Shown: positions 1 to 64,000 of the stretch, one piece after another
How positions within the stretch are numbered: the first letter of the stretch is position 1
How the letters are laid out: each line of letters begins with the position of its first letter
Assembly (NCBI GenBank): GCA_017560085.1
Contig: JAFYPA010000075.1
Span: 86-64,085, forward strand
DNA: 64,000 nucleotides
Direction: 5' to 3'
From: Clostridia bacterium
GTDB lineage: Bacteria > Bacillota > Clostridia > Oscillospirales > CAG-382
The notes under the pieces: generated by a model
Seen by the model: the letters and a program-made list of their open reading frames with translations, nothing else
Databases searched by the model: none
What the model was told of the DNA's origin: nothing
Position numbers and translations under genes: made by a program

Positions 1-731
1 CCCTTGATAAGGATATTATCGACGTTGGAAGTACGGTTACTACGGAGGCTGCGGTCAGGGGCGCGGATATAATTGTGTTTGCGCTTTATCCTCACGTTTT
101 TCTTGATTGGCTGGAGCAGTACCGTGATTTTATCTGTAAGGATACACTGATTACCGACGTTACGGGCGTTAAAACCGTGATTGTCGATAAGGTGCAGACG
201 GCACTTGGAGACAAGGCTGAGTTTATTGCGGCGCATCCTATGGCAGGCCGTGAGGTCGGTGGTGTGCATAACAGTAACGAGGCAATCTTTAAGGGCGCAA
301 ATTATATCGTCGTTCCTACGGAAAAGAATTCGGAGAACGCAATCGAGGTCTGCTGCGAGCTCGGTGAAATATTGGGCTTTCGCAGAATAAGCGTGCTTTC
401 TCCCGAGGAGCACGATAAAATGATTGCGTTTCTGTCGCAGCTGACTCACGCTATTGCCGTGGCTCTGATGTGTACTAACGGCGACCCGAAGCTGTGCGAC
501 TATACGGGCGACTCGTTCAGAGACCTTACGAGAATCGCAAATATCAACGACGCTATGTGGAGCGAGCTGTTCCTCCTTAACAAGGACGCACTCCTTGCGG
601 AAACGGATGCGTTTATAAGCCAGATGAATAAAATGCGTGATATGATCGCAGAGGGCGACAGAGACGGTATCCGTGAAATGATGAGAATGTCCACCGAGCG
701 CCGCAAGAGATTCAACAAGCCCGCTGTATAA
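1..731 (+). CDS. tyrA: prephenate dehydrogenase (TyrA family), 5' end outside window
   Basis: The reading frame is open from base 3 (LDKDIIDVGSTVTTEAAVRGADIIVFALYPH...). It continues through AAHPMAGRE and LSQLTHAIAV, which are typical of the PDH catalytic/dimerisation region. The track ORF 75-731 is only the part downstream of an internal GTG. Confidence 0.8.
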   Translation, partial: LDKDIIDVGSTVTTEAAVRGADIIVFALYPHVFLDWLEQYRDFICKDTLITDVTGVKTVIVDKVQTALGDKAEFIAAHPMAGREVGGVHNSNEAIFKGANYIVVPTEKNSENAIEVCCELGEILGFRRISVLSPEEHDKMIAFLSQLTHAIAVALMCTNGDPKLCDYTGDSFRDLTRIANINDAMWSELFLLNKDALLAETDAFISQMNKMRDMIAEGDRDGIREMMRMSTERRKRFNKPAV

Positions 732-808
732 TGCGCAGTTAAACAGAAAATTATATTTTAAAATAATTCTATATAATTCAAAGCAAAGAAAGGTTAAGGT
801 AAATTATT

Positions 809-1831
809 ATGATATTCAAGAGAAAACTTCCTATACCACAGGATATAAAGGCACAGTTCCCCCTTACACAGAAGATGATTGATGACAGACAGAAGAGCCT
901 TGAGGAGCTTAAGAGCGTTTTCGAGGGCAAGAGCGATAAGTTTGTGCTTGTGATTGGTCCTTGCTCTGCGGACAATAAGGACTCTGTGCTTGACTATATC
1001 TCAAGACTCCGTACAGTTCAGGATAAGGTGGCGGATAAGGTTATTATCGTTCCGAGAATTTATACAAATAAGCCCAGAACAAACGGCTCGGGCTATAAGG
1101 GAATGCTTCATCAGCCCGACCCCACAAAGGAGCCGGATATGCTTGAGGGAATTATCGCTATCCGTGATATCCATATGTGCGCACTCCGTGATTTGGGCTT
1201 CAGCTGTGCGGATGAAATGCTCTATCCCGAAAACCACAGATACCTCTCCGACCTTCTTGCTTATATCGCGGTAGGTGCCCGCTCGGTTGAAAATCAGCAG
1301 CACAGACTTACCGCCAGCGGTATGGACGTACCCGTAGGTATGAAGAACCCCACGGAGGGCGATATCTCCGTTATGATGAACGCTATCGTTGCGGCACAGC
1401 ACTCCCATACCTTCATCTACAGAGGCTGGGAGGTAACAAGTGAGGGCAACCCCTATGCTCATGCAATCCTCCGCGGATTTACCGATGCATTCGGCAGATG
1501 TATGCCCAACTACCACTACGAGGATCTTGTCCGTCTTAATGAAACTTACCATCAGATGGGACTTGCGAATCCCGCGGTTATCGTTGATGCAAACCACGCA
1601 AACAGCGGCAAGAAGTACCTCGAGCAGATAAGAATTACACACGACGTTATCAACAGCTGCAAGGTCAACCCCGATGTAAGAAAGCTCGTAAAGGGTATGA
1701 TGATTGAAAGCTACATTGAGGACGGCGCACAGAAGGTTGACGAGTGCACATACGGTAAGTCTATCACAGACCCCTGCCTCGGATGGGAGAAGACGGAAAG
1801 ACTTATTTATGATGTGGCGGAGAGCCTTTGA
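809..1831 (+). CDS. aroF: 3-deoxy-7-phosphoheptulonate (DAHP) synthase, class I (AroF/G/H type)
   Basis: 340 aa with IGPCS, KPRTNGSGYKGMLHQPDP and VIVDANHANSGK motifs. AG-rich RBS region upstream. Sits next to tyrA, giving an aromatic amino-acid context. Confidence 0.85.
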   Translation: MIFKRKLPIPQDIKAQFPLTQKMIDDRQKSLEELKSVFEGKSDKFVLVIGPCSADNKDSVLDYISRLRTVQDKVADKVIIVPRIYTNKPRTNGSGYKGMLHQPDPTKEPDMLEGIIAIRDIHMCALRDLGFSCADEMLYPENHRYLSDLLAYIAVGARSVENQQHRLTASGMDVPVGMKNPTEGDISVMMNAIVAAQHSHTFIYRGWEVTSEGNPYAHAILRGFTDAFGRCMPNYHYEDLVRLNETYHQMGLANPAVIVDANHANSGKKYLEQIRITHDVINSCKVNPDVRKLVKGMMIESYIEDGAQKVDECTYGKSITDPCLGWEKTERLIYDVAESL

Positions 1832-1840
1832 TTAAATAAT

Positions 1841-1882
1841 GCATAATTCATAATGCATAATGCATAATGCATAATGCATAAT
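1841..1882. repeat. tandem heptamer array, GCATAAT x6 (one unit TCATAAT)
   Basis: Read directly from the sequence, immediately after the aroF stop codon. Confidence 0.95.
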
Positions 1883-1884
1883 AA

Positions 1885-1918
1885 AGACCGCCAAGACCGC
1901 TTGCGGTCTTCACGGTCT
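1885..1918. terminator. compound hairpin AGACCG-cc-AAGACCGC-tt-GCGGTCTT-ca-CGGTCT between convergent aroF and atpC
   Basis: 14 paired positions with a 2-nt internal loop. No clear T-tract, so terminator function is inferred from its position. The 18-nt core CCAAGACCGCTTGCGGTC recurs at 53350-53367. Confidence 0.45.
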
Positions 1919-2025
1919 CGGATGGAAGCTTCGTTTCCTTCATTTAATTAAATTTGCTATAGGTGTTGATTTTGGATTCCTCGGGGGGCTTTGGCTTCTC
2001 GGGGAATTCGTTTTTTGCAAAAAAA

Positions 2026-2055
2026 ACAGCCGACGGGATGTGAGATGTCGACTGT
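2026..2055 (-). terminator. intrinsic terminator of the atp operon
   Basis: On the minus strand, stem ACAGTCGAC / GTCGGCTGT (one mismatch) is followed by a run of 8 T. It lies 15 nt after the atpC stop. Confidence 0.6.
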
Positions 2056-2069
2056 TGTCTTTTATGATG

Positions 2070-2333
2070 TTATTCTTTCCATTTGAAGCTGCCTGCAAGG
2101 AGTGTTACCTTGTCCTTGGCAACTGTCAGGATTCCGCCTTCGGTTGTGCCGATTTTTTCCTCGCCGTCCTCGAATTCGATTTTGCATTCACCGGGGACAA
2201 CAGAGGTGATGAAGGGGACGTGGCCTGCCATTACGGCAAGGTCGCCCATTGCGCCACGGAGGGAAAGGTTTACGATTTCACCGCTGAACAAATCGCCGTC
2301 CGGTGAAGAAACGGTCAATTTAAATGTTGTCAT
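2070..2333 (-). CDS. atpC: F1 ATP synthase epsilon subunit, beta-sandwich domain only (87 aa)
   Basis: MTTFKLTVSSPDGDLFSGEI...MAGHVPFIT... matches the epsilon N-terminal domain. Located directly downstream of atpD. It ends at 87 aa with no helical C-terminal domain. Confidence 0.85.
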   Translation of the reverse strand: MTTFKLTVSSPDGDLFSGEIVNLSLRGAMGDLAVMAGHVPFITSVVPGECKIEFEDGEEKIGTTEGGILTVAKDKVTLLAGSFKWKE

Positions 2334-2336
2334 GGC

Positions 2337-3740
<1,404 letters not shown>

Positions 3741-3779
3741 CTATCCTTTTTTGTAAGTGAAAAGGGGGGAATGTTCAAT

Positions 3780-3807
3780 GCATAATGCATAATGCATAAT
3801 GCATAAT
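3780..3807. repeat. heptamer array GCATAAT x4 (left arm of an inverted pair)
   Basis: Read directly. The reverse-complement array lies at 3924-3951. Confidence 0.95.
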
Positions 3808-3923
3808 CAATGTTGATTTTGCAGGCAAAATCTTCAATTGCGATTTTATGATTTTTTAATTTTGATTTGCTGTATTTTTATTTCAATTCAAAATGCAGAT
3901 TTCACGAAGTGAAATCCTCATCA

Positions 3924-3951
3924 ATTATGCATTATGCATTATGCATTATGC
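3924..3951. repeat. heptamer array ATTATGC x4 (right arm, reverse complement of 3780-3807)
   Basis: Read directly. The two 28-nt arms are perfectly complementary and separated by 116 nt. Confidence 0.95.
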
Positions 3952-3972
3952 ATTTAAATTTGCCTCGCAAAT

Positions 3973-4779
3973 TTACTGCTCTCCGCTTCCCGCCACGATT
4001 TCCGTGATTTCCTGAGTGATTGCGCTCTGTCTTGCACGGTTGTAGCGGAGGCTGAGGGAGTCTATCATTTCCTGAGCGTTCTTGCCTGCACTGTCCATAG
4101 CGCATCTTCTTGCGGCAACCTCACTTGTGAAGCTTTCTCGCACGGAGGCTACCAGGATGCCTGTTACATACTCAAGAACCGCACCGTTCAGAATCGTCAG
4201 CTCGTCGGGCTCGAAGATTACGCCCGCACTTTGCTTGGCTTCTGTTTTTTCAAGAGGGAGAATCCACTTGATTTCAGCCTCCTGACTCATCATGGATACG
4301 TATTTTGTGCAGATGATACCGATTCTTTCATATTCACCGCTTGCAAAATCATCGCAGAGCTTTTTTGCGATTTCCATTGCCTCGGAGTAGGAAAAGCCCT
4401 CTGCACGAAGAAGCTTTGTGCCGTATCTGTCGCAGGCACGCTTGCCGATGCCGATGTATTCTGCGTTTGCATATTCCTTTGCAAGACGGAACACATTTGC
4501 GTTATATCCGCCCGCAAGACCTCTGTCACCCGCAATTACGACGATTTCTGTTTTGCCGCCGTCCTTTTTCTGCATATAGGGGCTTTTTGCACATTCGGGG
4601 CTCTGTGTCAGAAGCGATACCGCATCGCGTACAGCGGCTTCGTACTGGCGTCCCTTGTTCATGGCTTCGGTTGCTCTTCTTATTTTTGAAGATGCAACGA
4701 GTCCCATTGCCTTTGTAAGGTGAAGGGTCGAGGTTACGCTTTTGATTCGGGTACGAAGACTTTTTATATCCTGTGCCAC
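3973..4779 (-). CDS. atpG: F1 ATP synthase gamma subunit
   Basis: 268 aa, with N-terminus IKSLRTRIKSVTSTLHLTKAMGLVASSKIRRA and C-terminus NRARQSAITQEITEIVAG. Confidence 0.95.
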   Translation of the reverse strand: MAQDIKSLRTRIKSVTSTLHLTKAMGLVASSKIRRATEAMNKGRQYEAAVRDAVSLLTQSPECAKSPYMQKKDGGKTEIVVIAGDRGLAGGYNANVFRLAKEYANAEYIGIGKRACDRYGTKLLRAEGFSYSEAMEIAKKLCDDFASGEYERIGIICTKYVSMMSQEAEIKWILPLEKTEAKQSAGVIFEPDELTILNGAVLEYVTGILVASVRESFTSEVAARRCAMDSAGKNAQEMIDSLSLRYNRARQSAITQEITEIVAGSGEQ

Positions 4780-4783
4780 GATA

Positions 4784-6277
4784 TCACCTCTTTAATTCGT
4801 TAAGCGCTGCCTTGAGGGCTTCAACATCCTCGTCCTCGTAGTAGCCGCTCTCGAATCTTTCAAGAAGCTTTGCGTACTTTGTTTCAAGAAGGAGATAGAG
4901 ATTCTTTTCGTATTCGGCAACCTTGGATACCTCGATTTCGTCGAGATAGCCGTTTGTAACCGCGTAAACTATCGCAACCTGACATCCCGCACGGACGGGA
5001 GAATTTCTGCCCTGCTTGAGGACCTCAACGATTCTCTCACCGAGTGCAAGTCTTGCCTTGGTGTCCGCATCAAGGTCACTTCCGAACTGAGCGAAGCCCT
5101 GAAGCTCTCTGTACTGTGAGTAAAGAAGCTTTAAGGGACCGGAAACCTTCTTAACCGCCTTGAGCTGTGCCGCGCCGCCAACTCGTGATACCGAAATACC
5201 GGGGTTGATAGCGGGACGGATGCCCGAGTGGAAAAGCTCTGTTTCAAGGAATATCTGACCGTCTGTAATGGAAATTACGTTTGTGGGGATATATGCGGAA
5301 ACGTCGCCCGCCTGAGTTTCGATGATGGGGAGAGCCGTGATTGAGCCTCCGCCGTATTCGGGAGCAACGCACGCCGCTCTTTCAAGAAGTCTTGAGTGGA
5401 GATAGAATACGTCACCGGGATAAGCTTCTCTGCCCGGAGGTCTTCTGATGAGAAGGGAAAGTGCACGGTAAGCCACCGCGTGCTTTGAAAGGTCGTCGTA
5501 TACAATAAGAACGTCCTTCCCCTGTTCTCTGAAGTATTCCGCCATAGCACAGCCTGCATAGGGTGCTACATACTGAAGGGGCGCTGTTTCGGAGGCGGAT
5601 GCGGATACAACGATTGTGTATTCCATAGCGCCTGCCTTTGTAAGGTCGTTTACAAGCTGAACAACAGAGGACGCCTTCTGACCTATTGCTACATAGATAC
5701 AGATAACGTTCTTGCCCTTCTGGTTTATAATGGTATCCGTTGCGATAACGGTCTTACCTGTCTGTCTGTCGCCGATGATAAGCTCTCTCTGACCTCTGCC
5801 GATTGGAATCATAGCGTCAATAGCCTTGATGCCTGTCTGGAGAGGAACGGATACGGATTTTCTTTCGATAATGCCGGTAGCTTCCGATTCAACGGGTCTT
5901 ATTTCCGTTGTTGCAACGGGACCCTTGCCGTCGATGGGAGCACCGAGAGCATTTACTACTCTGCCGAGAAGAGCCTCACCTACGGGAACGGAAAGAACTC
6001 TGCCCGTTCTCTTTACGGTTGTACCCTCACGGATATCGTTGTCATTTGAAAGAAGTGCAACGGAAACTGTGTCCTCTTCGAGGTTCTGTGCCATACCGTA
6101 GGAGCCGTCCTCGAATTCGAGAAGCTCGCCTGACATACAGGAGCGCAGACCGTAAACTCTTGCAATACCGTCACCGACGAGTATAACCGAGCCTGTTTCC
6201 TTCATTTCTATTCTTGACTTGTAGTTTTTAATCTGTTCTTTAATGATGTTGCTGATTTCTGCGGGATTTGAACTCAT
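4784..6277 (-). CDS. atpA: F1 ATP synthase alpha subunit
   Basis: 497 aa with GDRQTGKT Walker A, plus [27 protein letters not shown]. Confidence 0.98.
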
Positions 6278-6810
6278 TTCGCTATCACATCCTTTACGTC
6301 GTAAAGCTTCTTGCGGACACTGCCGTCAATAACCTTACCGCCAATTTCAATAATAAGTCCGCCAATGATGGAGGCATCAACGGTGCAATTGAGCGTTACC
6401 GTACAGCCTTCCTTTTCACTGAGCTTCTTTATAAGTGCGTTCTTTTCCTCCTCTGTAAGCTCGACTGCACTTGTGACGTTTGCCACGGAGCGCTTTTCGT
6501 GCTCGGAGAGAAGCTTTTTGTAAATTTCGAAGCATTCCTCGAAATCCGAGATTCTGCCCTTTTCACAGAGTATCTTAAGGAATGAAACCATATGCTCGGG
6601 CATTGAGGCAAAAGCCTCGTCCACAGCCTTTGTTCTTTCCTCTATCGGGATACTCGGGCAGGATAAAAATTCAAGGTAGTCGGGCGATTCCTTAAAGAGT
6701 GCGGAAGCAATTTCGAGGCATCCGAAGTACTCCCTTTCGCTTTTTTCCTCAAGGGCAAGCGAGAAGAGGGCGGTTGCGTATTCGTTACTTATTTCCGTCA
6801 TCGCCGTCAC
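6274..6810 (-). CDS. atpH: F1 ATP synthase delta (OSCP) subunit
   Basis: 178 aa, YATALFSLA start, position between atpF and atpA, and a 4-nt overlap with atpA. The start could instead be the internal ATG at 6801. Confidence 0.85.
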
Positions 6811-7297
6811 CTATGTTGTTTATGAAGGAATCAATAAGCTTTCTGTGGTCGTCCGTCTTGATTTCACGCTCAAGCATTTTTTCGGAAAGAAGGGTGGATA
6901 CGTCCGCAATGTCCTTTTTGATGCTGTCGTATGCCTTCTTCTTTTCAAGCTCTGCCTGATTCTGTGCCTGACGGAGGATGCCTTCGGCCTTGTCCTTTGC
7001 CTCGGCAACTATTTCGTCGCCGCGTCTTGCTGCGCTTTCAGACGCAGATTTGATTATTGTATCCGCTTCATCCTTGGCAGAGGCGAGCTTTTCCTCCCAC
7101 ATAGCCTTGCTTTCCATAGCGTTCTTTTCGGCGCTTGCGGCATTTTCATACTGCGCATCAACCTCCGACTGACGCTTGGCAATCATATTCTTAACGGGCT
7201 TAAAAAGGAATTTTTTAAGGATAAGGAACATAATTGTAAGGTTAAGAAGAGAAATTACTATCTGCCAGAAATTTACGGAAATTACATCCAAAGTCAT
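6785..7297 (-). CDS. atpF: Fo ATP synthase b subunit
   Basis: 170 aa with one N-terminal TM helix followed by a long charged, Ala-rich helix. Operon position supports the call. Confidence 0.85.
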   Translation of the reverse strand: MTLDVISVNFWQIVISLLNLTIMFLILKKFLFKPVKNMIAKRQSEVDAQYENAASAEKNAMESKAMWEEKLASAKDEADTIIKSASESAARRGDEIVAEAKDKAEGILRQAQNQAELEKKKAYDSIKKDIADVSTLLSEKMLEREIKTDDHRKLIDSFINNIGDGDDGNK

Positions 7298-7347
7298 TCT
7301 GAAATTTCCTTTCGGTCAAAGCAACCGTAAAAGCTGCTGTAAGTTTA

Positions 7348-7671
<324 letters not shown>

Positions 7672-7704
7672 TTACCTCCAAAGTTGTAAAAAATAATTTT
7701 TTAA

Positions 7705-7742
7705 ATGCAAAATGCAAAATGCAAAGTGCAAAATGCAAAATG
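7705..7742. repeat. heptamer array ATGCAAA x5 (one unit GTGCAAA) in the atpB-atpE spacer
   Basis: Read directly. Confidence 0.95.
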
Positions 7743-7750
7743 TTTTCGCT

Positions 7751-8653
7751 TTAGTTTGCTGATGAATTCTGTGCCTTGAGCTGTTTTTTGCGTTTTCTTC
7801 GCTCGTATTCGTCTATATCGAAGCCACCTGCTACATAGAGCATTGTGAGCATCGCGAAGATATACGCCTGAAGAAGTCCTGAGAACAAGTCAAAGTACAG
7901 AGAGAGAATTGCGGGAAGACCTACCTGCAAAAACGGGAAGCTGCCGAGGAAGCCCGGGAGCCAGCCGAGAAGCATATGGGAAAGTCCCTGAAGTCCCGTC
8001 GCGATAAGAACTGCGATAACCGAGCCGGAGAGCACATTACCGTAATGACGGAATGCCATAGAGATAGGCGTTGCGATTTCACTTATAATGTTAAGCGGAG
8101 CCATTGCAACCGGGTTACAGAAGCTCTTGACATACATTACGGGACCGCACTTGAACTTATAATAGGTTATAAGAATAAATACAAGTATCGCCCAGCCTGC
8201 CGTGATGTTCACATCAGAGGTCGGCGGGAAAAGTCCAAGAAGCGAGGAAAGGCTTGAGAGAGCGGAGAGTGTGAGGATTGCCGCAATGAAGGGAGCAAAG
8301 CCCACGAAGTATTCGCCCATACTGCCCTTAACCATGCTTTCGCAGGCTTCAACAGCCCACTCTGCGAGCACCTGACGCTTAAGCTTTCCCTTGACGCTTA
8401 TTCCGTGGGTCATATAAAGGCATATGCCGAGAACGGCAATAATTACAAGCCAGGAATTTATCTGCGCTTCGGTGATTACCAGATTCTGAATCGGGAAGGG
8501 GATATCGAGATAAATCTGCGCACCCGTGATAGAGATACCCGTTGTCGCCTGCTTTGTAAGAATCTTGAGAGTCATACCCGCAATGAACGGAAGCACCATC
8601 ATAAGGATATACAGAATATCCACCGCAATAAAGCTGCGGCTTTTTTGTTTCAT
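7751..8653 (-). CDS. atpB: Fo ATP synthase a subunit
   Basis: Multi-pass membrane protein with ISMAFRHYGNVLSG (the conserved Arg helix). I place the start at ATG 8653 (MKQKSRSF), behind a GGAGGTG RBS. The longer track ORF would overlap atpI. Confidence 0.9.
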   Translation of the reverse strand: MKQKSRSFIAVDILYILMMVLPFIAGMTLKILTKQATTGISITGAQIYLDIPFPIQNLVITEAQINSWLVIIAVLGICLYMTHGISVKGKLKRQVLAEWAVEACESMVKGSMGEYFVGFAPFIAAILTLSALSSLSSLLGLFPPTSDVNITAGWAILVFILITYYKFKCGPVMYVKSFCNPVAMAPLNIISEIATPISMAFRHYGNVLSGSVIAVLIATGLQGLSHMLLGWLPGFLGSFPFLQVGLPAILSLYFDLFSGLLQAYIFAMLTMLYVAGGFDIDEYERRKRKKQLKAQNSSAN

Positions 8654-8654
8654 T

Positions 8655-9065
8655 TTAGCTTTCACCTCCTTCGGTGATTTTCTCTTTTTTGCCGAAAAGG
8701 GGAGCAAAGGCAATTGCTATTCTCGGGAATGCCACGGGAATGAGCGATGCCCAGATGTTGAATGCCTTCGGTAACAGCACAGCCGTTGCGAGAAAGGCGA
8801 ACATCATAACATTCCGCAGAGCCATAGAGGTCTGCACCGTCTTTTTTGCCTCCTTCGGCTCAAGGGCTACCGCCTTCTGAACGAATAACCCCATAAGGAA
8901 AAAGTTGAGGACAACCGCAAATCCGATAAAAAGATTACCGAAAAGAACGGTTTTGTCCCATCTGCCGATAAGCAGGAAAACGGCTTGCATAATCACGCTG
9001 AGAGCCAGCACGAAAAGTGCGATATACCGAGTTTCACGCATGACGGCGGAATCGATTTTTTTCAT
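8655..9065 (-). CDS. atpI: AtpI-like small membrane protein, first gene of the atp operon
   Basis: About 136 aa with four hydrophobic segments, located ahead of atpB. ATG at 9065 is preceded by AGAGG. The track start at 9083 is a TTG. Confidence 0.7.
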   Translation of the reverse strand: MKKIDSAVMRETRYIALFVLALSVIMQAVFLLIGRWDKTVLFGNLFIGFAVVLNFFLMGLFVQKAVALEPKEAKKTVQTSMALRNVMMFAFLATAVLLPKAFNIWASLIPVAFPRIAIAFAPLFGKKEKITEGGES

Positions 9066-9115
9066 TTTTACCTCTTTTGCCAAAGTATTTTTTATAAAAA
9101 CTCAACAATAATATT

Positions 9116-9144
9116 ATTATACTATTTTTTTGCCTCTTTGTCAA
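9116..9144 (-). promoter_or_regulatory. consensus sigmaA-type promoter for the atp operon
   Basis: Minus strand reads TTGACA, a 17-nt spacer, then TATAAT. It lies about 50 nt upstream of atpI. Confidence 0.6.
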
Positions 9145-9237
9145 GTAAAACCGACCGCAGGAATATTTTTTTACAAAATGTTTCAGTTGATACAAAAAAG
9201 TTAATATAAGGTTGATTTTTCCGTGCATTTACACCGC

Positions 9238-9897
9238 TTACAGAAGGATAAATTTGCTTTTTTCGCAATCTATAATTCCCTCGCGGCGAAGCTTGCTTAT
9301 TTCTGCGGAAAGTCCGCTTCTTTCAACCTCGAGATAATCCGCAAGCTCCTGACGGTCAAAGGGGATTTCAAACTCGGAGGAGCCTGCTTTTTCCGCCATA
9401 TACATAAGGTAGGTCATAAGCTTTTCACGGGTGCTTCGCTTTGAGGTGACCTCGATTTTTCTGTGGAACATAAGATTCTTCCGTGCAAGCTCCTTCATAA
9501 GGTTGTAAATAATCTGTCTGTGGAAGCCGCAGGCGTTTGTGCAGGTGGAGAGAATTCTTTCGCAATCAATAAGCATAATTTCGCCCGGTTCGTTAACAAT
9601 AACCGACAGAGGTATTTTGTCAACGCCCGCACAGGCAAAGGATTCACCGAACATCTCCGAGACTTCAGCGTGTGATACAATGCTTCTGTTGCCGTAGTAG
9701 TCCACCTTTATCATCTGTACACTGCCCGAAAGAACTATGCCGATGTACTTTGCGGGATTGCCCTCCGCAAGGACGGTGTATTTTTTATCATAGCTTTCAA
9801 CTCTCGCTCCGAGACACTCAAGAAGGGCAATAAGGCTACTGTCCTCGATGTCATTGAAGAGCGGGCATTTACGAAGAACATCAAAATATTTTTTCAT
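9238..9897 (-). CDS. Crp/Fnr family transcriptional regulator
   Basis: 219 aa with an N-terminal cNMP-binding-like beta-roll and a C-terminal HTH (RQELADYLEVERSGLSAEISKLRREGII). Confidence 0.85.
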   Translation of the reverse strand: MKKYFDVLRKCPLFNDIEDSSLIALLECLGARVESYDKKYTVLAEGNPAKYIGIVLSGSVQMIKVDYYGNRSIVSHAEVSEMFGESFACAGVDKIPLSVIVNEPGEIMLIDCERILSTCTNACGFHRQIIYNLMKELARKNLMFHRKIEVTSKRSTREKLMTYLMYMAEKAGSSEFEIPFDRQELADYLEVERSGLSAEISKLRREGIIDCEKSKFILL

Positions 9898-9929
9898 TTT
9901 TCGAAAAATTCCTCAACTTTTTTGATTTT

Positions 9930-9945
9930 TGTTGAAATTTCAACA
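9930..9945. promoter_or_regulatory. perfect 16-bp palindrome TGTTGAAATTTCAACA, candidate Rex-type (or Crp/Fnr) operator upstream of ldhA
   Basis: The palindrome was read directly. With its flanks it reads TTGTTGAAATTTCAACAG. The Clostridial Rex consensus as I recall it is TTGTTAAnnnnTTAACAA. It overlaps the -35 region of a TATACT/TATAAT -10 at 9962-9972. Confidence 0.4.
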
Positions 9946-10029
9946 GACATTTTGAGTTTATTATACTATAATAGCATCAGAAAAGCAAGAGGAAATTCGA
10001 TAAAACCAAAATTTACGGAGTGATAATAA

Positions 10030-11064
10030 ATGAAATTTGCTTTTTTCGATACCAAGCCCTACGACAGACCCGCCTTTGAAAGGTACGGCGAGGAAAAGGG
10101 CATAAAATTTAAATTCTACGAAACCAAACTTACCGAGGATACCGTAAGCCTTGCAAACGGATACGACGGTGTCTGTGTATTTGTAAACGATACGGTGAAC
10201 GCGGCTGTTATAGACAGACTCTGCGAAATGGGAGTAAAGGTTGTTGCACTCAGATGTGCGGGCTTCAATAATGTTGATATGAAGTACGCCTACGGAAAAA
10301 TTCACGTTCTGCGTGTCCCCGCATATTCACCCTACGCCGTTGCGGAGCATACAATCGCAATGCTTCTCACATCTGTCAGAAGAATTCATAAGGCATACAT
10401 CAGAACAAGGGATTTCAACTTTTCCCTTGCGGGTATGACGGGCTTTGACCTTCACGGAAAGACGGTCGGTGTAATCGGAACGGGTAAAATCGGAAGGGTG
10501 TTCATCAACATCTGCCGCGGCTTCGGAATGAAGGTTATCGCATATGACAAGTTCCCCGCAAAGGAAATAGAGGACGGCGAAAGCGTAAAATACGCAGAGC
10601 TTGACGAGCTGTTCGCAAAAAGCGATATCATCTCTCTCCATTGCCCTCTGACGGAGGACACCTACCACCTTATAAATGAAGAAACCATAGACAAGTGCAA
10701 AAAGGGAGTGATTCTCCTTAACACCTCAAGAGGCGCACTTGTGGATGCGGAAGCACTCCTTTCGGGAATCAAGGACAGAAAAATCGGTGCGGCGTGCCTT
10801 GATGTATACGAGGAGGAGGCGGACTTCTTCTTTGAGGACTTTTCGGGACGCATCATTTCCGATGATACTCTTGCAAGACTTATCTCGATGCCCAATGTTA
10901 TTGTAAGCTCCCATCAGGCGTTCCTTACAAACGAGGCACTTGAAAATATAGCGGAAACCACGGTGAACAATATAGTCGGCTTTTTCGAAAGCGGCACCTG
11001 CCCCAACGAGCTCTGCTACAGATGCGGAAGCACAGAGGACTGCAAGACGGGAAAATGCTTTTGA
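10030..11064 (+). CDS. ldhA: D-lactate dehydrogenase / D-isomer-specific 2-hydroxyacid dehydrogenase
   Basis: 344 aa: MKFAFFDTKPYD..., NAD site GVIGTGKIGRV, then SRG...D and SHQAFLT. Carries an extra Cys-rich tail, CPNELCYRCGSTEDCKTGKCF. Confidence 0.9.
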   Translation: MKFAFFDTKPYDRPAFERYGEEKGIKFKFYETKLTEDTVSLANGYDGVCVFVNDTVNAAVIDRLCEMGVKVVALRCAGFNNVDMKYAYGKIHVLRVPAYSPYAVAEHTIAMLLTSVRRIHKAYIRTRDFNFSLAGMTGFDLHGKTVGVIGTGKIGRVFINICRGFGMKVIAYDKFPAKEIEDGESVKYAELDELFAKSDIISLHCPLTEDTYHLINEETIDKCKKGVILLNTSRGALVDAEALLSGIKDRKIGAACLDVYEEEADFFFEDFSGRIISDDTLARLISMPNVIVSSHQAFLTNEALENIAETTVNNIVGFFESGTCPNELCYRCGSTEDCKTGKCF

Positions 11065-11074
11065 AAAATTAAAA

Positions 11075-11095
11075 ATGCAAAATGCAAAATGCAAA
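11075..11095. repeat. heptamer array ATGCAAA x3
   Basis: Read directly. Lies between the ldhA stop and the next gene's start. Confidence 0.9.
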
Positions 11096-11123
11096 ATTGA
11101 ATTTACGGAACGGAGTGATACAG

Positions 11124-11819
11124 ATGATAAGAAAGATAATCAAGATTGATAAAGAAAAATGTAACGGATGCGGTGCCTGTGCGGATGCTTGTCACGAGGG
11201 AGCAATCGAGATGATAAACGGCAAGGCAGAGCTCACAAGAGAGGACTACTGCGACGGCCTCGGAGATTGCCTGCCTGCTTGTCCCACGGGGGCAATAACC
11301 TTTGAAAGCAGAGAGGCTCCCGAATATGACGAGGAGGCTGTAAAAAGGGCAAAGGCGCAAAGGTCACCCAAGCTTCCCTGCGGATGTCCCGGTACTCTTT
11401 CAAAGTCAATAAAAAGAGAAGCACCGACCTTTACAAGGACCTCGACGGCAAACACAAGCAGACTCGCTCAGTGGCCGTGCCAGATAAAGCTTGTCCCGAC
11501 AAACGCGCCCTATTTTGACGGAGCGAATCTCCTTGTGGCGGCAGACTGTACGGCGTTTGCATACGGCAATTTCCACGATGAATTCATAAGAAACCACATA
11601 ACGCTCATCGGCTGTCCGAAGCTTGACGAGGGCGACTATGCGGAAAAGCTTACGGCAATAATCGCAAACAACAACATAAAGAGCATAAAGGTGGTTCGGA
11701 TGGAGGTGCCCTGCTGCGGAGGAATAGAAAATGCGGTCAAGCGGGCGCTTATGGCAAGCGGAAAGCTTGTTCCGTGGCAGGTTGTGACAATTTCCACCGA
11801 CGGAAGAATAGTTGAATAA
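11124..11819 (+). CDS. 4Fe-4S dicluster domain protein with a Cys-rich C-terminal domain
   Basis: CNGCGACADACHEGA and CDGLGDCLPACPTGA ferredoxin motifs, then CGCPG, GCPKLD and VPCCGG. I place the start at MIRK (11124). The track ORF begins earlier, inside the repeat. Confidence 0.75.
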   Translation: MIRKIIKIDKEKCNGCGACADACHEGAIEMINGKAELTREDYCDGLGDCLPACPTGAITFESREAPEYDEEAVKRAKAQRSPKLPCGCPGTLSKSIKREAPTFTRTSTANTSRLAQWPCQIKLVPTNAPYFDGANLLVAADCTAFAYGNFHDEFIRNHITLIGCPKLDEGDYAEKLTAIIANNNIKSIKVVRMEVPCCGGIENAVKRALMASGKLVPWQVVTISTDGRIVE

Positions 11820-11842
11820 TCCGTGCAAAATGAAGTTTAACA

Positions 11843-11904
11843 ATTTATGGCGGAAATCCGACGGATAAAATGATATAATACATAAAAAATAAAAATGCAA
11901 AGGA
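11843..11904 (+). repeat. 62-bp direct repeat, copy 1
   Basis: ATTTATGGCgGAAATCCGACGGATAAAATGATATAATACATAAAAAATAAAAATGCAAAGGA. Identical at 61 of 62 positions to 12918-12979. Confidence 0.95.
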
Positions 11905-11971
11905 TAATAGCCATATTAGCAGCAGGTCCCACCAGTGGATTTAGCTTGGCATTTGCTTTCTAAGAGGTTAT

Positions 11972-12874
11972 ATGAATAATAAGAACTGTGAGGTTTTCTT
12001 TTCAATTGCTACTAAAGTGGATTTAAAAGAAAACTACCATATTACCATTAAAATAATCAATATAGTGCTTGATTATTTTAAAAAAGTAACTGATCAAGAA
12101 TTTATGATGTGCTATGTAGACAGCAAATCGTTCAGAAAAAACAATGTTACAGAGAAGAACTATGAAAAACTTATTGAACGACTTAAAAACAAAGAAGTTT
12201 TTTCGTTTATTGCTATCACCAAGAGACTAACTAACGAAGAGTATTTTGGAATTGGAAATATTCCTGAATTCGAACCCGAATTTGGGTGTATATTAAATAT
12301 TGGAGAACCTAATTCGCTAAGAGAACTTGGTGACACTTGCGATTCAATTAAGATGTGTTTTCCTACGTCATTTTTAAGTGATATTAAAAATCAAAATGAT
12401 ATCATTGAATTGATGGAAGAATTACAAAGAATAATGGAGGGACTATGTTCTTTTATTACAATAGGCACTTTCAGAGATGATTATTCGATGGATTGTGGTC
12501 TTTTTGATTCGCATTATTATCCTACTTCAACTCTATTCTCTATGCATTGGAATGAATATGTAAGAGGATATTTTTGGGGACAATGTTTAACACCATACCA
12601 AGTCGAAAAACTTGGAGGAATAGAAATAATTCAAAATCAAGAATTCTATTTGTGTGAAAAATGGGACGATTGTGTTTATATCCAAAGCACTGAAAATATA
12701 CTTGATTATACATTGGAAGATGCGCTGAAGATGAGAACATTTCTTAAACCTTTGTTTCCACCTGAAAGTGAAAAAGAATTACAGAGTTATCCCAACAAAG
12801 AAGATTTTAAGAAACTTAGTCAGAACAAAGTATATTTTTTCGCAGACGAAGATTTGGTTTTAGAGGAAGAATAG
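11972..12874 (+). CDS. hypothetical protein (300 aa) in a visibly AT-rich insert
   Basis: Long ORF with a GAGG RBS. I recognised no motif. Composition is markedly more AT-rich than the flanking genes. Confidence 0.6.
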   Translation: MNNKNCEVFFSIATKVDLKENYHITIKIINIVLDYFKKVTDQEFMMCYVDSKSFRKNNVTEKNYEKLIERLKNKEVFSFIAITKRLTNEEYFGIGNIPEFEPEFGCILNIGEPNSLRELGDTCDSIKMCFPTSFLSDIKNQNDIIELMEELQRIMEGLCSFITIGTFRDDYSMDCGLFDSHYYPTSTLFSMHWNEYVRGYFWGQCLTPYQVEKLGGIEIIQNQEFYLCEKWDDCVYIQSTENILDYTLEDALKMRTFLKPLFPPESEKELQSYPNKEDFKKLSQNKVYFFADEDLVLEEE

Positions 12875-12917
12875 TGGTGTTTTCATTCAGTGTACAGAAA
12901 AGATACTTGGCTACACC

Positions 12918-12979
12918 ATTTATGGCAGAAATCCGACGGATAAAATGATATAATACATAAAAAATAAAAATGCAAAGGA
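12918..12979 (+). repeat. 62-bp direct repeat, copy 2 (contains the ferritin -10-like TATAAT and RBS)
   Basis: See copy 1. It ends in AAAGGAG, 10 nt before the ferritin ATG. Confidence 0.95.
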
Positions 12980-12989
12980 GAAAAGTACT

Positions 12990-13502
12990 ATGATGAACAA
13001 AAAAGTACACGAGCTTTTAAATCAGCAGATCAACAAGGAATTTTATTCGGCATATCTCTACCTTGATTTTTCAAACTACTTCAAGGCAAAGGGACTTGAC
13101 GGCTTCGCAAACTGGTATATGGTTCAGGCACAGGAGGAAAGAGACCACGCAATGCTGTTCTACACCTACCTGCAGAACGAAAATATGCCCGTAACCCTTG
13201 AGGCAATCGGCAAGCCCGACAAGGTATTCACAAGCGATATGGACGTATTCAAGGCGGGACTTGAGCACGAGGAATATGTAACCTCTCTCATCAACGACAT
13301 CTACGCTGCGGCATACGATGTAAAGGACTTCAGAGCAATGCAGTTCCTTGACTGGTTCGTAAAGGAGCAGGGCGAGGAGGAGACCAACGCCAACGACCTT
13401 ATCACAAAGTACGAGCTTTTCGGCTCAGACCCGAGAGGACTTTACCTTCTCAACCAGGAGCTTGCGGCGAGAGTGTACACAGCACCTTCGCTTGTGCTCT
13501 GA
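12990..13502 (+). CDS. ftnA: non-haem ferritin
   Basis: 170 aa: LNQQINKEFYSAYLYLDFSNYF..., QAQEERDHAMLFY, FLDWFVKEQGEEE. Confidence 0.9.
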   Translation: MMNKKVHELLNQQINKEFYSAYLYLDFSNYFKAKGLDGFANWYMVQAQEERDHAMLFYTYLQNENMPVTLEAIGKPDKVFTSDMDVFKAGLEHEEYVTSLINDIYAAAYDVKDFRAMQFLDWFVKEQGEEETNANDLITKYELFGSDPRGLYLLNQELAARVYTAPSLVL

Positions 13503-13581
13503 TAAATTAACGCATAAAAAAGCCAAAACGGCAATATAATAAAAATAATTTAAATCTCGACAATTCAAGGAGGAAACAAAA

Positions 13582-13743
13582 ATGAAAAAATATGTATGTG
13601 ATGTATGCGGATGGGAATACGATGAAGCACTGGGCGATCCCGAGAACGGAATAGCTCCCGGCACAAAGTTCGAGGACTTGCCCGAGGACTTCGAGTGTCC
13701 GCTCTGCGGAGTAGGCAAGGACGAATTCAGCGAGGAAGAATAA
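13582..13743 (+). CDS. rd: rubredoxin (53 aa; below the ORF-track length cutoff)
   Basis: Hand translation gives [53 protein letters not shown], with CxxCG...CPxCG motifs. AAGGAGG RBS upstream. Confidence 0.9.
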
Positions 13744-13791
13744 GCCTCTGAATTCGCAGAACTTAATTCACAATAATTTTCAAACAAATTT

Positions 13792-13824
13792 CGGAGAGGG
13801 TCAACACCACTCTCCGATTTTGTT
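13792..13824 (+). terminator. intrinsic terminator after rubredoxin
   Basis: Stem CGGAGAG / CTCTCCG, followed by ATTTTGTT. Confidence 0.55.
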
Positions 13825-13919
13825 ATTTATATGTCAGTTTTAACACTAATCCCAATAATAATTTTCATATTTAGTCGAAATATCACAAAAAAATTTTCAT
13901 TTCCGTACAATAAACACCT

Positions 13920-13948
13920 TGACTTAATCAAAAAAATCTGTCATAATA
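13920..13948 (+). promoter_or_regulatory. sigmaA-type promoter for the etfB-etfA-lctD operon
   Basis: TTGACT, a 17-nt spacer, then CATAAT, about 110 nt upstream of etfB. Confidence 0.5.
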
Positions 13949-14003
13949 TAAAAGTATAAATTTGTCCACCAAAATACGGCAATTTAAAAAATCCAAAATG
14001 ATT

Positions 14004-14038
14004 GTGCATTGTGCATTGCGCATTGTGCATTGTGCATT
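14004..14038. repeat. heptamer array GTGCATT x5 (one unit GCGCATT) in the etfB leader
   Basis: Read directly. Lies between the putative promoter and the etfB RBS. Confidence 0.95.
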
Positions 14039-14056
14039 CTCAAAAAAGGAGTTACC

Positions 14057-14845
14057 ATGAATATTTTAGTCTGCATAAAGCAAGTCCCCGGCTCCTCCAA
14101 TGTCGAGGTCGATCCCGTAACAGGCGTCCTCAAGAGAGACGGCGTCAAGAGCAAGCTTAACCCCTACGACCTCTACGGTCTTGAAACAGCAATCGAGCTT
14201 TGCGAAAGATTCGGCGGTGAGGTTGAGACCATCACTATGGGTCCGCCTCAGGCAAAGAGCATTATTGTTGAGTCCATCTGTATGGGCGCAAAGAGAGGCA
14301 CGGTGCTTTCCGACAGAAAGTTTGCCGGTGCCGATGTTCTTGCCACCGCTTACACCATTTCGCAGGGTATTAAGAAAACAGGCGAATTCGACCTCATAAT
14401 CTGCGGCAAGCAGACCACCGACGGCGATACCGCTCAGGTTGGTGCTGAGGTTGCGGAATATCTCGGTATTCCCAACGTTTCCAATGTGCTTTCCGTTGAC
14501 GATGTGAAGGACGGCAAGGTATTCGTTACGGCATCACTTGATGAAAAGATAGTAAAAATGGAGATTGCTCTCCCTTGTCTTATTTCCGTGGACGGCGACA
14601 TCAACTCTCCCAGACTTCCCTCATACAAGGTGAAGCAGACAGTTACCGACGATATGGTGAAGTTCATTTCCTTTGCGGATTTCGAGGACCGGAATGAAAA
14701 GCACTACGGTCTTTCAGGCTCCGCAACTCAGGTTGAAAGAATCTTCCCGCCGGAAAAGAACAGCGAAAAGAGCAGTATCGAAGGCGATGCGGAAGCACAG
14801 GCAGAGGGTCTTTTTGCTCTCATAAAGAATCGTAAGGTTATATAA
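14057..14845 (+). CDS. etfB: electron transfer flavoprotein beta subunit (LctB-like)
   Basis: MNILVCIKQVPG...NPYDLYGLE...CGKQTTDGDTAQVG. AAGGAG RBS. The track ORF start at 14009 lies inside the repeat array. Confidence 0.92.
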   Translation: MNILVCIKQVPGSSNVEVDPVTGVLKRDGVKSKLNPYDLYGLETAIELCERFGGEVETITMGPPQAKSIIVESICMGAKRGTVLSDRKFAGADVLATAYTISQGIKKTGEFDLIICGKQTTDGDTAQVGAEVAEYLGIPNVSNVLSVDDVKDGKVFVTASLDEKIVKMEIALPCLISVDGDINSPRLPSYKVKQTVTDDMVKFISFADFEDRNEKHYGLSGSATQVERIFPPEKNSEKSSIEGDAEAQAEGLFALIKNRKVI

Positions 14846-14857
14846 GGAGGGCGAAAA

Positions 14858-16057
14858 ATGGGTAATCTTAAAATAAATCACAATATGATAAACGCCGAAA
14901 AGGCTGCCGAGCTTACAAAGCTTTGTCCCTTCGGTGCTATTTCCTACGAAAATGGCAAGCTTGATATTTCCTCCGCCTGCAAGATGTGTAAGATGTGCGT
15001 TAAAAAGGGCGGCGGTGCAATCGATTATGTCGAGGAGGAAGAGGTAAGCGTTGATAAGTCGCTCTGGCGCGGTGTCTGCGTTTACGTTGACCACTACGGA
15101 GACAAGATTCACCGTGTTACATACGAGCTTATCGGTAAGGCAAGAGAGCTTGCAAGTGTTACGGGACATCCCGTTTATGCTCTCGTTATCGGAAGCGACC
15201 TCGGTGACGGCATAAACAAGCTTCTTCACTACGGCGTTGACAAGGTTTTTGTATATGACAGCGCAGAGCTTTCCGACTTCAGAATCGAGCCCTACACGGC
15301 GGCATTCCACGACTTTATTGAAAAGGTAAAGCCTTCAAGCATTCTTGTGGGTGCAACAAATCTCGGTCGTCAGCTCGCTCCCAGAATTGCGGCAAGATGC
15401 CGTGCGGGACTTACAGCCGACTGTACCGTTCTTGAAATGAAGGAAAACACAGACCTCGTTCAGATAAGACCTGCCTTCGGCGGTAATATTATGGCGCAGA
15501 TTATCTCCACCAACACAAGACCTCAGTTCTGTACGGTGAGATACAAGGTATTCACAGAGCCGAAGCCCAATGCCGAGGCAAGCGGTGAAATTGTAAAGAT
15601 GGAGATTTCCGACGACAAGCTCACCTCCGCAATCAAGGTGCTTTCAGGCGTTGACAAGCCCAAGGACATTGACATTTCCGAATCTGATGTTATCGTTGCC
15701 GTGGGCAGAGGTGCACAGAGCGAGACTATGCGTGCAATGGCAGCCGAGCTTGCAGAGCTTCTCGGCGGTGTTGTTGCCTGCTCAAGACCTCTTGTTGAGG
15801 GCAATATTTACGATGCAAAGCATCAGATAGGTCTTTCGGGAAGAACGGTTAAGCCCAAGTTCATTATTACACTCGGAATTTCCGGTGCCGTTCAGTTTGC
15901 GGCGGGTATGAAGTCCTCCGACTGTATCGTTGCGGTTAATACCGACAAGAACGCTCCCATTTTCGATGTTGCACATTACGCAATCGTGGGAGACGTAAAC
16001 GAAATAGTTCCGAAGCTTATCGAAAAAATCAAGGAGGCACAGGCAGATGTACAGTAA
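14858..16057 (+). CDS. etfA: electron transfer flavoprotein alpha subunit with N-terminal ferredoxin-like domain (LctC-like)
   Basis: 399 aa with an N-terminal CPFGAIS...CKMCKMC domain, then the EtfA core ([31 protein letters not shown]). Confidence 0.92.
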
Positions 16058-17441
16058 GGTCACAAGCGAAGACATAAAGAAGCTTTGCGGTATACTCGGC
16101 GAGGATAACGTAATATACGGCGAAGCAATAAACCCCGACTATGCTCACGACGAGCTTGGCGGTATAGAAAAAATGCCCGAGGTACTCGTAAAAGTTCACT
16201 CCACGGAGGAAGTTTCCGCCGTTATGAAGCTTGCTTACGAGAGAACCATCCCCGTAACCGTAAGAGGAAGCGGAACGGGTCTTGTCGGTGCCGCAGTACC
16301 GATTGAGGGCGGTATTCTTCTTGAAACAACAGCAATGAACAAGATTATCGAGCTTGACAAGGATACTCTTACGGTAACCGTTCAGCCCGGTGTTCTCCTT
16401 ATGGAGCTTGCGGCATTTGCCGAGGAAAATGACTTCCTTTATCCCCCGGACCCCGGTGAAAAGTCCGCTACAATCGGCGGTAACATTTCCACAAATGCGG
16501 GCGGTATGAGAGCTGTTAAGTACGGCGTTACAAGAGACTATGTCCGTGCGCTTACGGTTGTACTTCCCAATGGTGAAATCCAGAAGCTTGGTGCAAAGGT
16601 TGCAAAGAACAGCTCGGGCTACAGCCTTAAGGACCTTGTTGTAGGCTCCGAGGGTACGCTTTGCGTTATTACCGAGGCGGTGCTGAAGCTTGTTCCGCTG
16701 CCTAAGGTTTCCACAAGCCTTCTTGTTCCCTTCCCGGATATGAAGAGCGCAATTGAGGCAGTACCGAAGATTTTCCGTTCCAAGATTACTCCTACGGCGA
16801 TAGAATATATGTCAAGAGACACGATTCTCTTCTCGGAAAACTATCTCGGAAAGCGTTTCCCCGACACCAAGAACGATGCCTACATCCTTCTTACCTTCGA
16901 CGGCAACACCGAGGAGCAGGTTGACGGCAACGTAAAGGAAATCGCAGACCTTTGTCTTGAAATCGGCGCACTTGACGTTTACATAGTTGACACGGACGAG
17001 CGCAAAAAGTCGGTATGGTCGGCAAGAGGTGCGTTCCTTGAGGCAATCAAGGCATCCACCACCGAAATGGATGAATGCGACGTAGTAGTACCCGTAAATA
17101 AGGTAGACCAGTTCATCAAGTTCACTCACGCACTTGCAGACGAAATGAAGGTTAGAATCCCCTCCTTCGGTCACGCTGGCGACGGCAACCTCCATGTTTA
17201 CATCTGCCGTGACAATCTTGACGACAAGTCGTGGGAAGATGTACTCAAGGTATGCTTTGACAGAATGTACTCAAAGGCAGAGGAGCTTGGCGGACTTGTT
17301 TCGGGCGAGCACGGTATCGGCTTTGTAAAGAAGGGCTACCTCAAGAAGCAGTACGGTGATACTCCGATTGAGATTATGCAGGGTATCAAGAGAGTATTCG
17401 ATGAGAAGAATATTCTCAACCCGGGTAAGATTTGCTATTGA
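16047..17441 (+). CDS. FAD-binding GlcD-family dehydrogenase, probable Etf-coupled lactate dehydrogenase (LctD-like)
   Basis: 464 aa with a PCMH-type FAD domain ([33 protein letters not shown]) and a SGEHGIG C-terminal motif. Overlaps etfA by 11 nt. Confidence 0.85.
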
Positions 17442-17735
17442 TCAGCGGTTTAAATTGAATATTTGATGAGAATTTCCGCATTCGGGCACGGCTCGGATGC
17501 GGAAGCTTTTTTAGGATTTGGATGAGAATGCGGAAGCATCCGAGCCCGCCTTTTCGAGGAGGGACAGCTCTAAGCTTGCGAAGCAATCAAGCTTCCCTGA
17601 CCCCTATAAATTCCAATTTATCACCGTACCGATTTCAATAAACAATAATTGTGCATCGTGCATTTTTTCTCCCCTCCCTGCATATCCATATAACAAAAAA
17701 ATCCCCCTCGAAAAAGGGAAAAACGGAGGAAAATT

Positions 17736-18977
17736 ATGACGAATTCAAGCATTTACAGTGACATTAAGGCAAGGACGGGCGGAGATATTTACCTCGGCGT
17801 AGTGGGACCCGTAAGGACAGGAAAGTCGACCTTTATCAAGAAGTTTATGGAAACGGTTGTGCTTCCCAATATCACAAACAGCGACGAGCGTACACGGGCA
17901 AGGGACGAAATGCCTCAGAGTGCGGGCGGTAAAACCGTTATGACCACCGAGCCGAAATTTGTTCCCGATACGGCGGTGGAGATTGTTCTTGACGGCAATG
18001 CGGCACTTCGTGTCAAGATGATTGACTGCGTGGGCTATATTATCCCCGGGAGCCTCGGACATACCGAGGAGGAAAGACCGAGAATGGTTATGACACCGTG
18101 GTCGGATGAGGAAATGCCCTTTGACAAGGCGGCGGAAATCGGTACGGCTAAGGTCATAAACGACCATTCCACAATAGGAATTCTTGTCACGACGGACGGC
18201 ACAATAGGTGAACTCCCCCGTGAGAATTACATTGAAGCGGAGGAGCGTGTGGTACGGGAGCTTCGTGAGATAAACAAGCCCTTTGCGATAATTCTCAACA
18301 GCGCGAATCCCGATTCGGACTCTGCCGTAGACCTTGCGATTTCAATGGAGGAAAAATACAAGGCTCCCGTTGCACTTGTCAACTGCACGGACCTTACGGA
18401 GGAGGACATAAAGAAAATACTCGAGCTTGTTCTTCTTGAGTTTCCCATAACCGAGCTCGGCATTACAATTCCGTCCTGGATAGATACACTTCCTATAGAC
18501 CACAGAATAAAGAAAAACCTTTACGACACAGTAAACAGAACCGCCCTTGAAATAACCAAGGTAGGGCAGGCAAGAGAAGCCTTCGGCAATATTTCCGACG
18601 GAGATTTTGAAATAAGCATCCGTCCCGATGCAATAGACCTTTCCGGCGGAAGAGTCCACCTTTGCGCCGATGTCCCCGACGAGCTGTTTTACAGAATCCT
18701 CGGCGAGGAAACGGGATTTGAAATAGACGGTGAGGAGGCTCTTATGGTAAAGCTCCGCGAGCTTTCGGAGGTGAAAAAGGAGTACGACAAGCTGGAAAAG
18801 GCCATCACGGAGGTACGCGAAAACGGCTACGGAATTGTCGCTCCGTCCCTTGAGGATATGACGCTTGAGCAGCCTGAAATTGTCAAGCAGGGCGGAAGCT
18901 ACGGAGTAAGGCTTAAGGCTTCGGCACCGTCTATACATATGAGCTGTAGCAAACAGAAGTGTTCGTTTGTGGCGTAA
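17736..18977 (+). CDS. spoIVA: spoIVA 5' segment: codons 1-402 are authentic, followed by 11 element-encoded codons and a stop
   Basis: IYSDIKARTGGDIYLGVVGPVRTGKSTFIKKFME (Walker A) and the rest of the protein read as SpoIVA up to ...SAPSIHM. It then continues SCSKQKCSFVA*. Confidence 0.93.
   Translation: MTNSSIYSDIKARTGGDIYLGVVGPVRTGKSTFIKKFMETVVLPNITNSDERTRARDEMPQSAGGKTVMTTEPKFVPDTAVEIVLDGNAALRVKMIDCVGYIIPGSLGHTEEERPRMVMTPWSDEEMPFDKAAEIGTAKVINDHSTIGILVTTDGTIGELPRENYIEAEERVVRELREINKPFAIILNSANPDSDSAVDLAISMEEKYKAPVALVNCTDLTEEDIKKILELVLLEFPITELGITIPSWIDTLPIDHRIKKNLYDTVNRTALEITKVGQAREAFGNISDGDFEISIRPDAIDLSGGRVHLCADVPDELFYRILGEETGFEIDGEEALMVKLRELSEVKKEYDKLEKAITEVRENGYGIVAPSLEDMTLEQPEIVKQGGSYGVRLKASAPSIHMSCSKQKCSFVA
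18933..18942 (+). other. attL core ATACATATGA
   Basis: The same 10-mer occurs at 60342-60351. It is flanked on the inside by GCTGTAGCAAACAGAAGTG. Confidence 0.85.
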
Positions 18978-18993
18978 AATGGGCAAAGCTAAA

Positions 18994-19026
18994 GCACAGA
19001 GGTTTTTGGTCTCTGTGCCTTATTTT
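18994..19026 (+). terminator. intrinsic terminator just inside the element's left end
   Basis: Stem GCACAGAG / CTCTGTGC with a 9-nt loop, then CTTATTTTTGTT. It would terminate the truncated spoIVA transcript. Confidence 0.6.
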
Positions 19027-19092
19027 TGTTCTTGAGGTGTCAAATTGCATTTGGCAGGCATTACATTTCAATCCGTTTTTTCGCGTGTAAGC

Positions 19093-20040
19093 TCACCAGG
19101 CCTTGACCGCTCTTTCACACATATCATCAATATATTCCTTCTTCTTCAAAGCCGTGAGCCACTTTTCGGGTATCGAATCCAATCCGTACAGCGCTCCCGC
19201 AAGACCGCCCGCAATCGCTCCGACGGTGTCCGTGTCATCACCTAAATTCACCGCCGAAAGAACACATTCCTCGTAAGACTTACTGTGCAATAAACAATAT
19301 ACAGCCGCTTCAAGAGTAGCAACTACATACCCGCTTGAGGATATATCGCTTCTTTTTGTCAATATAAATGTTTTATTGAAGAGCTTACTGTATTTATCCG
19401 ACTCAGGATATGACTTATAATATTCTTTTGCTTTGTTTAATCCGTTAAGAATGCTTTCCCTGACAGGATTGTCCATAAGCTCCCACAAAACAAAAGCATA
19501 AATTCCGCAGGCGATTTTCGATCTTTCGTGTGCGTGGGTAAGTGCGGAAACGGAATGGATTATTTCTATCTTTTCTTCCGTGCTCAAATTTTTTCTTGTG
19601 TACAAATATAATGCAACCGGATGTATTCTCATCAGAGAGCCGTTACCGTTTGATTGCTCATTGTCAAGACCGCACAGATTGACCGGCTTTTTATTTACAA
19701 AGTAATTATCAATAGCGTAACTGCAGGTATTACCGACATCAAACATTTCTCCCGTCGGAGTGAATTCATCCTTGTAATACCATTTACCGAAGTTAATCAT
19801 TATGTCATCGTAATTAACCATTCCGAGAGTAAGGCTTTCCAAAGTACCCAACGACATACTCGTATCATCGGACCAACAGCCTTCGGGGTAGGGGTATGTA
19901 CCGAAGCCCGTCATATCCGTTACGGGATTCTCATCCAATTCATCTCTGTCACAGAATTCCACGGGTACACCGAGAGCATCGGCTACGGCGTGACCGAATA
20001 TAACTGCTTTTACTGTGTTGTTGAAATCTTTCATAGGCAC
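19093..20040 (-). CDS. ADP-ribosylglycohydrolase family protein
   Basis: 315 aa: GHAVADALGVPVEF, WSDDTSM, GNGSLMRIHPV, GDDTDTVGAIAGGLAGALYG. Confidence 0.88.
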   Translation of the reverse strand: MPMKDFNNTVKAVIFGHAVADALGVPVEFCDRDELDENPVTDMTGFGTYPYPEGCWSDDTSMSLGTLESLTLGMVNYDDIMINFGKWYYKDEFTPTGEMFDVGNTCSYAIDNYFVNKKPVNLCGLDNEQSNGNGSLMRIHPVALYLYTRKNLSTEEKIEIIHSVSALTHAHERSKIACGIYAFVLWELMDNPVRESILNGLNKAKEYYKSYPESDKYSKLFNKTFILTKRSDISSSGYVVATLEAAVYCLLHSKSYEECVLSAVNLGDDTDTVGAIAGGLAGALYGLDSIPEKWLTALKKKEYIDDMCERAVKAW

Positions 20041-20089
20041 CTCTCAAAAATTAAAATTGTCGGGATGAATTTTTGCACCGTCAAGTGCT

Positions 20090-20257
20090 TCAATCCTCTT
20101 CATCATCAAAAGCCGTATCGTCTTCTTCGGATTCCGCTTTTTCCGCTTCGGATACCATATTTACAAATGCAAAAAGGTCTGCGGCTCGCTCGAAGCTGTC
20201 CAGCTTTCCGTCTCTGTTAAAATCGAATATACCACCAAAAAAGCCTTTGTCAAACAT
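20090..20257 (-). CDS. 55-aa acidic protein with one canonical EF-hand loop (below the ORF-track cutoff)
   Basis: Hand translation gives MFDKGFFGGIFDFNRDGKLDSFERAADLFAFVNMVSEAEKAESEEDDTAFDDEED. The loop DFNRDGKLDSFE fits DxNxDGxxDxxE. GGAGG RBS with 8-nt spacing. Confidence 0.6.
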   Translation of the reverse strand: MFDKGFFGGIFDFNRDGKLDSFERAADLFAFVNMVSEAEKAESEEDDTAFDDEED

Positions 20258-20351
20258 AATCGGAACCTCCCGGGTGTTTGTTGAAGTGATTGTTTTTTCT
20301 CTTGATGTTACTATTATAACATATAGGGTGTACTATAAGCAGTACAGTGAT

Positions 20352-21248
20352 TTATTCAATACCATCCATCCCCAAAGCATCCTCCCCACGAGTCCTCCTG
20401 TACCTGTACTCCGTAGGCGACATCCCGATATTTCTTGAAAATACCCTGCTGAAATACAACGGATCACGGAATCCCGAGCTTTCCGCCACAAGTGAAATCG
20501 TCAGCGTCGTGCTTGTCAGAAGCTCGCAGGCGTTTCTGATTTTTACATCCTCTATGAATTTCTGCGGTGTCTTGCCCGTGGCTTTCTTGAAGGCTACCGA
20601 GTACATTCCCGGACTCATTCCGCACAGCTTTGCATATTCGGAGATCTTTCTCGGATAGCGGTATTCCCATTCCATCTGAATTATTCCCTTTATTACCTTG
20701 TCCGCATTTGAATATCCCGAAAGAGTGCTTGGAAGCATTGTTTCGTTTCGCAGTGCGATTTCAGAAAAAAGCTTCATAAATATGGCGTTTATATGTATAC
20801 TGCTTTTCGCAAGCCTCTGTGCAAGTATCATCTGACGGAATATGTCCGATATTACCGCCGTGCTTCCGACAGAGTACACTCCGCTTTCGTGGATTCCGCA
20901 CTGTGACAGAAGCTCGGGAATTGCATATCCGTTGAAATGCACCCAGTAATTTATCGGGTTGTCTGTCCTTTTCTTGACGATTTTATGCGGAATGTTCGGA
21001 AAGCACAGAATAAGGTCGCCCTTCTTTGCGGTCGTCTCCTTATCACCGAGCGTTATTTCTATAAGTCCCTCCGTCACAAAAAGTGCGTAATAATCCTCTC
21101 TGCCGTTCTTTCTTTCCGTTATGTGCATATCATAGAAATTGTGAGGAGGTCTGTGGTCGGATATGTCGCAGTAGCTTACGGTTATGTATTCGTCAGGCTC
21201 TTTTTTGTAGGGAAGGTCGCTGCTTCCGTCGTGGTATATTACTTTCAA
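20352..21248 (-). CDS. AraC family transcriptional regulator (cupin + HTH)
   Basis: 298 aa with the C-terminal AraC HTH pair (SEYAKLCGMSPGMYSVAFKK..., GFRDPLYFSRVFSRNIGMSPTEYR). Confidence 0.88.
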   Translation of the reverse strand: MKVIYHDGSSDLPYKKEPDEYITVSYCDISDHRPPHNFYDMHITERKNGREDYYALFVTEGLIEITLGDKETTAKKGDLILCFPNIPHKIVKKRTDNPINYWVHFNGYAIPELLSQCGIHESGVYSVGSTAVISDIFRQMILAQRLAKSSIHINAIFMKLFSEIALRNETMLPSTLSGYSNADKVIKGIIQMEWEYRYPRKISEYAKLCGMSPGMYSVAFKKATGKTPQKFIEDVKIRNACELLTSTTLTISLVAESSGFRDPLYFSRVFSRNIGMSPTEYRYRRTRGEDALGMDGIE

Positions 21249-21454
21249 TTCCGCATCCTCCGATTGATTTGAATTCCCGGTGCTTTTATTATAATCATTC
21301 GGGAATTTTTTGTCAATGATTTTTGTGAAAATAATCCATATTTATATAAAATAAATCCATTTACTTTGATTTGCGATACCCTTATAATGTAGATATAATG
21401 ATATTTATTTTAAGATTTACAAACTATCTTATTATGAAAGGAACGGTTGTAATT

Positions 21455-24400
21455 ATGAGAAAAATATCCGCATTGGTTATGGCATTGCTTCTTGCCTCAC
21501 AGAGCCTTTTTACGGCATTGGCTCTCACGGAGCAGAACTATGATTTTGCAAAGTACAATCCTCTTGTAGAGGAGAATTTCCCGCTTGCAAGAGAGGCGGC
21601 AGGTGAAGGTATTGTACTTCTTGAAAACAAAAACAACACGTTGCCTCTCGCCGCTGACAGCAAGGTTTCTCTTTTCGGTATCGGACAGATAGACTATGTT
21701 GCGGGCGGTACAGGCTCGGGTATTATCAATACCGCATACAAGGTGAACTTCCTTGACGGTATGCTTGATGCTGAAAAGAACGGAAAGCTCACCGTTGATT
21801 CTGCAACGGCAAAGGTATACTCTGATATATACGACGAATGGACACAGGCTGTTGCCGATGCCGAGGCGGCAGGAACAGCAAAGCCTTCTCTTGATGAGTA
21901 CGCCCTCACGGATGAGGATGTAGCAAAGGCAAGAGCTGAAAGCGACACGGCAGTATATTACATCAGAAGAATCCAGGGTGAAGGAAGCGACAGAAAGGCT
22001 GTGAAGGGCGACTATTACATCAGCGACATCGAGGCTTCAAACCTTGCGAAGATTGATGAGGCAGGCTTTGAGAACTTTATAATTGTAATAAACGCAGGTA
22101 CAGCGGTTGATACCTCCTTCTTCAAGGATTACGAAACAGCCGACTCCCTTATTATGGCGTGGCTTCCCGGCGTTGAGGGCGGTCTTGCACTTGCGGATGT
22201 TATGACGGGCGATGTGAACCCTTCGGGTAAGCTTACCGATACGTTCCTTAAGTCCTACGACTGCTATCCTTCCGCAGAAAGCTTCACCGAGTCACAGTCC
22301 TTTGTAAACTACACCGAGGACATTTACAACGGTTACAGATATTTTGAAACCTTCGACCCGGAATACACAATGGTAAACTATGAGTTCGGCTACGGACTTT
22401 CATATACCGAATTTACACTTTCAGGCGACAGCGCTACCGTTTCCGACGGCAATGTAAATGTTTCCGTAAGCGTTAAGAACACGGGCGAGTGTGCGGGTAA
22501 GGAAGTAATTCAGGTGTACTACGGCGCACCTCAGGGACTTCTCGGAAAGAGCGCAAGGGTTCTTGCGGGATATGCAAAGACAAAGCTTCTTGCTCCCGGT
22601 GAAACACAGAGGATTACAGTTACATTCCCCGTATCCGATATGGCATCCTTCGATGACCTCGGCAAGACGGGAAACAAGTCCGCATATGTTCTTGAAGCGG
22701 GCGACTACAATTTCTACATAGGTAACTCCGTGCGCAATGCGGGTGAAAGAGGCATAAAGGGTACATATACCGTTTCCGAAACCGTTGTAACACAGCAGCT
22801 TACCTCGCTTCTCACACCCAATGCTCTCGATAAGAGACTTGTTGCAAAAGAAGAAGCGGACGGAAGCCTCACAGCGGAATACGAGCGTCTTTCCGTTACA
22901 ACCGATGCCGACGGAAGCTACAAAATCGACCCCAATGCCGCACAGACAATAATTGATGCGGAAAACTACACGGATGGTACAGACGGACTTGAAACTCCCG
23001 TTCTTCCCATGCAGGACAACCTTAAATACGTTAAGGGAATGAAGAACGGCGAATACATAAGCTTTGCCTTCTCCAACGAAAATGCGGCTATGTATACAAT
23101 CGCACTCAACATCTCCAACGGTGGCGAGGCGGTTTCTCCCTCCTTCAATATTTATCTTAACGATACTCTCGTATGCAGTGACATCTCCGTTGCATCAACG
23201 GGAAGCGGTACTGCAGACGGTACATTCGTGTTCAGCGAAACCGAATTCGGACTTCTTGTATTCGAAAAGGGCAAGAGCACCGTAAAGATTGAATCCGCAA
23301 ACGACGGACTTCTTGACATTGACAGCATTATCTTAAGACCTGTTACAGACCTTCCCGTAATCAAGGCGGACAAAAAGACGGTTATCGAAGCGGAAAAATA
23401 CGATGTAGCCTATAACAATCCCGATGACGGCAACAATATGCTTATTAGTACCGAATCCGCTCTTGGCGAAACACTTGTTGCAAAGATGCAGGGTAAGGGC
23501 AACTACATAGAATACCGTTTCCTCGTTGAAGAGGCGGGAACATATGCGTTCACCTTCAACTATGCCGCAACGGGAAATATGACAAATCCCTATTCCATAA
23601 GCATAAACGGAACAGTTCAGGATGTAAGCTATACACTTGCAAAAACATCTCCCGAGGGTACAACAAGTGCCGACGGTATGGTGTTCTATAACACCTGTGC
23701 AGACGCAGAGCCTATAGACATTGTTCTTCCCGCGGGCTTTGTAACAATGAGAATTACCACAATCGGCGGTTCTCCCAACCTTAACAGATACACCTTTGAA
23801 AAGAAGTTCGAGCTTCCTTCAGGCTTTACACTGGTTTCGGGCACGGAAAACACCGAAATTGAGGCGGAAAATGCTTCCGCTATGGCTAAGGGTGTGTGGG
23901 CTGAAGTAAAGACCGTTGACGGCGTGGAAACAAAGGTACTCAACGCACTTACGGGCGAGGGCAAGTTCCTTGAATACAAGCTCTGGTTTGAAAAGGCGGG
24001 AGAGTACGGCGTTGTATTCAATGTTGCTTCTACCGCTAACGGCACAAATCCCTTCAGATTCCTTGCAAACGGCAACGAAATAGCTGTTTCCGACTACACA
24101 TTTACAAAAACAACTCCCGAGGGAGCAACCACATCCGACACGGATGCATACTATCACACATACCTCGATATGCCCGCGATAGCTATGGAATTCCCCGCAG
24201 GTAAGGTTATCTTCAGACTTGAAACAACAGATACAAAGCAGAAGCCCAATTTCAACAAGTTCACAATAAAGCCCGTTGCCGAATACGAGGCGGAAGCTCC
24301 CGCAGGCTACAGACAGGTGCTTGACACCGAGCCTCTTGTAATTCAGGCTGAAAGCTATGATGCAAACTTCAATGTACAGACACAGAAAATGAATCAGCTT

Positions 24401-27328
24401 ACCCTTGCCGGGGGTGAATCTCAGGGCGAGGTTATAATGGAAAACATCAAGTCAAGCGGTTCATATCTTGAATACAACGTATGGTTCAAGTACGGCGGAG
24501 ACTATACAATAACCTATAACTACGCTTCAACAAGAAATCACGAAGCTCCCTTTGAGGTATACCTTGACGGCGAAAAGCTCATAAGAAGCGAAAGCTACAC
24601 ACTTGCAAAGACCTCTCTCGAGGGTGCTACATGGAAGGATACATACGACTACTACTTCGTGTTCAAGAATTCCGATCCCATTCCCTATACCTTCCCGCAG
24701 GGCAGCACAACACTCAGAATTTCCGCAGATAACGGCGCAGGCTCAAACTTCGATATGCCTAACCTCAACTACATCACAATTACCTGCGTTGAGGCGGACA
24801 TCCCCGAAATAACAGCTCCCGACGGCGGTGATGACGAAGGGGAAGAAGACGAGGGCGAGGGCACGGAAACAGAGCCCGAAATCTCCGCAGACAGACTTCC
24901 CGATTATACCGAAAAGGAAGAGGATGCCGAGCTTATAATGTACGAGGACTACATTTCCGGAAAGGCAACTCTTGACGAATTTGTAGCACAGCTTACAAAC
25001 CTTGACCTTATCCGTCTTGCGGGCGGTCATCCTCCGGTTAACGGCTGCTCCTCCTCTATGGGCAGACTTCTTAAGTATCACATCCCGACAGTAAACACAG
25101 GTGACGGCGGCGCGGGTATCAGAACAGGTGCGGATGCCATGACAACATGGTGGCCCTGCTCCACAATGCTCGCCTGCACATGGAATACAGACCTTATAAG
25201 ACGTGTCGGCAATGCCGTAGGTCTTGAAGGAAAGAGACTCCGCTGGGATACATGGCTCGCTCCCGGACTTAATATCCACCGTAATCCCCTTTGCGGAAGA
25301 AACTTCGAGTATTATTCCGAGGATCCGCTTGTTTCCGGTATTTGTGCCGCAGAAATAACCATCGGTGCAAGAGCACAGGGAATGCACACTGTTCCCAAGC
25401 ACTTTGCCGTAAACAACAAGGAGAGCGGAAGAAGCATAAGCGACAGCCGACTTTCCGAAAGAGCACTTCGTGAAATCTACCTCAAGGGCTTTGAAATCCT
25501 TGTAAAGAAGGCACAGCCCAAGTACATTATGACCTCCTACAACCTCATAAACGGCACGGAAGCCGCTGAAAGCTACGACCTTCAGACAGCAATCCTCCGA
25601 GGTGAATGGGGCTTTGACGGAATCACAATGACAGACTGGAACAACACAAACTCCAGACCCGCAAAGGAAATCAAGGCGGGAAGCAACATCAGAATGCCCT
25701 ACGGCGAAATAAATGAGCTTGTCCGTGACCTTTACAACGGCGACATTACAAGAGAAGAGCTCAAGGAAAATGCAAAGGTAATTCTCCCCGTGCTTGCGGA
25801 CTCCATGGCGTTTGAGGGTGCTTTGAACGTATATGAGGTAACAAGAGAATCCGATATATATATTCCCGTTATAAACTACAACTACGTTAACGACGATAAC
25901 TTCGGAACGGTAATAAAGGACTTCACATCCTCCGATAACAAGTTCTATGGCGTAGGTGAATACTACGAGCATCACTCGTGGACACCCAACCTTACATATT
26001 CCGCAGACGGCGGTGTTTCTCTCAATATCTGGTCAAAGAATGTAACCAACGATAACGTTGAATTCGATGACAGCTCGCTGTTCCTTGCATATAACGTGGA
26101 TGTTGAGGAAAGCGGAAGCTATAAGATTTATCTGTTCACACCTCAGAAGAGCCAGACAAACACAATCTATGTTGACGACGTAAAGGCGGGCGATATCCGT
26201 TCGGGCAAGGCTTCAAGAGATGAAACCTATGTCAGAAGTGAGGCTCTCACGGTAAATCTTACAAAGGGCAGACACACAATAAAGCTTGGCGGCGTCGGTG
26301 TTGTTGAAAGACTCTGCATCACTCCCGACTTCACAAAGGAGCAGGAAGCTGTTGATGGCAGAATCTTCACAAAGATTGACAGCGAATGGGGTCTTAAGTT
26401 CGAGAAAATGTCTGACGAAATAGGCACCTTCAACCGTATAACGGTTGACCCCGATGATGTCGATAATATGCTCGCAACGGACCACTGGAGCATTGCAAAC
26501 GACGAAACCGTATATCCTTACCTTGCATTCTGCTACAGAACGAACTACGACGGCGAAATGACAGCATACGCAAAGCGTTCGGGACAGTCAACGGGTGATG
26601 CAAATGCATATACCTTCAAGGCAGACAAGGCAGATGTGTGGACAACAAGTGTAATAAAGCTTACGGGTACGGGCGACGATACAATCTTCCGTCAGCTTCA
26701 CTTCTATCCCTTCGGCAAGGGCAATACCCATGCAAATGCACTTGAAAAGAACTATTATTTCGACCTCTACCATTACGGCTTCTTCAAGACGGAGGCAGAT
26801 GCACTCGCATACTGCAGAAACCACGCTCCCAAGGCAATCAAGGGTAACATCATCCTTGAGCGTGACATTGAAAACGGATACTATGACGATGCACTCCTCG
26901 GTTATGCGGGCTATGCGGAAATATCACTTCTTGACAGCAACGGCAAAACCGTATCCAAGTTCTACGAATACGGCACATATGTCAGCGAAACGGACGGCAA
27001 GGCAACAATCGGCTTCACCTTTGATGCCGAGGACGGAGATTACACCCTTGTTGTAAGAAAGCCCGGCTACGCTGAAAAGCAGGTAGCGATAACCGTAGAA
27101 AACGGCACGGCACACATAGACGATATCCACCTTCTCGCAGGTGATATTACGGCAAGCTTCAGCGAAGTACACGGCGACGGCATAATAGACATAGACGACT
27201 TTATAAGAATACTCCGTGCATTTGCACACGATGCGGATGAAAGAATAAAGATTTACACGGATATAAACGAGGACGGACTTGTAAACGTATCGGATATTGC
27301 GATACTCAAGAAGAACTTCGGAAAATAA
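21455..27328 (+). CDS. secreted multidomain GH3 glycosidase, domain-permuted, with four CBM-like modules (the last three tandem repeats) and a C-terminal dockerin
   Basis: Signal peptide MRKISALVMALLLASQSLF. The GH3 alpha/beta-sandwich and FnIII-like domains come first (KLTDTF, YGLSYTEF). Four IxAExY-type CBM-like modules follow, then an acidic linker. Next is the GH3 barrel (KHFAVNNKE, GFDGITMTDW). The protein ends in a dockerin duplicate (HGDGIIDIDD...DINEDGLVNVSD). The track ORF start at 21371 is upstream of the signal peptide. Confidence 0.85.
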   Translation: MRKISALVMALLLASQSLFTALALTEQNYDFAKYNPLVEENFPLAREAAGEGIVLLENKNNTLPLAADSKVSLFGIGQIDYVAGGTGSGIINTAYKVNFLDGMLDAEKNGKLTVDSATAKVYSDIYDEWTQAVADAEAAGTAKPSLDEYALTDEDVAKARAESDTAVYYIRRIQGEGSDRKAVKGDYYISDIEASNLAKIDEAGFENFIIVINAGTAVDTSFFKDYETADSLIMAWLPGVEGGLALADVMTGDVNPSGKLTDTFLKSYDCYPSAESFTESQSFVNYTEDIYNGYRYFETFDPEYTMVNYEFGYGLSYTEFTLSGDSATVSDGNVNVSVSVKNTGECAGKEVIQVYYGAPQGLLGKSARVLAGYAKTKLLAPGETQRITVTFPVSDMASFDDLGKTGNKSAYVLEAGDYNFYIGNSVRNAGERGIKGTYTVSETVVTQQLTSLLTPNALDKRLVAKEEADGSLTAEYERLSVTTDADGSYKIDPNAAQTIIDAENYTDGTDGLETPVLPMQDNLKYVKGMKNGEYISFAFSNENAAMYTIALNISNGGEAVSPSFNIYLNDTLVCSDISVASTGSGTADGTFVFSETEFGLLVFEKGKSTVKIESANDGLLDIDSIILRPVTDLPVIKADKKTVIEAEKYDVAYNNPDDGNNMLISTESALGETLVAKMQGKGNYIEYRFLVEEAGTYAFTFNYAATGNMTNPYSISINGTVQDVSYTLAKTSPEGTTSADGMVFYNTCADAEPIDIVLPAGFVTMRITTIGGSPNLNRYTFEKKFELPSGFTLVSGTENTEIEAENASAMAKGVWAEVKTVDGVETKVLNALTGEGKFLEYKLWFEKAGEYGVVFNVASTANGTNPFRFLANGNEIAVSDYTFTKTTPEGATTSDTDAYYHTYLDMPAIAMEFPAGKVIFRLETTDTKQKPNFNKFTIKPVAEYEAEAPAGYRQVLDTEPLVIQAESYDANFNVQTQKMNQLTLAGGESQGEVIMENIKSSGSYLEYNVWFKYGGDYTITYNYASTRNHEAPFEVYLDGEKLIRSESYTLAKTSLEGATWKDTYDYYFVFKNSDPIPYTFPQGSTTLRISADNGAGSNFDMPNLNYITITCVEADIPEITAPDGGDDEGEEDEGEGTETEPEISADRLPDYTEKEEDAELIMYEDYISGKATLDEFVAQLTNLDLIRLAGGHPPVNGCSSSMGRLLKYHIPTVNTGDGGAGIRTGADAMTTWWPCSTMLACTWNTDLIRRVGNAVGLEGKRLRWDTWLAPGLNIHRNPLCGRNFEYYSEDPLVSGICAAEITIGARAQGMHTVPKHFAVNNKESGRSISDSRLSERALREIYLKGFEILVKKAQPKYIMTSYNLINGTEAAESYDLQTAILRGEWGFDGITMTDWNNTNSRPAKEIKAGSNIRMPYGEINELVRDLYNGDITREELKENAKVILPVLADSMAFEGALNVYEVTRESDIYIPVINYNYVNDDNFGTVIKDFTSSDNKFYGVGEYYEHHSWTPNLTYSADGGVSLNIWSKNVTNDNVEFDDSSLFLAYNVDVEESGSYKIYLFTPQKSQTNTIYVDDVKAGDIRSGKASRDETYVRSEALTVNLTKGRHTIKLGGVGVVERLCITPDFTKEQEAVDGRIFTKIDSEWGLKFEKMSDEIGTFNRITVDPDDVDNMLATDHWSIANDETVYPYLAFCYRTNYDGEMTAYAKRSGQSTGDANAYTFKADKADVWTTSVIKLTGTGDDTIFRQLHFYPFGKGNTHANALEKNYYFDLYHYGFFKTEADALAYCRNHAPKAIKGNIILERDIENGYYDDALLGYAGYAEISLLDSNGKTVSKFYEYGTYVSETDGKATIGFTFDAEDGDYTLVVRKPGYAEKQVAITVENGTAHIDDIHLLAGDITASFSEVHGDGIIDIDDFIRILRAFAHDADERIKIYTDINEDGLVNVSDIAILKKNFGK

Positions 27329-27382
27329 AAATTATCGGGGGCTTGCATAAGAGCAGGCTCCCGAGTTTCTGTTATATATATA

Positions 27383-28276
27383 TCAATCCGCAACGCAAAG
27401 TCCCATATCCCGAAGAACGGATTTTGCCTCTTCAATTTCCGCATCCGCAGGAATAACCGTGGGAAGAGTATCAACCATATCCAGCGACTTATATTTCGTG
27501 GAAGCATAATTATGATACGGCAACACCTTAACTCTCGTTATATTGGAAAGTCCCTTCAAAAGCTCCCCGATTTTCCGTACCTCGCCGTCATTGAAGCCGG
27601 GAACATAAGGATACCTTATCTCAATGCTCTTTCCCAAAGAATCAATATATTTCAGATTCTCAAGAATCACCGCATTGTCCTGTCCCGTGCATCTTTTGTG
27701 TACATCGGAGTCTATCGCTTTAAGGTCGTACAGAAACAAATCCGTGTACGGAATAACCTTGTCAAGTGCCGCCTTGGAGACAAATCCGCAGGTGTCAACC
27801 GCAGTGTGCAGGTTTTCCTCCTTGAAGCGCTTCAGAAGTGCCTCGCAGAAGTCCGGCTGCATAAGACATTCACCGCCGGAAAGGGTTACACCGCCATTTT
27901 TGGAGCAGACGTAAAAATCCTTGTCCTTGAGAACATCCGCAACTATCTCTTCGACCTCTGCCTCCTTGCCGTAGTAGGTCAATACCTTACCGGGGCAGAC
28001 CGTGGCACATTTTCCGCAGAGAGTGCATTTGCTTCTGTCAAATATATGCTTTCCGTCCGAATCTATGGTGTGCGCACCGCTCGAGCACGCCCTTACACAG
28101 CTTCCGCAGGAGGTGCATTTGTGCTCAAGGAACCCAAGCTGACTCTGCTTTCCTATGCTTTCGGGGTTGTGACACCACAGACATTTAAGCGGGCAACCTT
28201 TGAGAAATACCGTTGTACGGATGCCCGGACCGTCGTGTACGGCAAAGTGTTTTATGTCAAATATAAATCCTCTCAT
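27383..28276 (-). CDS. glycyl-radical enzyme activating protein (radical SAM)
   Basis: 297 aa: DGPGIRTTVFLKGCPLKCLWCHNPE, plus ferredoxin-like Cys clusters (CTSCGSCVRAC, CTLCGKCATVCP). Confidence 0.92.
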   Translation of the reverse strand: MRGFIFDIKHFAVHDGPGIRTTVFLKGCPLKCLWCHNPESIGKQSQLGFLEHKCTSCGSCVRACSSGAHTIDSDGKHIFDRSKCTLCGKCATVCPGKVLTYYGKEAEVEEIVADVLKDKDFYVCSKNGGVTLSGGECLMQPDFCEALLKRFKEENLHTAVDTCGFVSKAALDKVIPYTDLFLYDLKAIDSDVHKRCTGQDNAVILENLKYIDSLGKSIEIRYPYVPGFNDGEVRKIGELLKGLSNITRVKVLPYHNYASTKYKSLDMVDTLPTVIPADAEIEEAKSVLRDMGLCVAD

Positions 28277-30525
28277 AAATTCGCTTCCTCCAGCTCTGCA
28301 CGGCGTATGAATTCATCCTGAAAATTCTTTTCCATCTGTGTAAAGAACCAGCTCCATCCGCTGATACGCACCTGAAGATTCTTGTGGTTTTCGGGGTGTA
28401 CCTGCGCATCACGGAGCATATTCGCATCCTGAACATTGCCCTGGAAGCCGTAACCGCCACGCTTCATAAAGGTGCGGAGAAGTCCGAGCATAGCATCAAG
28501 TCCGTCCTCACCCTTGACCGCAGAGGGGTGAAGAATATAGTCAAAGGGACAACCGTATGCAAGTCCCGTAGCATCAATCTTTGTAACGGAGTTTATAAGA
28601 GAAGTAATACCGTGTCTGTCCTGACCTATAGCGGCACTCATATTCTTTGAGAGCAAATCTCCTCTTTTTCTGCCGTCGGGAGTAGCACCGCACTTGTCCG
28701 CCCATCTGTGTGAAAACCAGATTGACTCACCGTTTACAACAAAGTGACCACCCCGTACATTCTTTCTTGACGTTACCATTGTAGTAAAATGATCAAGCAT
28801 ACGGACAGCGATTGAGTCTACCGTGTCAATGTCGTTGCCGAATTTTTCCTCGTCGCCCAGCATAGTCATACGCATTTCCTCGTAGCCTTCCCAATCGTCA
28901 AGAAGAGCGTCACGGAGAGTGCAGAGGTCAAAATCCTTGTTGTCGTAAACGTGCTTTTTAACCATCATAAGCGAGTCCGCCGCCGATGCATGACAGGAGA
29001 GGAACATTACGGTATTATTATACTTAACACCATTGTAATAAGCATCCTTGCCGTTTTTTACGCTGTCGGGCATAGATGCGGAATATATCGGTGCGGGGTT
29101 TATATCAAGAAGATGCGAGTCGTAGAAATCGGAGATAATAAAGGCTTTGTTTATAAGACATTCCGTTTGTGCGACATATGCCCTTTCAAAGTCCTCATAT
29201 GTCCTGAATTCTGAAATATCACCCGTATCAACGCCGATAAACTCACCTGTTGCAGGGTCTGTACCTCTTGTAAAAACAAGCTCAATGCCCTTGAGAAGAT
29301 TAACATACATATGCTCGGGCGTGGTTTCCTTACCTCGGGAAGCAAAGTTGTTACAGCCTGTTCCGACAAGTCTCTTTGTTTCCTCTTCCGTTCTGCCGAG
29401 CTTTCTTGAAATCTTCATTCCAAGCTCTTCGTTGATGAATACAATACAGTTTCTTCCTCTGCGAATCATCTCAAGAGCCTTCTTCAGAAATTCGTCGGGC
29501 GTACCCGGCATAACCTTGATAAAAAGCTTGGGATTTACTATGCAGGACTTGTCGTAAGCATCAAGCATAATATAGGAAAGCTCATTGATGAGAGTGCCGT
29601 TATCGTCAAATCCGCCGAAGTAAATAGGCTGTGCGTGGATGTGTCCCTGATTGGTATATTTTTCGTACAGGAACTGAAAAAGCTCCACCGCATTTTCCCT
29701 TGTGAGCCTGCCTTCCTCAAGGTCTTTTTTGTAAAAAGCGTAGCCGTCAACGTCAAGATTTCCGAGGGTTCGTACCTGAATTATGTCAACGTACTGCTGA
29801 ATAAGGTGGTAAAGATAGGTCAGCATAAGATACTGATACAAGGTCTTGGGCGTGGAGTATCTTATGTTTTCAAGACATTCTGCCATTATCGGCATTTTCT
29901 CGTTGTCGTCTATGTGCTTTTTCGCACACGCAAGGAATCTGTCAAGCAGTCGGAGAATGGCTTCGTAGGAGATTTTTATGCCGTCATAGTAAATCTTCTG
30001 TTCGTCTGTGAGAGTACCGTCCGAAATCTTTTCGGCTCTTGCTCTTTCGCTTCTTTCAAGAAGTCCCGCAAAGCCAAGACCTATAACCGAATCCCAGTCG
30101 GGAACGCTGTGGTCATAGTCACATCCGAAAATGCCCGCACCTGAAGCGGCAATTCCCTTTGCGGAATCAATAAATTCCTGCGGTCTCTGTATTTCCGCAA
30201 GCCACTCACGGTTGAGATAGGAGAGAGGCTTGAAGATAGCTCTCCTTGACAGCTCCGGGACATCCTCTGCGGAGTTGGGCTGCCATCCGCTGAAATTCAG
30301 ACCGAACCAGTCAAGAACGTTGATTTCGATGGCACAGTTGTCAAGAAGGCATTCAATCGCCTTTGCCTTGATAATGGTGTGGGGCTGTCCCCGCATACTG
30401 TCGGTGAGCGCCTTTATCTTTTCGACAAGCTCGTTGTTATCCGTAATACCGCTGTTCGGTTCAAACTCGGGATGAAGATAAAAATTCTGCGACTCGCGTG
30501 TTTCGTCAAATGTATTCCAGAGCAT
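28273..30525 (-). CDS. glycyl radical enzyme (PFL-like fold), substrate unknown
   Basis: 750 aa with the C-terminal Gly-radical motif NLQVRISGWSWFF...DEFIRRAE. 4-nt overlap with the activase gene. Confidence 0.85.
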   Translation of the reverse strand: MLWNTFDETRESQNFYLHPEFEPNSGITDNNELVEKIKALTDSMRGQPHTIIKAKAIECLLDNCAIEINVLDWFGLNFSGWQPNSAEDVPELSRRAIFKPLSYLNREWLAEIQRPQEFIDSAKGIAASGAGIFGCDYDHSVPDWDSVIGLGFAGLLERSERARAEKISDGTLTDEQKIYYDGIKISYEAILRLLDRFLACAKKHIDDNEKMPIMAECLENIRYSTPKTLYQYLMLTYLYHLIQQYVDIIQVRTLGNLDVDGYAFYKKDLEEGRLTRENAVELFQFLYEKYTNQGHIHAQPIYFGGFDDNGTLINELSYIMLDAYDKSCIVNPKLFIKVMPGTPDEFLKKALEMIRRGRNCIVFINEELGMKISRKLGRTEEETKRLVGTGCNNFASRGKETTPEHMYVNLLKGIELVFTRGTDPATGEFIGVDTGDISEFRTYEDFERAYVAQTECLINKAFIISDFYDSHLLDINPAPIYSASMPDSVKNGKDAYYNGVKYNNTVMFLSCHASAADSLMMVKKHVYDNKDFDLCTLRDALLDDWEGYEEMRMTMLGDEEKFGNDIDTVDSIAVRMLDHFTTMVTSRKNVRGGHFVVNGESIWFSHRWADKCGATPDGRKRGDLLSKNMSAAIGQDRHGITSLINSVTKIDATGLAYGCPFDYILHPSAVKGEDGLDAMLGLLRTFMKRGGYGFQGNVQDANMLRDAQVHPENHKNLQVRISGWSWFFTQMEKNFQDEFIRRAELEEANL

Positions 30526-30691
30526 AAAGTGACCTCGCTTCTGTGTTTTATTCTGTGGTCAGTATATACCCGCAGACGGAAAATGTAAATGTGTTTAATC
30601 GAATTATTTGTGTTTTTTCGTACTGTTTTGAAATCTTTGTATTGACCTTTTGCGATATATATGCTAAAATACACACGAAGGAGCTGATAAA

Positions 30692-31477
30692 ATGGAACAC
30701 ATACAGTGGCTTTCGGATTTGTGTATTTCCGAATTGCTTTTCGCCAAGACCTACACCACGGTAAAAAAGTACTATCCGATAAGAAACAAATCCCGACATC
30801 ACCACGGATTCATATACACCCTTGAGGGAGCGGAAACCTACACCTTCCGTGACAAAAAAATAACCTCACCGCCGGGTACAATACTGTACATCCCGAAGGG
30901 TGAGGCATACACAATAGAGCTTGATGACGAGGTAAATGTAGTTGTTACAATGGAATTTGAGCTTCCCGAATGTCAGGCACAGACCCGTCCGTTTCTGATA
31001 AAAGCCGACAAGGGCAACGACACAAAGAACTGCTTTCTGGAAGCGGAGCGTATATGCAACAGCAGAAGGTACGCCTCAAGCGTACTGTGTAAATCCTTGT
31101 TTTACAAGGTGGTATACAACCTTCTCTCAAGGGAGACGGGCTACCACACTCAAAAGAGCGGTCAAAGGCTCTGTGATGCGGTGGAGTACATCCACTCAAA
31201 CTACAGACGGAACGACTTCCGTATAACCGACGCCTATGCCGTATCGGGCATCAGTGCCAAATACTTCGAAACCCTGTTCAGACAGGAATACGGTGTAACC
31301 CCGAAGGAGTATCTGATTCGGCTACGCATAGAATATGCAAAGGTGCTTCTGGAGAATGAAAAGTACACCGTCAGCGATGCGGCGTTTGAGGTTGGGTATT
31401 CGGATATATATCATTTCAGCAAGATATTCAAGGCGAAAACGGGGATGTCGCCGGGGGAGGTTAAGAGGCAGGGGTGA
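30692..31477 (+). CDS. AraC family transcriptional regulator
   Basis: 261 aa with HTH region AYAVSGISAKYFETLFRQEYGVTPKEY...GYSDIYHFSKIFKAKTGMSPGE. Confidence 0.88.
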   Translation: MEHIQWLSDLCISELLFAKTYTTVKKYYPIRNKSRHHHGFIYTLEGAETYTFRDKKITSPPGTILYIPKGEAYTIELDDEVNVVVTMEFELPECQAQTRPFLIKADKGNDTKNCFLEAERICNSRRYASSVLCKSLFYKVVYNLLSRETGYHTQKSGQRLCDAVEYIHSNYRRNDFRITDAYAVSGISAKYFETLFRQEYGVTPKEYLIRLRIEYAKVLLENEKYTVSDAAFEVGYSDIYHFSKIFKAKTGMSPGEVKRQG

Positions 31478-31499
31478 GGATGTAAGGTATTGCTTTGTT

Positions 31500-31943
31500 G
31501 TGTATTATCTTAACATAAAAGACGGAAGAGATACCGAGACGGATTATTCGAGTGTTCTTATCGGAACTATTGCCGAAGAAACCGATGATGGAAATTTAGA
31601 ACTTTATGCTGTGTGTTCTGTGGTAGAAATGGGGAAAAATAAACCCCCGGCACTTATTGAGTACGGAGTTGTAGGTTCTCTTTATGCTGCTAATGCTAAA
31701 AAAACAGCAGACATTGACCATGATTGGTTTGACGATGCTATGTCACCCCGCCCCGTTCGCCGTCTGCGTAAAGTAAGTATATCACAACTTCTCCGTTCTG
31801 TCAAGGAGGTATTTGATGATACTTTATATGAGGATGTTTATGAGCATTTTGAAGTGAATATTTTTGATGGGCGGGCGTGGGCTCGCCTTTTTTCTTTTTT
31901 TGGGAGAAGGAAAGGGGAGGAGGAAAAGCAAAAGAAAGACTAA
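31500..31943 (+). CDS. hypothetical protein (start uncertain; GTG proposed)
   Basis: Open frame continuing past the AraC stop, ending in a Lys/Glu-rich tail. No motif recognised and the RBS is weak. Confidence 0.35.
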   Translation: MYYLNIKDGRDTETDYSSVLIGTIAEETDDGNLELYAVCSVVEMGKNKPPALIEYGVVGSLYAANAKKTADIDHDWFDDAMSPRPVRRLRKVSISQLLRSVKEVFDDTLYEDVYEHFEVNIFDGRAWARLFSFFGRRKGEEEKQKKD

Positions 31944-32119
31944 ATTCTCAAATATATTCGCTCTCCTCAAAAAAAGTTTGTTTTATATATTTAGTGCGAG
32001 TTTTATAGTACATATAAATATTTAAAGAGATTTATATAGTACACTACCCCGAGTATAATAAAGACATAACCAAAGCAAACAACTTCCCGAAATTCAAACA
32101 ACAAACGGAGGAACAAAAA

Positions 32120-32827
32120 ATGTGCTACATCATTACAGACAATGTTCACTATCTCGGAATGGACTACAGAGGACGTCCGTCAGTTGAAACGAAATCAAGC
32201 GAAGCTCACGAATTTATGTCCTGGATAGGGGCGGAAAACTTTTTAAGATGCCTGCCCGATGCATTCAGACGATATAAGTGGGAGATTGTCGACCTCCGGC
32301 AATGCGAGGAGGAAGGCACTGTGACCGTTGACGAATCAGGCAAAAGAATCTTCGGTAATTCCACAAAAACAACAATACTTGAGGCTGATGACTTTGATAT
32401 ATGCAATTTTTTTGATAAAGTAATAACCGTTATGTCACAGCTTGACAGATACATCGCAAATATGAAGGACGGCGAACAGCTGACGGACATGAAAATCCTC
32501 GATGTACGCCATTACATCCGCAACAACAACCACAGACTCAACGCCATCCAGATGCAGAGGCTTGGCTATTATCTTCAGGAGCTTGAAAGAAAGAGATACG
32601 GCTACAAGTCGGGACGCCTTATTGCGGAAATGTTTGCAAGCAACGTGGAAGCCCTGAAGGATAAGTCTTGCATAGACAAAATGAACGACATTGTCAACAG
32701 CCGCTACCATCCGAGAGTGCTTGAGGATTCGGATATCGAGAGCATAATCAACAAGAAAAAGGAGCTTGAGTTCCCGACGGATGCCTTTGCGACATATGGC
32801 GAAGCGGTTGGTATGGGGATAGGATAA
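32120..32827 (+). CDS. hypothetical protein (235 aa)
   Basis: ORF with a GGAGGAA RBS. No motif recognised. Confidence 0.55.
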   Translation: MCYIITDNVHYLGMDYRGRPSVETKSSEAHEFMSWIGAENFLRCLPDAFRRYKWEIVDLRQCEEEGTVTVDESGKRIFGNSTKTTILEADDFDICNFFDKVITVMSQLDRYIANMKDGEQLTDMKILDVRHYIRNNNHRLNAIQMQRLGYYLQELERKRYGYKSGRLIAEMFASNVEALKDKSCIDKMNDIVNSRYHPRVLEDSDIESIINKKKELEFPTDAFATYGEAVGMGIG

Positions 32828-32880
32828 AAAAGTATTTAAAAATATAATGCCGATAAAGACGGCAGAACGGAGCTTATTAA

Positions 32881-33045
32881 ATGAAAGTTAAGTTTATAGG
32901 AAAGTTTGATACACTCGCATTTGAGGAGGGTAAAGTATACGAGGTAATATCAATCGAACGAGGTTGGTACAGAATTATGACCGAGCTTGACGAGGATTAC
33001 CTGTTCCCACCGGAGCTTTTTGAAATAATGGAAGAGGACGATTAA
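32881..33045 (+). CDS. hypothetical small protein (54 aa; below the ORF-track cutoff)
   Basis: Hand translation gives MKVKFIGKFDTLAFEEGKVYEVISIERGWYRIMTELDEDYLFPPELFEIMEEDD. Its stop is 1 nt before the next ATG, which suggests translational coupling. Confidence 0.45.
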   Translation: MKVKFIGKFDTLAFEEGKVYEVISIERGWYRIMTELDEDYLFPPELFEIMEEDD

Positions 33046-33046
33046 T

Positions 33047-33370
33047 ATGGACTGGTTACCTATGACATACGAAGAAAAAATGCATGCGTATGGTTTAACA
33101 GAAGAAGATATGAAGGCGGATATTGATACCCTTTCGGATGAAACTGCAACATGGCGTTTTAAGCTTGAATTCAATGCAACGTCTTTTATAATGTGTTTTG
33201 CAACCGGTGACCCGGGACATTTTGACGGTGAGAACTTCAGATACAGACCAGAAGATCAGACAGACGAAGACGAAATGGCACTTATCAGAGAAAGCCTTAA
33301 GCAAAAGAAGAATTTATTCATCGAGAGATGGACAAATATTGCCCATTATTTGGATGGCGTAGACTATTAA
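33047..33370 (+). CDS. hypothetical protein (107 aa)
   Basis: ORF tightly packed behind the preceding small ORF. No motif recognised. Confidence 0.5.
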   Translation: MDWLPMTYEEKMHAYGLTEEDMKADIDTLSDETATWRFKLEFNATSFIMCFATGDPGHFDGENFRYRPEDQTDEDEMALIRESLKQKKNLFIERWTNIAHYLDGVDY

Positions 33371-33420
33371 CGAGGAACGAACGTAGCAATAACGATAAAG
33401 TGTAAAAGGAGACCACAAAA

Positions 33421-34236
33421 ATGTCATACAAAATCGGCTTCACCAGCATCTACCCCACAGAAAAGAAAAAGGAATACGCAAGCACAATTCAGGACATCCC
33501 CTGCGCTCCCCGTAAATCCGTCGTGCAGGTAAGATTCCCCGGCAGAGGTATGGACCTTGCTTACTACAACGATAAGTTCGACCTCAAGGTCGGCGATATG
33601 GTCTATGTTGACGGCAAGCTCGAGGGGCTGCTCGGCCGTGTTACGCAGGTCAATTACAACTTCAAAATCAAGCTCTCCGACTACAAGCGTGTAATTGCAT
33701 TGGTGGACACCAACGTGCACGGACATTTCCGTATGGCAGGCTCGCATTTTGTAACTCTCGACCGTGAAACACTTCCCGCACACAAGGTGAGACCGTGGTT
33801 TGTTGTACCTACCGCCGAGGATGACGAAATCGTATGTGGAAGTGATGATACATCGTTCTCTCTTGATGACCTCTCCGAAATGAATATAAGCCCCGATATC
33901 GCCGAGCGCGGTCACGAATACTACAAGCAGAACAAGGTGGTATACATATGCGTAGACGGCGCAAAGGGCTATGCAATCGTTCAGGGAAGCGAAGCATACG
34001 AGGTGGAGTTCGACTATCGCAACCGTGAAATCAGCAATCTTACCTGCTCCTGCTTCTGCAGCTTCAACTGCAAGCACGAATTTGCAGCAATGCTTCAGCT
34101 TCGCGAGACACTTGAATGGATATGCGAGCATTGCGAGGAGGAATACAACCGCTCGGAATACTTTGCGGCTGTCAGCAAGGGGGCGTTGTTTGCATTTGCG
34201 GTTGATGGTAAGGATGACGGTGGATTTACACTTTGA
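33421..34236 (+). CDS. SWIM zinc-finger domain protein
   Basis: 271 aa. The C-terminal CSCFCSFNCKHEFAAM fits the SWIM CxCx(n)CxH pattern. AAGGAG RBS. Confidence 0.65.
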   Translation: MSYKIGFTSIYPTEKKKEYASTIQDIPCAPRKSVVQVRFPGRGMDLAYYNDKFDLKVGDMVYVDGKLEGLLGRVTQVNYNFKIKLSDYKRVIALVDTNVHGHFRMAGSHFVTLDRETLPAHKVRPWFVVPTAEDDEIVCGSDDTSFSLDDLSEMNISPDIAERGHEYYKQNKVVYICVDGAKGYAIVQGSEAYEVEFDYRNREISNLTCSCFCSFNCKHEFAAMLQLRETLEWICEHCEEEYNRSEYFAAVSKGALFAFAVDGKDDGGFTL

Positions 34237-34299
34237 TTTCGAATTGTAGGTTTTGATATATGTGGCAATGCCAATTGTAATTAACGAAAGGGTGATATT

Positions 34300-35187
34300 A
34301 TGATATATTTGCAAAGCTTCAGAATGCCCACGCAAGATGCTGAGGAAAACTATTTTCTTAACCCCGGAAATTTCAGAGCCAAACAAACCTGCTATACGAC
34401 AAGGTATCCTTTTGGACTCTTTCGTTACAGGGAATTACCGGAGTTCAATTTTACCGATATAACAATATTCTGCGGTAATAACGGAAGCGGAAAAAGCAGT
34501 ATACTGAATGTTATCGCAGAAAAGCTGGAGCTGGAAAGAAATGCACCGTTTAACCGTTCGGACTTTTTTGAAGACTATGTAGGTCTGTGCCGTTATCAGC
34601 TTAACAAGACTATCCCTAAAGAAAGTAAAATCATCACAAGCGACGGCGTTTTTGAAAAGGTGCTTGATATTCGCCGTATCAACGACGGCATAGACAGTAA
34701 AAGATCCGATCTTATTGATGAATATATTGAAGAAAACAGCCCGTATGCCGAGCCTAATCTTTTAAATGGGCTGGACGATTATGACAGATGGAAACGGGTA
34801 AACAATATAAGAAACAAAAACCGAAGTCAATCCCGATTCCTGAAAGAAAACCTAATGAGGAATATTCAGGAGCGTTCCAACGGTGAGAGCGCACTGGCTT
34901 ATTTTGTTGACTCGATTCAGGAGAATGCTTTATATCTCTTGGATGAACCTGAAAACAGTCTGTCACCGCAAAATCAGTTACAGTTGAAATATTTTATTGA
35001 AGATTCGGTAAGGAATTTCGGATGTCAGTTTATTGTCTCCACGCACTCGCCGTTTTTGCTTTCTCTGAAAGGTGCACATATATACGATATAGACGAAACA
35101 CCGCCTTCGGAGAAAAAATGGACAGAGCTTGATTGTGTGAAGGTATATCACGACTTTTTTATGGAGCAGAGTGATAAATTCAATTGA
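34300..35187 (+). CDS. stand-alone ABC-type (AAA_21/COG3910-like) ATPase
   Basis: Walker A GNNGSGKSS, signature-like SNGES, Walker B LYLLDEPENSL and H-loop STHSP. No transmembrane or nuclease domain is visible. Confidence 0.75.
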   Translation: MIYLQSFRMPTQDAEENYFLNPGNFRAKQTCYTTRYPFGLFRYRELPEFNFTDITIFCGNNGSGKSSILNVIAEKLELERNAPFNRSDFFEDYVGLCRYQLNKTIPKESKIITSDGVFEKVLDIRRINDGIDSKRSDLIDEYIEENSPYAEPNLLNGLDDYDRWKRVNNIRNKNRSQSRFLKENLMRNIQERSNGESALAYFVDSIQENALYLLDEPENSLSPQNQLQLKYFIEDSVRNFGCQFIVSTHSPFLLSLKGAHIYDIDETPPSEKKWTELDCVKVYHDFFMEQSDKFN

Positions 35188-35363
35188 AGGTAATCCTTCC
35201 TCTTGTGAACGGGTGGTGCTTATTTGTACTTATGTTTTTGTACTATTTAATGTGACACATATTATACCGAATAAATCCCAAGGGATGCCCGATATTGTCG
35301 TGAGCATCCCTTTTTCTGTCAGTATCTGTATTCAATTCGCAAAACTTTCCGAGCTTCCGAAAA

Positions 35364-37397
35364 TCATCCCCTGCTCCTCGAAATAATCTCATTCTGCAAA
35401 GCCTCGGGAAGCGTCACGAAATAATCGGAATACCCGCCCACTCGCACAACAAGATTTCTGTGCCTGTCGGGATGTGCCTTTGCATCAAGAAGCGTTTCCG
35501 TATCAACAACATTTATCTGAAGCTCAAGTCCTTTTTCGGTGTAAACACGCACAAGTGCCGTAATAAGCTCAGGCGTTGCCATTGAGGGAGTAAGCTCAAG
35601 ATTGCAGGCTATACCGCCAAGGAATGGCGCGTGATTCCACGATGTCGTTGATGCAAGCATCGCCGTAGGACCCTTGATGTCACGACCCTGCACGGGATTT
35701 GTGCCGTCACAAAGCGGATCGCCCGAATATCTTCCGTCGGGGGAGGCAGGTGTTCGTGAGCCGTGACGGATATGCTCGTTATAGGAAAAGAGTGCAGGTA
35801 CGACCTTTGCACCACGGTAAGTCGTCAGCGTTTTGCAGATGTTAACAATGCTTTCCGTAAGCCTCTTTGCCATGGCATCGGGTATCTGCTCATCGTTTCC
35901 GTAGTGGGGGAAACGGTCTGTTATTTCACGGCGGAGTGCCTCGTTTTCACTCCAGTTGCTGTCAAGAATTTCGCAAAGCTTAGCCATTGTCATTCGTTTT
36001 TCTTCAAAAATAAGAATACGGATTGCGGTAAGTGCATCTGCCGTGTTGAAAAGCCCGAGGAAATTCGGCTGAATGTCGTTGTAACGCGCACCGCCCTCGT
36101 TAATGGACTTTCCCCGAGCGATACAGTCATCCACAAGCACGGAAACCCGCAGAGGCTCACCGCCGTTTACCGCACGGATTGCCTGCCATTTGTTTTCCTG
36201 CTCGTTGCCCGCTATGATGATTTCCCGCAGCTTTTTCTCGTATGCCGAATAAAACTCATCGAAGCTCTCTGCCTCTGCCGTTTTCATTACATCCAACAGC
36301 AAAAGCACCATATTGTGATAAGGACTCACCGTCCAGACAGACGATTTTCCCGATGCCGTAATTTCCACACAACAGCTGTGAATATAATCACGGGCATCCT
36401 CTACGGCATATCCGTGTGCAATCAGAGAATCGATAATAAGCTTGTCACCGTAAAATGCGGGATGTGTATAACCCTTCGCAATAAGCCGTGCGGCGGCATA
36501 AAGAAGCTCCTTTGAGGTATGCTCGTTTACACAAAGACCGATACTCGGGTCTGCCGTGCGGGTGTGTCCTATGCTGTATAAAAAGTGCCATGTCAGCTCA
36601 TTTTCAACGGGATTTCCGTCGGTATCCACACCGCCAATCATAAAGCCTACGGAGGAGCAGGAGGTGATATATGTCGTATACATCAGACAGAAGCAGTCAA
36701 CAAGCTCCTGTGCCTCTTCGGGCGTGAGAATCCCCGCATCTATGTCTCGGCGGTAATAAGGATAAAGATATCTGTCGGGACGACCTGCCTGATAAAGTCC
36801 CCAAAGAGCAAAGCTGTAGAAATGAATGCTCTGAAGTGCCTCACGGAAGGTCTGTGCGGGATTTGCGGGAACCTTTTCCAGTATGTCCGCAACATCCGTC
36901 ATTCCCATTTTTCTCGCCTTGTCAGCATACCTTTTCGCAAGACGAAGAAGTGCATAAAGCTCTGCCAATGCACCCTTGCAGAAGGGATTGTCGGGCTCAT
37001 TCTTTTGCTCGATTTCGGAAATCAATCCGTTTACGCCAAGCCTTAAAAGCTTTTCAAAATCCAATGCCATATGGTCGTGCCGTCCGGGAGCGCCGGGCAT
37101 ATCGCAGGGCATACCGAGGGCCTTATCCTCTTCCTCTGTCATAGGTGAAAAATCAGGCTGACCGACAATAAGCTCACCGTCAACAATAACCGGCTTCATA
37201 TTGTCAAGAAGATATGCATCCGCAAAGGCACGGCGGAGAATGGCATTTTCAACATCCGGACAGTTATTCCATCCCTGACGGTAAAATAGAGTCATACGGC
37301 GTGCACGGTCGTAAGGAAGCTTACAACGAGCCATTTCCGAATTCATATAAGAGGTGCGAAGAGTCTCCACACGGGGAGTAACTGCATACTCAATCAT
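35364..37397 (-). CDS. glycyl radical enzyme, short form (677 aa), substrate unknown
   Basis: C-terminal motif NLVVRVGGYSDYFVTLPEALQNEIISR. Candidate Cys loop HSCCVEITASG. PFL-like fold features throughout. Confidence 0.85.
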   Translation of the reverse strand: MIEYAVTPRVETLRTSYMNSEMARCKLPYDRARRMTLFYRQGWNNCPDVENAILRRAFADAYLLDNMKPVIVDGELIVGQPDFSPMTEEEDKALGMPCDMPGAPGRHDHMALDFEKLLRLGVNGLISEIEQKNEPDNPFCKGALAELYALLRLAKRYADKARKMGMTDVADILEKVPANPAQTFREALQSIHFYSFALWGLYQAGRPDRYLYPYYRRDIDAGILTPEEAQELVDCFCLMYTTYITSCSSVGFMIGGVDTDGNPVENELTWHFLYSIGHTRTADPSIGLCVNEHTSKELLYAAARLIAKGYTHPAFYGDKLIIDSLIAHGYAVEDARDYIHSCCVEITASGKSSVWTVSPYHNMVLLLLDVMKTAEAESFDEFYSAYEKKLREIIIAGNEQENKWQAIRAVNGGEPLRVSVLVDDCIARGKSINEGGARYNDIQPNFLGLFNTADALTAIRILIFEEKRMTMAKLCEILDSNWSENEALRREITDRFPHYGNDEQIPDAMAKRLTESIVNICKTLTTYRGAKVVPALFSYNEHIRHGSRTPASPDGRYSGDPLCDGTNPVQGRDIKGPTAMLASTTSWNHAPFLGGIACNLELTPSMATPELITALVRVYTEKGLELQINVVDTETLLDAKAHPDRHRNLVVRVGGYSDYFVTLPEALQNEIISRSRG

Positions 37398-38128
37398 TTG
37401 ATGTCGTAGCCTCCGTCTATCATAATGGTCTGTCCGATTATCTGATTTGCTTCCTCGGAGAGCAGGTACATCGCCATCGCACCCACTTCTTCAACCGTGA
37501 GGAAACGCCCCGTGGGAATCCGTGAGTTTTCCATAGAATCACCCTCGTGCCAGCCATTCATTTCGGTCGCCACAGGTCCCGGGCCAATGCCGTTTATGAC
37601 AATACCGTGGGGAGCGAAGAATCTTCCCCAGCCTCGTGTTAAGCTTACAAGTCCGCTCTTTGATGTGACATAAGGACCGTAGCCCGGCTCTGTTGCGGCT
37701 ACAGATGCGATGTTAAGAACATTTCCACGGAGTTTGCCACGGTAGAGATATTTCACGGCGGTCTGCATCATAAAGTATGCGCCCTTGAGATTTATGTCCA
37801 TAACCGTGTCCCATTCGTCTTCGGTCAGGTCAAGCATACCGATACCCCATTCGTGCTGTGGGGTAAGCACACCCGCATTGCTGACAAGGGTATCAAAGCC
37901 GTCAAGCATAGAAACACACTTGTCGAAGTTTTCCTGCATTACGGAAATGTCTGCCACATCCCATACAATCCATTTCGCACCGATTTTTTCAGCGGCGGAA
38001 CGGAGAGCTTCCTCATTTCTTCCCGTGATGACTACCTCCGCACCCGCCTCGATAAGTCTTCGTGCAATCTCATAGCCTATTCCACGGCTTCCGCCCGTGA
38101 CTATTGCTTTTTTCGTTCTGATACTCAT
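37394..38128 (-). CDS. short-chain dehydrogenase/reductase (SDR)
   Basis: TGGSRGIG, NAG and YxxxK (YVTSK) motifs. 4-nt overlap with the downstream GRE gene. Confidence 0.9.
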   Translation of the reverse strand: MSIRTKKAIVTGGSRGIGYEIARRLIEAGAEVVITGRNEEALRSAAEKIGAKWIVWDVADISVMQENFDKCVSMLDGFDTLVSNAGVLTPQHEWGIGMLDLTEDEWDTVMDINLKGAYFMMQTAVKYLYRGKLRGNVLNIASVAATEPGYGPYVTSKSGLVSLTRGWGRFFAPHGIVINGIGPGPVATEMNGWHEGDSMENSRIPTGRFLTVEEVGAMAMYLLSEEANQIIGQTIMIDGGYDIK

Positions 38129-38341
38129 AATATTTACCTTACCTTTCGGTTTGTTGAAAGCTTCCTTTGACGAAGTTGTGTTATTATACCTAATTGTAAT
38201 ATAATCCTAACGAAAAAACAATGTTTCAACGGTAACAAAATTTGTCTGCATCGTTCATTTATATGAATTTATTATGAATATTAACAGCCGATACTTGCCA
38301 ATGAAAGCATAATATGTTATTATCGGTACGGAGGTGATTTC

Positions 38342-39106
38342 ATGTATAAGGACACGATTGTTGCAAGGCAAATTATTCTCGTAAAGCGGGACAGTCTATG
38401 CCCGGGGCAGGCATATATCCCGAGAAAGCCGCGCGACCATCACGCACTTGCATATATTACCGAGGGCAGACTCCGCTACATACGGAACGGCACTGCGGTA
38501 GAGCTTAACACAAACGAGATTATATTCATTCAGGCGGGATGCCTTGACTATTCGGAATGCATCGGAAATACTCCCGTTTCATACATCACGGTGGATTTCA
38601 CCGCAGACAGCGACTCATACGACTGGCCGATACGGTATTCCGGCGGAATGAGCAGCAGAAATCTTTGCGAGATATTCGGGCGTATACTTGAATGCTACAC
38701 TCTCCGAGCCGACGGCTGGGAAATGGATTCCATAGAGCTGTTGTACTCCATACTGAACAATCTGCGACGCTTTGAGTCGGGAAAAGCATATCAGTACCGA
38801 CGAATTCTTCCCGCACTTGAGATACTTGACAAGCAGCTGGCGGACACGACACTTTCGGCATCTGTTCTTGCCGATGCATGCGATATGAGTGTCGGCAGTC
38901 TTAACCGCATTATCCATTCGCTGTACGGTTGCAGTACCTCAAGCTTGCTACAGACAAGGCGGATAGAGCATGCTTGTTATCTTTTGAATAATTCGACCAG
39001 CAGTATTACGGATATTGCCGTGTGGTGCGGGTTTGCGGATATTTATACCTTCAGTCATGCATTTAAGCGGGCTATGGGGTGTGCGCCGTCGGAGTGGTGC
39101 AGGTGA
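38342..39106 (+). CDS. AraC family transcriptional regulator
   Basis: 254 aa with HTH region ...LADACDMSVGSLNRIIHSLYG..., GFADIYTFSHAFKRAMGCAPSEW. Confidence 0.85.
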   Translation: MYKDTIVARQIILVKRDSLCPGQAYIPRKPRDHHALAYITEGRLRYIRNGTAVELNTNEIIFIQAGCLDYSECIGNTPVSYITVDFTADSDSYDWPIRYSGGMSSRNLCEIFGRILECYTLRADGWEMDSIELLYSILNNLRRFESGKAYQYRRILPALEILDKQLADTTLSASVLADACDMSVGSLNRIIHSLYGCSTSSLLQTRRIEHACYLLNNSTSSITDIAVWCGFADIYTFSHAFKRAMGCAPSEWCR

Positions 39107-39155
39107 AAGGTCGGATTTGTGATTTAAAATCACAAAATAAACAAGATGCTGTGTG

Positions 39156-39184
39156 TTGACAACCTCACACTACAATGCTATAAT
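39156..39184 (+). promoter_or_regulatory. consensus extended -10 sigmaA-type promoter
   Basis: TTGACA, a 17-nt spacer ending in TGC, then TATAAT. It lies 39 nt upstream of the FAD-oxidoreductase ATG. Confidence 0.6.
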
Positions 39185-39222
39185 AAAACAAAACCTCCCA
39201 CAAGAAAGTCGAGGACTCAAAT

Positions 39223-40533
39223 ATGAAAAAATACGATGTAATAGTAACAGGCGCAGGCTTTGCAGGAGTGAGTGCTGCAATCGCCGCCGCAAGAAGCGGT
39301 CTTAAGGTGCTGATTGCCGATAAGGGCAACTGCCTCGGCGGTACCTGTACGCAGGGACTTGTGACTCCTTTTATGTCAACGACTACGGTTATTGACGGCA
39401 AAAAGGTGTCCTTCGCTTACGGCATTTTCCGTGAAATCGTAGCGGAGCTTGTCAAGTACGAGGAGAAAAATCTTATAGAAAGATACGGAGAAGAAAAGGT
39501 CTCAAAATTTGAGGATATTTATACAAGCGACTATCTTATAGACGACGAATACCTGAAATTCCTCCTCAACCGTATGATGCAGGAAAACGGCATTGACGTG
39601 CTGTTTCATTCCTTCCTCTCCGGTGCGGGTGTGAACGGCTCAAAAATCGAATTTCTTACCTTTACCACAAAATCGGGAAGCGTGGAAATATCCGCCGATT
39701 ATTTTATAGATGCCTCCGGTGATGCCGACCTTGCTTATCTTGCGGGATGTCCCTATGAGGTAGGCCGTGCGGGTGACGGACTCTGTCAGCCTATGTCGCT
39801 CGGCTTCAGAGTGGGCAACGTTGACGTTAAGAAATTTACTGAAAATGTGACGGGCAGCGAGCTTAATGTAAAGTTCAACGAGCTTCGTGAAAAGGGCGAA
39901 ATCACCATTCCCAACAACAGCGTCCAGATTTTCAAAAACTGTGCAAAGGATACGGTGCATTTCAATTCCACAAGAGTTATAAAATGCAATCCCCTTGATG
40001 TTTTCGAGCTGTCCAAGGCAGAGACAACAGCCCGTGCGCAGGTTTATGAGCTTCACGAATTTATGAAAAAGCACATAGCGGGCTTTGAAAACAGCAGAGT
40101 CATCAAAACGGCAACGGCTATCGGCATAAGGGAAAGCCGCAGAATCGTAGGTGAGCACATACTCACGGGTGAGGAGCTTGTTGCCTGCACGAAGTTTGAC
40201 GATGCAATCTGTGCGGCAAATTACGATATAGACATACACAATCCCGACGGTGCGGGCGTAAGCCACCACTATTTCAAGGCGGGCGAATACTACACCGTAC
40301 CCTACAGAAGCCTTGTCCCCATGGGAATAGACAACCTTGCCGTTGCGGGAAGATGCATCTCCACCACCCACGAAGCGCAGGCATCCATCAGAATTATCCC
40401 GATAGTTTCCTGCCTCGGAGAAGCGGCAGGTACAGCTGTCGGAATTGCAAGCAAGAGCGGAATCGCAATGCGTGATGTGGACATTTCGGCTCTGCAGGAT
40501 AAGCTTTTGAAGAGCGGTGCGATACTTAAATAA
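39223..40533 (+). CDS. FAD-dependent oxidoreductase (FAD_oxidored family)
   Basis: MKKYDVIVTGAGFAGVSAAIAAARSG dinucleotide fold; 436 aa. Confidence 0.8.
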   Translation: MKKYDVIVTGAGFAGVSAAIAAARSGLKVLIADKGNCLGGTCTQGLVTPFMSTTTVIDGKKVSFAYGIFREIVAELVKYEEKNLIERYGEEKVSKFEDIYTSDYLIDDEYLKFLLNRMMQENGIDVLFHSFLSGAGVNGSKIEFLTFTTKSGSVEISADYFIDASGDADLAYLAGCPYEVGRAGDGLCQPMSLGFRVGNVDVKKFTENVTGSELNVKFNELREKGEITIPNNSVQIFKNCAKDTVHFNSTRVIKCNPLDVFELSKAETTARAQVYELHEFMKKHIAGFENSRVIKTATAIGIRESRRIVGEHILTGEELVACTKFDDAICAANYDIDIHNPDGAGVSHHYFKAGEYYTVPYRSLVPMGIDNLAVAGRCISTTHEAQASIRIIPIVSCLGEAAGTAVGIASKSGIAMRDVDISALQDKLLKSGAILK

Positions 40534-40554
40534 TTGATTTGTACGGAGATAAAA

Positions 40555-41199
40555 ATGAGTAAAACCAAATTAAAGGTAGTAGCCTTCGGCGACAGCCTGA
40601 CACAGGGAAACGCCATAGGTGGAGCATTCGAAAACTGGACGGAGCTTGTTGCCTCCGAGCTTGGAATAGATGTAATAAATGCGGGCATCGGCGGTAACAC
40701 AACCGTGATGGCAAGAGAGCGATTCCGTGCGGATGTTCTCGACAAAGCTCCGGATGTGGTTCTGATAAATTTCGGAATGAACGACCACCTTCTGAACAAT
40801 GAAGGCGAGAGCTTTGTGGCTCTTTCGGTTTTTGAGGAGAATCTTGTTTATTTCGTAGACGAGATAAGAAAAATCAACGCAACTCCCGTGCTTGTGACGC
40901 CCAATTATTTTATTGAGGGCAACGACACCGAATACTATTATTCAAGGCATCCGAGAAAAGTATATGAGCCTTACGGCGGTGCTTTGGGGCGGCTGGATAT
41001 TTACATTGACAAGATTCGCAAGGTTGCGAAGAGGATGGATGCCGGGCTTGTTGATATCAGAAGCGAATGTGAGAAGTATGACCCGTATGAATTTTTGAGG
41101 ACGGTGGAGAATAGCGGGGCTAATGATGGGGTGCATCCGGGGATGATTGGGGTGCGGGTTTATGCGGAGAAATTGGTTGAGTTTTTGAAGATGATTTGA
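40555..41199 (+). CDS. SGNH/GDSL hydrolase family protein
   Basis: VVAFGDSLTQGN block I, GGNT, FGMND, and DGVHP block V. I place the start at MSKTK (40555). Confidence 0.85.
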   Translation: MSKTKLKVVAFGDSLTQGNAIGGAFENWTELVASELGIDVINAGIGGNTTVMARERFRADVLDKAPDVVLINFGMNDHLLNNEGESFVALSVFEENLVYFVDEIRKINATPVLVTPNYFIEGNDTEYYYSRHPRKVYEPYGGALGRLDIYIDKIRKVAKRMDAGLVDIRSECEKYDPYEFLRTVENSGANDGVHPGMIGVRVYAEKLVEFLKMI

Positions 41200-41281
41200 T
41201 GATTGACGGAAGGCTTGCTGCAAAATTCAGTGTTTGTTCGAAAGATGAGAAAACACAAGATAAAACAAAGGGAGCATATAT

Positions 41282-43393
41282 ATGAAAATTGATAAAGGCA
41301 GTTTTATAAATGATTTTATAGACAAAAATTTGAGACAATATTCCATACCGGTTTATCAACGTAATTACGAATGGTCTGCAGAACAGTGCGAAAAGCTTTT
41401 TGAAGATATCCTCCAGGCTCACGAGCTTGATAGATATCACTTTACCGGTTCTGTTGTTTATTCATTGCTTGAAACAAAAAACAAGATTGATTACTATGTG
41501 ATTATCGACGGACAGCAGAGACTGACAACCATTTACATACTTATAAAAGCTCTTATCGATGTGGCTGAAACGGACGGCGAAAAAGAAGTCCTTACATCGG
41601 TGCTGTTTAATGAAGATAAGTTTAAAAAATATGATATAGATGAGTCCAGCAAATTAAAGCTCAAGCCTATAAAAAGTGATAATATACAACTGCTGTATTT
41701 GATGGAAAATAAAGTTGATAAAATGGATAAATCAAGCGGTATATATAAGAACTACGACCTTTTTTGCCGTTTAATCAGAAATGCTTTGAATGAAGATGAA
41801 AGTCTAAGCATTGAAAAAATATATGATGGTATAGAGCATCTTTCGTGCGCGATGATAAAACTTGAGGAAGAAGAAAAGGGAAAAGAACAGGAAATTTTTG
41901 AGAGAATTAATTCTACAGGTGTCCCCCTGAATCTTGCCGATAAAATTCGAAACTTCGTTCTTATGACGGATGTTGACCAGGAACGTTTGTATGAGGATTA
42001 TTGGCTTGTTATGGAACAGATGCTTGACAATGAATATTTGCCGTATTTCTTTCTTGATTTTTTACACTTTAAGCTTGATGGATTTGTCCGTGAAAAAGAA
42101 GCATACGACGAATTTAAAGTGCTATACCGAAACAAAAAGTATTCTAATGAGCAAATGCTGTCGGAATTGCTTCATTATGCTAAGCAATATAACATCTTTC
42201 TTAAAGGTGACGAAACACTTGGAAAAGATGTTAATGATGCGCTAGATGGTCTTCGTAAGTTAAAGCAATCGACTGTTTATTTGTTTTTGTTCAATGTGTT
42301 CGATGATTACGAAAACGGGGTGATTGGAAAAGAAGAACTGGCAAAAGTTCTTCATTTACTTCTGAATTACAGCATTCGCAGACTTGTTTGTGAAGTTAGC
42401 TCGAACTCCTTGAGAGGATTATACAAAACTCTTCACAAGCGTGTGTTTGCAAAACAGGAAAACAAACTGCATTATTACGATGCAATTGTGTCGTTCTTAG
42501 GGGATTTGACATCGAGAGATGCCATACCGACAGATGATGTTTTTGCTTTTGCTTTGAAAGAGAAAAATCTTTATAGAAAAAATGCTCTTTGTAAATATCT
42601 TCTTGTTGCGGTCGAAAATCAAGGAAAAGAAAAAGTCGATACCGTGACTTTGAGTATCGAACATATTATGCCACAGAATAAAAACCTTTCAAAATCGTGG
42701 CAGGCTATGTTAGGTGATAAGTGGGAACAGGTACACGATAAGTATTTACATACACTTGGCAATCTGACGCTTACCGCTTATAATTCGGAATTGGGAGATA
42801 AGCCTTTTGATATTAAAAAGAATATGCTTGAAAATCCTGAAACACCAACTCATATTACCATTCTTTACAAGGATGTATTGGATAAAGAAGATTGGAACGA
42901 GAAAACAATCACGGACAGGGCGGACAGGTTGATTAAAATTATTTTTAAGTTATTCCCGATAGCGGAAGCTACTGAGAAAATTGATTTTTCCGACCCCAGA
43001 TATCAAGAATATACAGTTGTAGACCCGAGTAATGCAACATACAAGTATGTCAATTATTATGAATTACTTGGTGAAAGAGTTGTTGTTGACAGCTTTGCGG
43101 CTATGGTTCGTTCCGTTTCGGAAAAGTTGTATGATTTGGATAATTCTGTTATAACAAGAATGGCAAAAAACAACGAGCCGTTTCCGGATTGGTTGAATCC
43201 TGTATTTTCATACGATAAAGAGGTTGTTAAGAGTGATTTTGAGCTCAAGAAGGGGACGGGAATCTATATTAGTTCCGGATATTCTGCTTTTGACTGTATT
43301 TGCTTTATCAGAGCGTTATTGAAATTGTATGACATTGACATTCAAGAAGAATTTGTATACAGCGCTCGTTCATATAAAAATGCTGACCAATAA
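41282..43393 (+). CDS. DUF262/DUF1524 (GmrSD-like) nuclease, putative type IV restriction/defence protein
   Basis: N-terminal IPVYQRNYEWSAEQCEKLFEDI and DGQQRLTT (DUF262/ParB-like). C-terminal IEHIMPQN...LHTLGNLTLTAYNSELGDKPF (His-Me/DUF1524). The gene is visibly AT-rich. Confidence 0.8.
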   Translation: MKIDKGSFINDFIDKNLRQYSIPVYQRNYEWSAEQCEKLFEDILQAHELDRYHFTGSVVYSLLETKNKIDYYVIIDGQQRLTTIYILIKALIDVAETDGEKEVLTSVLFNEDKFKKYDIDESSKLKLKPIKSDNIQLLYLMENKVDKMDKSSGIYKNYDLFCRLIRNALNEDESLSIEKIYDGIEHLSCAMIKLEEEEKGKEQEIFERINSTGVPLNLADKIRNFVLMTDVDQERLYEDYWLVMEQMLDNEYLPYFFLDFLHFKLDGFVREKEAYDEFKVLYRNKKYSNEQMLSELLHYAKQYNIFLKGDETLGKDVNDALDGLRKLKQSTVYLFLFNVFDDYENGVIGKEELAKVLHLLLNYSIRRLVCEVSSNSLRGLYKTLHKRVFAKQENKLHYYDAIVSFLGDLTSRDAIPTDDVFAFALKEKNLYRKNALCKYLLVAVENQGKEKVDTVTLSIEHIMPQNKNLSKSWQAMLGDKWEQVHDKYLHTLGNLTLTAYNSELGDKPFDIKKNMLENPETPTHITILYKDVLDKEDWNEKTITDRADRLIKIIFKLFPIAEATEKIDFSDPRYQEYTVVDPSNATYKYVNYYELLGERVVVDSFAAMVRSVSEKLYDLDNSVITRMAKNNEPFPDWLNPVFSYDKEVVKSDFELKKGTGIYISSGYSAFDCICFIRALLKLYDIDIQEEFVYSARSYKNADQ

Positions 43394-43450
43394 TAGCAGA
43401 GCCCCTACCTTTCGCAAATATAATAAAAATTGGAAAGTGAGTAGGATTGT

Positions 43451-43837
43451 GTGAATAAAAAATACGAAACTGAAGCTCGTGAACGCTACGGTAATACTGT
43501 AGCCTATAGAGAACACACCCAAAAAACCAAAACCTACACAAAAGAAAAGTGGTCAGAAATAAACGAATCCCTAATGTCCATCTTCGCCGATTTCGCCACA
43601 TGCAAGGCCAACGGTCTGACCGCAACATCCCCCGAATCCCAATCCCTCGTTGCAAAACTCCAAAACCACATTACTGCCAATTACTACACCTGCACGCCCG
43701 AAATCCTCGCAGGCCTCGGCAAAATGTATGTCTGCGACGAGAGATTCAAAAATAACATCGACAAATACGGCAACGGAACCGCCGAGTTTGCCTCGAAAGC
43801 AATCGCCGAGTTCTGCCGGGAGAAAGAAAATGATTGA
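43451..43837 (+). CDS. TipAS-like antibiotic-recognition domain protein (no MerR HTH)
   Basis: 128 aa: EARERYGNT.AY.E...W..I. The pattern is typical of the TipAS domain. GTG start. Confidence 0.6.
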   Translation: MNKKYETEARERYGNTVAYREHTQKTKTYTKEKWSEINESLMSIFADFATCKANGLTATSPESQSLVAKLQNHITANYYTCTPEILAGLGKMYVCDERFKNNIDKYGNGTAEFASKAIAEFCREKEND

Positions 43838-44642
43838 TTACGGACTGAAAAATAAAGTCGCCATTATTACCGGCGCAAATAACCCGTGGGGTATCGGTGC
43901 CGCTACGGCACTTGCTTTTGCACGCGAGGGCGCAAAGGTCGTTCCGGTGTATAAGAAGGTGGACAGACCTTTTGACCCAACCAAAACCGACCGAAACGGT
44001 GTTGACAGATATTACGGTGCGAATGCCGGTGACGCTTCTGCCGTTGAAGCGAAGCTCAAGGAAACAGGCGCCGATTATCTCATAATCGAGAGCGACATCT
44101 CAGACGAGGACGCCGTGAAGGACATCTACACACAGATCTCCGAAAGATTCGGCAAGGTGGATATTCTTGTGAACAATGCGGCGACCGATGACGAAAACGG
44201 CTTTGATACCATCGAAAAAATCACGAAGAAGGTCATTGACGATACCTTTGCTGTCAATGTTCGCGGCAGTATTCTGATGATGCGCGAGTTTATCAACCGC
44301 CGTGGCGATTTCGGAAGGATTATCAACATTTCCACCGATGCGGCGCAGGTATTCGCAGGTCAGATTACCTACGGCGCAAGCAAGGCTACCCTTGAAGCAT
44401 TGACTCGCAGTATTGCCCTTGAGGTCGCGCAGTACGGCATCACCGTGAATTGCATCGCCCCCGGACCGACACAAACCGGCTGGATTGACGAGGACTTTGA
44501 GAAGGTGGTTGTACCGCTTATTCCTATGGGCAAGCTTATTCAGCCCGAGGATATTGCCGAAGCTGTTCTGTTCCTTTCAAGCGAGCAGGCGAGAATGATA
44601 ACGGGGCAGGTTGTTAAGGTTTCGGGTGGGAAAGGACTTTGA
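43830..44642 (+). CDS. short-chain dehydrogenase/reductase (SDR)
   Basis: VAIITGANNPWGIGAATA, NNAA, YGASKA and PGPTQTG. I place the start at MIDYG (43830), overlapping the TipAS stop. The track ORF start at 43650 is an out-of-context extension. Confidence 0.88.
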   Translation: MIDYGLKNKVAIITGANNPWGIGAATALAFAREGAKVVPVYKKVDRPFDPTKTDRNGVDRYYGANAGDASAVEAKLKETGADYLIIESDISDEDAVKDIYTQISERFGKVDILVNNAATDDENGFDTIEKITKKVIDDTFAVNVRGSILMMREFINRRGDFGRIINISTDAAQVFAGQITYGASKATLEALTRSIALEVAQYGITVNCIAPGPTQTGWIDEDFEKVVVPLIPMGKLIQPEDIAEAVLFLSSEQARMITGQVVKVSGGKGL

Positions 44643-44824
44643 TTTATAACGAGGCAAGCATTTGCTTCGGCAATTGGAAAGCTTACCGTAAACTGACAGG
44701 CTTACGGTAACTTTCTGCGTAATGCACTATGAATAGTATGCTCGTCGAACGACGGGACGATTATTATCTTTTTCGGTGTCTTCACTTATGTGCAGGTGCT
44801 AATCTATAAAAGGGGGAAACGGAT

Positions 44825-46147
44825 GTGTTTTCCAAAATTAAGCTATCGCTCGGCAAAATCAATTATAAGCTTTTTCTAGCACTTATAGTTCTTGGACTCG
44901 TACCGACGATTTACACGACCGTCAGAGTGTTCTTCCTTGGGCAGTTACCCGGAGAGTGGTCGTTCTCAATTGCAGGTCAGCTCTCGTGGGTGAATCTGCT
45001 GTACGAGATTACGAATGAGGCAATCATTCTTCCGCTGTTCTATTTTATAGGTAAGGTGAAGAACGATAAAAATGAATTCTCAAACCGTGTGAGAACGGGA
45101 ATGCTTATTTCATTCGGCGTATATGCTGTTCTTTCTGCTGTGGTACTGATTTTTGCAGAGCCGTTGCTCAAGCTTATGGCGACCGATGCGAGTATTATTG
45201 AAGCATCATCAGGCTACATACGTATTGAGAGCATTGCAAATGTTTTCTCGATACTTACACAGTTCGCACTCGTTGCGCTTGTTACTGTCAATAAGAGCAA
45301 GTACCTGTATGCGCTCACGGGAGCAAAGCTTGTGCTTTGCCTTGTATCTGATACCTTCCTTGTTTCCACTTTGCCTGTGTCGGCAAATCTTGGCGTTAAC
45401 GGTATCGGTTATTCCAACATCATCGTCAATGTATTGTTACTTGCAGTATCTCTCGTTCTTCTTGCAAAGGAAGGCATCAAGGTGCTTGGCAAGTCAAAGC
45501 TCAACTTTGTCTGGACGAAGGAATTTGTCACGGTTGGCGGGATTTCGGGTGTGGAATCACTCGTGCGTAACATTGCATATATGGTGATGATTGCGAGAAT
45601 GGTAAATGTGGTCGGAGAGCAGGGAACATATTGGGTTGCGAACAATTTCATCTGGGGCTGGCTTCTTCTGCCCGTGCTTCAGCTTGGTGAGTTAATCAAG
45701 CAAGAGATCGCAGCCGATAAGGAAAATATCCGTCGCAGCTCGCTTGGGTATTTTGGCATTACGGCAATCATCTCGATACTGTGGTTTGTAAGTATTCCCG
45801 CGTGGAAACCGTTTATGACCTATGTACTTGGATTTACGGATGTAGATAAGCTGTTCAACCTCGTTCTGATTCTCATTGGCTTTTATGTGCTGTATGCTGT
45901 TCAGAATGTGTTTGACTCCACCTTCTACGGGCTTGGCAAAACAAAATATATGCTGTTCGAGTCGGTGGTGACGAATACGATATATTACGGTGTTGCATAC
46001 ATTCTTTACATAACGAATGTGTGGACTCCTACACTTACGGGCATTGCGTTACTGTTCGGAATTGGAAATGCATTTGATAGTGTTGTGTCGCTTGTGGCAT
46101 ATGTGTATTTGCTTAAGAAAGAGAAAATCAATATTCTTAAAGTTTAA
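44825..46147 (+). CDS. polytopic membrane transporter, MATE/MOP superfamily (tentative)
   Basis: 440 aa with about 12 hydrophobic segments. GTG start behind an AGGGGGAA RBS. The family call rests on size and topology only. Confidence 0.5.
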   Translation: MFSKIKLSLGKINYKLFLALIVLGLVPTIYTTVRVFFLGQLPGEWSFSIAGQLSWVNLLYEITNEAIILPLFYFIGKVKNDKNEFSNRVRTGMLISFGVYAVLSAVVLIFAEPLLKLMATDASIIEASSGYIRIESIANVFSILTQFALVALVTVNKSKYLYALTGAKLVLCLVSDTFLVSTLPVSANLGVNGIGYSNIIVNVLLLAVSLVLLAKEGIKVLGKSKLNFVWTKEFVTVGGISGVESLVRNIAYMVMIARMVNVVGEQGTYWVANNFIWGWLLLPVLQLGELIKQEIAADKENIRRSSLGYFGITAIISILWFVSIPAWKPFMTYVLGFTDVDKLFNLVLILIGFYVLYAVQNVFDSTFYGLGKTKYMLFESVVTNTIYYGVAYILYITNVWTPTLTGIALLFGIGNAFDSVVSLVAYVYLLKKEKINILKV

Positions 46148-46185
46148 AACTCGATTTCGTGCTGACAACCTATATAAAATCCCAC

Positions 46186-46214
46186 TTGCATTCTCCCCCA
46201 ATCAATGCTATAAT
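46186..46214 (+). promoter_or_regulatory. sigmaA-type extended -10 promoter
   Basis: TTGCAT, a 17-nt spacer ending in TGC, then TATAAT. The string CAATGCTATAATAAA is shared with the promoter at 39156. Confidence 0.5.
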
Positions 46215-46245
46215 AAATCATCACCCCACCATCAAAGGAGCATCT

Positions 46246-47283
46246 ATGCTAACCTACACATACAAATCCAAAGGCATCTTCGCCTTAACCGAAAAGCCCA
46301 AACCCACAATCCTCCACGAGCGCGACGCCATAGTAAAAGTAACCCTCGCCAGCATCTGCTCAAGCGACCTGCACATCAAACACGGCAGTGTTCCGAGAGC
46401 CGCCCGGGGAATTACGGTCGGCCACGAAATGGTCGGCATCGTGGAAGAAATCGGCTCTGCCGTTACAAATGTAAAGGTCGGCGACCGAGTTACGGTCAAT
46501 GTTGAAACCTTCTGCGGTGAATGCTTTTTCTGCAAGAAAGGCTATGTGAATAACTGCACCGACAAAAACGGCGGCTGGGCACTCGGTTGCCGCATAGACG
46601 GCGGTCAGGCGGAGTATGTCCGTGTGCCATTTGCGGATTGCGGGCTTAATAAAATCCCCGATAACGTATCCGACAGACAGGCGCTTCTCGTGGGCGATGT
46701 TCTCGCTACGGGATTCTGGGCGGCAAGAATTTCCGAAATCACGGAGAACGACACCGTTCTCATTATCGGCGCAGGTCCCACGGGAATTTGTACGCTCCTT
46801 TGTACGATGCTGAAAAATCCCAAGCGCATAATTGTGTGTGAAAAGGACGAAAACCGCCTGAGATTCGTGAGCGAGCATTATCCCGATGTCCTGACGGTAG
46901 AACCTCACGAATGCCTTGATTTTGTCCTCCGAAACAGCGACCACGGCGGTGCTGATGTGGTGCTTGAGGTCGCAGGAGCGGAAAACACCTTCGAGCTCGC
47001 ATGGAAATGCGCCCGCCCGAATGCGATTGTGACCGTGGTTGCACTTTACGACAAAGCTCAGACTCTGCCTCTGCCGGATATGTACGGCAAGAACTTGACC
47101 TTCAAGACAGGCGGAGTTGACGGATGCGACTGCGAGGAGACCTTGAGGCTCATTGCCGAGGGCAAGCTTGATACAGAGCCGCTCATTACGCATACTTTCC
47201 CGCTCTCCGAGATTGAGAAGGGGTATGAGGTGTTTGAGAATAAGTCGGATGGGGTTATTAAGGTTGCGGTGGAGTGTTGTTGA
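46246..47283 (+). CDS. zinc-dependent alcohol dehydrogenase family protein
   Basis: ICSSDLH, GHEMVGIVEEIG, structural-zinc CGECFFCKKGYVNNC, and GAGPTG. I place the start at MLTYTYK behind AAAGGAG. Confidence 0.88.
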   Translation: MLTYTYKSKGIFALTEKPKPTILHERDAIVKVTLASICSSDLHIKHGSVPRAARGITVGHEMVGIVEEIGSAVTNVKVGDRVTVNVETFCGECFFCKKGYVNNCTDKNGGWALGCRIDGGQAEYVRVPFADCGLNKIPDNVSDRQALLVGDVLATGFWAARISEITENDTVLIIGAGPTGICTLLCTMLKNPKRIIVCEKDENRLRFVSEHYPDVLTVEPHECLDFVLRNSDHGGADVVLEVAGAENTFELAWKCARPNAIVTVVALYDKAQTLPLPDMYGKNLTFKTGGVDGCDCEETLRLIAEGKLDTEPLITHTFPLSEIEKGYEVFENKSDGVIKVAVECC

Positions 47284-47387
47284 AGGCCTGACATAAATGG
47301 GGGAAGGTAAAGTGTTTGATTTAGTTAAATAAAACATATTAAAGTTTATTTTATGTTATTTTGATTTGAATAATTGCATAGAGACAT

Positions 47388-47427
47388 CCGACAGGGTAAC
47401 AAAAGAAACCTTGTCGGTGTTTTTTTA
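47388..47427 (+). terminator. intrinsic terminator after adh
   Basis: Stem CCGACAGGG / CCTTGTCGG, followed by TGTTTTTTT. Confidence 0.6.
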
Positions 47428-47615
47428 TGCTTTTTGAAGCGTTCTGACCTCATAGCTTTTTAAGTTACAATGTCTGCTTTGATTTTATAATAACTTGGTC
47501 TTGCTAAAATTTGTTGTTTTATGAATTGAAAAATTCAAAGTCCATATTATGCATACTCCTACTGTCCCACGCATATAAATGAACCAGAAAGCAAAAAGAA
47601 AGGAAAGGTAATTAC

Positions 47616-47777
47616 ATGTTAAACGGAATGTATACGAACGACGTAACAAAAACGGAAAGAGACCGCTTCGTAAGTGAGCTAAAGCTTTTTGTCAACCGTC
47701 GTCTTTTCGATAAGCACATAATATCCGAGGATATGTACATTGCGGCAAAGGAGCTTCTCATGAAGCGTGCCGACTGA
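47616..47777 (+). CDS. 53-aa hypothetical protein immediately upstream of the recombinase (below the ORF-track cutoff)
   Basis: Hand translation gives MLNGMYTNDVTKTERDRFVSELKLFVNRRLFDKHIISEDMYIAAKELLMKRAD. AAAGGAAAGG RBS. Confidence 0.45.
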   Translation: MLNGMYTNDVTKTERDRFVSELKLFVNRRLFDKHIISEDMYIAAKELLMKRAD

Positions 47778-47792
47778 TTTTTAAGGTGCATG

Positions 47793-47820
47793 GTGTGCTG
47801 CTTCGGCGGCACACTTTTTT
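47793..47820 (+). terminator. strong intrinsic terminator between the small ORF and the recombinase gene
   Basis: 9-bp stem GTGTGCTGC / GCGGCACAC (one G-U pair) with a TTCG loop, followed by six T. Confidence 0.65.
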
Positions 47821-47856
47821 ATAAATTCAGGCGTAAAATAAAAAGGAGAAAACAAA

Positions 47857-49572
47857 ATGAACATATATGAAATAAGAGACGAAATGCTGAAAAGGCGCAC
47901 GAGAATTTCTGACTATAAGCTCCGTGTGGTTTATTACGCCCGTGTGTCAACGGACAAAATGGATCAGAGACATTCGCTGGAGGCGCAGAAAAGCCACTTT
48001 GAGGATATGATGAAGCACTACCCCAACTGGACTTTTATCCGTGGCTACGTTGACGAGGGACTCACTGGAACAAGTGTTGACAAGCGTGACAGCTTCCGTG
48101 AGATGATCCGTGATGCTCAGAAAGGCAACTTTGACCTCATCTGCACAAAGGAGGTATCAAGATTTGCAAGAAATACGCTTGATGCAATTTCGTATGCGAG
48201 AAATCTCATAAATTACGGTGTTGCGATATACTTCGAGTTCGACAACCTCTGCACCGCAGATGCCGACTGCGAGGTAAGACTTGTACAGATGGCGAGCCAG
48301 GCACAGGAGGAATCAAGAAAGACGTCGGAGCGACTGAAATTCGGTTTTTGCGAAGCCGTGAAGAAGGGCTCTGTTCTTGGTAACAACAATATCTGGGGCT
48401 ACTGCAAGGACGGTGGCAAGCTTGTTATCGTTCCCGAGGAAGCGGAAATGGTGCGTAAAATATACGATATGTACGTCAGCGAAAGCATCGGTATCAGAGC
48501 CATCGCAAAGGCTGTTTCCGAAATGGGGTACAGGAACAGCAAAGAAAATCCGTTTACGTTTTCCACTATCAAGGGAATAATTACAAATCCCAAATACAAG
48601 GGCTTCTATTGCGGTAACAAAACTCATACGGTGGATTTTTTGACAAGAAAGAAAGCAAACGTATCGCAGGACGAATGGGTGATGTTTGAGGATTACGAAA
48701 AGGTACCGCCCATTGTGTCTGCGGATATCTGGGACAGGGCAAACGAGAAGTTCAAAGCAAGGTCTGAAAGTATGAAAAGCGAAGCGGGAACGAGCTATCA
48801 TAACAAGTACCTCTATTCGGGAAAGCTGGTCTGCAAAGAGCATAACGTCTGCTATCATCACACCACCTACAAATATAAGTCGGGCAACAAGGAGCTCTGG
48901 GCTTGCAGGGAATACGGCAACGGCAACAAGTGCAGAAATCCAATCGTGTACACAACCGAAATGGATGCGGTGATGAAGGAAATTTACGGCAAAATCGTCT
49001 GCGGGAAGACCGCCATTATAAACGACCTTATCGAGCTTTACAAGGAATGCGGAGGCACAAAGGCGATTACCGATTCAAGACACAGAGTGCAGTCGGACAT
49101 AAATGGCATTCTCGCCAAAAAGGACAAGCTTTTTGACCTGCTTATGGATGACAGAATCACGAAGGACGAATTCCAGCAGAGAAACAACGACTTCAACAGT
49201 AAGCTTGAAGACTTAAAGTCAAAGCTTTCCGAGCTTGACGATGAGGAAAGAAAAAGCAAAGACCTGAAGGCATCCATCGAAAGCCTCCGTGCGAGCATAG
49301 AAAGCGAGCTTGACTACACGGACGAGCTTTCCAAAAACGTAGTTGACAGCCTTATTGAAAAAATCATAGTATCCAAGGGTGCGGAAGATAACCGCATTGA
49401 TATGAAGATTTTCTTAAAGCTTCTGCCCGACTCTCTGCAGAGCTTTTCTGAGGAAGCACAGGTTCTTACCTTCGGGGAAGGTGAGGTTTTGTGTACGAGA
49501 GGCGGAAATTCGAGAGCGGTGAGGGAGTATGAGGTTGTGTTTTTGTATGAGCTTTGTTACAGACTTGGATAA
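47857..49572 (+). CDS. large serine recombinase (SpoIVCA/TnpX class)
   Basis: 571 aa. Resolvase catalytic domain VVYYARVSTDKMDQ...SLEAQ...ICTKEVSRFARN. Recombinase domain, Cys zinc-ribbon (CKEHNVC...CREYGNGNKC), then a coiled coil (NSKLEDLKSKLSELDDEERKSKDLKASIESL). Confidence 0.92.
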   Translation: MNIYEIRDEMLKRRTRISDYKLRVVYYARVSTDKMDQRHSLEAQKSHFEDMMKHYPNWTFIRGYVDEGLTGTSVDKRDSFREMIRDAQKGNFDLICTKEVSRFARNTLDAISYARNLINYGVAIYFEFDNLCTADADCEVRLVQMASQAQEESRKTSERLKFGFCEAVKKGSVLGNNNIWGYCKDGGKLVIVPEEAEMVRKIYDMYVSESIGIRAIAKAVSEMGYRNSKENPFTFSTIKGIITNPKYKGFYCGNKTHTVDFLTRKKANVSQDEWVMFEDYEKVPPIVSADIWDRANEKFKARSESMKSEAGTSYHNKYLYSGKLVCKEHNVCYHHTTYKYKSGNKELWACREYGNGNKCRNPIVYTTEMDAVMKEIYGKIVCGKTAIINDLIELYKECGGTKAITDSRHRVQSDINGILAKKDKLFDLLMDDRITKDEFQQRNNDFNSKLEDLKSKLSELDDEERKSKDLKASIESLRASIESELDYTDELSKNVVDSLIEKIIVSKGAEDNRIDMKIFLKLLPDSLQSFSEEAQVLTFGEGEVLCTRGGNSRAVREYEVVFLYELCYRLG

Positions 49573-49647
49573 AAAATCAGACGGTACAGGTGGTGAAGCC
49601 TATGCCGTCTTTTTCATTATATTTGATTGTCGGTATGTCGGTAAGTA

Positions 49648-50289
49648 TTACGAAAAATTAAAATTCTTAAGCAAATCCGCAAACGGCGTAAAGGAAGAAT
49701 TCTCTTCATCCGTTGAATAATATGAGCTGAGCTTCAGCTTCGGCTCACGCTTCATCTTTGCAAAGAGCATCGCCGTGTTTTCCGCATCCACAAGACCGTC
49801 GTGAATGTTCTCGTTGAAGTCTATGTCCGCAATGACAAGTGCCTCGGAAAGGCTGTAGCTCTTGGTGGTCTCCATCTTTTCGCTGAAGGTCTCCTGACAA
49901 TCCTCCCAGCTGTCAAGGAAGTACTCAAGGTCGGGAAGGTCAATTCCCTTGAGCTCCATTTCACGGCGCATCTGATTTTCGTCGCTTACACTCCAGGACA
50001 CAAGCACCGCATCGTCGGGAAGCCAGTCGGAGAACATTTCAAGAGCCTCTCTTGTGGAGGGAGCGGCGAGAGTGTCAATCTTTGTTATTCCCGTAAGCCT
50101 TTCGATGAAGCTGTCTATCTCTCCGAATTCGGGACGGATGTATGTCTTGAATCTGTCCGCAATTTCGTATGTATCGTCAAGAAGCACAGCGCCGATTTCT
50201 ATCATTTCACAGCCTGCGGGGTACTTCTCTCTTACTGTTCCCTTGGGAACTCTGCACATTTCCAAATCTACTATTACGTATCTGCTCAT
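49648..50289 (-). CDS. DEDDh 3'-5' exonuclease (DnaQ/KapD-like)
   Basis: YVIVDLEMC (ExoI), VSWSVSDE (ExoII) and HDGLVDAENTAMLF (ExoIII with His). I place the start at MSRY (50289) behind AAGGAT. Confidence 0.8.
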   Translation of the reverse strand: MSRYVIVDLEMCRVPKGTVREKYPAGCEMIEIGAVLLDDTYEIADRFKTYIRPEFGEIDSFIERLTGITKIDTLAAPSTREALEMFSDWLPDDAVLVSWSVSDENQMRREMELKGIDLPDLEYFLDSWEDCQETFSEKMETTKSYSLSEALVIADIDFNENIHDGLVDAENTAMLFAKMKREPKLKLSSYYSTDEENSSFTPFADLLKNFNFS

Positions 50290-50478
50290 TTCGGTATCCT
50301 TCTTTAATGAATTCTTTTTAGATATTAGCATATTTGTCGTAAAATGTCAATATCGTTTTTGCTTTATGTGAAAAGTATACACCGAAATTTTCGGGTTGAT
50401 TTTTGGGGGTGAAAAATCTCCCTCCGTTGGTTGGCGGAGAGAGATAATTTTTTGTCGGACTACGGAAACAAAGCTAAT

Positions 50479-51495
50479 TTAAAGAATCTCCTTAAAAAGC
50501 TCAATGTTCTCCATACAAGGCTTAAGCTCACCCTTTTCGCACTTCTTTACTATCTCAACGATTTTATCGTTAAAGGGCGTCTTAACACCATGCTTTGCAC
50601 CGAAGGAGCATACGATTCCGTTGATTGCATCAATCTCGCAGGGCTTACCCTTCTTCAGGTCCTGAAGCATGGAGGGCTCAATGCTTCTGTGCTTCTTCAT
50701 CGCTATCGGAATAAGCATGGTCGCAAATATGCGCTTGATTGTACTCTTGTAGTAGAAAAGAGCCGTGATATTCTTGCCCTGCACGGGAGCGAATTTCACA
50801 CCTGCGGCGTGACCTACGTCAATGCATTCCTTCATGCATCTTACCGCAACTCTGCGTGCCTTTTTGTTTTCGGAAACATCACCGAATACACCGCCGACAA
50901 CTGTTCCGAGCCCTGAGAAGGTAGCGTTGATAAGAAGCTTTGACCAGCGTGCGCCGATTAAGTTCTGTTCCTCGTGTACGGGGCACATAAGCTCAAGAAG
51001 AGCCTTCACCTCGGCAAATTTTTCGTCCGTGATGCCGTCCATTTTACCCATATGGAAGGAAAGACTATCCACCTCGCTTGTGAGTGTGCATACACCGGGG
51101 GAGGTGAGAGCCGCGCCCCATTCAACAACGCATCCCATAGTACGGCATTCACCTACGATTTCGGCAATACCCGGCTCGGGAAGTCCGTTCTGAAGGGTAA
51201 CTATTACGCCGTCCTCCGCAAGGAAATCACAAAGGAAGGTTACAACCTCCTTGTTGAAAAGCTGTTTTGTAAGAAGCAGGATAACATCATATTTTCCGCT
51301 CATTTCATCGGGTGTATATGCATTGACCTCTACCGTGAAGTCGTCCGTTCCCGTTACCGTCGCACCCTTTTCCTTAAGTGCTGCGATATGCTCCTTGTTT
51401 CGGTTGATAAGGTCAATCTTACCGCCGTTTTTTGTTATATAAGCACCAAGCACGGTTCCGAGAGAGCCTGCGCCGTATATTGCATAGCGTTTCAT
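50479..51495 (-). CDS. 2-dehydropantoate 2-reductase (ApbA/PanE) family oxidoreductase
   Basis: MKRYAIYGAGSLGTVLGAYI Rossmann fold, and a C-terminal SMLQDLKKGKPCEIDAINGIV block typical of the KPR family. Confidence 0.8.
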   Translation of the reverse strand: MKRYAIYGAGSLGTVLGAYITKNGGKIDLINRNKEHIAALKEKGATVTGTDDFTVEVNAYTPDEMSGKYDVILLLTKQLFNKEVVTFLCDFLAEDGVIVTLQNGLPEPGIAEIVGECRTMGCVVEWGAALTSPGVCTLTSEVDSLSFHMGKMDGITDEKFAEVKALLELMCPVHEEQNLIGARWSKLLINATFSGLGTVVGGVFGDVSENKKARRVAVRCMKECIDVGHAAGVKFAPVQGKNITALFYYKSTIKRIFATMLIPIAMKKHRSIEPSMLQDLKKGKPCEIDAINGIVCSFGAKHGVKTPFNDKIVEIVKKCEKGELKPCMENIELFKEIL

Positions 51496-51499
51496 ATTT

Positions 51500-51943
51500 T
51501 TATTTTACCTCAACCGTGCCGTCAGCCTTAACGGTAATTTCCATACCGTCCTTAACGTATGCGAGGAACTCGTCACCGAGCGAGTCAATAACGGGCATAT
51601 TAACGCCGTCAACCCATACATCAGCGATAATCGCACCTGCCGCCGCAAGGGAGTCGATGTGTCCCGAGAAAAGCATACAAGCGGGATTCTTACCCATAGA
51701 GCAGGCACAGTAAAGAACAAGTCCGCCCGTGGTTGAGCCTATTGTCTGCGGAAGGCAAAGAGCCTTGCCTATAAGGGGCTTTCCGTGAAGCTCGCTGTTG
51801 TTCTGGTCACCGCACTTAACCTGCTTGTCGCCGAACTGAAGTGCCATCTGAAAGGATGCGAGTGTGTTGAAGCCCTGTGTTGTAACAACCGCTTCAGCGG
51901 TTACCTCGCCGGGAGTTATAACTCTGCCCTTGAATGTTTTCAT
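51500..51943 (-). CDS. aconitase X swivel-domain subunit (DUF126)
   Basis: 147 aa, GRVITPGEVTAEAVV...GKALCLPQTIGSTTGGLVL. 1-nt overlap with the DUF521 gene. Confidence 0.75.
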   Translation of the reverse strand: MKTFKGRVITPGEVTAEAVVTTQGFNTLASFQMALQFGDKQVKCGDQNNSELHGKPLIGKALCLPQTIGSTTGGLVLYCACSMGKNPACMLFSGHIDSLAAAGAIIADVWVDGVNMPVIDSLGDEFLAYVKDGMEITVKADGTVEVK

Positions 51944-53217
51944 TATTTTCTACCTCCCGTGATAATTTCGAGTATTTCCGAATCCGTGTAATATCTTGCG
52001 CTTGTATATGTACGAAGCTTGTTGGACGATGTGATAACGGGCATCTTCTTGCAAAGGGGATTGTTCATATACATAAGAGGACAGATATACGAAGTAATAA
52101 CGCCCGCATTTTTAAGTCTTGCGGCATATTCCGTCTTTTCAAATGCTTCGAGCACCTTGGGGGCGGCTGTGAATACGGTAGGAATCACGACCTTCTTGTT
52201 GCCGTTTCTTGTAAGCTCCGCTTCGATGCTTTCTGTCCAGTCCTTTAACTGCTGAAGGGAAAGGTGAGGACATCCCACAAAGCAGAGCTTCGGCTTTGCA
52301 TCGGGATTCTTCCAGATTACGGGATAGTTCTTCTGTACTCTTTCAAGCTCCGCATCGTCGATTATGTATTCCTTCGCGCCCTCTGTGATAAGACCTTCGC
52401 CCATTTCGACAGCTTCGGGTGTGAGGTTTTCGATGTGGTAAAGACCAACAGCACCGTTGGAGGCTGTAGCCGCACCGAAGTCCTTAAGGTAAGCCTTGGC
52501 GCTGTCGTTAAGCTCTGTACCAATCCACTTATCGAGACCTACAACGTAAGGAACGTCCTCCATAACCTTCATACCGATAGCCGAGCCGAGAAGCTGAGCC
52601 TCGGGCTTTTTTGTTGTCTGAATCTTAACAACCCAGGTAGCCCTTCTGCCATCGTCCGTAAGAAGTCCGAAGTAAGGAACATATCCTACGATAGAGCCCA
52701 TAATATCAATAATGCCCGAGTTTCTGTTACATCTCGCACCGAGAACGGAGTTAGCATAAACAACCGCACTTGATTCCGCCCACGAGAGGACATCGCCCTT
52801 CTGCGGGATATTGCCCATTTCGTCCATATAGCAGGTGCAGGTGAACGCATCCTTGCTCATAAGACCGAGCTTTTCAAGCTGTTTTTCATAGAAGTCCTGC
52901 TTTGTGTACATAAACTTATTGAACACAAGATTCTGCAGGAAATTCGCAGGGACATTCTTATCAAGAGGTCTCGGGTCAACAGAAAACTGCTGTTCCGAAA
53001 AAACGCCCGCATCAAGAAGCTGCTGCATCAGATCATAAACGGGAGCCATAACCTTAAGTCCGAACGAAGTAACAAGATGGTTATACTTCGAAGTAACAGG
53101 CACAAGCTTCTCAGCCTCAAACGCCTCACCATACATAACGATGGTCTTCATAACTTTAGCAAGTGTCTCACCTTTCTCTCCGTCGAGAATCGCTTGCTGT
53201 TCTTTGGTAAGTATCAT
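51943..53217 (-). CDS. aconitase X catalytic subunit (DUF521)
   Basis: 424 aa, MILTKEQQAILDGEKGETLAKVMKTIVMYGEAF. Conserved Cys residues are present (CTCYMD, GCPHLS). Confidence 0.75.
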   Translation of the reverse strand: MILTKEQQAILDGEKGETLAKVMKTIVMYGEAFEAEKLVPVTSKYNHLVTSFGLKVMAPVYDLMQQLLDAGVFSEQQFSVDPRPLDKNVPANFLQNLVFNKFMYTKQDFYEKQLEKLGLMSKDAFTCTCYMDEMGNIPQKGDVLSWAESSAVVYANSVLGARCNRNSGIIDIMGSIVGYVPYFGLLTDDGRRATWVVKIQTTKKPEAQLLGSAIGMKVMEDVPYVVGLDKWIGTELNDSAKAYLKDFGAATASNGAVGLYHIENLTPEAVEMGEGLITEGAKEYIIDDAELERVQKNYPVIWKNPDAKPKLCFVGCPHLSLQQLKDWTESIEAELTRNGNKKVVIPTVFTAAPKVLEAFEKTEYAARLKNAGVITSYICPLMYMNNPLCKKMPVITSSNKLRTYTSARYYTDSEILEIITGGRK

Positions 53218-53272
53218 AGTATATATATTCTCCTTAATCTTTATATTGGATTTGTAAGGGACAGTGGACAGT

Positions 53273-53401
53273 GGATGTTGGAAGCTTCGCTTCCTTCAAA
53301 TAAATTCAAATGAAGATTGCGGAGAATACGCAGAATTCTTTGCAATCAACCAAGACCGCTTGCGGTCATAATTGTGCATTGTGCATTGTGAATTGTGCAT
53401 T
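53273..53401. repeat. composite intergenic repeat: GGAAGCTTCGCTTCC hairpin, CCAAGACCGCTTGCGGTC hairpin, then GTGCATT x4 (one unit GTGAATT)
   Basis: Read directly. The modules are shared with 1841-1950. Confidence 0.9.
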
Positions 53402-53442
53402 CCAATTTCGCACATCACCAAGCATCACGCACTAAGTACAGC

Positions 53443-55518
53443 TTAAATCTTCATACAAACGTCCCACGCGCCCCAGATAACAGTGCGCAAATTGCCTACC
53501 TTGGAAGCATCGCCGATAATGTGAACCTTTCCGCCCTTCTTTGCAATCGGTGCGGGATTGTAGCCGACGGAGAGTATAACGGAGTCTGTGTCAATTCCGA
53601 ATTCCTTGCCGTCCTTGTCCTTGACCGTGATACCGCCGTCACGAATTTCGCAGAGGGAGGTTTCGAGATGCACCTCTACCTTGTTGGTCTTGAAGAAGTC
53701 ACGGAGATAGCTTGTGTTTGCAAGGCAGATGCCCTTGCCCGTGATAAGGTCGTCCTGCATTTCTATAATAACGGGTGTCTTGCCCTTGCGGTAGAGGTCG
53801 TATGCGATTTCACAGCCCGTAAGACCGCCGCCGATTACGGCAACCTTGTTGCCTACCTCCGCTTTTCCGAGAAGATAGTCTATCGCTTCAACGGCTGTGT
53901 CCGCACCCTTTACGGGAATCTTCTTTGCTACGGCACCCGTTGCGATTACGATTTCGTCTGCATCGAGTGTCTTTATGTCCGTAATTTCGGCACCGAGCTT
54001 TACTTCAATGGGATGCTTTGAAAGCTCTCTTATGTACCAGCTGATGAGTGCCTTGTCCTTTTCCTTGAAGTCGGGTGCTGCCGCCGCTACGAATACACCG
54101 CCGAGTCTTTCGGACTTTTCGTAAAGCGTTACCGTGTGACCTCTCTTGGAAAGGAGAATTGCCGCCTCCATACCGCCGATACCGCCGCCGATTACAGCGA
54201 CCTTCTTCTGCTTCTTTGCTTTCTTTACGCTGTACTTCTTTGACTGCATTGTTTCGGGATTGAGCGCACATCTTGCAAGTCCCATAGTGTCGGTAAGGTC
54301 CTGAGTGTTTGCGTGTCCCTTTGAGGAGGAGAAGTTGAAGCAGCCCGCGTGACAGCAGATACAGGGCTTGATTTCTTCCATTCTGTCCTCAATCATCTTT
54401 GTAATCCATTCGGGGTCGACAAGGAACTGTCTTGCAACTCCGACAGCATCTATAAGTCCGTCTGCAACAGCCCTTGCACCTACCTCCGCATCCATTCTGC
54501 CCGCACATACTACGGGAATATCAACGAATTTCTTTATGTGTGCAACATCGGCAAGGTTGCAGTTTTCAGGCATATAAACAGGGGGATGCGCCCAGTACCA
54601 GGAGTCATATGCACCGTTGTCGGCGTTGAGCATATCGTAGCCCGCATCCTGAAGATACTTTGCCGCTCTTTCGGATTCTGCCATGCTTCTTCCGACCTCG
54701 GTGTATTCCTCACCGGGCATTGCGCCCTCGCAGAAGCCCTTCATCTTGGATTCTACTGAGTAGCGGAGAGATACGGGATAGTCGCTTCCGCATTCCTTTT
54801 TGATTGCCTTTACTACCTCTGCGGCGAAGCGGTATCTGTTTTCAAAGCTTCCGCCGTAGTCGTCTGTACGCTTGTTGAAGAATTCAATTGCGAACTGGTC
54901 AAGAAGGTAGCCCTCATGCACGGCGTGAATCTCCACACCGTCTACGCCTGCGTCACGGCAGAGCTTTGCGGTCTTTGCAAACGCCTCAATAATCTCGTGA
55001 ATCTGATGGGTTGTCATTTCGGGGCAGATAATATCGTGCGCCCAGCGTGAGGGCTGAGGGCTGGGACAAGCAAGCTCGTGGCTTGTGTCGATAATGGGCT
55101 TCACAAGTGCACGGGTGAACTTATTTTTGTGAAGGGGAGCGACAAGCTCTGTGATAGCCCAGCTTCTGCCCATACCTGCGGTGAGCTGAACAAAGAGCTT
55201 TGCGCCCGTCTTATGAATTTCGTCCATAAATTCACGAAGCTCGTCGAACATCTTGGGATTCTGCCAGAGCCACTTGCCGAAGAAGGTATCACGAAGCGGA
55301 GCGATACCGGGAATGATAAGACCTACGTTGTTATTGGCACGCTCAAGAAAGAGCTTTGCGGCTTCCTTGTCGAAGTGGCAGCCGCCGATTTCGAACCAGC
55401 CGAAGAGCGATGTACCGCCCATGGGACACATTACGATTCGGTTCTTGATTTCAACGTTTCCGATTTTCCAGGGGGTAAACAGCGCCTGATATTTTTCGTT
55501 TATGGTGTTCATATCCAT
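53443..55518 (-). CDS. OYE-type NADH:flavin oxidoreductase fused to an FAD/NAD(P)-binding domain (2,4-dienoyl-CoA / enoate reductase architecture)
   Basis: 691 aa. N-terminal TIM barrel (NRIVMCPMG, HAVHEGYLLDQF), Fe-S Cys motif CICCHAGC...C, then VAVIGGGIGGMEAA and VAVIGGGLTGCE. Confidence 0.85.
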   Translation of the reverse strand: MDMNTINEKYQALFTPWKIGNVEIKNRIVMCPMGGTSLFGWFEIGGCHFDKEAAKLFLERANNNVGLIIPGIAPLRDTFFGKWLWQNPKMFDELREFMDEIHKTGAKLFVQLTAGMGRSWAITELVAPLHKNKFTRALVKPIIDTSHELACPSPQPSRWAHDIICPEMTTHQIHEIIEAFAKTAKLCRDAGVDGVEIHAVHEGYLLDQFAIEFFNKRTDDYGGSFENRYRFAAEVVKAIKKECGSDYPVSLRYSVESKMKGFCEGAMPGEEYTEVGRSMAESERAAKYLQDAGYDMLNADNGAYDSWYWAHPPVYMPENCNLADVAHIKKFVDIPVVCAGRMDAEVGARAVADGLIDAVGVARQFLVDPEWITKMIEDRMEEIKPCICCHAGCFNFSSSKGHANTQDLTDTMGLARCALNPETMQSKKYSVKKAKKQKKVAVIGGGIGGMEAAILLSKRGHTVTLYEKSERLGGVFVAAAAPDFKEKDKALISWYIRELSKHPIEVKLGAEITDIKTLDADEIVIATGAVAKKIPVKGADTAVEAIDYLLGKAEVGNKVAVIGGGLTGCEIAYDLYRKGKTPVIIEMQDDLITGKGICLANTSYLRDFFKTNKVEVHLETSLCEIRDGGITVKDKDGKEFGIDTDSVILSVGYNPAPIAKKGGKVHIIGDASKVGNLRTVIWGAWDVCMKI

Positions 55519-55734
55519 TTTTTCCTTTCGGTAAAATATGAGATTTTTGGAGGGATTGCTTTATTTTTAACAATTATAGCACGTTGTGTGCCGAATGTCA
55601 ATACGATGGATAATTTTTGGCACGGTGAGGCTGCAGAAAATTTGGTAAAAGTGTTGAAATTTGTATTCTGCGGTGTTATAATATAAAATAAGCATTTATC
55701 CACGAAATACGCCAATCAAAGGAGTACCCGAAAT

Positions 55735-58359
55735 ATGGACAACACAGTATACTGCGTCTTAAGCCACACCCACTGGGACAGAGAATGGTACCGGCCCTTC
55801 GAGCAGTTCCGAATGAGGCTTTGCGATCTTATAAATAACCTTTTTGCAATATTGGAGCAGTACCCCGATTACATATTTCACCTCGATGCACAGACCGTTG
55901 TCCTTGAGGATTATCTTGAGGTCTATCCCGAAAACGAGGAAAAGCTTAAGGGATATATAAAGTCGGGCAATATCATCGTAGGTCCGTGGTATGTGCAGAA
56001 CGACTTTTATCTTTCAAGCGGTGAGGCTACCGTGAGAAATCTTCTTATCGGAATGAAAACAGCGGAGAAATTCGGCAAGTGCGCTACGGTTGGATATACT
56101 CCCGATCAGTTCGGACTCTGCAGTCAGCTTCCGCAGATTTTCGGGGGCTTTGGTATTAAGTACCACCTTTTCGGCAGAGGATATTCCCTGTTTGAAAAGA
56201 CGGAAAAGGGAGCGGTTGGTGCAAAGAAAAATATAAATTTCATATGGCAATCCCCCGACGGAAGCAGTGTGGTTTCTACGCTTATGCCGTTCTGGTACAA
56301 CAATGCACAGCGTCTTTCTCCCGATATTGACAAAACCCTATGGCGACTCGGCAACATGAAAAAGCTTTTCTCCGAGCGTACTGAATCGCCCTTTCTCATT
56401 CTTATGAACGGCGTTGACCATCTTGAAGCGCAGGACGATTTGCTGCCGATTATTGACGAGCTGAATAAACGCCTGCAGGGTGAAAAAATCCGTCAGTTCG
56501 TTATGGAGGATGCACTTAAGGCTAACGAGCCGTACGCCGCGGAAACGGTAACGGGTGAGCTTCGATACGGCAGAGAAGGTGAAATTCTTTCGGGAACGCT
56601 TTCCACAAGAACGGATATCAAAAAGCTGAACTTCGATGCCCAGAATCTTCTTGAACATAAAGTAGAGCCTCTTTATGCGATGATAAGCCTTATGGGCGCA
56701 GATATATATCCGTCAAATATGATTGACCTTATGTGGAAAAAGCTTATTCCCAACCACGCCCACGACAGCATATGCTGTTGCTCAAATTCCAATGTAATGA
56801 AGCATATGCAGGACAGATACCTCTCAATAAATGAGATAGGCAAGGAGCTTCTGCTTCGTGGCGGTCGCTTTATAAACAATCACATTAAAAGAGATACACA
56901 CGGCGACGGAGTATATTATCTCACCGCCATCAACACAAGTCAGATGCCGTATACCGGCGTTATGGAATGCGAGCTTGACATCAATATAAGTGATGCCGAC
57001 AAGGACTTCAGAATTTTCTCTCCCGACGGCAAAGAGGCAGAGTTCGTTATTCTCAACAAGGAAAAAGCGGTATTCTCAACCTTCAGCCCGCTGAATCTCC
57101 CCGGAAGCGTTGATGTTGTAAACTATAAAATTCAGCTGTTTGTAAAGGATATCCCCGCATTCGGATATGTGAACTATACCGTAAAAACAGGCTTTGACTA
57201 TACCGCAAGGAATTCCGATAAGGTGCTTGAAAACGACTGCATCAGGGTTGACTTTGACGGAGAAACGGTAAATCTTCTTGATAAATCAAACGACAGATAC
57301 TACAGAAATATTTTAAGCTTTGAGGATATAGGCGACAACGGTGATGCATACGTTTTCGAGCCGTTCAAGGATGATAAGCCCGTAAAAGCGGTGCTTGAAA
57401 ATGTTGAAATTCTGTATTGCAATCCTCTTAAGAGTGCGGTACGCCTTTCATACAGAATGGATGTCCCCGAGAGCAAAAGCGAAGAAGCAAGAGCGGGCAA
57501 AACGGTAACAAACAGACTTGAAGCCGTGCTGTCGCTGGGCAAGGACGAAAGAGCTTTGTCGGTTGATATAAAGCTTGAAAACAACAGCACATACCACCTT
57601 ACAAGGGCTGTGATAAACACCGAGGTGGACAACACGGCCACCTATGCTTCCTCCGTGTACGATGTAATAAAACGCGACTCAAGGGATGTTGACCTTGATA
57701 TAAGAACCTGCTACAGCCAGCCCAACAGCGGATTTGTATACAAGAAGTGCGACAGCCACGGCGTTGCGGTATTCACCAAGGGACTTTACGAATACGAAAA
57801 CAGAAGCAACAAGCTTATAGGACTTTCACTTCTGCGCTCAACGGATATGATTCTTGCGGGCGTTATCGATCCCAAGGCGTGGGGCGTAAAGGATAATCTT
57901 ATGACGGGAACATACAATCTGTCCTTCGCAATATTGCCCTTTGACGGCAACGCCGGACAGATTCCCGCAATGGAGCAGAGCATAAACAGTCAGCCGTTAT
58001 ATCATTTCGACAGCACGGACATCTATATGTTCGCAGGCGGAAGACCTGTCGTACAGGACAGTGACGTCGGCGAGCTGTATTTCCCCAAGGACAAATACGA
58101 ATCCCTTGAGCTTGAGCACAGTGCAGGTCTTATTTCCGTGAATGACGGAGTTTGCGTAACAGCTCTCAAAAAGGCGGTAAAGACGGATGATATTATTTTA
58201 AGAATGTATAATCCTTCGGATAGTAGTGTGGATAATGTTGTTTCCTTTGACGGCGGAAGAATTTCAAAGACGAATCTTGCGGAGGCTGAGGAGGCGGAGT
58301 TTGATAATTGTATCGGGAAGAAGGAAATTGAGACTTTGAAAATCACATCTGCCGATTGA
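55735..58359 (+). CDS. GH38 alpha-mannosidase (cytoplasmic type)
   Basis: 874 aa: LSHTHWDREWY, GPWYVQND, HAHDSICCCS. No signal peptide. Confidence 0.88.
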   Translation: MDNTVYCVLSHTHWDREWYRPFEQFRMRLCDLINNLFAILEQYPDYIFHLDAQTVVLEDYLEVYPENEEKLKGYIKSGNIIVGPWYVQNDFYLSSGEATVRNLLIGMKTAEKFGKCATVGYTPDQFGLCSQLPQIFGGFGIKYHLFGRGYSLFEKTEKGAVGAKKNINFIWQSPDGSSVVSTLMPFWYNNAQRLSPDIDKTLWRLGNMKKLFSERTESPFLILMNGVDHLEAQDDLLPIIDELNKRLQGEKIRQFVMEDALKANEPYAAETVTGELRYGREGEILSGTLSTRTDIKKLNFDAQNLLEHKVEPLYAMISLMGADIYPSNMIDLMWKKLIPNHAHDSICCCSNSNVMKHMQDRYLSINEIGKELLLRGGRFINNHIKRDTHGDGVYYLTAINTSQMPYTGVMECELDINISDADKDFRIFSPDGKEAEFVILNKEKAVFSTFSPLNLPGSVDVVNYKIQLFVKDIPAFGYVNYTVKTGFDYTARNSDKVLENDCIRVDFDGETVNLLDKSNDRYYRNILSFEDIGDNGDAYVFEPFKDDKPVKAVLENVEILYCNPLKSAVRLSYRMDVPESKSEEARAGKTVTNRLEAVLSLGKDERALSVDIKLENNSTYHLTRAVINTEVDNTATYASSVYDVIKRDSRDVDLDIRTCYSQPNSGFVYKKCDSHGVAVFTKGLYEYENRSNKLIGLSLLRSTDMILAGVIDPKAWGVKDNLMTGTYNLSFAILPFDGNAGQIPAMEQSINSQPLYHFDSTDIYMFAGGRPVVQDSDVGELYFPKDKYESLELEHSAGLISVNDGVCVTALKKAVKTDDIILRMYNPSDSSVDNVVSFDGGRISKTNLAEAEEAEFDNCIGKKEIETLKITSAD

Positions 58360-58445
58360 AAGGAAATATGCTATGAATAATCCGGAGCTGTGATTTTATT
58401 AAATAATCAAAAAAACAAAAATAAATTTCAAAGGAGAAATCAAAA

Positions 58446-59327
58446 ATGTCAAAAGAACTATCAAAGAAAGCCCTTGAGCTCATAAAGAAAATGCAGCAGG
58501 GCGAGCTTACGGAAAGCGTAATTTACGAACAGATTGCAAAATTCGCAAAGGGCGAAGAAAACAAGAAAACCTTGCGCCGTCTTGCCGAAGAGGAAAAGGC
58601 ACACTATGAAATCTGGAAAAGCTACACGGGCATCGAAATGAAGCCGCAGAAGGCGAAGGTGCTCAAGTATAAGCTCCTCGCAAGAATTTTCGGCTTCACA
58701 TTTGCCCTGAAGCTTATGGAAAACGGCGAGGAAAACGCACAGGACAAGTACGCAACACTCTTTGAAGAGGTTGAAGAAAGTAAGCACATCAAGGAGCAGG
58801 AGGAGGAGCACGAAAAGGCTCTTCTCGAAATGCTCGATGAGGAAAGACTTCAGTACGTTGGCAGTATGGTGCTTGGTATGAACGACGCTCTTGTAGAGCT
58901 TACGGGCTCTCTTGCGGGCTTTACCTTTGCAATGGCAAACACAAGACTTATCGCACTTTCGGGACTTATTATGGGTATTTCCGCAACTTTCTCAATGGCT
59001 TCCAGCGAATTCCTTGCGGCAAAGAGCGAGGGCAGAAAGGATGCCTTCAAGTCCTGCTCGTATACGGGCGTGGCGTACCTTATCACGGTTGCACTTCTGA
59101 TTCTGCCGTATCTCCTGCTTGAAAACTCGCAGTATATGATTGCACTTTTCGCTATGCTTGCGATTGTTATTCTGATTATTGCGGGATTCTCCTACTACAT
59201 ATCCGTTGCCAAGGGTGAAAGGTTCAAGCCCAAATTCCTTGAGATGACGGCAATAAGCGTAGGCGTTGCTGTGCTTTCCTTCTTTGTTGGTATTCTTGCG
59301 AAGAAGTTCCTTGGGGTTGACCTTTAA
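58446..59327 (+). CDS. ferritin-like/rubrerythrin domain fused to a VIT1/CCC1 iron-manganese transporter domain
   Basis: N-terminal ELTESVIYEQIA...EEEKAHYEIW four-helix-bundle motifs. C-terminal GMNDALVELTG...SMASSEFLA and hydrophobic helices. Confidence 0.8.
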   Translation: MSKELSKKALELIKKMQQGELTESVIYEQIAKFAKGEENKKTLRRLAEEEKAHYEIWKSYTGIEMKPQKAKVLKYKLLARIFGFTFALKLMENGEENAQDKYATLFEEVEESKHIKEQEEEHEKALLEMLDEERLQYVGSMVLGMNDALVELTGSLAGFTFAMANTRLIALSGLIMGISATFSMASSEFLAAKSEGRKDAFKSCSYTGVAYLITVALLILPYLLLENSQYMIALFAMLAIVILIIAGFSYYISVAKGERFKPKFLEMTAISVGVAVLSFFVGILAKKFLGVDL

Positions 59328-59377
59328 TAAAATAGCTTCGGAAATAAAAAATATTAAATTGTAACGGAGGAAGCAAT

Positions 59378-60124
59378 ATGCCCGCAAAGCAGCTCGCCCA
59401 AATGATAAAGGAATCAGACAACATAGTTTTCTTCGGCGGAGCGGGAGTTTCGACGGAGAGCGGTGTCAAGGATTACCGCAGTAAGGACGGAATCTACAAC
59501 ACCGAAAAGGATTTCGGAGTACCGCCCGAGAGGATTCTCAGCAGAAGCTTCTTTGCCGAAAATCCCGAGGTCTTTTACGATTTTTACAGAAAATACTTTA
59601 TGTCCGACGTAAAGCCCAATTCCGCACACAAGGCTCTTGCAAAGCTTGAGGAGATGGGAAAGCTCAGGGCTGTAATCACGCAGAACGTTGACAACCTCCA
59701 CTTTGCGGCAGGCAGTAAAAACGTTATCGAGCTTCACGGAAACACAAGGGAGTTCTACTGTAATTCCTGCAAGGCTGATATGCCCTACGCTGACGCCATG
59801 AATGCAATCACAAACGGCGGTGTGCCGAGATGCGTTCACTGTGCGGGAGCGGTAAGACCGAGAGTTGTTATGTACGAGGAAAAGCTCCACGAAGGAGTCC
59901 CCGAGCTTGCAATGGGGTACATCGCAAATGCGGATATGCTGATTGTCGGCGGAGCATCGCTTCTTGTGAATCCCGCGGCATCCTTTATAAGATTCTTCGG
60001 CGGGAAGCATTTCGTTATCATAAACAAGCAGGAAACGCCTTACGATTACAGAGCGGAGCTGATTGTCAGGGAGAATATCGGGGAGCTTCTGGAGAGGACG
60101 ATGGGGGAATACGGAAGGCTTTGA
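59378..60124 (+). CDS. cobB: NAD-dependent protein deacylase (Sir2/CobB family)
   Basis: FFGGAGVSTESGVKDYRS, TQNVDNLH, zinc ribbon CNSC...CVHC, and GASLLVNPAA. Confidence 0.9.
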   Translation: MPAKQLAQMIKESDNIVFFGGAGVSTESGVKDYRSKDGIYNTEKDFGVPPERILSRSFFAENPEVFYDFYRKYFMSDVKPNSAHKALAKLEEMGKLRAVITQNVDNLHFAAGSKNVIELHGNTREFYCNSCKADMPYADAMNAITNGGVPRCVHCAGAVRPRVVMYEEKLHEGVPELAMGYIANADMLIVGGASLLVNPAASFIRFFGGKHFVIINKQETPYDYRAELIVRENIGELLERTMGEYGRL

Positions 60125-60160
60125 GAAGTTGCTCCGATGTTTGAAGATTGAACGAAAAAT

Positions 60161-60192
60161 GCACAGAGGGTAGGTACTCTGTGCATCGTTTT
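60161..60192 (+). terminator. intrinsic terminator after cobB
   Basis: Stem GCACAGAG / CTCTGTGC with an 8-nt loop, then ATCGTTTTTT. The 8-bp stem is the same as in the terminator at 18994. Confidence 0.6.
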
Positions 60193-60262
60193 TTATGTGT
60201 TGGGGGTATCCGAACAGCACCGGGATTTTTGCAGCAAATCCCAAATAAATTCCAAATCCCTC

Positions 60263-60291
60263 TTGCAATTTCCGAAAAAACGAGTTAGAAT
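60263..60291 (+). promoter_or_regulatory. outward-facing sigmaA-like promoter at the element's right end
   Basis: TTGCAA, a 17-nt spacer, then TAGAAT, about 50 nt before the attR core and pointing into the spoIVA 3' segment and GH32 gene. Confidence 0.4.
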
Positions 60292-60341
60292 ATAACCAAG
60301 TAAAAACCCACCTCTCCAAGCACTTCTGTTTGCTGCAAGCC

Positions 60342-60351
60342 ATACATATGA
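60342..60351 (+). other. attR core ATACATATGA
   Basis: Identical to 18933-18942. It is preceded by CACTTCTGTTTGCTGCAAGCC, the inverted copy of the left end. Confidence 0.85.
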
Positions 60352-60623
60352 TCCGTGCCGACATCCAGACCGAAGTAAGTCCGATAGTCGGCAGTGAGCG
60401 ACAGTCGGAGGACGTCGTAAAATTCTTGCTTGACGAATTTGAGGAAAAGCCCGAAAAGATATGGGAGTCCAATATGTTCGGAAAGTCCCTTTATGAGCTT
60501 GTAAACGAGGGCATAAATGCCAAGCTTGCCCATATGCCTTATGATTCAAGGCTGAAAATTGCCGATACTCTTCGCAGAATTATCAACGACGGAAGCAACG
60601 GACTTATCTGCATAATTCTGTAA
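60351..60623 (+). CDS. spoIVA: spoIVA 3' segment (codons 403-492 plus stop); no start codon or RBS of its own
   Basis: IRADIQTEVSPIVGSERQSEDVVKFLLDEFEEKPEKIWESNMFGKSLYELVNEGINAKLAHMPYDSRLKIADTLRRIINDGSNGLICIIL is the conserved SpoIVA C-terminus. It is in frame with 17736-18941 across the shared core. Confidence 0.9.
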   Translation: MRADIQTEVSPIVGSERQSEDVVKFLLDEFEEKPEKIWESNMFGKSLYELVNEGINAKLAHMPYDSRLKIADTLRRIINDGSNGLICIIL

Positions 60624-60643
60624 TATATACGGAGGACGTTAAA

Positions 60644-62248
60644 ATGACATTGACAGTAAAAGCAAAGTATCTTATATTTCCCGTAAACACCCGTATGCCG
60701 CACAAAAGATTGCGTTTTTTTGACGGTGACAAAATCGTTTACGCCCTGAATATAAGGCTGGATAACATAAATCCCGATTTCTATGCACATATAGAAATGA
60801 CACCCTTTATCGGCAAGAAGCTTCGTCTTGATGTCCTTCCCGAAATGGAGATTACCTTCCGTGAATCGGATACAATGGATATTCCGAATCTATACCACGA
60901 AAAGCTTCGCCCCAAGGTGCATTTTTCCGCAAAGCAGGGCTGGATAAACGACCCCAACGGGCTTTTTTACTATGATGGCGTTTACCACATTTTTTATCAG
61001 TTCAACCCCGCAGAGCCGGATTGGGAGAATATGCATTGGGGTCACGCCGTAAGCACGGATTTGCTTTGTTGGGAGCAGCTTGATACAGCTCTTTATCCCG
61101 ACAATATGGGAGAAATGTTCTCGGGCTGTGCCTTTGTGGATAAGAAAAACACGCTCGGACTTTCAAAAGACGGCAACGATGCGATTCTGCTGTATTATAC
61201 CGCCTTCGGATGGGGAAGCGTTGACTGGGAGCATTCCCTTCGCAATACACAATGTCTTGCTATATCTACGGATGGCGGTAAAACATATGAAAAATATGAC
61301 GGCAACCCGATAGTACCGACCTTTGCTCCGCAGGCTCGTGACCCAAAGGTCATACACTGTGACGAGCTTGACTGTTATATTATGGCTCTCTATACGGAGG
61401 CGCACGAAAAGGGGGACTACTCGCTTCTGCGCTCGGATGACCTTATTCATTGGGAGCGATTTTACGACTACCACATAGAGGGCGAATGGGAATTTCCCGA
61501 CATTATGGTTTTTAAGGGTAAGGACGGCAGAAATAAGTACGTTCTCACATCCAACACCGACTGCTATATCGTGCTTGAGGTGAGGGACGGCAATTTCGTA
61601 AGAGTGCAGAATCCGAGAAAATGCTTCCATTGCTCGTGGAATCATTCACCGCTTTCCTTTGACAATATTCCCGACGGCAGATGCATAAGAATGATATGGG
61701 AAAAGTTCAATTCTCCGCTTGTAAGGGAGGGCTTCAACGGTCAGCTTACATCGCTTGAATATGAATTCGAGGAGATTGACGGTGTTTATTATCTTTCCGC
61801 AAAGCCCGTGAGAGAAACGGAGGGACTTGTTTGCGGAAGAATTTCCGAAAATGCCGTGACGGTCGGAAGGACTCCCTGTGTTTATCCGCTTGAGAATAAG
61901 CCTTACCTCTTGAAATTCAAGGGCGGAAGGAGTGAGGATGCTGTTGTAAATCTCACCTTCTTCGGTCTTGAGCTTTGCATTGACTTTGCGAAAAATCTCA
62001 TTACCTTCTGCGGTGAAAAGGATAAATACTGTCCGATAAACGCCGTGGGAGAGGGACTTGATTTGCAGATTCTTGTGGACTCCTGCGGATTTGAGGTTTT
62101 CTCGGACGGAGGAAAATCCTGCTTCTACTGTATAACGGGCAGGGCATTCCCCGATTACAATCTGCCCACACTCGGAATAAGCTCGGATGGGGAATATAAA
62201 TTTGACAGCATCGAGATAAATGCACTGAGCTCGATATGGGAAAAATGA
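60644..62248 (+). CDS. GH32 beta-fructofuranosidase family protein
   Basis: 534 aa: WINDPNGLFYYDGVYHIFYQFNP, WGHAVSTDL, ARDPKV. No signal peptide. Confidence 0.85.
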   Translation: MTLTVKAKYLIFPVNTRMPHKRLRFFDGDKIVYALNIRLDNINPDFYAHIEMTPFIGKKLRLDVLPEMEITFRESDTMDIPNLYHEKLRPKVHFSAKQGWINDPNGLFYYDGVYHIFYQFNPAEPDWENMHWGHAVSTDLLCWEQLDTALYPDNMGEMFSGCAFVDKKNTLGLSKDGNDAILLYYTAFGWGSVDWEHSLRNTQCLAISTDGGKTYEKYDGNPIVPTFAPQARDPKVIHCDELDCYIMALYTEAHEKGDYSLLRSDDLIHWERFYDYHIEGEWEFPDIMVFKGKDGRNKYVLTSNTDCYIVLEVRDGNFVRVQNPRKCFHCSWNHSPLSFDNIPDGRCIRMIWEKFNSPLVREGFNGQLTSLEYEFEEIDGVYYLSAKPVRETEGLVCGRISENAVTVGRTPCVYPLENKPYLLKFKGGRSEDAVVNLTFFGLELCIDFAKNLITFCGEKDKYCPINAVGEGLDLQILVDSCGFEVFSDGGKSCFYCITGRAFPDYNLPTLGISSDGEYKFDSIEINALSSIWEK

Positions 62249-62347
62249 ATCTTTTCTTTGCAAAAGTGCATTACCGTGAATATTGCTGTTGACATAAGCA
62301 CTTCCGTGTGATATTATGATGTTAAAATCAGAAAAGGCGGTTTTGAT

Positions 62348-63220
62348 ATGAGGGAATTTATGAAAAAAATCTCACTTACCGATAAGGCTTGTGAGCTTGT
62401 TTGCGAAATATACGAAAAGATAAAGGCGGATGCGGAGGTTGAAAAGCATTTTGAAGCCATAATTGCGGAATACCTTGAAAAGGGCAAGGAATGCGATTTT
62501 GAAAAACAGCTTCTCGCACTTTCCGAGAAAATCGGATATCATCATTTCTCGCTCCACCTTGCGTTCCTTGTTGTGTGTGCTATAAGAGTAAAGCCCGTTT
62601 ACGACAAAAAGGGCATAAGCGACGAAATCTACATTGACACAATGACGGACATTTCCTACAAGGTAGCGGAATGCGAAAAGATTTACGGTGTTACGGGCGT
62701 TGATGTATTTGCGTGGTATCATGTTCTTATGAACGCCAATACGGTAAAGCTCGGACGACTTGAATATTCCGAAAGCGAGCTTATATATGACAGCTACAAA
62801 GACTTTGCAAAGAAGGGCGACAGAGTATACAACATTCACATTCCGTCCTGCGGTCCTCTCACCCGTGAGCTTGTTATGGATTCGCTGAAGCGTCTTTACG
62901 ACTATGCGGGCGGAGGAAAGTATGTTATCGCACATTGCGGCTCGTGGCTTATTTATCCTCCTTACTACCGTGAGGTTTTTATTGAGGGCTCCAATATGTG
63001 TATGTTCTATGAGCTTTTCGATATGATAGACGAGCCTGCGCAAGGAAAGACCGCCATTTACAGATGGGTTTACAGTATTCCGGGTGATGCTCCCGATTCG
63101 AGAATCCCTGCCGAAACAAGGCTTCAGAGAAACTTCAAGAGGTATTTCGAGGAGGGCAAGCCTTCGGGAATCGGACGAGGCATTATTGTGTTTGACGGAG
63201 AGAAGATAATCAATAAGTAA
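62348..63220 (+). CDS. hypothetical protein, paralogue 1 of a tandem pair
   Basis: 290 aa. Shares MKKIS..., RxKPxYDxxGISxEIYxDTMxDxSYKVxEC, LGRLEY, HIPSxGPLT and DSLKRxY blocks with 63390-64000. I could not verify a family name; possibly the DUF5596/GNAT-like group. Confidence 0.65.
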   Translation: MREFMKKISLTDKACELVCEIYEKIKADAEVEKHFEAIIAEYLEKGKECDFEKQLLALSEKIGYHHFSLHLAFLVVCAIRVKPVYDKKGISDEIYIDTMTDISYKVAECEKIYGVTGVDVFAWYHVLMNANTVKLGRLEYSESELIYDSYKDFAKKGDRVYNIHIPSCGPLTRELVMDSLKRLYDYAGGGKYVIAHCGSWLIYPPYYREVFIEGSNMCMFYELFDMIDEPAQGKTAIYRWVYSIPGDAPDSRIPAETRLQRNFKRYFEEGKPSGIGRGIIVFDGEKIINK

Positions 63221-63259
63221 ATGTTTTCGGCACGCTGTGATGGTGTGCCGTTTTTTTGT

Positions 63260-63287
63260 AATGCACAATGCACAATTCACAATGCAC
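63260..63287. repeat. heptamer array AATGCAC x4 (one unit AATTCAC), reverse complement of the GTGCATT type
   Basis: Read directly. Confidence 0.95.
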
Positions 63288-63389
63288 AATTGAGGTTGAA
63301 AAACTGCGTTTTTCTGCGGTTGGGGGTTGACAAGGGCGTGTATGGGTGTTATTATGGTAATATCATAACCTTAACGAAAGGTAAAAAGC

Positions 63390-64000
63390 ATGAAAGACCT
63401 GATGAAAAAAATCTCCATCCCAGAAGAGGCTATGGATGGTACATTAAAAATATACGATAAAATCACATCCGACAAAGCCCTGTGGGAATATTTCGACGGC
63501 AAAATCACCGAGTTTCTCAAAATCGGCGGTGACTTCCCGATGGAGGACTTCGCAAGGGAAATCGGAGAGAAAATAAACGAGAACCACTTTGCGGTGCATC
63601 TTGTGATTCTTCTCGAAAGTGCAAGGAGAATAAAGCCGTTGTACGACGAAAGAGGTATTTCCGAGGAAATTTACTACGACACAATGCGTGACCTTTCCTA
63701 CAAGGTTAAGGAATGCAAGAAGCATTATGACGTATACGGCATAAAGAGCTTCGTGTGGTTTTTCCGTCTTATGGTGCTTAACACATTTATGCTCGGACGA
63801 CTTGAATACGCCGAGGAAACAGCCGATTTTGACTACAAGGACTACATAAAAAAGGGCGATATCATTTACGGCTGTCACATCCCGTCCTCGGGTCCTCTGA
63901 CATATGATTCGGTTATGGATTCCTTAAAGCGCGCGTATAAGTTCTTCGGATGCGAGAAATACCTCGCTGTTTTCTGCAGCTCGTGGATGCTTTATCCTCC
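63390..64000 (+). CDS. hypothetical protein, paralogue 2 (3' end outside window; absent from the ORF track because it has no stop)
   Basis: Hand translation gives MKDLMKKISIPEEAMDGTLKIYDKITSDKALWEYF...HIPSSGPLTYDSVMDSLKRAYKFFG..., collinear with 62348-63220. Confidence 0.65.
   Translation, partial: MKDLMKKISIPEEAMDGTLKIYDKITSDKALWEYFDGKITEFLKIGGDFPMEDFAREIGEKINENHFAVHLVILLESARRIKPLYDERGISEEIYYDTMRDLSYKVKECKKHYDVYGIKSFVWFFRLMVLNTFMLGRLEYAEETADFDYKDYIKKGDIIYGCHIPSSGPLTYDSVMDSLKRAYKFFGCEKYLAVFCSSWMLYP

What the first reader, a model, noticed from the sequence alone, without database searches (positions are those of the whole stretch)
14004..14038. Genome-wide family of 7-bp-phased TGCA tandem arrays in leaders, intercistronic spacers and gene ends
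**Seen in the sequence.**
- Short arrays of heptamers, each containing TGCA, occur at 10 or more non-coding sites.

| Position | Unit | Copies |
|---|---|---|
| 1841-1882 | GCATAAT | 6 |
| 3780-3807 | GCATAAT | 4 |
| 3924-3951 | reverse complement of GCATAAT | 4 |
| 7705-7742 | ATGCAAA | 5 |
| 11075-11095 | ATGCAAA | 3 |
| 14004-14038 | GTGCATT | 5 |
| 17651-17664 | GTGCATT | 2 |
| 53374-53401 | GTGCATT | 4 |
| 63260-63287 | reverse complement of GTGCATT | 4 |

- All the arrays place the palindromic tetranucleotide TGCA every 7 nt, with a 3-nt spacer of TAA, AAA or TTG type.
- Several lie inside transcription units: the atpB-atpE spacer, the atpG-atpD spacer, the ldhA to Fe-S gene spacer, and the leader of the etfB operon downstream of its promoter. 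None lies inside a CDS.

**Inference.**
- The fixed phase with a variable spacer suggests selection on the TGCA register. It could be a reiterated binding site for an oligomeric DNA- or RNA-binding protein, by analogy with TRAP- or HutP-type triplet repeats. Replication slippage alone seems a less good fit.
- Copy-number change could also modulate spacing or expression.
- I know of no described function.
Basis: seen in the sequence. Interest (0 to 1): 0.65.

Follow-up and report, generated by a model that had tools for sequence, protein, structure and literature searches.

The report
Dispersed AATGCAN heptamer repeat arrays
Nine short tandem arrays of a 7-base unit (AATGCA plus one variable base) sit between genes in this window; they are real and far beyond chance, and they belong to the long-known but unexplained class of bacterial heptanucleotide repeats, not to a TRAP- or HutP-like protein-binding site.

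Summary
There are eight solid arrays and one marginal array with period 7, against about 0.1 expected by chance, and all lie in untranslated DNA. In register every unit is AATGCA+N (N = T, A or C), so this is one family, not "TGCA plus a variable spacer".

- **Within the species:** strains differ by whole units (4 versus 5 copies). One strain has the array-bearing leader segment replaced.
- **Sister species:** none carry arrays around the one orthologous locus compared (etfB).
- **Elsewhere:** the same AATGCAN arrays occur in genomes from many phyla and in viral contigs. Control heptamers are also common there, so AATGCA is not demonstrably special.

This is the known kind of element described as heptanucleotide long simple sequence repeats: cyanobacterial STRRs, Xanthomonas GGGAATC and Beggiatoaceae TAACTGA. 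Their function is unknown.

My best reading is slippage-maintained repeat modules that act, if at all, in cis. Single arrays would be A/U-rich spacers; head-to-head pairs would be long hairpins, such as the 36-bp stem between atpG and atpD.

Three regularities are not explained by neutral slippage and keep a factor-dependent reading open:
- a preferred size of about 31 nt;
- convergent-only pairs (35 versus 0);
- sense arrays that abut stop codons.

Verdict: a new member of a known kind.

The parts
1836..1882 (+). Array (AATGCAT) x6.7 with one variant unit, AATTCAT. It starts 5 nt after the DAHP-synthase stop codon (1831), in sense orientation, and faces atpC (2070-2333, minus strand).
1893..1942 (+). 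Two small GC hairpins next to the array head: H1 AAGACCGCTTGCGGTC (1893-1908) and H2 GGAAGCTTCGTTTCCTTCA (1924-1942).
   Evidence: both recur at 53280-53367; 0.04-0.6 expected by chance
3777..3807 (+). Array (AATGCAT) x4.4. It forms one arm of the convergent inverted pair in the atpG-atpD spacer.
3924..3954 (-). Array (AATGCAT) x4.4 read on the minus strand. It lies 19 nt after the atpG stop, in sense orientation in the atp transcript, and is the partner arm of 3777-3807.
3767..3964 (-). The whole inverted-repeat element (53-nt arms, 85% complementary, 92 nt between the arms). The 241-nt atpG-atpD spacer RNA folds with a 36-bp stem, -76.1 kcal/mol, z = -8.5.
   Evidence: (I1). Relatives have 12-22 nt spacers here.
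7703..7742 (+). Array (AATGCAA) x5.7 with variant unit AGTGCAA, in the atpB-atpE spacer. The atp transcript carries the complement (CAUUUUG)n, 38 nt upstream of the atpE start.
   Evidence: four units in seven other strain contigs
11072..11097 (+). Array (AATGCAA) x3.7. It starts 8 nt after the 2-hydroxyacid dehydrogenase stop, in sense orientation, and ends 26 nt before the Fe-S gene start (11124).
14001..14038 (-). The flagged array. It reads (GTGCATT) x5.4 on the + strand, which is (AATGCAC)n on the minus strand, with variant unit GCGCATT. It lies in the etfB 5' leader between the promoter (13919-13947) and the ribosome-binding site, and ends 18 nt before the ATG at 14057.
   Evidence: five units in the window and L583, four in L582 and L586, absent in L022
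17651..17664 (-). Marginal two-unit array (GTGCATC GTGCATT), 72 nt upstream of spoIVA.
   Evidence: (D5)
53280..53369 (+). The H2 (53280-53298) and H1 (53352-53367) hairpins again, adjacent to the head of the next array.
53371..53401 (-). Array (AATGCAC) x4.4 on the minus strand with variant unit AATTCAC. It lies 42 nt after the stop of the flavin oxidoreductase gene (53443-55518, minus strand), in sense orientation.
   Evidence: 24 of 24 nt are identical to 63267-63290, including the variant unit (I14).
63260..63290 (+). Array (AATGCAC) x4.4 with variant unit AATTCAC. It lies between an intrinsic-terminator-like hairpin (63228-63250 plus a T run) and the next promoter-like site (63327-63355).

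Best explanation
**What it is.** The arrays are members of a genome-dispersed family of short heptanucleotide simple-sequence repeats. The unit is AATGCA+N, and the usual module is 4-5 units ending in AAT, about 31-38 nt. The host is an uncultured spore-forming, Ruminococcaceae-like Clostridium. This is the same kind of element as cyanobacterial STRRs, Xanthomonas GGGAATC repeats and Beggiatoaceae TAACTGA repeats.

**Shown here**
- The arrays are resized in whole 7-nt steps between strains, which indicates slipped-strand mispairing.
- They occur only in untranslated DNA.
- They turn over quickly: they are absent around the one orthologous locus compared (etfB) in sister species, and one conspecific strain has the array-bearing segment replaced.

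**Inferred**
- In this organism they probably have no dedicated binding protein. Their effects are local and structural.
- A single array acts as an A/U-rich, poorly structured spacer, either just behind a stop codon or ahead of a ribosome-binding site.
- Two arrays lying head to head make a long hairpin in the transcript. The atpG-atpD pair has a 36-bp stem that could serve as a processing, stabilising or terminator-like element.
- Selection mainly decides where, and in which orientation, arrays are tolerated.
For: **Identity and non-randomness:**

**One family, with copying or homogenisation.** All units are AATGCA+N. Three arrays are identical 31-mers. Arrays at 53378-53401 and 63267-63290 share the same internal variant unit.

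**Slippage**
- The atpB-atpE array has 4 units in seven strain contigs (atpE 97.5-98.4% nucleotide identity) and 5 in the window. The variant unit stays in place.
- The etfB-leader array has 5 units in the window and L583, and 4 in L582 and L586.

**Turnover**
- L022 is conspecific (etfB 98.7% nucleotide identity) but lacks the leader array. That segment carries an H1-type hairpin plus AATTCCG heptamers instead.
- Sister species at 91-93% EtfB identity have no period-7 arrays in the loci around etfB, although the etfB promoter is conserved.

**Insertions relative to a compact ancestor.** The atpG-atpD spacer is 12-22 nt in 27 of 70 relatives. At least 10 relatives carry heptamer arrays there with different units.

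**Hairpin.**

**No strand consistency.** Transcripts carry the arrays in either orientation, which argues against a single RNA-binding factor.

**No match to a known RNA family.**

**Same class described before.** Features reported for the class include mostly about four units, intergenic location and some inverted pairs (PMC4692102; PMC4679880).
Against: Several regularities are not predicted by neutral slippage plus passive tolerance.

1. **Preferred size.** Copy number peaks at 4 units (31 nt) and falls about 8-fold at 5 units, both in genomes from many phyla and in viral contigs.
2. **Convergent-only pairs.** Neighbouring AATGCAN arrays of opposite orientation are convergent in 35 cases and divergent in 0.
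3. **Stop-codon adjacency.** Sense arrays start -2 to +10 nt from a stop codon far more often than antisense ones: 30 versus 2 in genomes, 49 versus 11 in viral contigs.
4. **AT-rich arrays in GC-rich contigs.** The same 29%-GC array occurs 7-13 times in 61-63% GC viral contigs.
5. **Stability.** Short arrays keep their length across 7-15% flank divergence, although this rests on only 2-3 independent families.

These features hint at a length ruler, a directional mechanism or a trans-acting factor. No expression data are available, so every functional statement here is inference.
Confidence: 0.5

Rival explanations
1. The arrays are reiterated binding platforms for an oligomeric or cooperatively binding nucleic-acid-binding protein. 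One AATGCA would be bound per subunit at a 7-nt pitch, about four subunits per module. The factor could act on DNA, like the ribbon-helix-helix omega repressor on WATCACW heptads. It could instead act on single strands, like cold-shock proteins, ribosomal protein S1 or a HutP-like ring.
For: - Module size is fixed at about 4 units across phyla and phages.
- The hexamer is kept while the 7th base varies, both between arrays and within arrays in other genomes.
- Eight of the 10 differences between homologous arrays fall on the 7th base, though this count is small and affected by how the arrays were selected.
- Direct and convergent arrangements occur but divergent ones never do. From my own knowledge, this parallels the omega repressor's preference.
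- Arrays are dense in GC-rich viral contigs.
- Short arrays are conserved despite flank divergence.
Against: - There is no consistent orientation relative to transcription in the window.
- Arrays at the same atpG-atpD site in relatives use unrelated units.
- In this window the 7th base is uniform within each array, and the mismatches fall on hexamer positions 1, 2, 4 and 6. That is what slippage predicts and the opposite of a constrained hexamer.
- The arrays are lost or replaced between conspecific strains upstream of housekeeping genes.
- Control heptamers behave similarly.
- No candidate protein was identified.
Confidence: 0.25
2. The arrays are parts of non-autonomous mosaic intergenic elements, comparable to REP, BIME or REPIN elements. 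In this view arrays plus the small H1 and H2 hairpins are copied or moved as modules by recombination or by a transposase encoded elsewhere. The convergent pair would be the mobile unit.
For: - H1 and H2 hairpins recur next to two arrays, in the same order relative to the array head.
- An H1 variant flanked by heptamers replaces the array in strain L022.
- Two arrays 9.8 kb apart share an identical 24-mer, including the variant unit.
- Convergent pairs resemble REPIN doublets.
- The arrays lie behind stop codons, as REP elements do.
- Turnover occurs by segment replacement.
Against: - Single arrays are not palindromes.
- No sequence beyond the array is shared among most copies.
- No transposase or RAYT-like gene was looked for systematically, and none was noted among the called genes.
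- The same unit occurs in many phyla, whereas REP elements are species-specific.
- Whole-unit copy-number changes fit slippage.
Confidence: 0.12
3. The arrays are transcription signals. The units supply phased -10-like hexamers (CANAAT, with TG just upstream), so arrays would act as weak internal promoters firing in the AATGCAN direction. Convergent pairs would act as bidirectional terminators.
For: - The promoter scan places -10-like hexamers inside the arrays at 1847-1875, 3757-3786, 3958-3931 (minus strand) and 11061-11090.
- Convergent pairs have an A-rich 5' arm and a U-rich 3' arm, which is the polarity of a terminator.
- The arrays sit at cistron junctions where downstream subunits are needed in excess: a to c, and gamma to beta.
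Against: - The matches are only 9 of 12 and lack a good -35 element.
- The arrays at 14001 and 7703 point away from the downstream gene.
- A terminator between atpG and atpD would work against the need for more beta subunit.
- Consensus scans are not evidence of function.
Confidence: 0.06
4. The arrays are phase-variation (contingency) switches, in which copy-number change turns neighbouring genes on or off.
For: Copy number differs by one unit among strains. Heptamer tracts do control expression in some pathogens (the ctxAB TTTTGAT heptads, and the Haemophilus hmw 7-bp repeats listed).
Against: - The neighbours are housekeeping genes: ATP synthase, Etf/lactate dehydrogenase and DAHP synthase.
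- The arrays are not inside ORFs and not between the -35 and -10 elements.
- Variation is slow: one unit across about 2% divergence.
- Short arrays are stable in other lineages.
Confidence: 0.03
5. The arrays are an assembly or sequencing artefact.
For: The window is a short-read metagenome contig.
Against: - The same arrays appear in independent samples and assemblies, with identical sequence or differing by a whole unit.
- At 31-47 nt the arrays are far shorter than the assembly k-mer implied by the 'k141' contig name.
- Equivalent arrays occur in at least one record not labelled as a MAG, Moorena producens 3L.
Confidence: 0.01

Closest known systems
Heptanucleotide long simple sequence repeats of prokaryotes (Mrazek, Guo and Shah 2007, as summarised in PMC4679880 and PMC4692102)
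   Same: - Tandem 7-nt units are the dominant repeat period.
- Many dispersed arrays of related units occur per genome.
- The arrays are intergenic.
- Their distribution across lineages is patchy.
- Slippage is proposed as the origin.
   Different: - The AATGCAN unit and the host (a rumen/gut-type Clostridium) did not turn up in the searched literature.
- The size peak, the orientation polarity and the convergent-only pairing seen here were not in the passages I read.
Cyanobacterial STRR sequences (short tandemly repeated repetitive heptamers, Calothrix/Nostoc; cited in PMC4692102)
   Same: - Families of tandem heptamers are scattered through non-coding DNA in both orientations, with unknown function.
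- AATGCAN arrays also occur in cyanobacterial records (Trichormus, Moorena, Cyanocohniella), alongside other heptamers.
   Different: - The units differ: CCCCAGT, TTGGTCA and CAACAGT, which I recall from memory.
- Cyanobacterial arrays are often much longer.
- The host phylum is different.
Xanthomonas GGGAATC and Nostoc GGGGAYT repeats (Rehm et al. 2015, PMC4692102)
   Same: - About 180 intergenic arrays occur per genome.
- The majority have four units.
- Some form inverted pairs.
- Length and sequence vary between close species.
   Different: Those units are G-rich and can form quadruplexes. AATGCAN cannot.
Beggiatoaceae TAACTGA repeats (MacGregor 2015, PMC4679880)
   Same: - Arrays have 2-6 copies and lie in untranslated regions next to coding sequences.
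- The same unit is found in distant phyla with no evident transfer mechanism.
- A role in translation has been suggested.
   Different: - TAACTGA repeats lie mostly in one orientation directly upstream of start codons, replacing the Shine-Dalgarno sequence.
- AATGCAN arrays more often follow stop codons, and in this window they keep the Shine-Dalgarno sequence.
REP, BIME and REPIN elements of Gammaproteobacteria
   Same: - They are short dispersed intergenic elements behind stop codons and inside operons.
- They occur as singles and as inverted doublets that form hairpins.
- They appear in mosaics with other small motifs.
   Different: - REP elements are imperfect palindromes tied to a RAYT transposase and are species-specific.
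- The elements here are tandem heptamers that change by whole-unit slippage.
TRAP (GAG/UAG triplets) and HutP (UAG every 7 nt) RNA-binding sites, and omega-repressor heptad operators (WATCACW)
   Same: - Short recognition blocks are reiterated.
- HutP and omega sites repeat at a 7-nt pitch.
- Omega accepts direct and convergent heptads but not divergent ones (from my own knowledge).
   Different: - The sequence motifs do not match.
- Those sites lie at one or a few defined regulatory positions, whereas these arrays are scattered.
- The arrays here occur in both orientations and in 3' regions.

Membership tests
Prokaryotic heptanucleotide simple-sequence-repeat families (LSSR / STRR-like) | Head-to-tail tandem copies of a 7-nt unit, three or more copies | tested here: met
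   Tandem Repeats Finder gives period 7 with 3.7-6.7 copies and 91-100% matches at eight sites.
Prokaryotic heptanucleotide simple-sequence-repeat families (LSSR / STRR-like) | Many dispersed arrays of the same or closely related unit in one genome, in excess over chance and over other periods | tested here: met
   Eight or nine AATGCAN arrays occur in 64 kb. Period-7 runs number 10 against 0.09 expected, and other periods are at expectation. Only 64 kb of the genome was available.
Prokaryotic heptanucleotide simple-sequence-repeat families (LSSR / STRR-like) | Predominantly intergenic, in both orientations, with occasional inverted pairs | tested here: met
   All arrays are outside called genes. 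Five read AATGCAN on the + strand and four on the minus strand. There is one inverted pair.
Prokaryotic heptanucleotide simple-sequence-repeat families (LSSR / STRR-like) | Length changes by whole units between related genomes | tested here: met
   Strains differ by 4 versus 5 units at two loci.
TRAP / HutP-type RNA-binding sites | Reiterated (G/U)AG triplets (TRAP: 9-11 with 2-3 nt spacers; HutP: UAG with 4-nt spacers) | tested here: not met
   The units AATGCAT, AATGCAA and AATGCAC and their complements contain no GAG or UAG.
TRAP / HutP-type RNA-binding sites | One orientation in the transcript, in a 5' leader overlapping terminator and antiterminator structures | tested here: not met
   Both orientations occur in transcripts, and most sites are 3' of genes or between cistrons.
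TRAP / HutP-type RNA-binding sites | Presence of the cognate protein gene (mtrB or hutP) | not testable with these tools
   Only 64 kb of the genome is available. None of the Pfam families listed for the genes called at about window 4,057-24,845 is a TRAP or HutP family.
Contingency (phase-variation) loci | Repeat tract inside an ORF or in the promoter spacer of a surface, restriction-modification or virulence gene | tested here: not met
   The arrays lie in leaders, intercistronic spacers and 3' regions of housekeeping genes.
Contingency (phase-variation) loci | High-frequency length variation among very close isolates | tested here: inconclusive
   One-unit differences appear at about 2% divergence. 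Arrays are identical at 99.98% identity. No within-population read data were available.
REP / REPIN elements | Each unit is an imperfect palindrome of 20-40 nt | tested here: not met
   Single arrays are direct repeats. Only the 3777/3924 pair forms a palindrome.
REP / REPIN elements | Associated RAYT (IS200/IS605-like) transposase in the genome | not tested
   Only 64 kb is available. None was noted among the called genes.
Omega-type ribbon-helix-helix heptad operators (inc18 plasmids) | Contiguous heptads of consensus WATCACW at promoters of copS, delta and omega | tested here: not met
   The unit is AATGCAN, and most sites are not at promoters. The consensus is from my own knowledge.
Known structured RNA families (Rfam 15) | Match at gathering score | tested here: not met
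   There are no matches in the whole window.

The most novel reading that the evidence does not exclude
AATGCAN modules, and perhaps more broadly heptads of the form AAT-NNNN, are a cis-element shared across bacterial phyla and their phages. They show a fixed size of about 31 nt, a polarity rule (the AATGCA end faces the adjacent gene and often fuses to the stop codon) and strictly convergent pairing. Such rules would imply one of two things. Either a conserved trans-acting machine reads the modules, for example something associated with the ribosome, RNA polymerase or the replisome, or a small heptad-binding protein. Or a directional enzyme writes them. In that case they would not be generic slippage debris.
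Probability: 0.2. Interest if true: 0.8.

Novelty: new member of a known kind. Interest (0 to 1): 0.45.

Why it matters
Heptanucleotide repeats are the most over-represented long simple-sequence repeats in many bacterial genomes. They have been known since about 1990 and have no accepted origin or function.

This window adds an AT-rich family in a gut/rumen-type Clostridium. The family sits inside essential operons (ATP synthase, the Etf/lactate dehydrogenase cluster), so any cis effect bears on core energy metabolism.

The follow-up also produced three simple rules that can be tested in any genome collection:
- a preferred length of four units;
- only convergent pairs;
- sense arrays abutting stop codons.

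If these hold in an unbiased census, they would turn "why heptamers?" into a tractable question: is there a ruler, a polarity, a factor? If they do not hold, the arrays are ordinary slippage products that selection confines to untranslated DNA.

Tried and rejected
1. **Is AATGCA special?** I scanned viral contigs for (AATGCAN)3 and for two composition-matched control heptamers. No excess can be claimed. I ran no further search on this.
2. **Conservation at orthologous sites.** Sister species at 91-93% EtfB identity have no arrays near etfB. This rules out an anciently conserved regulatory site in the etfB leader.
3. **Orthologous atp operons.** Relatives in metagenomes are only 62-71% identical. 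They were useful for the empty-site comparison but too distant to trace the window's own arrays.
4. **Known RNA families.** None matched.
5. **Literature string search.** Searching for the array sequences returned only irrelevant hits.
6. **Sense arrays as translational enhancers upstream of starts.** This was not supported. Directly upstream of start codons the complementary orientation is at least as common: 25 versus 14 in genomes, 20 versus 17 in viral contigs.
7. **Positional spectrum of substitutions in homologous arrays.** There were too few independent pairs (10 differences) and the selection was biased.
8. **Mechanical ORF lists.** These suggested overlaps with four arrays. All came from upstream-extended alternative starts or spurious antisense ORFs, not from the called genes.
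9. **Restriction sites, Chi sites, uptake sequences, primase sites and RNase E consensus.** I considered these from memory only. None fits all unit variants and none was tested.
Full report
**1.

Tandem Repeats Finder lists period-7 arrays at 1836-1882, 3777-3807, 3924-3954, 7703-7742, 11072-11097, 14001-14038, 53371-53401 and 63260-63290, with 3.7-6.7 copies and 91-100% matches. The site at 17651-17664 has only two units, one of them imperfect.

Exact period-7 runs number 10. First-order Markov simulations of the window give a mean of 0.09 and a maximum of 1, while periods 4-6 and 8-12 are at expectation. The phased TGCA pattern has 19 matches against 0.15 in dinucleotide-preserving shuffles.

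About 89% of the window is coding. None of the arrays lies in a called gene, which gives P of about 3e-9. Apparent overlaps in a mechanical ORF list come from upstream-extended alternative starts or antisense ORFs.

**2. Anatomy**

Put in one register, every unit is AATGCA plus a seventh base: T at 1836, 3777 and 3924; A at 7703 and 11072; C at 14001, 17651, 53371 and 63260. The family therefore shares six of seven positions, not just TGCA.

- Arrays begin with AATGCA and end with a partial unit, AAT.
- Four of the eight are exactly 31 nt (four units plus AAT).
- Within each array the seventh base is uniform. The few deviant units change hexamer positions (AATTCAT, AGTGCAA, AATGCGC, AATTCAC twice, GATGCAC).
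- Arrays at 53378-53401 and 63267-63290 are 24/24 identical, including the deviant unit. Three AATGCAT arrays are identical 31-mers.
- Two small GC hairpins recur beside the heads of the arrays at 1836 and 53371: AAGACCGCTTGCGGTC and GGAAGCTTCGYTTCCTTCA.

**3. Context**

The window is an ENA metagenome contig from a spore-former. It carries spoIVA and a 1985-aa GH3/dockerin protein, and its nearest named relative is a Ruminococcaceae MAG.

| Array | Position relative to genes | Orientation in the transcript |
|---|---|---|
| 1836 | 5 nt after the DAHP-synthase stop | sense |
| 3924 | 19 nt after the atpG stop | sense |
| 11072 | 8 nt after the 2-hydroxyacid dehydrogenase stop | sense |
| 53371 | 42 nt after an oxidoreductase stop | sense |
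| 63260 | 40 nt after a GNAT-like gene stop, just past a terminator-like hairpin and before the next promoter | sense |
| 7703 | fills the atpB-atpE spacer | complement |
| 14001 | etfB leader, between a good promoter (13919-13947) and the ribosome-binding site | complement |

Transcripts thus carry the arrays in either orientation.

Arrays 3777 and 3924 are a convergent inverted pair. The 241-nt atpG-atpD spacer RNA folds with a 36-bp stem (-76.1 kcal/mol, z = -8.5). No Rfam family matches anywhere in the window.

**4. Strains and relatives**

- A second sample holds the same strain (99.98% over 6.3 kb) with identical arrays.
- Seven other contigs of the same species (atpE 97.5-98.4% nucleotide identity) have the atpB-atpE array with four units instead of five. 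The deviant unit is in the same place.
- The etfB-leader array has five units in two contigs and four in two others.
- Contig L022 has etfB 98.7% identical, yet it has no array. The distal leader is a different segment with an H1-type hairpin flanked by AATTCCG heptamers, and a degenerate TTTTGCA array lies upstream of the promoter.
- Sister species with 91-93% EtfB identity have no period-7 arrays in the loci around etfB, although the etfB promoter is conserved.
- Among 70 more distant relatives, the atpG-atpD spacer is only 12-22 nt (stop codon plus ribosome-binding site) in 27. At least ten carry heptamer arrays that begin within about 35 nt of the atpG stop (most within 10 nt), with different units: AATTCAT, AATGCAG, degenerate AATGCAN, TTAGTTG plus AGCTGTC, and AGTGGAT.

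Arrays are therefore insertions relative to a compact ancestor. They recur at the same spacer with unrelated units, change by whole units, and can be lost by segment replacement.

**5. Beyond this lineage**

About 17 would be expected by chance in 596 Gb if base composition were uniform. The hits lie in Clostridia, Bacteroidales, Acidobacteriota, Planctomycetota, Verrucomicrobiota, Cyanobacteria, Chloroflexales and others.

Two composition-matched control heptamers gave 106 and at least 119 stretches. I therefore cannot say that AATGCA is favoured over other heptamers.

In all these sets period 7 far outnumbers periods 5, 6, 8 and 9, although the loci were selected for a heptamer array. Some 61-63% GC viral contigs carry 7-13 AATGCAG/A arrays, most exactly 31 nt, at gene junctions.

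**6. Regularities found in passing**

- **Size.** Copy number of AATGCAN arrays peaks at four units and drops about 8-fold at five. Genomes give 3:60, 4:69, 5:8; viral contigs give 3:77, 4:102, 5:9.
- **Pair geometry.** Neighbouring arrays of opposite orientation within 200 nt are convergent (AATGCAN arm first) in 35 cases and divergent in none.
- **Stop-codon adjacency.** Sense arrays start -2 to +10 nt from the stop codon of a long ORF in 30 (genomes) and 49 (viral) cases, against 2 and 11 for the complementary orientation. The TAA stop often overlaps the first AA of the array.
- **Polarity.** The AATGCA end is nearer to a flanking ORF than the AAT end: 49:26 and 67:29. The controls show no such bias.
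- **Stability.** Short arrays kept their length in all 93 comparisons with 85-93% flank identity, but these come from only 2-3 families. Only 8-9-unit arrays showed unit indels between identical flanks.

These sets contain related contigs and rest on crude ORF calls, so they are leads, not established rules.

**7. What is known**

Dispersed intergenic heptanucleotide repeats are a described class.

- Mrazek and colleagues found heptamers to be the commonest long simple-sequence repeat in most of the genomes they examined and suggested polymerase slippage (summarised in PMC4679880).
- Cyanobacterial STRRs are members of the class.
- Xanthomonas GGGAATC arrays are members: about 186 per genome, mostly four units, with some inverted pairs (PMC4692102).
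- Beggiatoaceae TAACTGA repeats are members: the same unit occurs in three phyla, and a translational role has been proposed.
- A Nostoc preprint reports regulatory effects of heptamer tracts without identifying a factor.

No paper in the library contains AATGCAN-array strings.

**8. Interpretation**

- **Identity (high confidence).** This is a heptanucleotide simple-sequence-repeat family of the STRR/LSSR kind.
- **Maintenance (shown).** Arrays change by whole-unit slippage and are confined to untranslated DNA.
- **Function (inferred, moderate to low confidence).** I favour no dedicated factor in this organism. Effects would be local: A/U-rich spacers, and long hairpins when arrays are paired.
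- **Strongest rival.** The size peak, the strict pair geometry and the dense arrays in GC-rich viral contigs favour it. The mixed orientation in transcripts, unit replacement at the same site, loss between conspecific strains and the behaviour of control heptamers count against it.
- **Other readings.** The TRAP/HutP analogy fails on its defining features. A REP-like mosaic-element reading is kept alive by the H1/H2 hairpins. Phase variation and artefact are unlikely.

**9. Verdict**

The feature is real and non-random. It is a new member of a known but unexplained kind. The TGCA-register idea should be replaced by AATGCA+N. The cross-phylum regularities deserve an unbiased census.

Noticed in passing
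window 11840-11910 and 12915-12985: A 71-nt stretch is duplicated at 94% identity. It contains a TGATATAAT -10-like box and a ribosome-binding site. The two copies lie ahead of an unknown 256-aa gene and the ferritin gene, next to rubredoxin. This may be a shared promoter and leader of an oxidative-stress cluster.
   Followed up: no
window 1893-1942 and 53280-53369; L022 about 340-400: Two small GC hairpins (AAGACCGCTTGCGGTC and GGAAGCTTCGYTTCCTTCA) recur beside array heads. A variant of the first, flanked by AATTCCG heptamers, replaces the etfB-leader array in a conspecific strain. Similar triloop hairpins follow AATGCAN arrays in other phyla (L041, L055, L071, L120).
   Followed up: partly
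window 53259-53275: A tenth period-7 run (GGACAGT x2.4) with an unrelated unit lies directly beside the H2 hairpin.
   Followed up: no
L183, L164/L169, L216, L243, L223 (IMG/VR contigs): Viral contigs of 61-63% GC carry 7-13 AATGCAG/A arrays, most exactly 31 nt, at gene junctions. They occur either all in one orientation or as convergent pairs with loops of about 12-15 nt.
   Followed up: partly
loci L023-L262 (AATGCAN arrays in genomes and viral contigs): Across these loci copy number peaks at four units. Opposite-orientation neighbours are always convergent (35 versus 0). Sense arrays abut stop codons, often sharing the AA of TAA.
   Followed up: partly
loci L143-L487: For three unrelated hexamers (AATGCA, AAGTCA, AATCGA), the seventh base of the arrays in viral contigs is most often G (80, 76 and 85 arrays). 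Many other arrays in these loci share a GAAT/AGAA core.
   Followed up: no
L548 and L555 (atpG-atpD spacers of relatives): Heptamer arrays fill the whole spacer up to the atpD start codon, with no recognisable Shine-Dalgarno sequence. This resembles the TAACTGA situation in Beggiatoaceae.
   Followed up: no
L507, atpG-atpD spacer: A 778-nt insertion carries an ORF that resembles a DUF559/Vsr-like endonuclease (my reading of the translation, not searched against any library). It is flanked by long GC-rich inverted repeats. This looks like a different kind of invader of the same spacer.
   Followed up: no
L053 3760-4200 (Ruminococcaceae RUG12962): About five tandem copies of a unit of roughly 110 nt lie downstream of rubredoxin, followed by a (GTGCATT)3 array ahead of the next gene.
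   Followed up: no
window 21371-27328: A 1985-aa protein has GH3, Fn3-like, GH115_C and dockerin domains, with a sub-threshold CBM35 match. This points to a cellulosome-type fibre degrader.
   Followed up: no

What the first reader, a model, noticed from the sequence alone, without database searches (positions are those of the whole stretch)
17736..60623. spoIVA is split by a 41.4-kb insertion, and the halves rejoin in frame to a full-length 492-codon gene
**Seen in the sequence.**
- ORF 17736-18977 is unmistakably SpoIVA (Walker A GPVRTGKST and the following domains) up to ...LKASAPSIHM at codon 402. It then runs into 11 unrelated codons and a stop.
- On the same strand, 41.4 kb downstream, the frame at 60351-60623 encodes IRADIQTEVSPIVGSERQSEDVVKFLLDEFEE...RIINDGSNGLICIIL. 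This is the conserved SpoIVA C-terminal assembly region.
- Both junctions contain ATACATATGA. The codon phase of the ATG inside that core is the same at both sites.
- Deleting 18943-60351 therefore gives 402 + 90 = 492 codons. That is the length I remember for B. subtilis SpoIVA.

**Established knowledge.**
- Mother-cell sporulation genes can be interrupted by elements that a serine recombinase excises during sporulation. Known examples are sigK (skin), spsM (SPbeta), spoVFB, spoVR and gerE.
- spoIVA is a sigmaE-dependent mother-cell gene essential for coat basement-layer assembly.
- I do not recall spoIVA being reported as a host gene for such an element.

**Inference.**
- This is either a developmentally excised intervening element or a fixed disruption that makes the strain asporogenous.
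- SpoIVA is needed very early after asymmetric division, so excision would have to be faster or earlier than in the sigK paradigm. That makes the regulation interesting.
Basis: partly seen in the sequence, partly recalled or inferred. Interest (0 to 1): 0.95.

Follow-up and report, generated by a model that had tools for sequence, protein, structure and literature searches.

The report
Excisable island splitting sporulation gene spoIVA
The spore-coat gene spoIVA is cut in two by a 41.4-kb DNA island that carries its own site-specific recombinase, and the same recombinase family splits spoIVA at the same codon in at least 50 other bacterial species, so it is most likely cut out during spore formation to rebuild the gene.

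Summary
spoIVA codons 1-402 (17736-18942) and 403-492 (60352-60623) lie on the same strand. They are separated by 41,409 bp bounded by the only two copies of ATACATATGA in the window. The in-frame join matches the SpoIVA equivalog model end to end (1-492 of 492).

The insert carries no phage or conjugation domains among the ORFs scanned. It holds metabolic and defence cargo plus one large serine recombinase (LSR, 47857-49572). A conserved 53-aa ORF (47616-47777) sits just upstream, behind a sigmaE-type promoter.

The junctions rebuild a palindromic attP (ACTTCTGTTTG-N26-CAAACAGAAGT) centred on an invariant CA.

LSR relatives were fetched from 80 species-representative genomes. Fifty lie next to a spoIVA fragment broken at the same codon, with the same att arms. 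Elements range from 3.1 to 10 kb and include cultured Ruminiclostridium and Pseudoflavonifractor/Flavonifractor strains.

Both halves and the LSR are under purifying selection. This holds in the window's own lineage and in a pair that inherited the element from a common ancestor.

Best reading: a skin-like spoIVA-intervening element excised in the mother cell. Excision itself was not observed. I found no report of spoIVA as a host gene in the searchable literature.

The parts
17660..17688 (+). Possible sigmaE-type promoter of spoIVA (GCATTTT-N13-CATATCCA). Low confidence.
   Evidence: Read from the sequence. It resembles the mother-cell -10 CATA box and the ATA-type -35 described in PMC3789822. 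It was not tested by comparison with other genomes.
17736..18942 (+). spoIVA 5' segment, codons 1-402. The ORF as it stands runs on to 18977 through 11 element-encoded codons.
   Evidence: Deposited as MBR5308513.1, 'stage IV sporulation protein A', 413 aa.
18917..18961 (+). attL. It holds the attB half-site GGCACCGTCT, the core ATACATATGA (18933-18942) with the likely crossover CA at 18936-18937, and the attP arm GCTGTAGCAAACAGAAGTG (18943-18961).
   Evidence: The arm motif CAAACAGAAGT is conserved at attL in about 20 species.
18938..60346 (.). Intervening element, 41,409 bp. It has the same G+C content as its flanks and no tRNA genes. Cargo includes ADP-ribosylglycohydrolase, three AraC regulators, a 1985-aa GH3/dockerin protein and two glycyl-radical enzymes with an activase. 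It also includes SDRs, a FAD oxidoreductase with a GDSL lipase, a GmrSD restriction enzyme, MatE and ADH. Further cargo is an RNase T-like exonuclease, ApbA, AcnX, OYE, GH38, VIT1 and SIR2.
   Evidence: Pfam and PADLOC scans. Composition and tRNA scans. No phage structural or conjugation domains were found among about 30 ORFs.
18994..19018 (+). Terminator-like hairpin just after the truncated spoIVA ORF.
47464..47491 (+). Sigma70-like promoter (GTTACA-16-TATAAT) upstream of the small ORF.
   Evidence: This is a consensus match only.
47551..47579 (+). SigmaE-type promoter candidate (GCATACT-N14-CATATAAA). A second mother-cell-type -10 box, CATATTAT, lies at 47543-47550.
   Evidence: The pattern ATA-N16-18-CATA occurs upstream of the orthologous small ORF in 16 of 44 non-redundant loci. 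Dinucleotide shuffles gave 2.9 +/- 1.7. The consensus comes from PMC3789822.
47616..47777 (+). Conserved 53-aa ORF, the candidate recombination directionality factor. It is a predicted helix-loop-helix.
   Evidence: It is the only gene besides the LSR shared by 16 of 17 fully bounded elements. An HMM built from it hits 54 loci, always on the LSR strand. pN is below pS in all 10 pairs compared. AF2 gave pLDDT 85. It has no curated family. Deposited as a hypothetical protein, MBR5308537.1.
47792..47815 (+). Intrinsic-terminator-like hairpin between the small ORF and the recombinase gene.
   Evidence: It is conserved in strain variant L180.
47857..49572 (+). Large serine recombinase, 571 aa, with Resolvase and Recombinase domains. 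The R29 and S31 motif YYARVST is intact.
   Evidence: pN/pS is 0.13 against a strain variant.
60159..60186 (+). Terminator-like hairpin after the last cargo gene (SIR2).
60321..60370 (+). attR. It holds the attP arm CACTTCTGTTTGCTGCAAGCC (60321-60341), the core ATACATATGA (60342-60351) with CA at 60345-60346, and the attB half-site TCCGTGCC.
   Evidence: The arm ACTTCTGTTTG is conserved at attR in about 45 species. It is kept in strain L012 even though the 212 bp next to it are deleted there.
60352..60623 (+). spoIVA 3' segment, codons 403-492 plus stop. It is annotated from the ATG at 60348 as a 91-aa protein.
   Evidence: Deposited as MBR5308547.1.

Best explanation
This is a skin-like, spoIVA-intervening element: a 41.4-kb non-phage genomic island inserted by a large serine recombinase (LSR) into the His401 codon of spoIVA.

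**Proposed mechanism**
- In growing cells and in the forespore the island stays integrated. spoIVA is then split, and only a truncated 413-aa product can be made.
- After asymmetric division, mother-cell sigmaE transcribes the 53-aa ORF just upstream of the LSR gene. This ORF is proposed to be the recombination directionality factor (RDF).
- The RDF switches the LSR to attL x attR recombination at the central CA.
- The island leaves as a circle carrying the palindromic attP. The chromosome regains attB, which is an intact 492-codon spoIVA. That gene is then expressed from its own promoter to build the coat basement layer.
- The mother cell lyses, so the island is inherited through the spore genome.

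**Shown here**
- The split and the exact in-frame join.
- The att architecture.
- An intact LSR with a conserved partner ORF.
- The family-wide target site.
- Purifying selection on both halves and on the LSR.

**Inferred**
- Excision itself and its restriction to the mother cell.
- The RDF role of the small ORF.
- Dependence on sigmaE.
For: **1. Anatomy**
- The join gives a full-length SpoIVA.
- The reconstructed attP is an imperfect palindrome, and attB also has dyad symmetry (GGCACCG...CGGTGCC-like).

**2. Family**
- An alignment of LSR relatives retrieved 80 species-representative loci.
- Fifty of them have a spoIVA fragment within 10 kb.
- In 41 loci the C-fragment starts within 250 nt after the LSR gene on the same strand. 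In three more (L032, L048, L057) it overlaps the end of the LSR gene. It begins at residues 399-401 in most of these loci.
- Sixteen loci show both halves, bounding elements of 3.1-10 kb.
- In an independent SpoIVA protein search, seven protein clusters are N-fragments of 413 or 435 aa. All end at ...APSIH[M/I], followed by related tails.
- The att arms and the central CA are conserved across species.

**3. Function is maintained**
- 47 of 47 C-fragments are open for 88-90 codons up to the canonical stop. 19 of 19 N-fragments have no internal stop.
- R. papyrosolvens C7 and a related MAG are collinear at 89.6% DNA identity across flanks and element.
- In that pair, spoIVA-N has pN 0.006 and pS 0.29. 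spoIVA-C has pN 0 and pS 0.40. The LSR has pN 0.028 and pS 0.33.
- In the window's own lineage, the N-fragment shows 2 nonsynonymous and 14 synonymous differences (pN/pS 0.04) with an identical attL. The LSR shows pN/pS 0.13.

**4. Recombination unit**
- The small ORF and the LSR are the only genes shared by the elements.
- The order small ORF, LSR, attR, 3' gene half matches skr-spoIVCA-attR in skin (Galperin preprint).

**5. Promoter**
- A sigmaE-type ATA-N16-18-CATA pattern lies upstream of the small ORF in the window and in 16 of 44 loci.
- Shuffles gave 2.9 +/- 1.7 (maximum 8 in 500). The reverse strand gave 3.

**6. Empty site**
- A related species has an intact spoIVA in the same upstream gene neighbourhood.
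Against: - No excision product was seen. A pattern for attP found nothing in IMG/VR or JGI metagenome contigs.
- The exact joined 492-aa protein is absent from the 15-billion-protein collection. Such products would be rare and transient in bulk samples, so this is weak evidence.
- The organism is an uncultured MAG. Its ability to sporulate is unknown, and a second spoIVA copy elsewhere in the genome cannot be excluded from one contig.
- The strict sigmaE pattern is missing in about two thirds of loci. A sigma70-like promoter also precedes the small ORF in the window.
- The small ORF has no similarity to known RDFs or to any curated family.
- The LSR lies 10.8 kb from attR here, unlike most family members. 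A trans-acting recombinase does not need to be adjacent.
- SpoIVA acts early, so a sigmaE-dependent excision step would delay its synthesis.
Confidence: 0.8

Rival explanations
1. Fixed disruption. The island can no longer excise, spoIVA is a dead gene, and the lineage does not sporulate. The halves merely have not decayed yet.
For: - No excised form was detected.
- The element is large, cargo-laden and matched to host composition.
- The LSR is displaced 10.8 kb from attR.
- Some carrier genera such as Flavonifractor are listed as non-spore-forming in a published survey.
Against: - Purifying selection acts on both halves and on the LSR, within the window's lineage (pN/pS 0.04 and 0.13). It also acts in the R. 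papyrosolvens pair that inherited the element.
- All 47 C-fragments and all 19 N-fragments are intact.
- The att arms match the family consensus. They are retained even next to a deletion.
Confidence: 0.07
2. An integrative mobile element whose excision serves transfer or induction and is not developmentally programmed. spoIVA is simply a conserved landing site, and sporulation succeeds only in cells that happen to lose the element.
For: - Near-identical elements occur in diverged hosts. In L070 versus L071 the LSR has pS 0.04 while the host spoIVA-C has pS 0.40. This shows horizontal movement.
- The distribution among close relatives is patchy. Intact SpoIVA at 83-84% identity is closer to the window than other split copies.
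- One IMG/VR viral contig ends in an attR-like arm right after a related LSR.
- A sigma70-like promoter precedes the small ORF.
Against: - The window's element has no phage, conjugation or mobilisation genes among those scanned.
- No intact spoIVA allele closer than 84% identity turned up for this species-level lineage, and every right-junction contig recovered carries the element.
- In the R. papyrosolvens C7 pair (L023/L024) the element diverged together with its host.
- SigmaE-type promoters are enriched upstream of the small ORF.
- The two modes are not exclusive. SPbeta does both.
Confidence: 0.08
3. The two halves are translated separately and assemble into a working SpoIVA without any DNA rearrangement.
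For: - The 3' half begins at an in-frame ATG (60348).
- A sigma70-like promoter at 60263-60291 points into it.
Against: - No Shine-Dalgarno sequence precedes the ATG.
- The ATG is simply the conserved Met402 codon of intact genes.
- This reading does not explain why an intact LSR and palindromic att sites are conserved at every split.
Confidence: 0.03
4. Assembly artefact or chimeric contig.
For: The window comes from a metagenome assembly.
Against: - Both junctions recur in independent assemblies and samples, including diverged strains.
- The same architecture occurs in 50 other genomes, including isolates.
Confidence: 0.01

Closest known systems
skin element of Bacillus subtilis (sigK; SpoIVCA recombinase with the RDF Skr)
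   Same: - An LSR-bearing element splits a mother-cell sporulation gene.
- The recombination unit is ordered small RDF gene, LSR gene, attR, 3' gene half, with the LSR at the edge next to the 3' fragment.
- SigmaE drives the unit.
- Cargo is otherwise unrelated between elements.
- LSR relatives at 40-43% identity to the window's LSR do sit next to sigK 3' fragments.
   Different: - The host gene is spoIVA, a structural ATPase, not a sigma factor.
- The window's element has no phage-like genes.
- Its LSR is 10.8 kb from attR.
- The small ORF does not overlap the LSR gene. A terminator-like hairpin separates them.
- Excision is not demonstrated.
skinCd of Clostridioides difficile (CD1231 recombinase with the RDF CD1234)
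   Same: A small acidic RDF gene (72 aa) under sigmaE/SpoIIID control lies near a separately transcribed LSR gene. The window likewise has a sigmaE-type promoter on the small ORF and a terminator before the LSR gene.
   Different: - The target gene and att sites differ.
- The small ORF matches no curated family, and CD1234 is described as having no significant database similarity. The two were not compared directly.
- The LSR promoter here is not identified.
gin element in gerE of Bacillus cereus ATCC 10987
   Same: A non-prophage gene-intervening element that rebuilds a sporulation gene.
   Different: - gin carries three recombinase genes, whereas this element has one LSR.
- gerE is a late, sigmaK-dependent gene.
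SPbeta in spsM, vfbin in spoVFB, vrin in spoVR, yin in yabG, and the kamA prophages
   Same: Excision by an LSR plus RDF restores a mother-cell gene. The elements are inherited through the spore.
   Different: - Those are prophages or prophage remnants found in one or a few species.
- This family was found in 50 species-representative genomes with varied taxonomic labels. These include Oscillospiraceae, Ruminiclostridium, Lachnospiraceae, Defluviitaleaceae, Anaerovorax and MAGs labelled Bacilli.
- Its cargo here is mostly metabolic.

Membership tests
Sporulation-gene intervening element (skin type) | Interrupts the coding sequence of a mother-cell sporulation gene, with both halves on one strand. 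| tested here: met
   spoIVA 1-402 and 403-492 are both on the + strand. That spoIVA belongs to the sigmaE regulon is established knowledge.
Sporulation-gene intervening element (skin type) | Short identical core at both junctions, so that excision restores the exact reading frame. | tested here: met
   A 10-bp core at 18933 and 60342. The join gives a 492-aa full-length SpoIVA.
Sporulation-gene intervening element (skin type) | Encodes its own site-specific recombinase with intact catalytic residues. | tested here: met
   A 571-aa LSR with Resolvase and Recombinase domains. It has all columns that are invariant across 20 relatives, including R29 and S31. pN/pS is 0.13.
Sporulation-gene intervening element (skin type) | attP-type inverted arms around the core, with a conserved central dinucleotide. 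| tested here: met
   ACTTCTGTTTG-N26-CAAACAGAAGT with an invariant central CA at all junctions inspected.
Sporulation-gene intervening element (skin type) | An RDF gene near the recombinase gene, expressed from a mother-cell promoter. | tested here: inconclusive
   A conserved 53-aa ORF lies upstream of the LSR gene in 54 loci. A sigmaE-type motif is enriched upstream of it, 16 of 44 against 2.9 expected. No homology to known RDFs was found, and there is no interaction or expression data.
Sporulation-gene intervening element (skin type) | Excision occurs in the mother cell during sporulation. | not testable with these tools
   This needs cultures. Searches for attP or attB products in public contigs found none.
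Sporulation-gene intervening element (skin type) | Inherited vertically while the split gene stays functional. | tested here: met
   The L023/L024 pair co-diverged at 89.6% DNA identity over the whole locus. dN/dS is 0-0.02 on the spoIVA halves. The window's own lineage shows pN/pS 0.04.
Prophage | Phage structural, packaging or lysis genes. | tested here: not met
   Pfam scans of about 30 ORFs show only metabolic, regulatory and defence domains.
SpoIVA (TIGR02836 / PF09547+PF20438+PF20439) | Full-length match above the curated cut-offs. | tested here: met
   Met only by the joined product, at 685 bits against 459.9 over 1-492 of 492. All three Pfam domains are complete.
Large serine recombinase | N-terminal resolvase catalytic domain, recombinase domain, then a zinc-ribbon and coiled-coil C-terminal region. 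| tested here: met
   PF00239 and PF07508 are present, as is PHROG 95 integrase. PF13408 (zinc ribbon) is recorded for several close homologues but did not pass the threshold in the window's protein. Conserved Cys residues are present.

The most novel reading that the evidence does not exclude
A previously undescribed and widespread family of spoIVA-intervening elements exists in Clostridia and related Bacillota. Its unit is an LSR plus a dedicated small helical partner.

- Its sigmaE-timed excision would be an obligatory DNA-rearrangement checkpoint at the very first step of spore-coat and cortex morphogenesis.
- The locus would also serve as a vertically inherited safe harbour that accumulates accessory metabolic and defence genes.
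- Genomes carrying it, including gut Flavonifractor, Pseudoflavonifractor and Oscillospiraceae, would be mis-scored as lacking a core sporulation gene.
Probability: 0.55. Interest if true: 0.75.

Novelty: new member of a known kind. Interest (0 to 1): 0.62.

Why it matters
[quoted passage not shown] It is used as a marker of sporulation capacity. A recurrent programmed split means automated annotation reports two partial genes, as the MAG's deposited record does with 413-aa and 91-aa 'SpoIVA' proteins. Sporulation potential can then be mis-called.
- The finding adds a new and unusually widespread host gene to the short list of developmentally rearranged sporulation genes. It places a DNA rearrangement upstream of the earliest coat-assembly step.
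- It supplies cultured strains in which the idea can be tested directly.
- It offers a new LSR/att pair with a well-defined 48-bp attP and a candidate RDF. Such pairs are of interest for genome engineering.

Tried and rejected
- **attP circles or free elements.** The patterns ACTTCTGTTTG-N26-CAAACAGAAGT and TTCTGTTTG-N12-CAYAT-N9-CAAACAGAA gave 0 hits in IMG/VR and JGI metagenome contigs.
- **An intact allele of this species.** The exact joined 492-aa protein and a strain variant are not in the 15-billion-protein collection.
- **Phage relatives.** The closest IMG/VR recombinase is 46% identical, and no viral locus carries a SpoIVA fragment.
- **Identity of the small ORF.** It has no Pfam, NCBIfam or PHROG family, only sub-threshold SHOCT_2 and phrog_2996 matches. 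The AF2 model is a generic helical hairpin with no significant PDB match. A homologue search by shared words found only 5 relatives. A profile search found 66 representative clusters.
- **Synonymous-only variation in the 91-aa fragment.** This is discounted as a formal test, because those contigs were retrieved by exact protein identity. It was replaced by comparisons free of that bias.
- **First strict promoter regex.** It was too narrow and found little. It was replaced by the ATA-N16-18-CATA test with shuffles and a reverse-strand control.
- **Abe et al. 2013 (Mol Microbiol).** This paper might list further host genes, but it is not held in the library.

Full report
**1. Checking the observation**

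The ORF at 17736-18977 encodes SpoIVA residues 1-402, ending ...KASAPSIHM. Eleven unrelated codons (SCSKQKCSFVA) and a stop follow. The frame at 60352-60623 on the same strand encodes IRADIQTEV...NGLICIIL.

The 10-mer ATACATATGA occurs only at 18933 and 60342 in the window. Removing 18943-60351 gives a 492-aa protein. It fills Pfam SpoIVA_ATPase, SpoIVA_middle and SpoIVA_C completely. It also matches the NCBIfam equivalog TIGR02836 over 1-492 of 492, at 685 bits against a cut-off of 459.9.

The window matches an ENA metagenome contig. The proteins are also deposited from a 'Clostridia bacterium' MAG as two separate 'stage IV sporulation protein A' entries of 413 and 91 aa.

The junctions are not assembly artefacts:
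- The left junction recurs on independent ENA and Logan contigs.
- The right junction recurs on 11 contigs from several samples.
- These include strain variants only 88-96% identical in DNA.

**2. What the insert contains**

The insert carries about 30 genes. Pfam and PADLOC identify the following:
- an ADP-ribosylglycohydrolase and three AraC regulators
- a 1985-aa GH3 protein with a dockerin
- two glycyl-radical enzymes with an activase
- dehydrogenases, and a FAD oxidoreductase with a GDSL lipase
- a GmrSD-type restriction enzyme and an AAA_15 ATPase
- MatE, an exonuclease, AcnX, an old-yellow-enzyme homologue, GH38, VIT1 and SIR2

No phage structural or conjugation domain was found. G+C content is the same as in the flanks, and there are no tRNA genes.

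The only recombination gene is a 571-aa large serine recombinase (LSR) at 47857-49572. It has Resolvase and Recombinase domains, and it carries every residue that is invariant among 20 relatives, including the YYARVST serine motif.

**3. The att sites**

Just inside the left junction lies GCTGTAGCAAACAGAAGTG. Just inside the right junction lies CACTTCTGTTTGCTGCAAGCC.

Joining the two element ends gives an imperfect palindrome, ACTTCTGTTTG-N26-CAAACAGAAGT. This is the form expected of an LSR attP. The rejoined spoIVA site also has dyad symmetry.

**4. The element belongs to a large family**

A search with the joined SpoIVA returned seven protein clusters at 75-100% identity that are N-fragments of 413 or 435 aa, one of them the window's own protein. 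All end at ...APSIH[M/I] and are followed by related tails. They sit in the same gene neighbourhood but carry different cargo.

The LSR has thousands of relatives. A scan of one genome per GTDB species with an LSR alignment kept the best 80 loci. Among these:
- 50 have a spoIVA fragment within 10 kb.
- In 41 the C-fragment starts within 250 nt after the LSR gene on the same strand. In three more it overlaps the end of the LSR gene. It begins at residue 399-401 in most of them.
- 16 show both halves, bounding elements of only 3.1-10 kb.

Carriers include Ruminiclostridium papyrosolvens C7, R. sufflavum DSM 19573, Pseudoflavonifractor capillosus An827, Flavonifractor sp. An306, P. intestinihominis and Anaerovorax sp. 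IOR16. They also include many MAGs labelled Oscillospiraceae, Lachnospiraceae, Defluviitaleaceae and Bacilli.

The att arms are conserved across all of them. The only invariant core bases are the CA of the His401 codon, which lies exactly at the attP symmetry centre. This is the likely crossover dinucleotide.

A related species has an intact spoIVA in the same upstream neighbourhood, which serves as an empty site.

**5. Is the split gene alive?**

The loci were retrieved through the LSR, so they are not biased towards conserved SpoIVA. All 47 C-fragments are open for 88-90 codons up to the canonical stop. All 19 N-fragments lack internal stops.

The cleanest case is R. papyrosolvens C7 against a related MAG. 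The two are collinear at 89.6% DNA identity over 21.5 kb, including a 6.2-kb element. The element therefore predates their split.

| Segment | pN | pS |
|---|---|---|
| spoIVA N-half | 0.006 | 0.29 |
| spoIVA C-half | 0 | 0.40 |
| LSR | 0.028 | 0.33 |

In the window's own lineage, a strain variant with an identical attL differs in the N-half by 14 synonymous and 2 nonsynonymous changes (pN/pS 0.04). A variant LSR gives pN/pS 0.13.

I set aside one tempting result. All 17 variable sites in the 91-aa fragment are synonymous. However, those contigs were found by exact protein identity, so the result is partly built in.

One pair shows a nearly identical element (LSR pS 0.04) in hosts whose spoIVA has pS 0.40. 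The elements therefore also move horizontally.

**6. The recombination unit and its control**

Only two gene families are shared by the fully bounded elements. One is the LSR. The other is a small ORF of 46-98 aa with the core motif ELKL.IN..L[FY].KG.I[ST]EE[ML]Y..AKE.

An HMM of the small ORF hits 54 loci, always on the LSR strand and usually immediately upstream. In the window it is the 53-aa ORF at 47616-47777, deposited as a hypothetical protein.

What is known about the small ORF:
- pN is below pS in all 10 pairs compared.
- It is predicted to be a helix-loop-helix, with pLDDT 85.
- It has no curated family and no significant structural match.
- It has 66 representative clusters among 1.84 billion proteins.

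The order small ORF, LSR, attR, 3' gene half is that of skr-spoIVCA in skin. In C. difficile the RDF CD1234 is a 72-aa protein under sigmaE/SpoIIID control, while the recombinase is constitutive.

In the window the small ORF is preceded by GCATACT-N14-CATATAAA (47551-47579). A terminator-like hairpin (47792-47815) follows it, before the LSR gene. Mother-cell promoters in C. difficile have -10 boxes such as CATATTAT or CATATAAT, with an ATA -35 for sigmaE.

The pattern ATA-N16-18-CATA was tested upstream of the small ORF.

| Test set | Loci with the pattern |
|---|---|
| Upstream of the small ORF (44 non-redundant loci) | 16 |
| Dinucleotide shuffles (mean +/- sd, maximum of 500) | 2.9 +/- 1.7, max 8 |
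| Reverse strand of the same regions | 3 |

The -35 part is mostly [GT]CATA. I therefore propose that the small protein is the RDF and that sigmaE times excision. This is an inference.

**7. Mechanism proposed**

- Integrated state: spoIVA is split, and a truncated 413-aa protein is the only possible product.
- In the mother cell, sigmaE drives the small ORF.
- The LSR recombines attL x attR at the central CA.
- A 41.4-kb circle with attP is released, and the 492-codon spoIVA is restored.
- The forespore keeps the element.

The anatomy, the family distribution and the selection signals are shown here. Excision, its cell specificity and the RDF role are not.

**8. Rival explanations**

- A dead gene is contradicted by the selection data.
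- Excision for transfer alone does not fit the lack of mobility genes. It also does not fit the absence of any intact spoIVA allele for this lineage, or the co-divergence of element and host in the R. papyrosolvens pair. Horizontal movement clearly happens in the family, though, and the two modes can coexist, as in SPbeta.
- Separate translation of the two halves lacks a ribosome-binding site and does not explain the conserved recombination machinery.
- Misassembly is excluded (see section 1).

**9. Comparison with known systems, and novelty**

The system works like skin, skinCd, SPbeta/spsM, vfbin, vrin, gin and yin. It meets all the sequence-level criteria of that class. The experimental criterion, excision in the mother cell, cannot be tested here.

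LSR relatives at 40-43% identity sit next to sigK 3' fragments. The spoIVA clade is therefore a neighbour of a skin-type clade.

Eight full-text searches found no report of spoIVA as a host gene. A 2022 survey of sporulation genes reports split sigK only, and it calls SpoIVA universally conserved. Subscription papers, notably Abe et al. 2013, could not be read.

I file this as a new member of a known kind. It has a new host gene, unusually wide distribution and non-phage cargo.

**10. Limits**

- The host is an uncultured MAG.
- Only one contig was seen, so a second spoIVA copy cannot be excluded.
- No excision product was found in public contigs or protein sets.
- The promoter and RDF assignments rest on consensus matches and on conservation.

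Noticed in passing
L043:11594-12200 (Lachnospiraceae MAG CAJUST010000016.1): An LSR relative (46.7% identical, with the small ORF upstream) is followed directly by a Csp-type germination-protease fragment that starts near model position 123 (NCBIfam CspC/CspBA). This may be an intervening element in a csp gene.
   Followed up: partly
L060, L065, L066 (Flavonifractor sp. An82, F. porci, a Eubacteriales MAG), about 11600-12100 in L060 and L065; viral locus L099: LSR relatives at 41-43% identity in L060, L065 and L066 are followed by SigK C-terminal fragments (TIGR02846 positions 65/74-227 for the two sequences scanned). These look like skin-type elements, so the spoIVA-targeting clade neighbours a sigK-targeting clade. 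Viral locus L099 (40% identity) is followed by a sigma-factor-like stretch seen only by eye, and the small-ORF HMM hits it weakly.
   Followed up: partly
window 60263-60291 (+): A sigma70-like promoter (TTGCAA-17-TAGAAT) inside the right end of the element points outward across attR. It reads into the spoIVA 3' half and the GH32 gene, which starts only 20 nt after the spoIVA stop. It could give vegetative expression of downstream host genes. It is conserved in strain L011 and deleted in L012, where the att arm is nevertheless kept.
   Followed up: partly
L070 vs L071 ('Bacilli' and 'Tenericutes' MAGs): The elements are nearly identical (LSR pS 0.04) although the host spoIVA C-halves differ at pS 0.40. 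This suggests recent horizontal transfer of a 7.1-kb element between diverged hosts.
   Followed up: partly
L026:877-3718 and L027:7279-11578: The spoIVA fragment lies on the opposite strand from the LSR gene, unlike the rest of the family. This is an unexplained orientation variant.
   Followed up: no
window 31335-35187 and 41282-43393: The cargo includes a GmrSD-type (type IV) restriction enzyme. It also includes an AAA_15 (PtuA/AriA-like) ATPase preceded by four ORFs with no family match, which may be a defence module.
   Followed up: partly
L096 (IMGVR_UViG_3300014643_000020, 124-kb viral contig), last 70 nt: The contig ends just after a 46%-identical LSR and small ORF, in an attR-like arm (ACGTCTGTTTGTACC...CACAT). 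This may be a true prophage member of the family.
   Followed up: no
L019 and L022 (LSR 56-61% identical), also L017 and L020: In the sub-clade closest to the window, the spoIVA 3' half is 1-4.5 kb away from the LSR gene or not within 10 kb, as in the window (10.8 kb). Cargo seems to have been inserted between the LSR gene and attR in this sub-clade.
   Followed up: partly

What the first reader, a model, noticed from the sequence alone, without database searches (positions are those of the whole stretch)
18921..18962. attL: 10-bp core with serine-recombinase-style dyad symmetry
**Seen in the sequence.**
- attL reads TCGGCACCGTCT-ATACATATGA-GCTGTAGCAAACAGAAGTG.
- attR (60321-60362) reads CACTTCTGTTTGCTGCAAGCC-ATACATATGA-TCCGTGCCGA.
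- The inferred attP has perfect 14-bp inverted arms, CACTTCTGTTTGCT / AGCAAACAGAAGTG. They extend imperfectly to about 19 bp around a core that contains the palindrome CATATG.
- The inferred attB has weaker dyad arms, TCGGCAC...GTGCCGA.

**Established knowledge.** Short, imperfectly palindromic attB and attP sites around a small identical core are the substrate architecture of large serine recombinases.

**Inference.** These are the crossover sites for the recombinase at 47857-49572.
Basis: partly seen in the sequence, partly recalled or inferred. Interest (0 to 1): 0.8.

Follow-up and report, generated by a model that had tools for sequence, protein, structure and literature searches.

The report
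Recombinase sites splitting spore gene spoIVA
The two short sequences are the ends of a 41-kb non-viral DNA island that cuts the essential spore-coat gene spoIVA in two; related recombinases sit at exactly this spot in many gut Clostridia, so the island almost certainly must be cut out precisely for spores to form.

Summary
ATACATATGA occurs only twice in the window (18933, 60342). The flanking arms rebuild an attP with 20/25 dyad pairs and an attB with 13/25, both centred on the same C|A step.

The sites are the breakpoints of spoIVA. Joining 17736-18942 to 60343-60623 gives an intact 492-aa SpoIVA (TIGR02836, 685 bits).

Comparative evidence ties the sites to the recombinase at 47857-49572. 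In about 30 other contigs, homologues (40-70% identity) lie directly beside a spoIVA fragment broken at the same codon. Thirty element-side half-sites share ACTTCTGTTTG in one register.

The identity block is 10 bp here but 8 bp in a relative. The crossover is therefore most likely the central CA of the His401 codon.

The 41,409-bp element carries metabolic and defence cargo and no phage genes. A conserved 53-aa ORF upstream of the recombinase is the candidate directionality factor.

The detached 3' fragment is under strong purifying selection (dN/dS about 0.02), so the gene is still used.

This is a new member (new target gene) of the known class of sporulation-gene intervening elements. Excision timing and the directionality factor are inferred, not shown.

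The parts
17736..18942 (+). spoIVA 5' fragment (residues 1-402 plus the first base of codon 403). As it stands, the ORF runs on to 18977 and adds an 11-aa tail read from the element.
   Evidence: Pfam SpoIVA_ATPase plus SpoIVA_middle. Annotated in NCBI as a 413-aa 'stage IV sporulation protein A'.
18912..18961 (.). attL: host-side B half-site 18912-18936 and element-side P' half-site 18937-18961 (contains CAAACAGAAGT).
18933..18942 (.). 10-bp block ATACATATGA, identical in attL and attR.
   Evidence: only two copies in the window, and the identity does not extend.
18936..18937 (.). Predicted crossover dinucleotide CA in attL (His401 codon).
   Evidence: Dyad centre of attB and attP. Same register in 30 half-sites. 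Identity block limited to ATACATAT in L093 and ending at CATAT in L172. The cleavage position is inferred.
18994..19028 (+). Terminator-like hairpin plus T tract just inside the left end. It would end transcripts of the truncated spoIVA.
   Evidence: The hairpin and the preceding GCATAAAATGGGCA are conserved at the left ends of L169, L172 and L008.
18937..60345 (.). Excisable element, 41,409 bp (boundaries as if cut at CA). Cargo: GH3-dockerin protein, two glycyl-radical enzymes with an activase, three AraC regulators, SDRs, MATE, ADH, AcnX, GH38, SIR2, GmrSD-type nuclease, PtuA/AriA-like ATPase. No phage genes.
47616..47777 (+). 53-aa ORF, candidate recombination directionality factor.
   Evidence: A homologue lies directly upstream of the recombinase in at least 19 loci. 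No Pfam or NCBIfam match. The function is inferred.
47792..47815 (+). Hairpin plus T tract between the 53-aa ORF and the recombinase gene.
   Evidence: An equivalent hairpin is followed by a sigma-A-like promoter in L093, L092, L094, L116 and L091.
47857..49572 (+). Large serine recombinase, 571 aa.
   Evidence: Pfam Resolvase plus Recombinase. Full length against the family, and it carries all invariant residues including the YARVS serine. Family of more than 100 clusters at 56-70% identity.
60321..60370 (.). attR: element-side P half-site 60321-60345 (contains ACTTCTGTTTG) and host-side B' half-site 60346-60370.
60342..60351 (.). 10-bp identity block ATACATATGA in attR. The predicted crossover CA is at 60345-60346.
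60342..60623 (+). spoIVA 3' fragment (in frame from the Ile400 codon to the stop; residues 403-492 are unique to this side).
   Evidence: Pfam SpoIVA_C. dN/dS about 0.02 against L081.

Best explanation
18912-18961 and 60321-60370 are the attL and attR sites of a 41,409-bp integrated element that splits spoIVA, the gene for the spore-coat morphogenetic ATPase.

Proposed mechanism:
- The element's large serine recombinase (47857-49572) binds as dimers to the two sites. Each site is one host half-site joined to one element half-site carrying ACTTCTGTTTG 14-24 bp from the centre.
- Helped by a directionality factor (most likely the conserved 53-aa ORF at 47616-47777), the recombinase cuts both sites at the central CA of the His401 codon and exchanges strands.
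- This releases the element as a circle carrying attP. It leaves attB, which is an uninterrupted 492-codon spoIVA.
- By analogy with skin, SPbeta, vfbin and gin, this is expected to happen in the mother cell during sporulation, so the spore keeps the element.

Shown: the split; the exact in-silico restoration of the gene; the linkage of this recombinase family to this codon of spoIVA; the conserved half-sites and their shared centre; purifying selection on the detached fragment.

Inferred: the cleavage position, the identity of the directionality factor, and the timing and cell type of excision.
For: - Gene restoration. Joining the flanks across one copy of the core gives a 492-aa protein that matches TIGR02836 end to end (685 bits, cutoff 459.9). 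It aligns without gaps over the junction with 79 intact spoIVA genes.
- Shared centre. attP (20/25) and attB (13/25) have the same dyad centre at C|A.
- Linkage to the recombinase. A 70%-identical recombinase in L081-L086 is immediately followed by attR and the spoIVA 3' fragment. About 30 loci with 40-70% identical recombinases show a spoIVA fragment starting or ending at residues 399-404.
- A whole relative. L093 holds a complete 9.5-kb relative with both junctions.
- Conserved half-sites. Thirty P and P' half-sites align to ACTTCTGTTTG at -24..-14 in a single register. That consensus matches perfectly only at the two sites in the window.
- Only one recombinase. It is the only recombinase found among the element's ORFs, and it is full length with the family's invariant residues.
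- The gene is still used. All 20 detached 3' fragments are open to the normal stop. Window against L081 gives pN 0.069 and pS 0.739.
- Co-divergence. Recombinase and SpoIVA divergence are correlated (Mantel r 0.66, 0 of 5000 permutations).
- Empty site in a relative. The closest relative with an intact spoIVA (83% identity; L170/L171) shares the upstream gene order (ATP synthase, Crp, Fer4, ferritin) and has an uninterrupted site.
- Regulatory layout. Small ORF, then hairpin, then a sigma-A-like promoter, then the recombinase. This parallels C. difficile skin, where the recombinase is constitutive and the directionality factor is sigma-E dependent (PMC5025042).
Against: - No assembled empty site or attP circle of this strain was found. 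The exact rebuilt SpoIVA is absent from the 15-billion protein collection, and an attP-form pattern gave no hit in viral contigs.
- The recombinase gene is 10.7 kb from attR here, whereas its relatives have it at the edge.
- The zinc-ribbon Pfam model did not score on this protein, although it does on homologues.
- The 53-aa ORF matches no known directionality factor.
- The promoter reading is weak. A CATA-type -10 lies upstream of the small ORF in 7 of 11 loci, but the window's own copy does not fit the strict pattern at the expected spacing.
- No experiment supports any step.
Confidence: 0.82

Rival explanations
1. The sites are genuine recombinase att sites, but excision is not developmental. 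The element is an integrative mobilisable or conjugative-type island that uses the conserved spoIVA codons merely as a landing site. It excises for transfer or at random, and sporulation is blocked in cells that carry it.
For: - The recombinase's nearest solved relatives are conjugative-transposon recombinases (3G13, TnpX).
- The small relative in L093 carries fragments of a rolling-circle Rep and a DUF87/HerA-like ATPase plus a sortase.
- Closely related hosts are polymorphic. Among SpoIVA hits at 75% identity or more, 12 are intact and 7 are truncated.
Against: - The window element has no replication, transfer or mobilisation genes.
- The detached 3' fragment has dN/dS of about 0.02 between two interrupted lineages.
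- Recombinase and host gene co-diverge (Mantel r 0.66), which points to long vertical residence with the gene still in use.
- The small ORF has its own promoter and terminator, separate from the recombinase, as in developmentally controlled systems.
Confidence: 0.12
2. The element is a fossil insertion that can no longer excise. spoIVA is permanently inactivated and the host no longer sporulates.
For: - No intact allele of this strain is in the databases.
- The recombinase gene is displaced 10.7 kb from the junction.
- The cargo looks host-like in G+C content and even carries the host's heptamer repeat.
Against: - The recombinase is full length with all family-invariant residues.
- Both element-side arms are perfect matches to the family consensus.
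- Both spoIVA halves are free of stops and frameshifts and rejoin in frame.
- The 3' fragment is under strong purifying selection.
Confidence: 0.05
3. The 10-bp direct repeat is a target-site duplication, and the arms are terminal inverted repeats of a DDE-type transposon or the ends of a prophage with a tyrosine integrase.
For: Direct repeats flanking inverted termini are formally compatible with a transposon.
Against: - No transposase, tyrosine integrase or phage structural gene is in the element.
- The repeat length is not fixed in the family: 10 bp here and 8 bp in L093.
- Every insertion, in hosts whose SpoIVA C-terminal fragments are down to about 41% identical to the window's, is at the same codon.
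- The dyad arms start 13 bp from the centre, not at the repeat edge.
- A serine recombinase gene is linked to the junction in about 30 loci.
Confidence: 0.01

Closest known systems
skin element of Clostridioides difficile (recombinase CD1231 plus directionality factor CD1234, in sigK)
   Same: A large serine recombinase excises an element that splits a mother-cell sporulation gene. The att sites are half-sites with imperfect inverted repeats around a short identical block. A small orphan protein serves as directionality factor. The recombinase is driven by a sigma-A-type promoter, and the small gene is transcribed separately (PMC5025042; layout here).
   Different: The target is spoIVA, not sigK. 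The element is 41 kb of metabolic and defence cargo rather than a 14.6-kb prophage-like remnant. The 53-aa ORF shows no detectable similarity to known factors. Nothing here has been tested experimentally.
gin element in gerE of Bacillus cereus ATCC 10987 (GirC/GirX)
   Same: A non-prophage intervening element in a sporulation gene, excised by a serine recombinase plus a small factor. [quoted passage not shown]
   Different: gin has three recombinase genes and restriction-modification cargo and sits in a sigma-K-dependent gene. This element has one recombinase and mostly catabolic cargo. It sits in spoIVA, a gene that is sigma-E dependent in B. subtilis and C. difficile.
skin of Bacillus subtilis (SpoIVCA), SPbeta (SprA/SprB in spsM), vfbin (spoVFB), vrin (spoVR), yin (yabG)
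   Same: The same principle: a large serine recombinase precisely rebuilds a sporulation gene, and the element is retained in the germ line (PMC4191935, PMC10747680).
   Different: All of these are prophages or prophage remnants in other genes. No spoIVA case was found in the searchable literature.
TnpX/TndX-type recombinases of clostridial transposons Tn4451 and Tn5397
   Same: These are the nearest solved catalytic domains (3G13, 2MHC). They are large serine recombinases that excise a circular intermediate with a 2-bp crossover (established knowledge).
   Different: Those elements are mobilisable or conjugative resistance transposons with loose target choice. This family is locked to a single codon of spoIVA.

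Membership tests
Large serine recombinase attL/attR pair | The element encodes a large serine recombinase (resolvase catalytic domain, recombinase domain, zinc-ribbon/coiled-coil region). | tested here: met
   PF00239 and PF07508 are both significant. The YARVS serine and Cys/His cluster columns are invariant across 25 family members, including this one. PF13408 (zinc ribbon) is recorded for several homologues but did not score on this protein.
Large serine recombinase attL/attR pair | attP of about 50 bp and attB of about 40 bp, each an imperfect inverted repeat, with attB weaker and both sharing one centre. | tested here: met
   attP scores 20/25 and attB 13/25, with the same centre between C and A. 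P and P' half-sites from 30 junctions superimpose in one register.
Large serine recombinase attL/attR pair | A non-palindromic central dinucleotide, identical in both partners, at the dyad centre. | tested here: inconclusive
   The sequence at the centre is CA in both sites, and it lies inside the shortest identity block seen in the family (ATACATAT). Actual cleavage was not observed.
Large serine recombinase attL/attR pair | Conservative recombination: the joint restores the target exactly. | tested here: met
   The in-silico joint gives an intact 492-aa SpoIVA, ungapped against 79 intact genes.
Large serine recombinase attL/attR pair | The recombinase acts on these sites, and excision needs a directionality factor. 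| not testable with these tools
   Only co-occurrence evidence exists. The recombinase is adjacent to the same junction in about 30 loci, and the 53-aa ORF is adjacent to the recombinase in at least 19 loci.
Sporulation-gene intervening element (skin-like) | It interrupts the coding sequence of a sporulation gene expressed in the mother cell. | tested here: met
   The target is spoIVA by the TIGR02836 equivalog model. spoIVA is used as a sigma-E target in PMC5025042. Its expression in this organism was not tested.
Sporulation-gene intervening element (skin-like) | The split gene stays functional, meaning it is maintained by selection despite the interruption. | tested here: met
   All 20 detached 3' fragments are open to the normal stop. 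dN/dS is about 0.02 between two interrupted lineages.
Sporulation-gene intervening element (skin-like) | Excision occurs during sporulation, in the mother cell. | not testable with these tools
   There are only indirect hints: a CATA-type -10 upstream of the small ORF in 7 of 11 loci, and separate transcription units.
Prophage | Phage structural, packaging or lysis genes. | tested here: not met
   The 30 ORFs of the element give only metabolic, regulatory and defence domains. Phage recombinases are at most 43% identical.
DDE transposon with target-site duplication | A transposase gene and a fixed-length duplication abutting the terminal inverted repeats. | tested here: not met
   There is no transposase. 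The repeat is 10 bp here and 8 bp in L093, and the arms begin 13 bp from the centre.
Integrative conjugative or mobilisable element | Replication, relaxase, coupling-protein or transfer genes. | tested here: not met
   None is in the window element. Fragments of Rep and a DUF87 ATPase are present only in the small relative L093.

The most novel reading that the evidence does not exclude
A widespread family of islands in gut and rumen Oscillospiraceae-like Clostridia makes spoIVA depend on a programmed DNA excision. spoIVA is the one coat-morphogenetic gene found in all spore formers. The islands are largely vertically inherited and carry variable cargo. The family would be a previously undescribed developmental rearrangement acting on a sigma-E-stage structural gene. 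It would double as a 'safe harbour' where carbohydrate-active enzymes, glycyl-radical enzymes and phage-defence genes accumulate, because the mother cell discards the island while the spore keeps it.
Probability: 0.6. Interest if true: 0.7.

Novelty: new member of a known kind. Interest (0 to 1): 0.55.

Why it matters
- Generality. Sporulation genes split by excisable elements are known for sigK, spoVFB, spoVR, spsM, gerE and yabG. A spoIVA case was not found in the searchable literature. It would extend the phenomenon to the universal coat-assembly ATPase and to uncultured gut Clostridia, where sporulation governs transmission between hosts.
- Annotation. spoIVA appears as a truncated 413-aa protein in about a third of the closest relatives. 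These organisms could therefore be wrongly scored as non-sporulating.
- Tools. The family offers dozens of natural recombinase/attP variants that all target one conserved attB. This is a ready-made series for studying how large serine recombinases read their sites and for genome-engineering tools.

Tried and rejected
- Metagenome scan with the single recombinase protein found nothing. Repeating it with a family alignment worked.
- Looked for the excised or free form with an attP-shaped pattern (ACTTCNGTTTG-N26-CAAACNGAAGT) in viral contigs: no hit.
- Recombinase relatives in IMG/VR are at most 46% identical, and none lies beside spoIVA, except L174, whose contig ends inside an attR-like site. 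A phage origin is therefore not supported.
- Exact look-up of the rebuilt 492-aa SpoIVA was negative. The nearest intact proteins are 83-84% identical. No same-strain empty site is therefore available.
- Rfam found nothing in the window.
- Pfam and NCBIfam gave nothing for the 53-aa ORF.
- PADLOC gave nothing for the unknown ORFs at 31.3-33.4 kb.
- Considered a relic att site near the recombinase's 3' end to explain its internal position. No second half-site was found with up to 2 mismatches, apart from one chance-level hit at 57505.
- Tried to read sigma-E or sigma-K promoters by eye upstream of the small ORF and of spoIVA. Only the CATA-type -10 enrichment is reportable. The -35 element and spacing are not convincing in the window itself.
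- Noted a possible 5-bp inward shift of the outer motif in attB relative to attP, as in the Listeria A118 integrase model. The match is only about 5 of 10 bases, so it is not claimed.

Full report
**1. Observation**

The two sequences are in the window exactly as quoted.
- ATACATATGA occurs only at 18933-18942 and 60342-60351. The identity stops at both edges.
- The repeat finder reports the 41-nt stretches as an inverted repeat, 76% complementary (I7).
- I swapped the flanks to rebuild the two parental sites. attP has 20 of 25 complementary pairs, including the perfect 14-bp arms. attB has 13 of 25, including TCGGCAC/GTGCCGA.
- Both dyads are centred at the same point, between C and A of ATAC|ATATGA.
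- A 10-bp direct repeat alone means nothing here, because the window holds 4,982 such pairs. Among them, the only others that rebuild an attP-like dyad of 17/25 or more are artefacts of AATGCAT heptamer tandem arrays.

**2. What the sites interrupt**

- The ORF ending just after attL (17736-18977) and the ORF starting at attR (to 60623) are the two parts of spoIVA.
- Joining them across one copy of the core gives a 492-aa protein. It matches the SpoIVA equivalog model TIGR02836 over 1-492 of 492 (685 bits, cutoff 459.9). It also carries the three Pfam SpoIVA domains.
- Seventy-nine intact spoIVA genes from other species align without a gap across the joint. The local peptide ASAPSIHM(M/I)(R/K)AD is conserved, and 9 of the 79 carry the identical 10-mer.
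- The break follows Met402. The dyad centre lies in the His401 codon.
- The inserted DNA is 41,409 bp.

**3. What the element is**

- Pfam and PADLOC scans of its 30 large ORFs show no phage, transposase or transfer genes.
- The cargo is:
 - an ADP-ribosylglycohydrolase;
 - three AraC regulators;
 - a 1,985-aa GH3 protein with a dockerin;
 - two glycyl-radical enzymes with an activase;
 - short-chain dehydrogenases;
 - an FAD oxidoreductase with a GDSL lipase;
 - a GmrSD-type nuclease and a PtuA/AriA-like ATPase;
 - a MATE pump and an alcohol dehydrogenase;
 - a DEDDh exonuclease;
 - aconitase X and an old-yellow-enzyme-type reductase;
 - a GH38 mannosidase, a VIT1 protein and a SIR2 protein.
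- The only recombinase is the 571-aa large serine recombinase at 47857-49572 (Resolvase plus Recombinase domains). It lies 10.7 kb from attR and 29 kb from attL.
- G+C content is close to that of the flanks, except for the GmrSD region.

**4. Link between this recombinase and these sites**

- The recombinase belongs to a large family, with more than 100 clusters at 56-70% identity.
- For the 70%-identical P0002, six contigs show the order 53-aa ORF, recombinase, about 170 bp, then a spoIVA C-terminal fragment. The junction there reads ACTTTGGTTTGCTACTTATC-ATACATATGA-TAAGAGCCGAC. That is the same core and a matching arm in the same register.
- A metagenome scan with a family alignment (A1), followed by tblastn with the rebuilt SpoIVA, found about 30 loci. 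In them, a recombinase at 40-70% identity lies beside a spoIVA fragment that starts or ends at residues 399-404.
- L093 contains a whole 9.5-kb relative with both junctions.
- In L092, L094 and L155 the recombinase gene abuts attL on the opposite strand, so the recombinase end of the element faces the other way.
- Among GTDB species representatives, L008 is broken at the same residue.
- Among the closest SpoIVA proteins (75% identity or more), 7 are truncated (413 or 435 aa) and 12 are intact.
- L169 and L172 give further attL junctions.

**5. The recognition motif and the crossover**

- I wrote each element-side half-site 5'-to-3' towards the His codon. The 24 non-identical P arms and the 6 P' arms (reverse-complemented) fall into one alignment. 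It has A-C-T-T-C-T-G-T-T-T-G at -24 to -14, C at -10 and ATA(C/T) at -4 to -1.
- P and P' carry the same motif in the same columns only if the centre is placed between C and A. This fixes the centre independently of the window.
- The motif is a DNA signal, not a by-product of coding. It is non-coding in the window and in L081, and it recurs inverted at the far end of the element.
- The consensus has perfect matches in the window only at the two sites.
- The block of attB/attP identity is 10 bp here, 8 bp (ATACATAT) in L093, and ends at CATAT in L172. The exchange must therefore lie within ATACATAT.
- Serine recombinases cut at a central 2-bp overlap (established knowledge). The best candidate is therefore the non-palindromic CA at 18936-18937 and 60345-60346. 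This step is inferred.
- The attB symmetry comes from conserved codons: Ala-Pro (GCN CC) on one side and Arg-Ala (CGN GC) on the other. This explains why one site serves hosts whose SpoIVA C-terminal fragments are down to about 41% identical to the window's.

**6. Accessory features**

- A 53-aa ORF (47616-47777) lies directly upstream of the recombinase. Homologues sharing the motif E(I/L)KLxxNxxLxxxGxI(T/S)EEMYxKAKE hold the same position in at least 19 loci. It matches no Pfam or NCBIfam model.
- The small ORF is followed by a strong hairpin (47792-47815).
- In relatives the same hairpin is followed by a sigma-A-like promoter for the recombinase: TTGACA-17-TATAAT in L093 and L092.
- A CATA-type -10 lies upstream of the small ORF in 7 of 11 spoIVA-linked loci. 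None of 2,000 shuffles reached this count.
- This layout parallels C. difficile skin, where the recombinase is constitutive and the 72-aa directionality factor is sigma-E/SpoIIID dependent (PMC5025042).
- Just inside the left end, a terminator-like hairpin (18994-19018 plus a T tract) is conserved with its upstream GCATAAAATGGGCA in L169, L172 and L008. It would stop transcripts of the truncated gene from running into the cargo.

**7. Is the split gene still used?**

- All 20 non-redundant detached 3' fragments are open to the canonical ...GLICIIL stop.
- Between the window and L081, both interrupted, the fragment has pN 0.069 against pS 0.739, so dN/dS is about 0.02.
- Pairwise recombinase identity tracks pairwise SpoIVA identity (Mantel r 0.66, 0 of 5,000 permutations). 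This fits long, mostly vertical co-residence.
- The closest relative with an intact gene (83%; L170/L171) shares the upstream gene order and shows the uninterrupted site.
- One of the host's odd intergenic heptamer arrays also sits inside the element (53371-53401), which again suggests long residence.

**8. What is missing**

- No same-strain empty site or attP circle is in the databases.
- Nothing shows when or where excision happens.
- Nothing shows that the 53-aa protein is the directionality factor.

**9. Comparison and novelty**

- The system works like the known sporulation-gene intervening elements:
 - skin in sigK;
 - SPbeta in spsM;
 - vfbin in spoVFB;
 - vrin in spoVR;
 - gin in gerE;
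 - yin in yabG.
- It is closest in layout to C. difficile skin and closest in cargo type to the non-prophage gin.
- Six literature searches and five papers gave no report of a spoIVA case. The library is incomplete, so this is absence of evidence only.
- The recombinase's nearest solved relatives are clostridial conjugative-transposon recombinases. Phage recombinases are at most 43% identical.
- I file it as a new member (new target gene, new host group) of a known kind.

**10. Verdict**

- Three refinements apply: the sites split spoIVA; the functional crossover is probably the central CA rather than the whole 10 bp; and the element is a cargo island rather than a prophage.
- Interest is 0.55.

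Noticed in passing
window 1836-1882, 3777-3807, 3924-3954, 7703-7742, 11072-11097, 14001-14038, 53371-53401, 63260-63290: There are eight intergenic tandem arrays (4-7 copies) of a 7-nt unit: AATGCAT, AAATGCA, or ATTGTGC with its complement. Some form long inverted pairs, for example 3767-3819 with 3912-3964. One array lies inside the element and the rest lie in the host flanks. Their function is unknown.
   Followed up: partly
window 11840-11910 and 12915-12985: A 71-nt direct repeat, 94% identical, lies upstream of two neighbouring genes (a 300-aa unknown protein and ferritin). It looks like a duplicated promoter or leader region.
   Followed up: no
window 3366-3390 (- strand gene) and 11309-11333: A 25-mer, identical at 24 of 25 bases, lies on the coding strands of two unrelated genes: the 464-aa ORF at 2337-3731 (minus strand), which by synteny with L171 is the ATP synthase beta subunit, and a 4Fe-4S protein. 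In both it encodes REAPEYDE in the same frame. This is too similar for chance at the DNA level and is unexplained.
   Followed up: partly
L101 9950-10000 and L113 (same position): A P'-type half-site (GGAACAAACAGAAGT) sits between a sigma-A-like promoter and the ribosome-binding site of the recombinase gene. It may be an autoregulatory operator. These loci lack the small upstream ORF.
   Followed up: partly
L093 9932-11644; also L105, L099 and others: In many relatives the recombinase reading frame runs into the P arm and core of attR. Its last codons would therefore differ between the integrated and excised states.
   Followed up: no
L092, L094, L155: The recombinase gene abuts attL on the opposite strand. 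The module is therefore inverted relative to spoIVA in some elements, although the crossover register is unchanged.
   Followed up: partly
L169 11615-21242; L172 11299-16104; window 39223-41199: The cargo differs completely between elements at the same site. L169 has HipA/Fic toxin-antitoxin genes, an SNF2 helicase and a KAP NTPase. L172 has an AraC regulator and a GH4 enzyme. L172 and the window do share an FAD-oxidoreductase plus GDSL-lipase pair.
   Followed up: partly
window 41000-43500: The GmrSD-type nuclease gene lies in a G+C trough (36-39% against about 46%). This suggests a more recent acquisition within the element.
   Followed up: no
window 62348-63220 and 63390-63931: Two adjacent paralogous GNAT-like N-acyltransferase genes, about 71% identical at the DNA level, lie downstream of the site.
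   Followed up: no
window 23500-24650: There are internal repeats of about 465-500 nt (three copies, 63-78% identical) inside the 1,985-aa GH3-dockerin gene. These are probably repeated domains.
   Followed up: no
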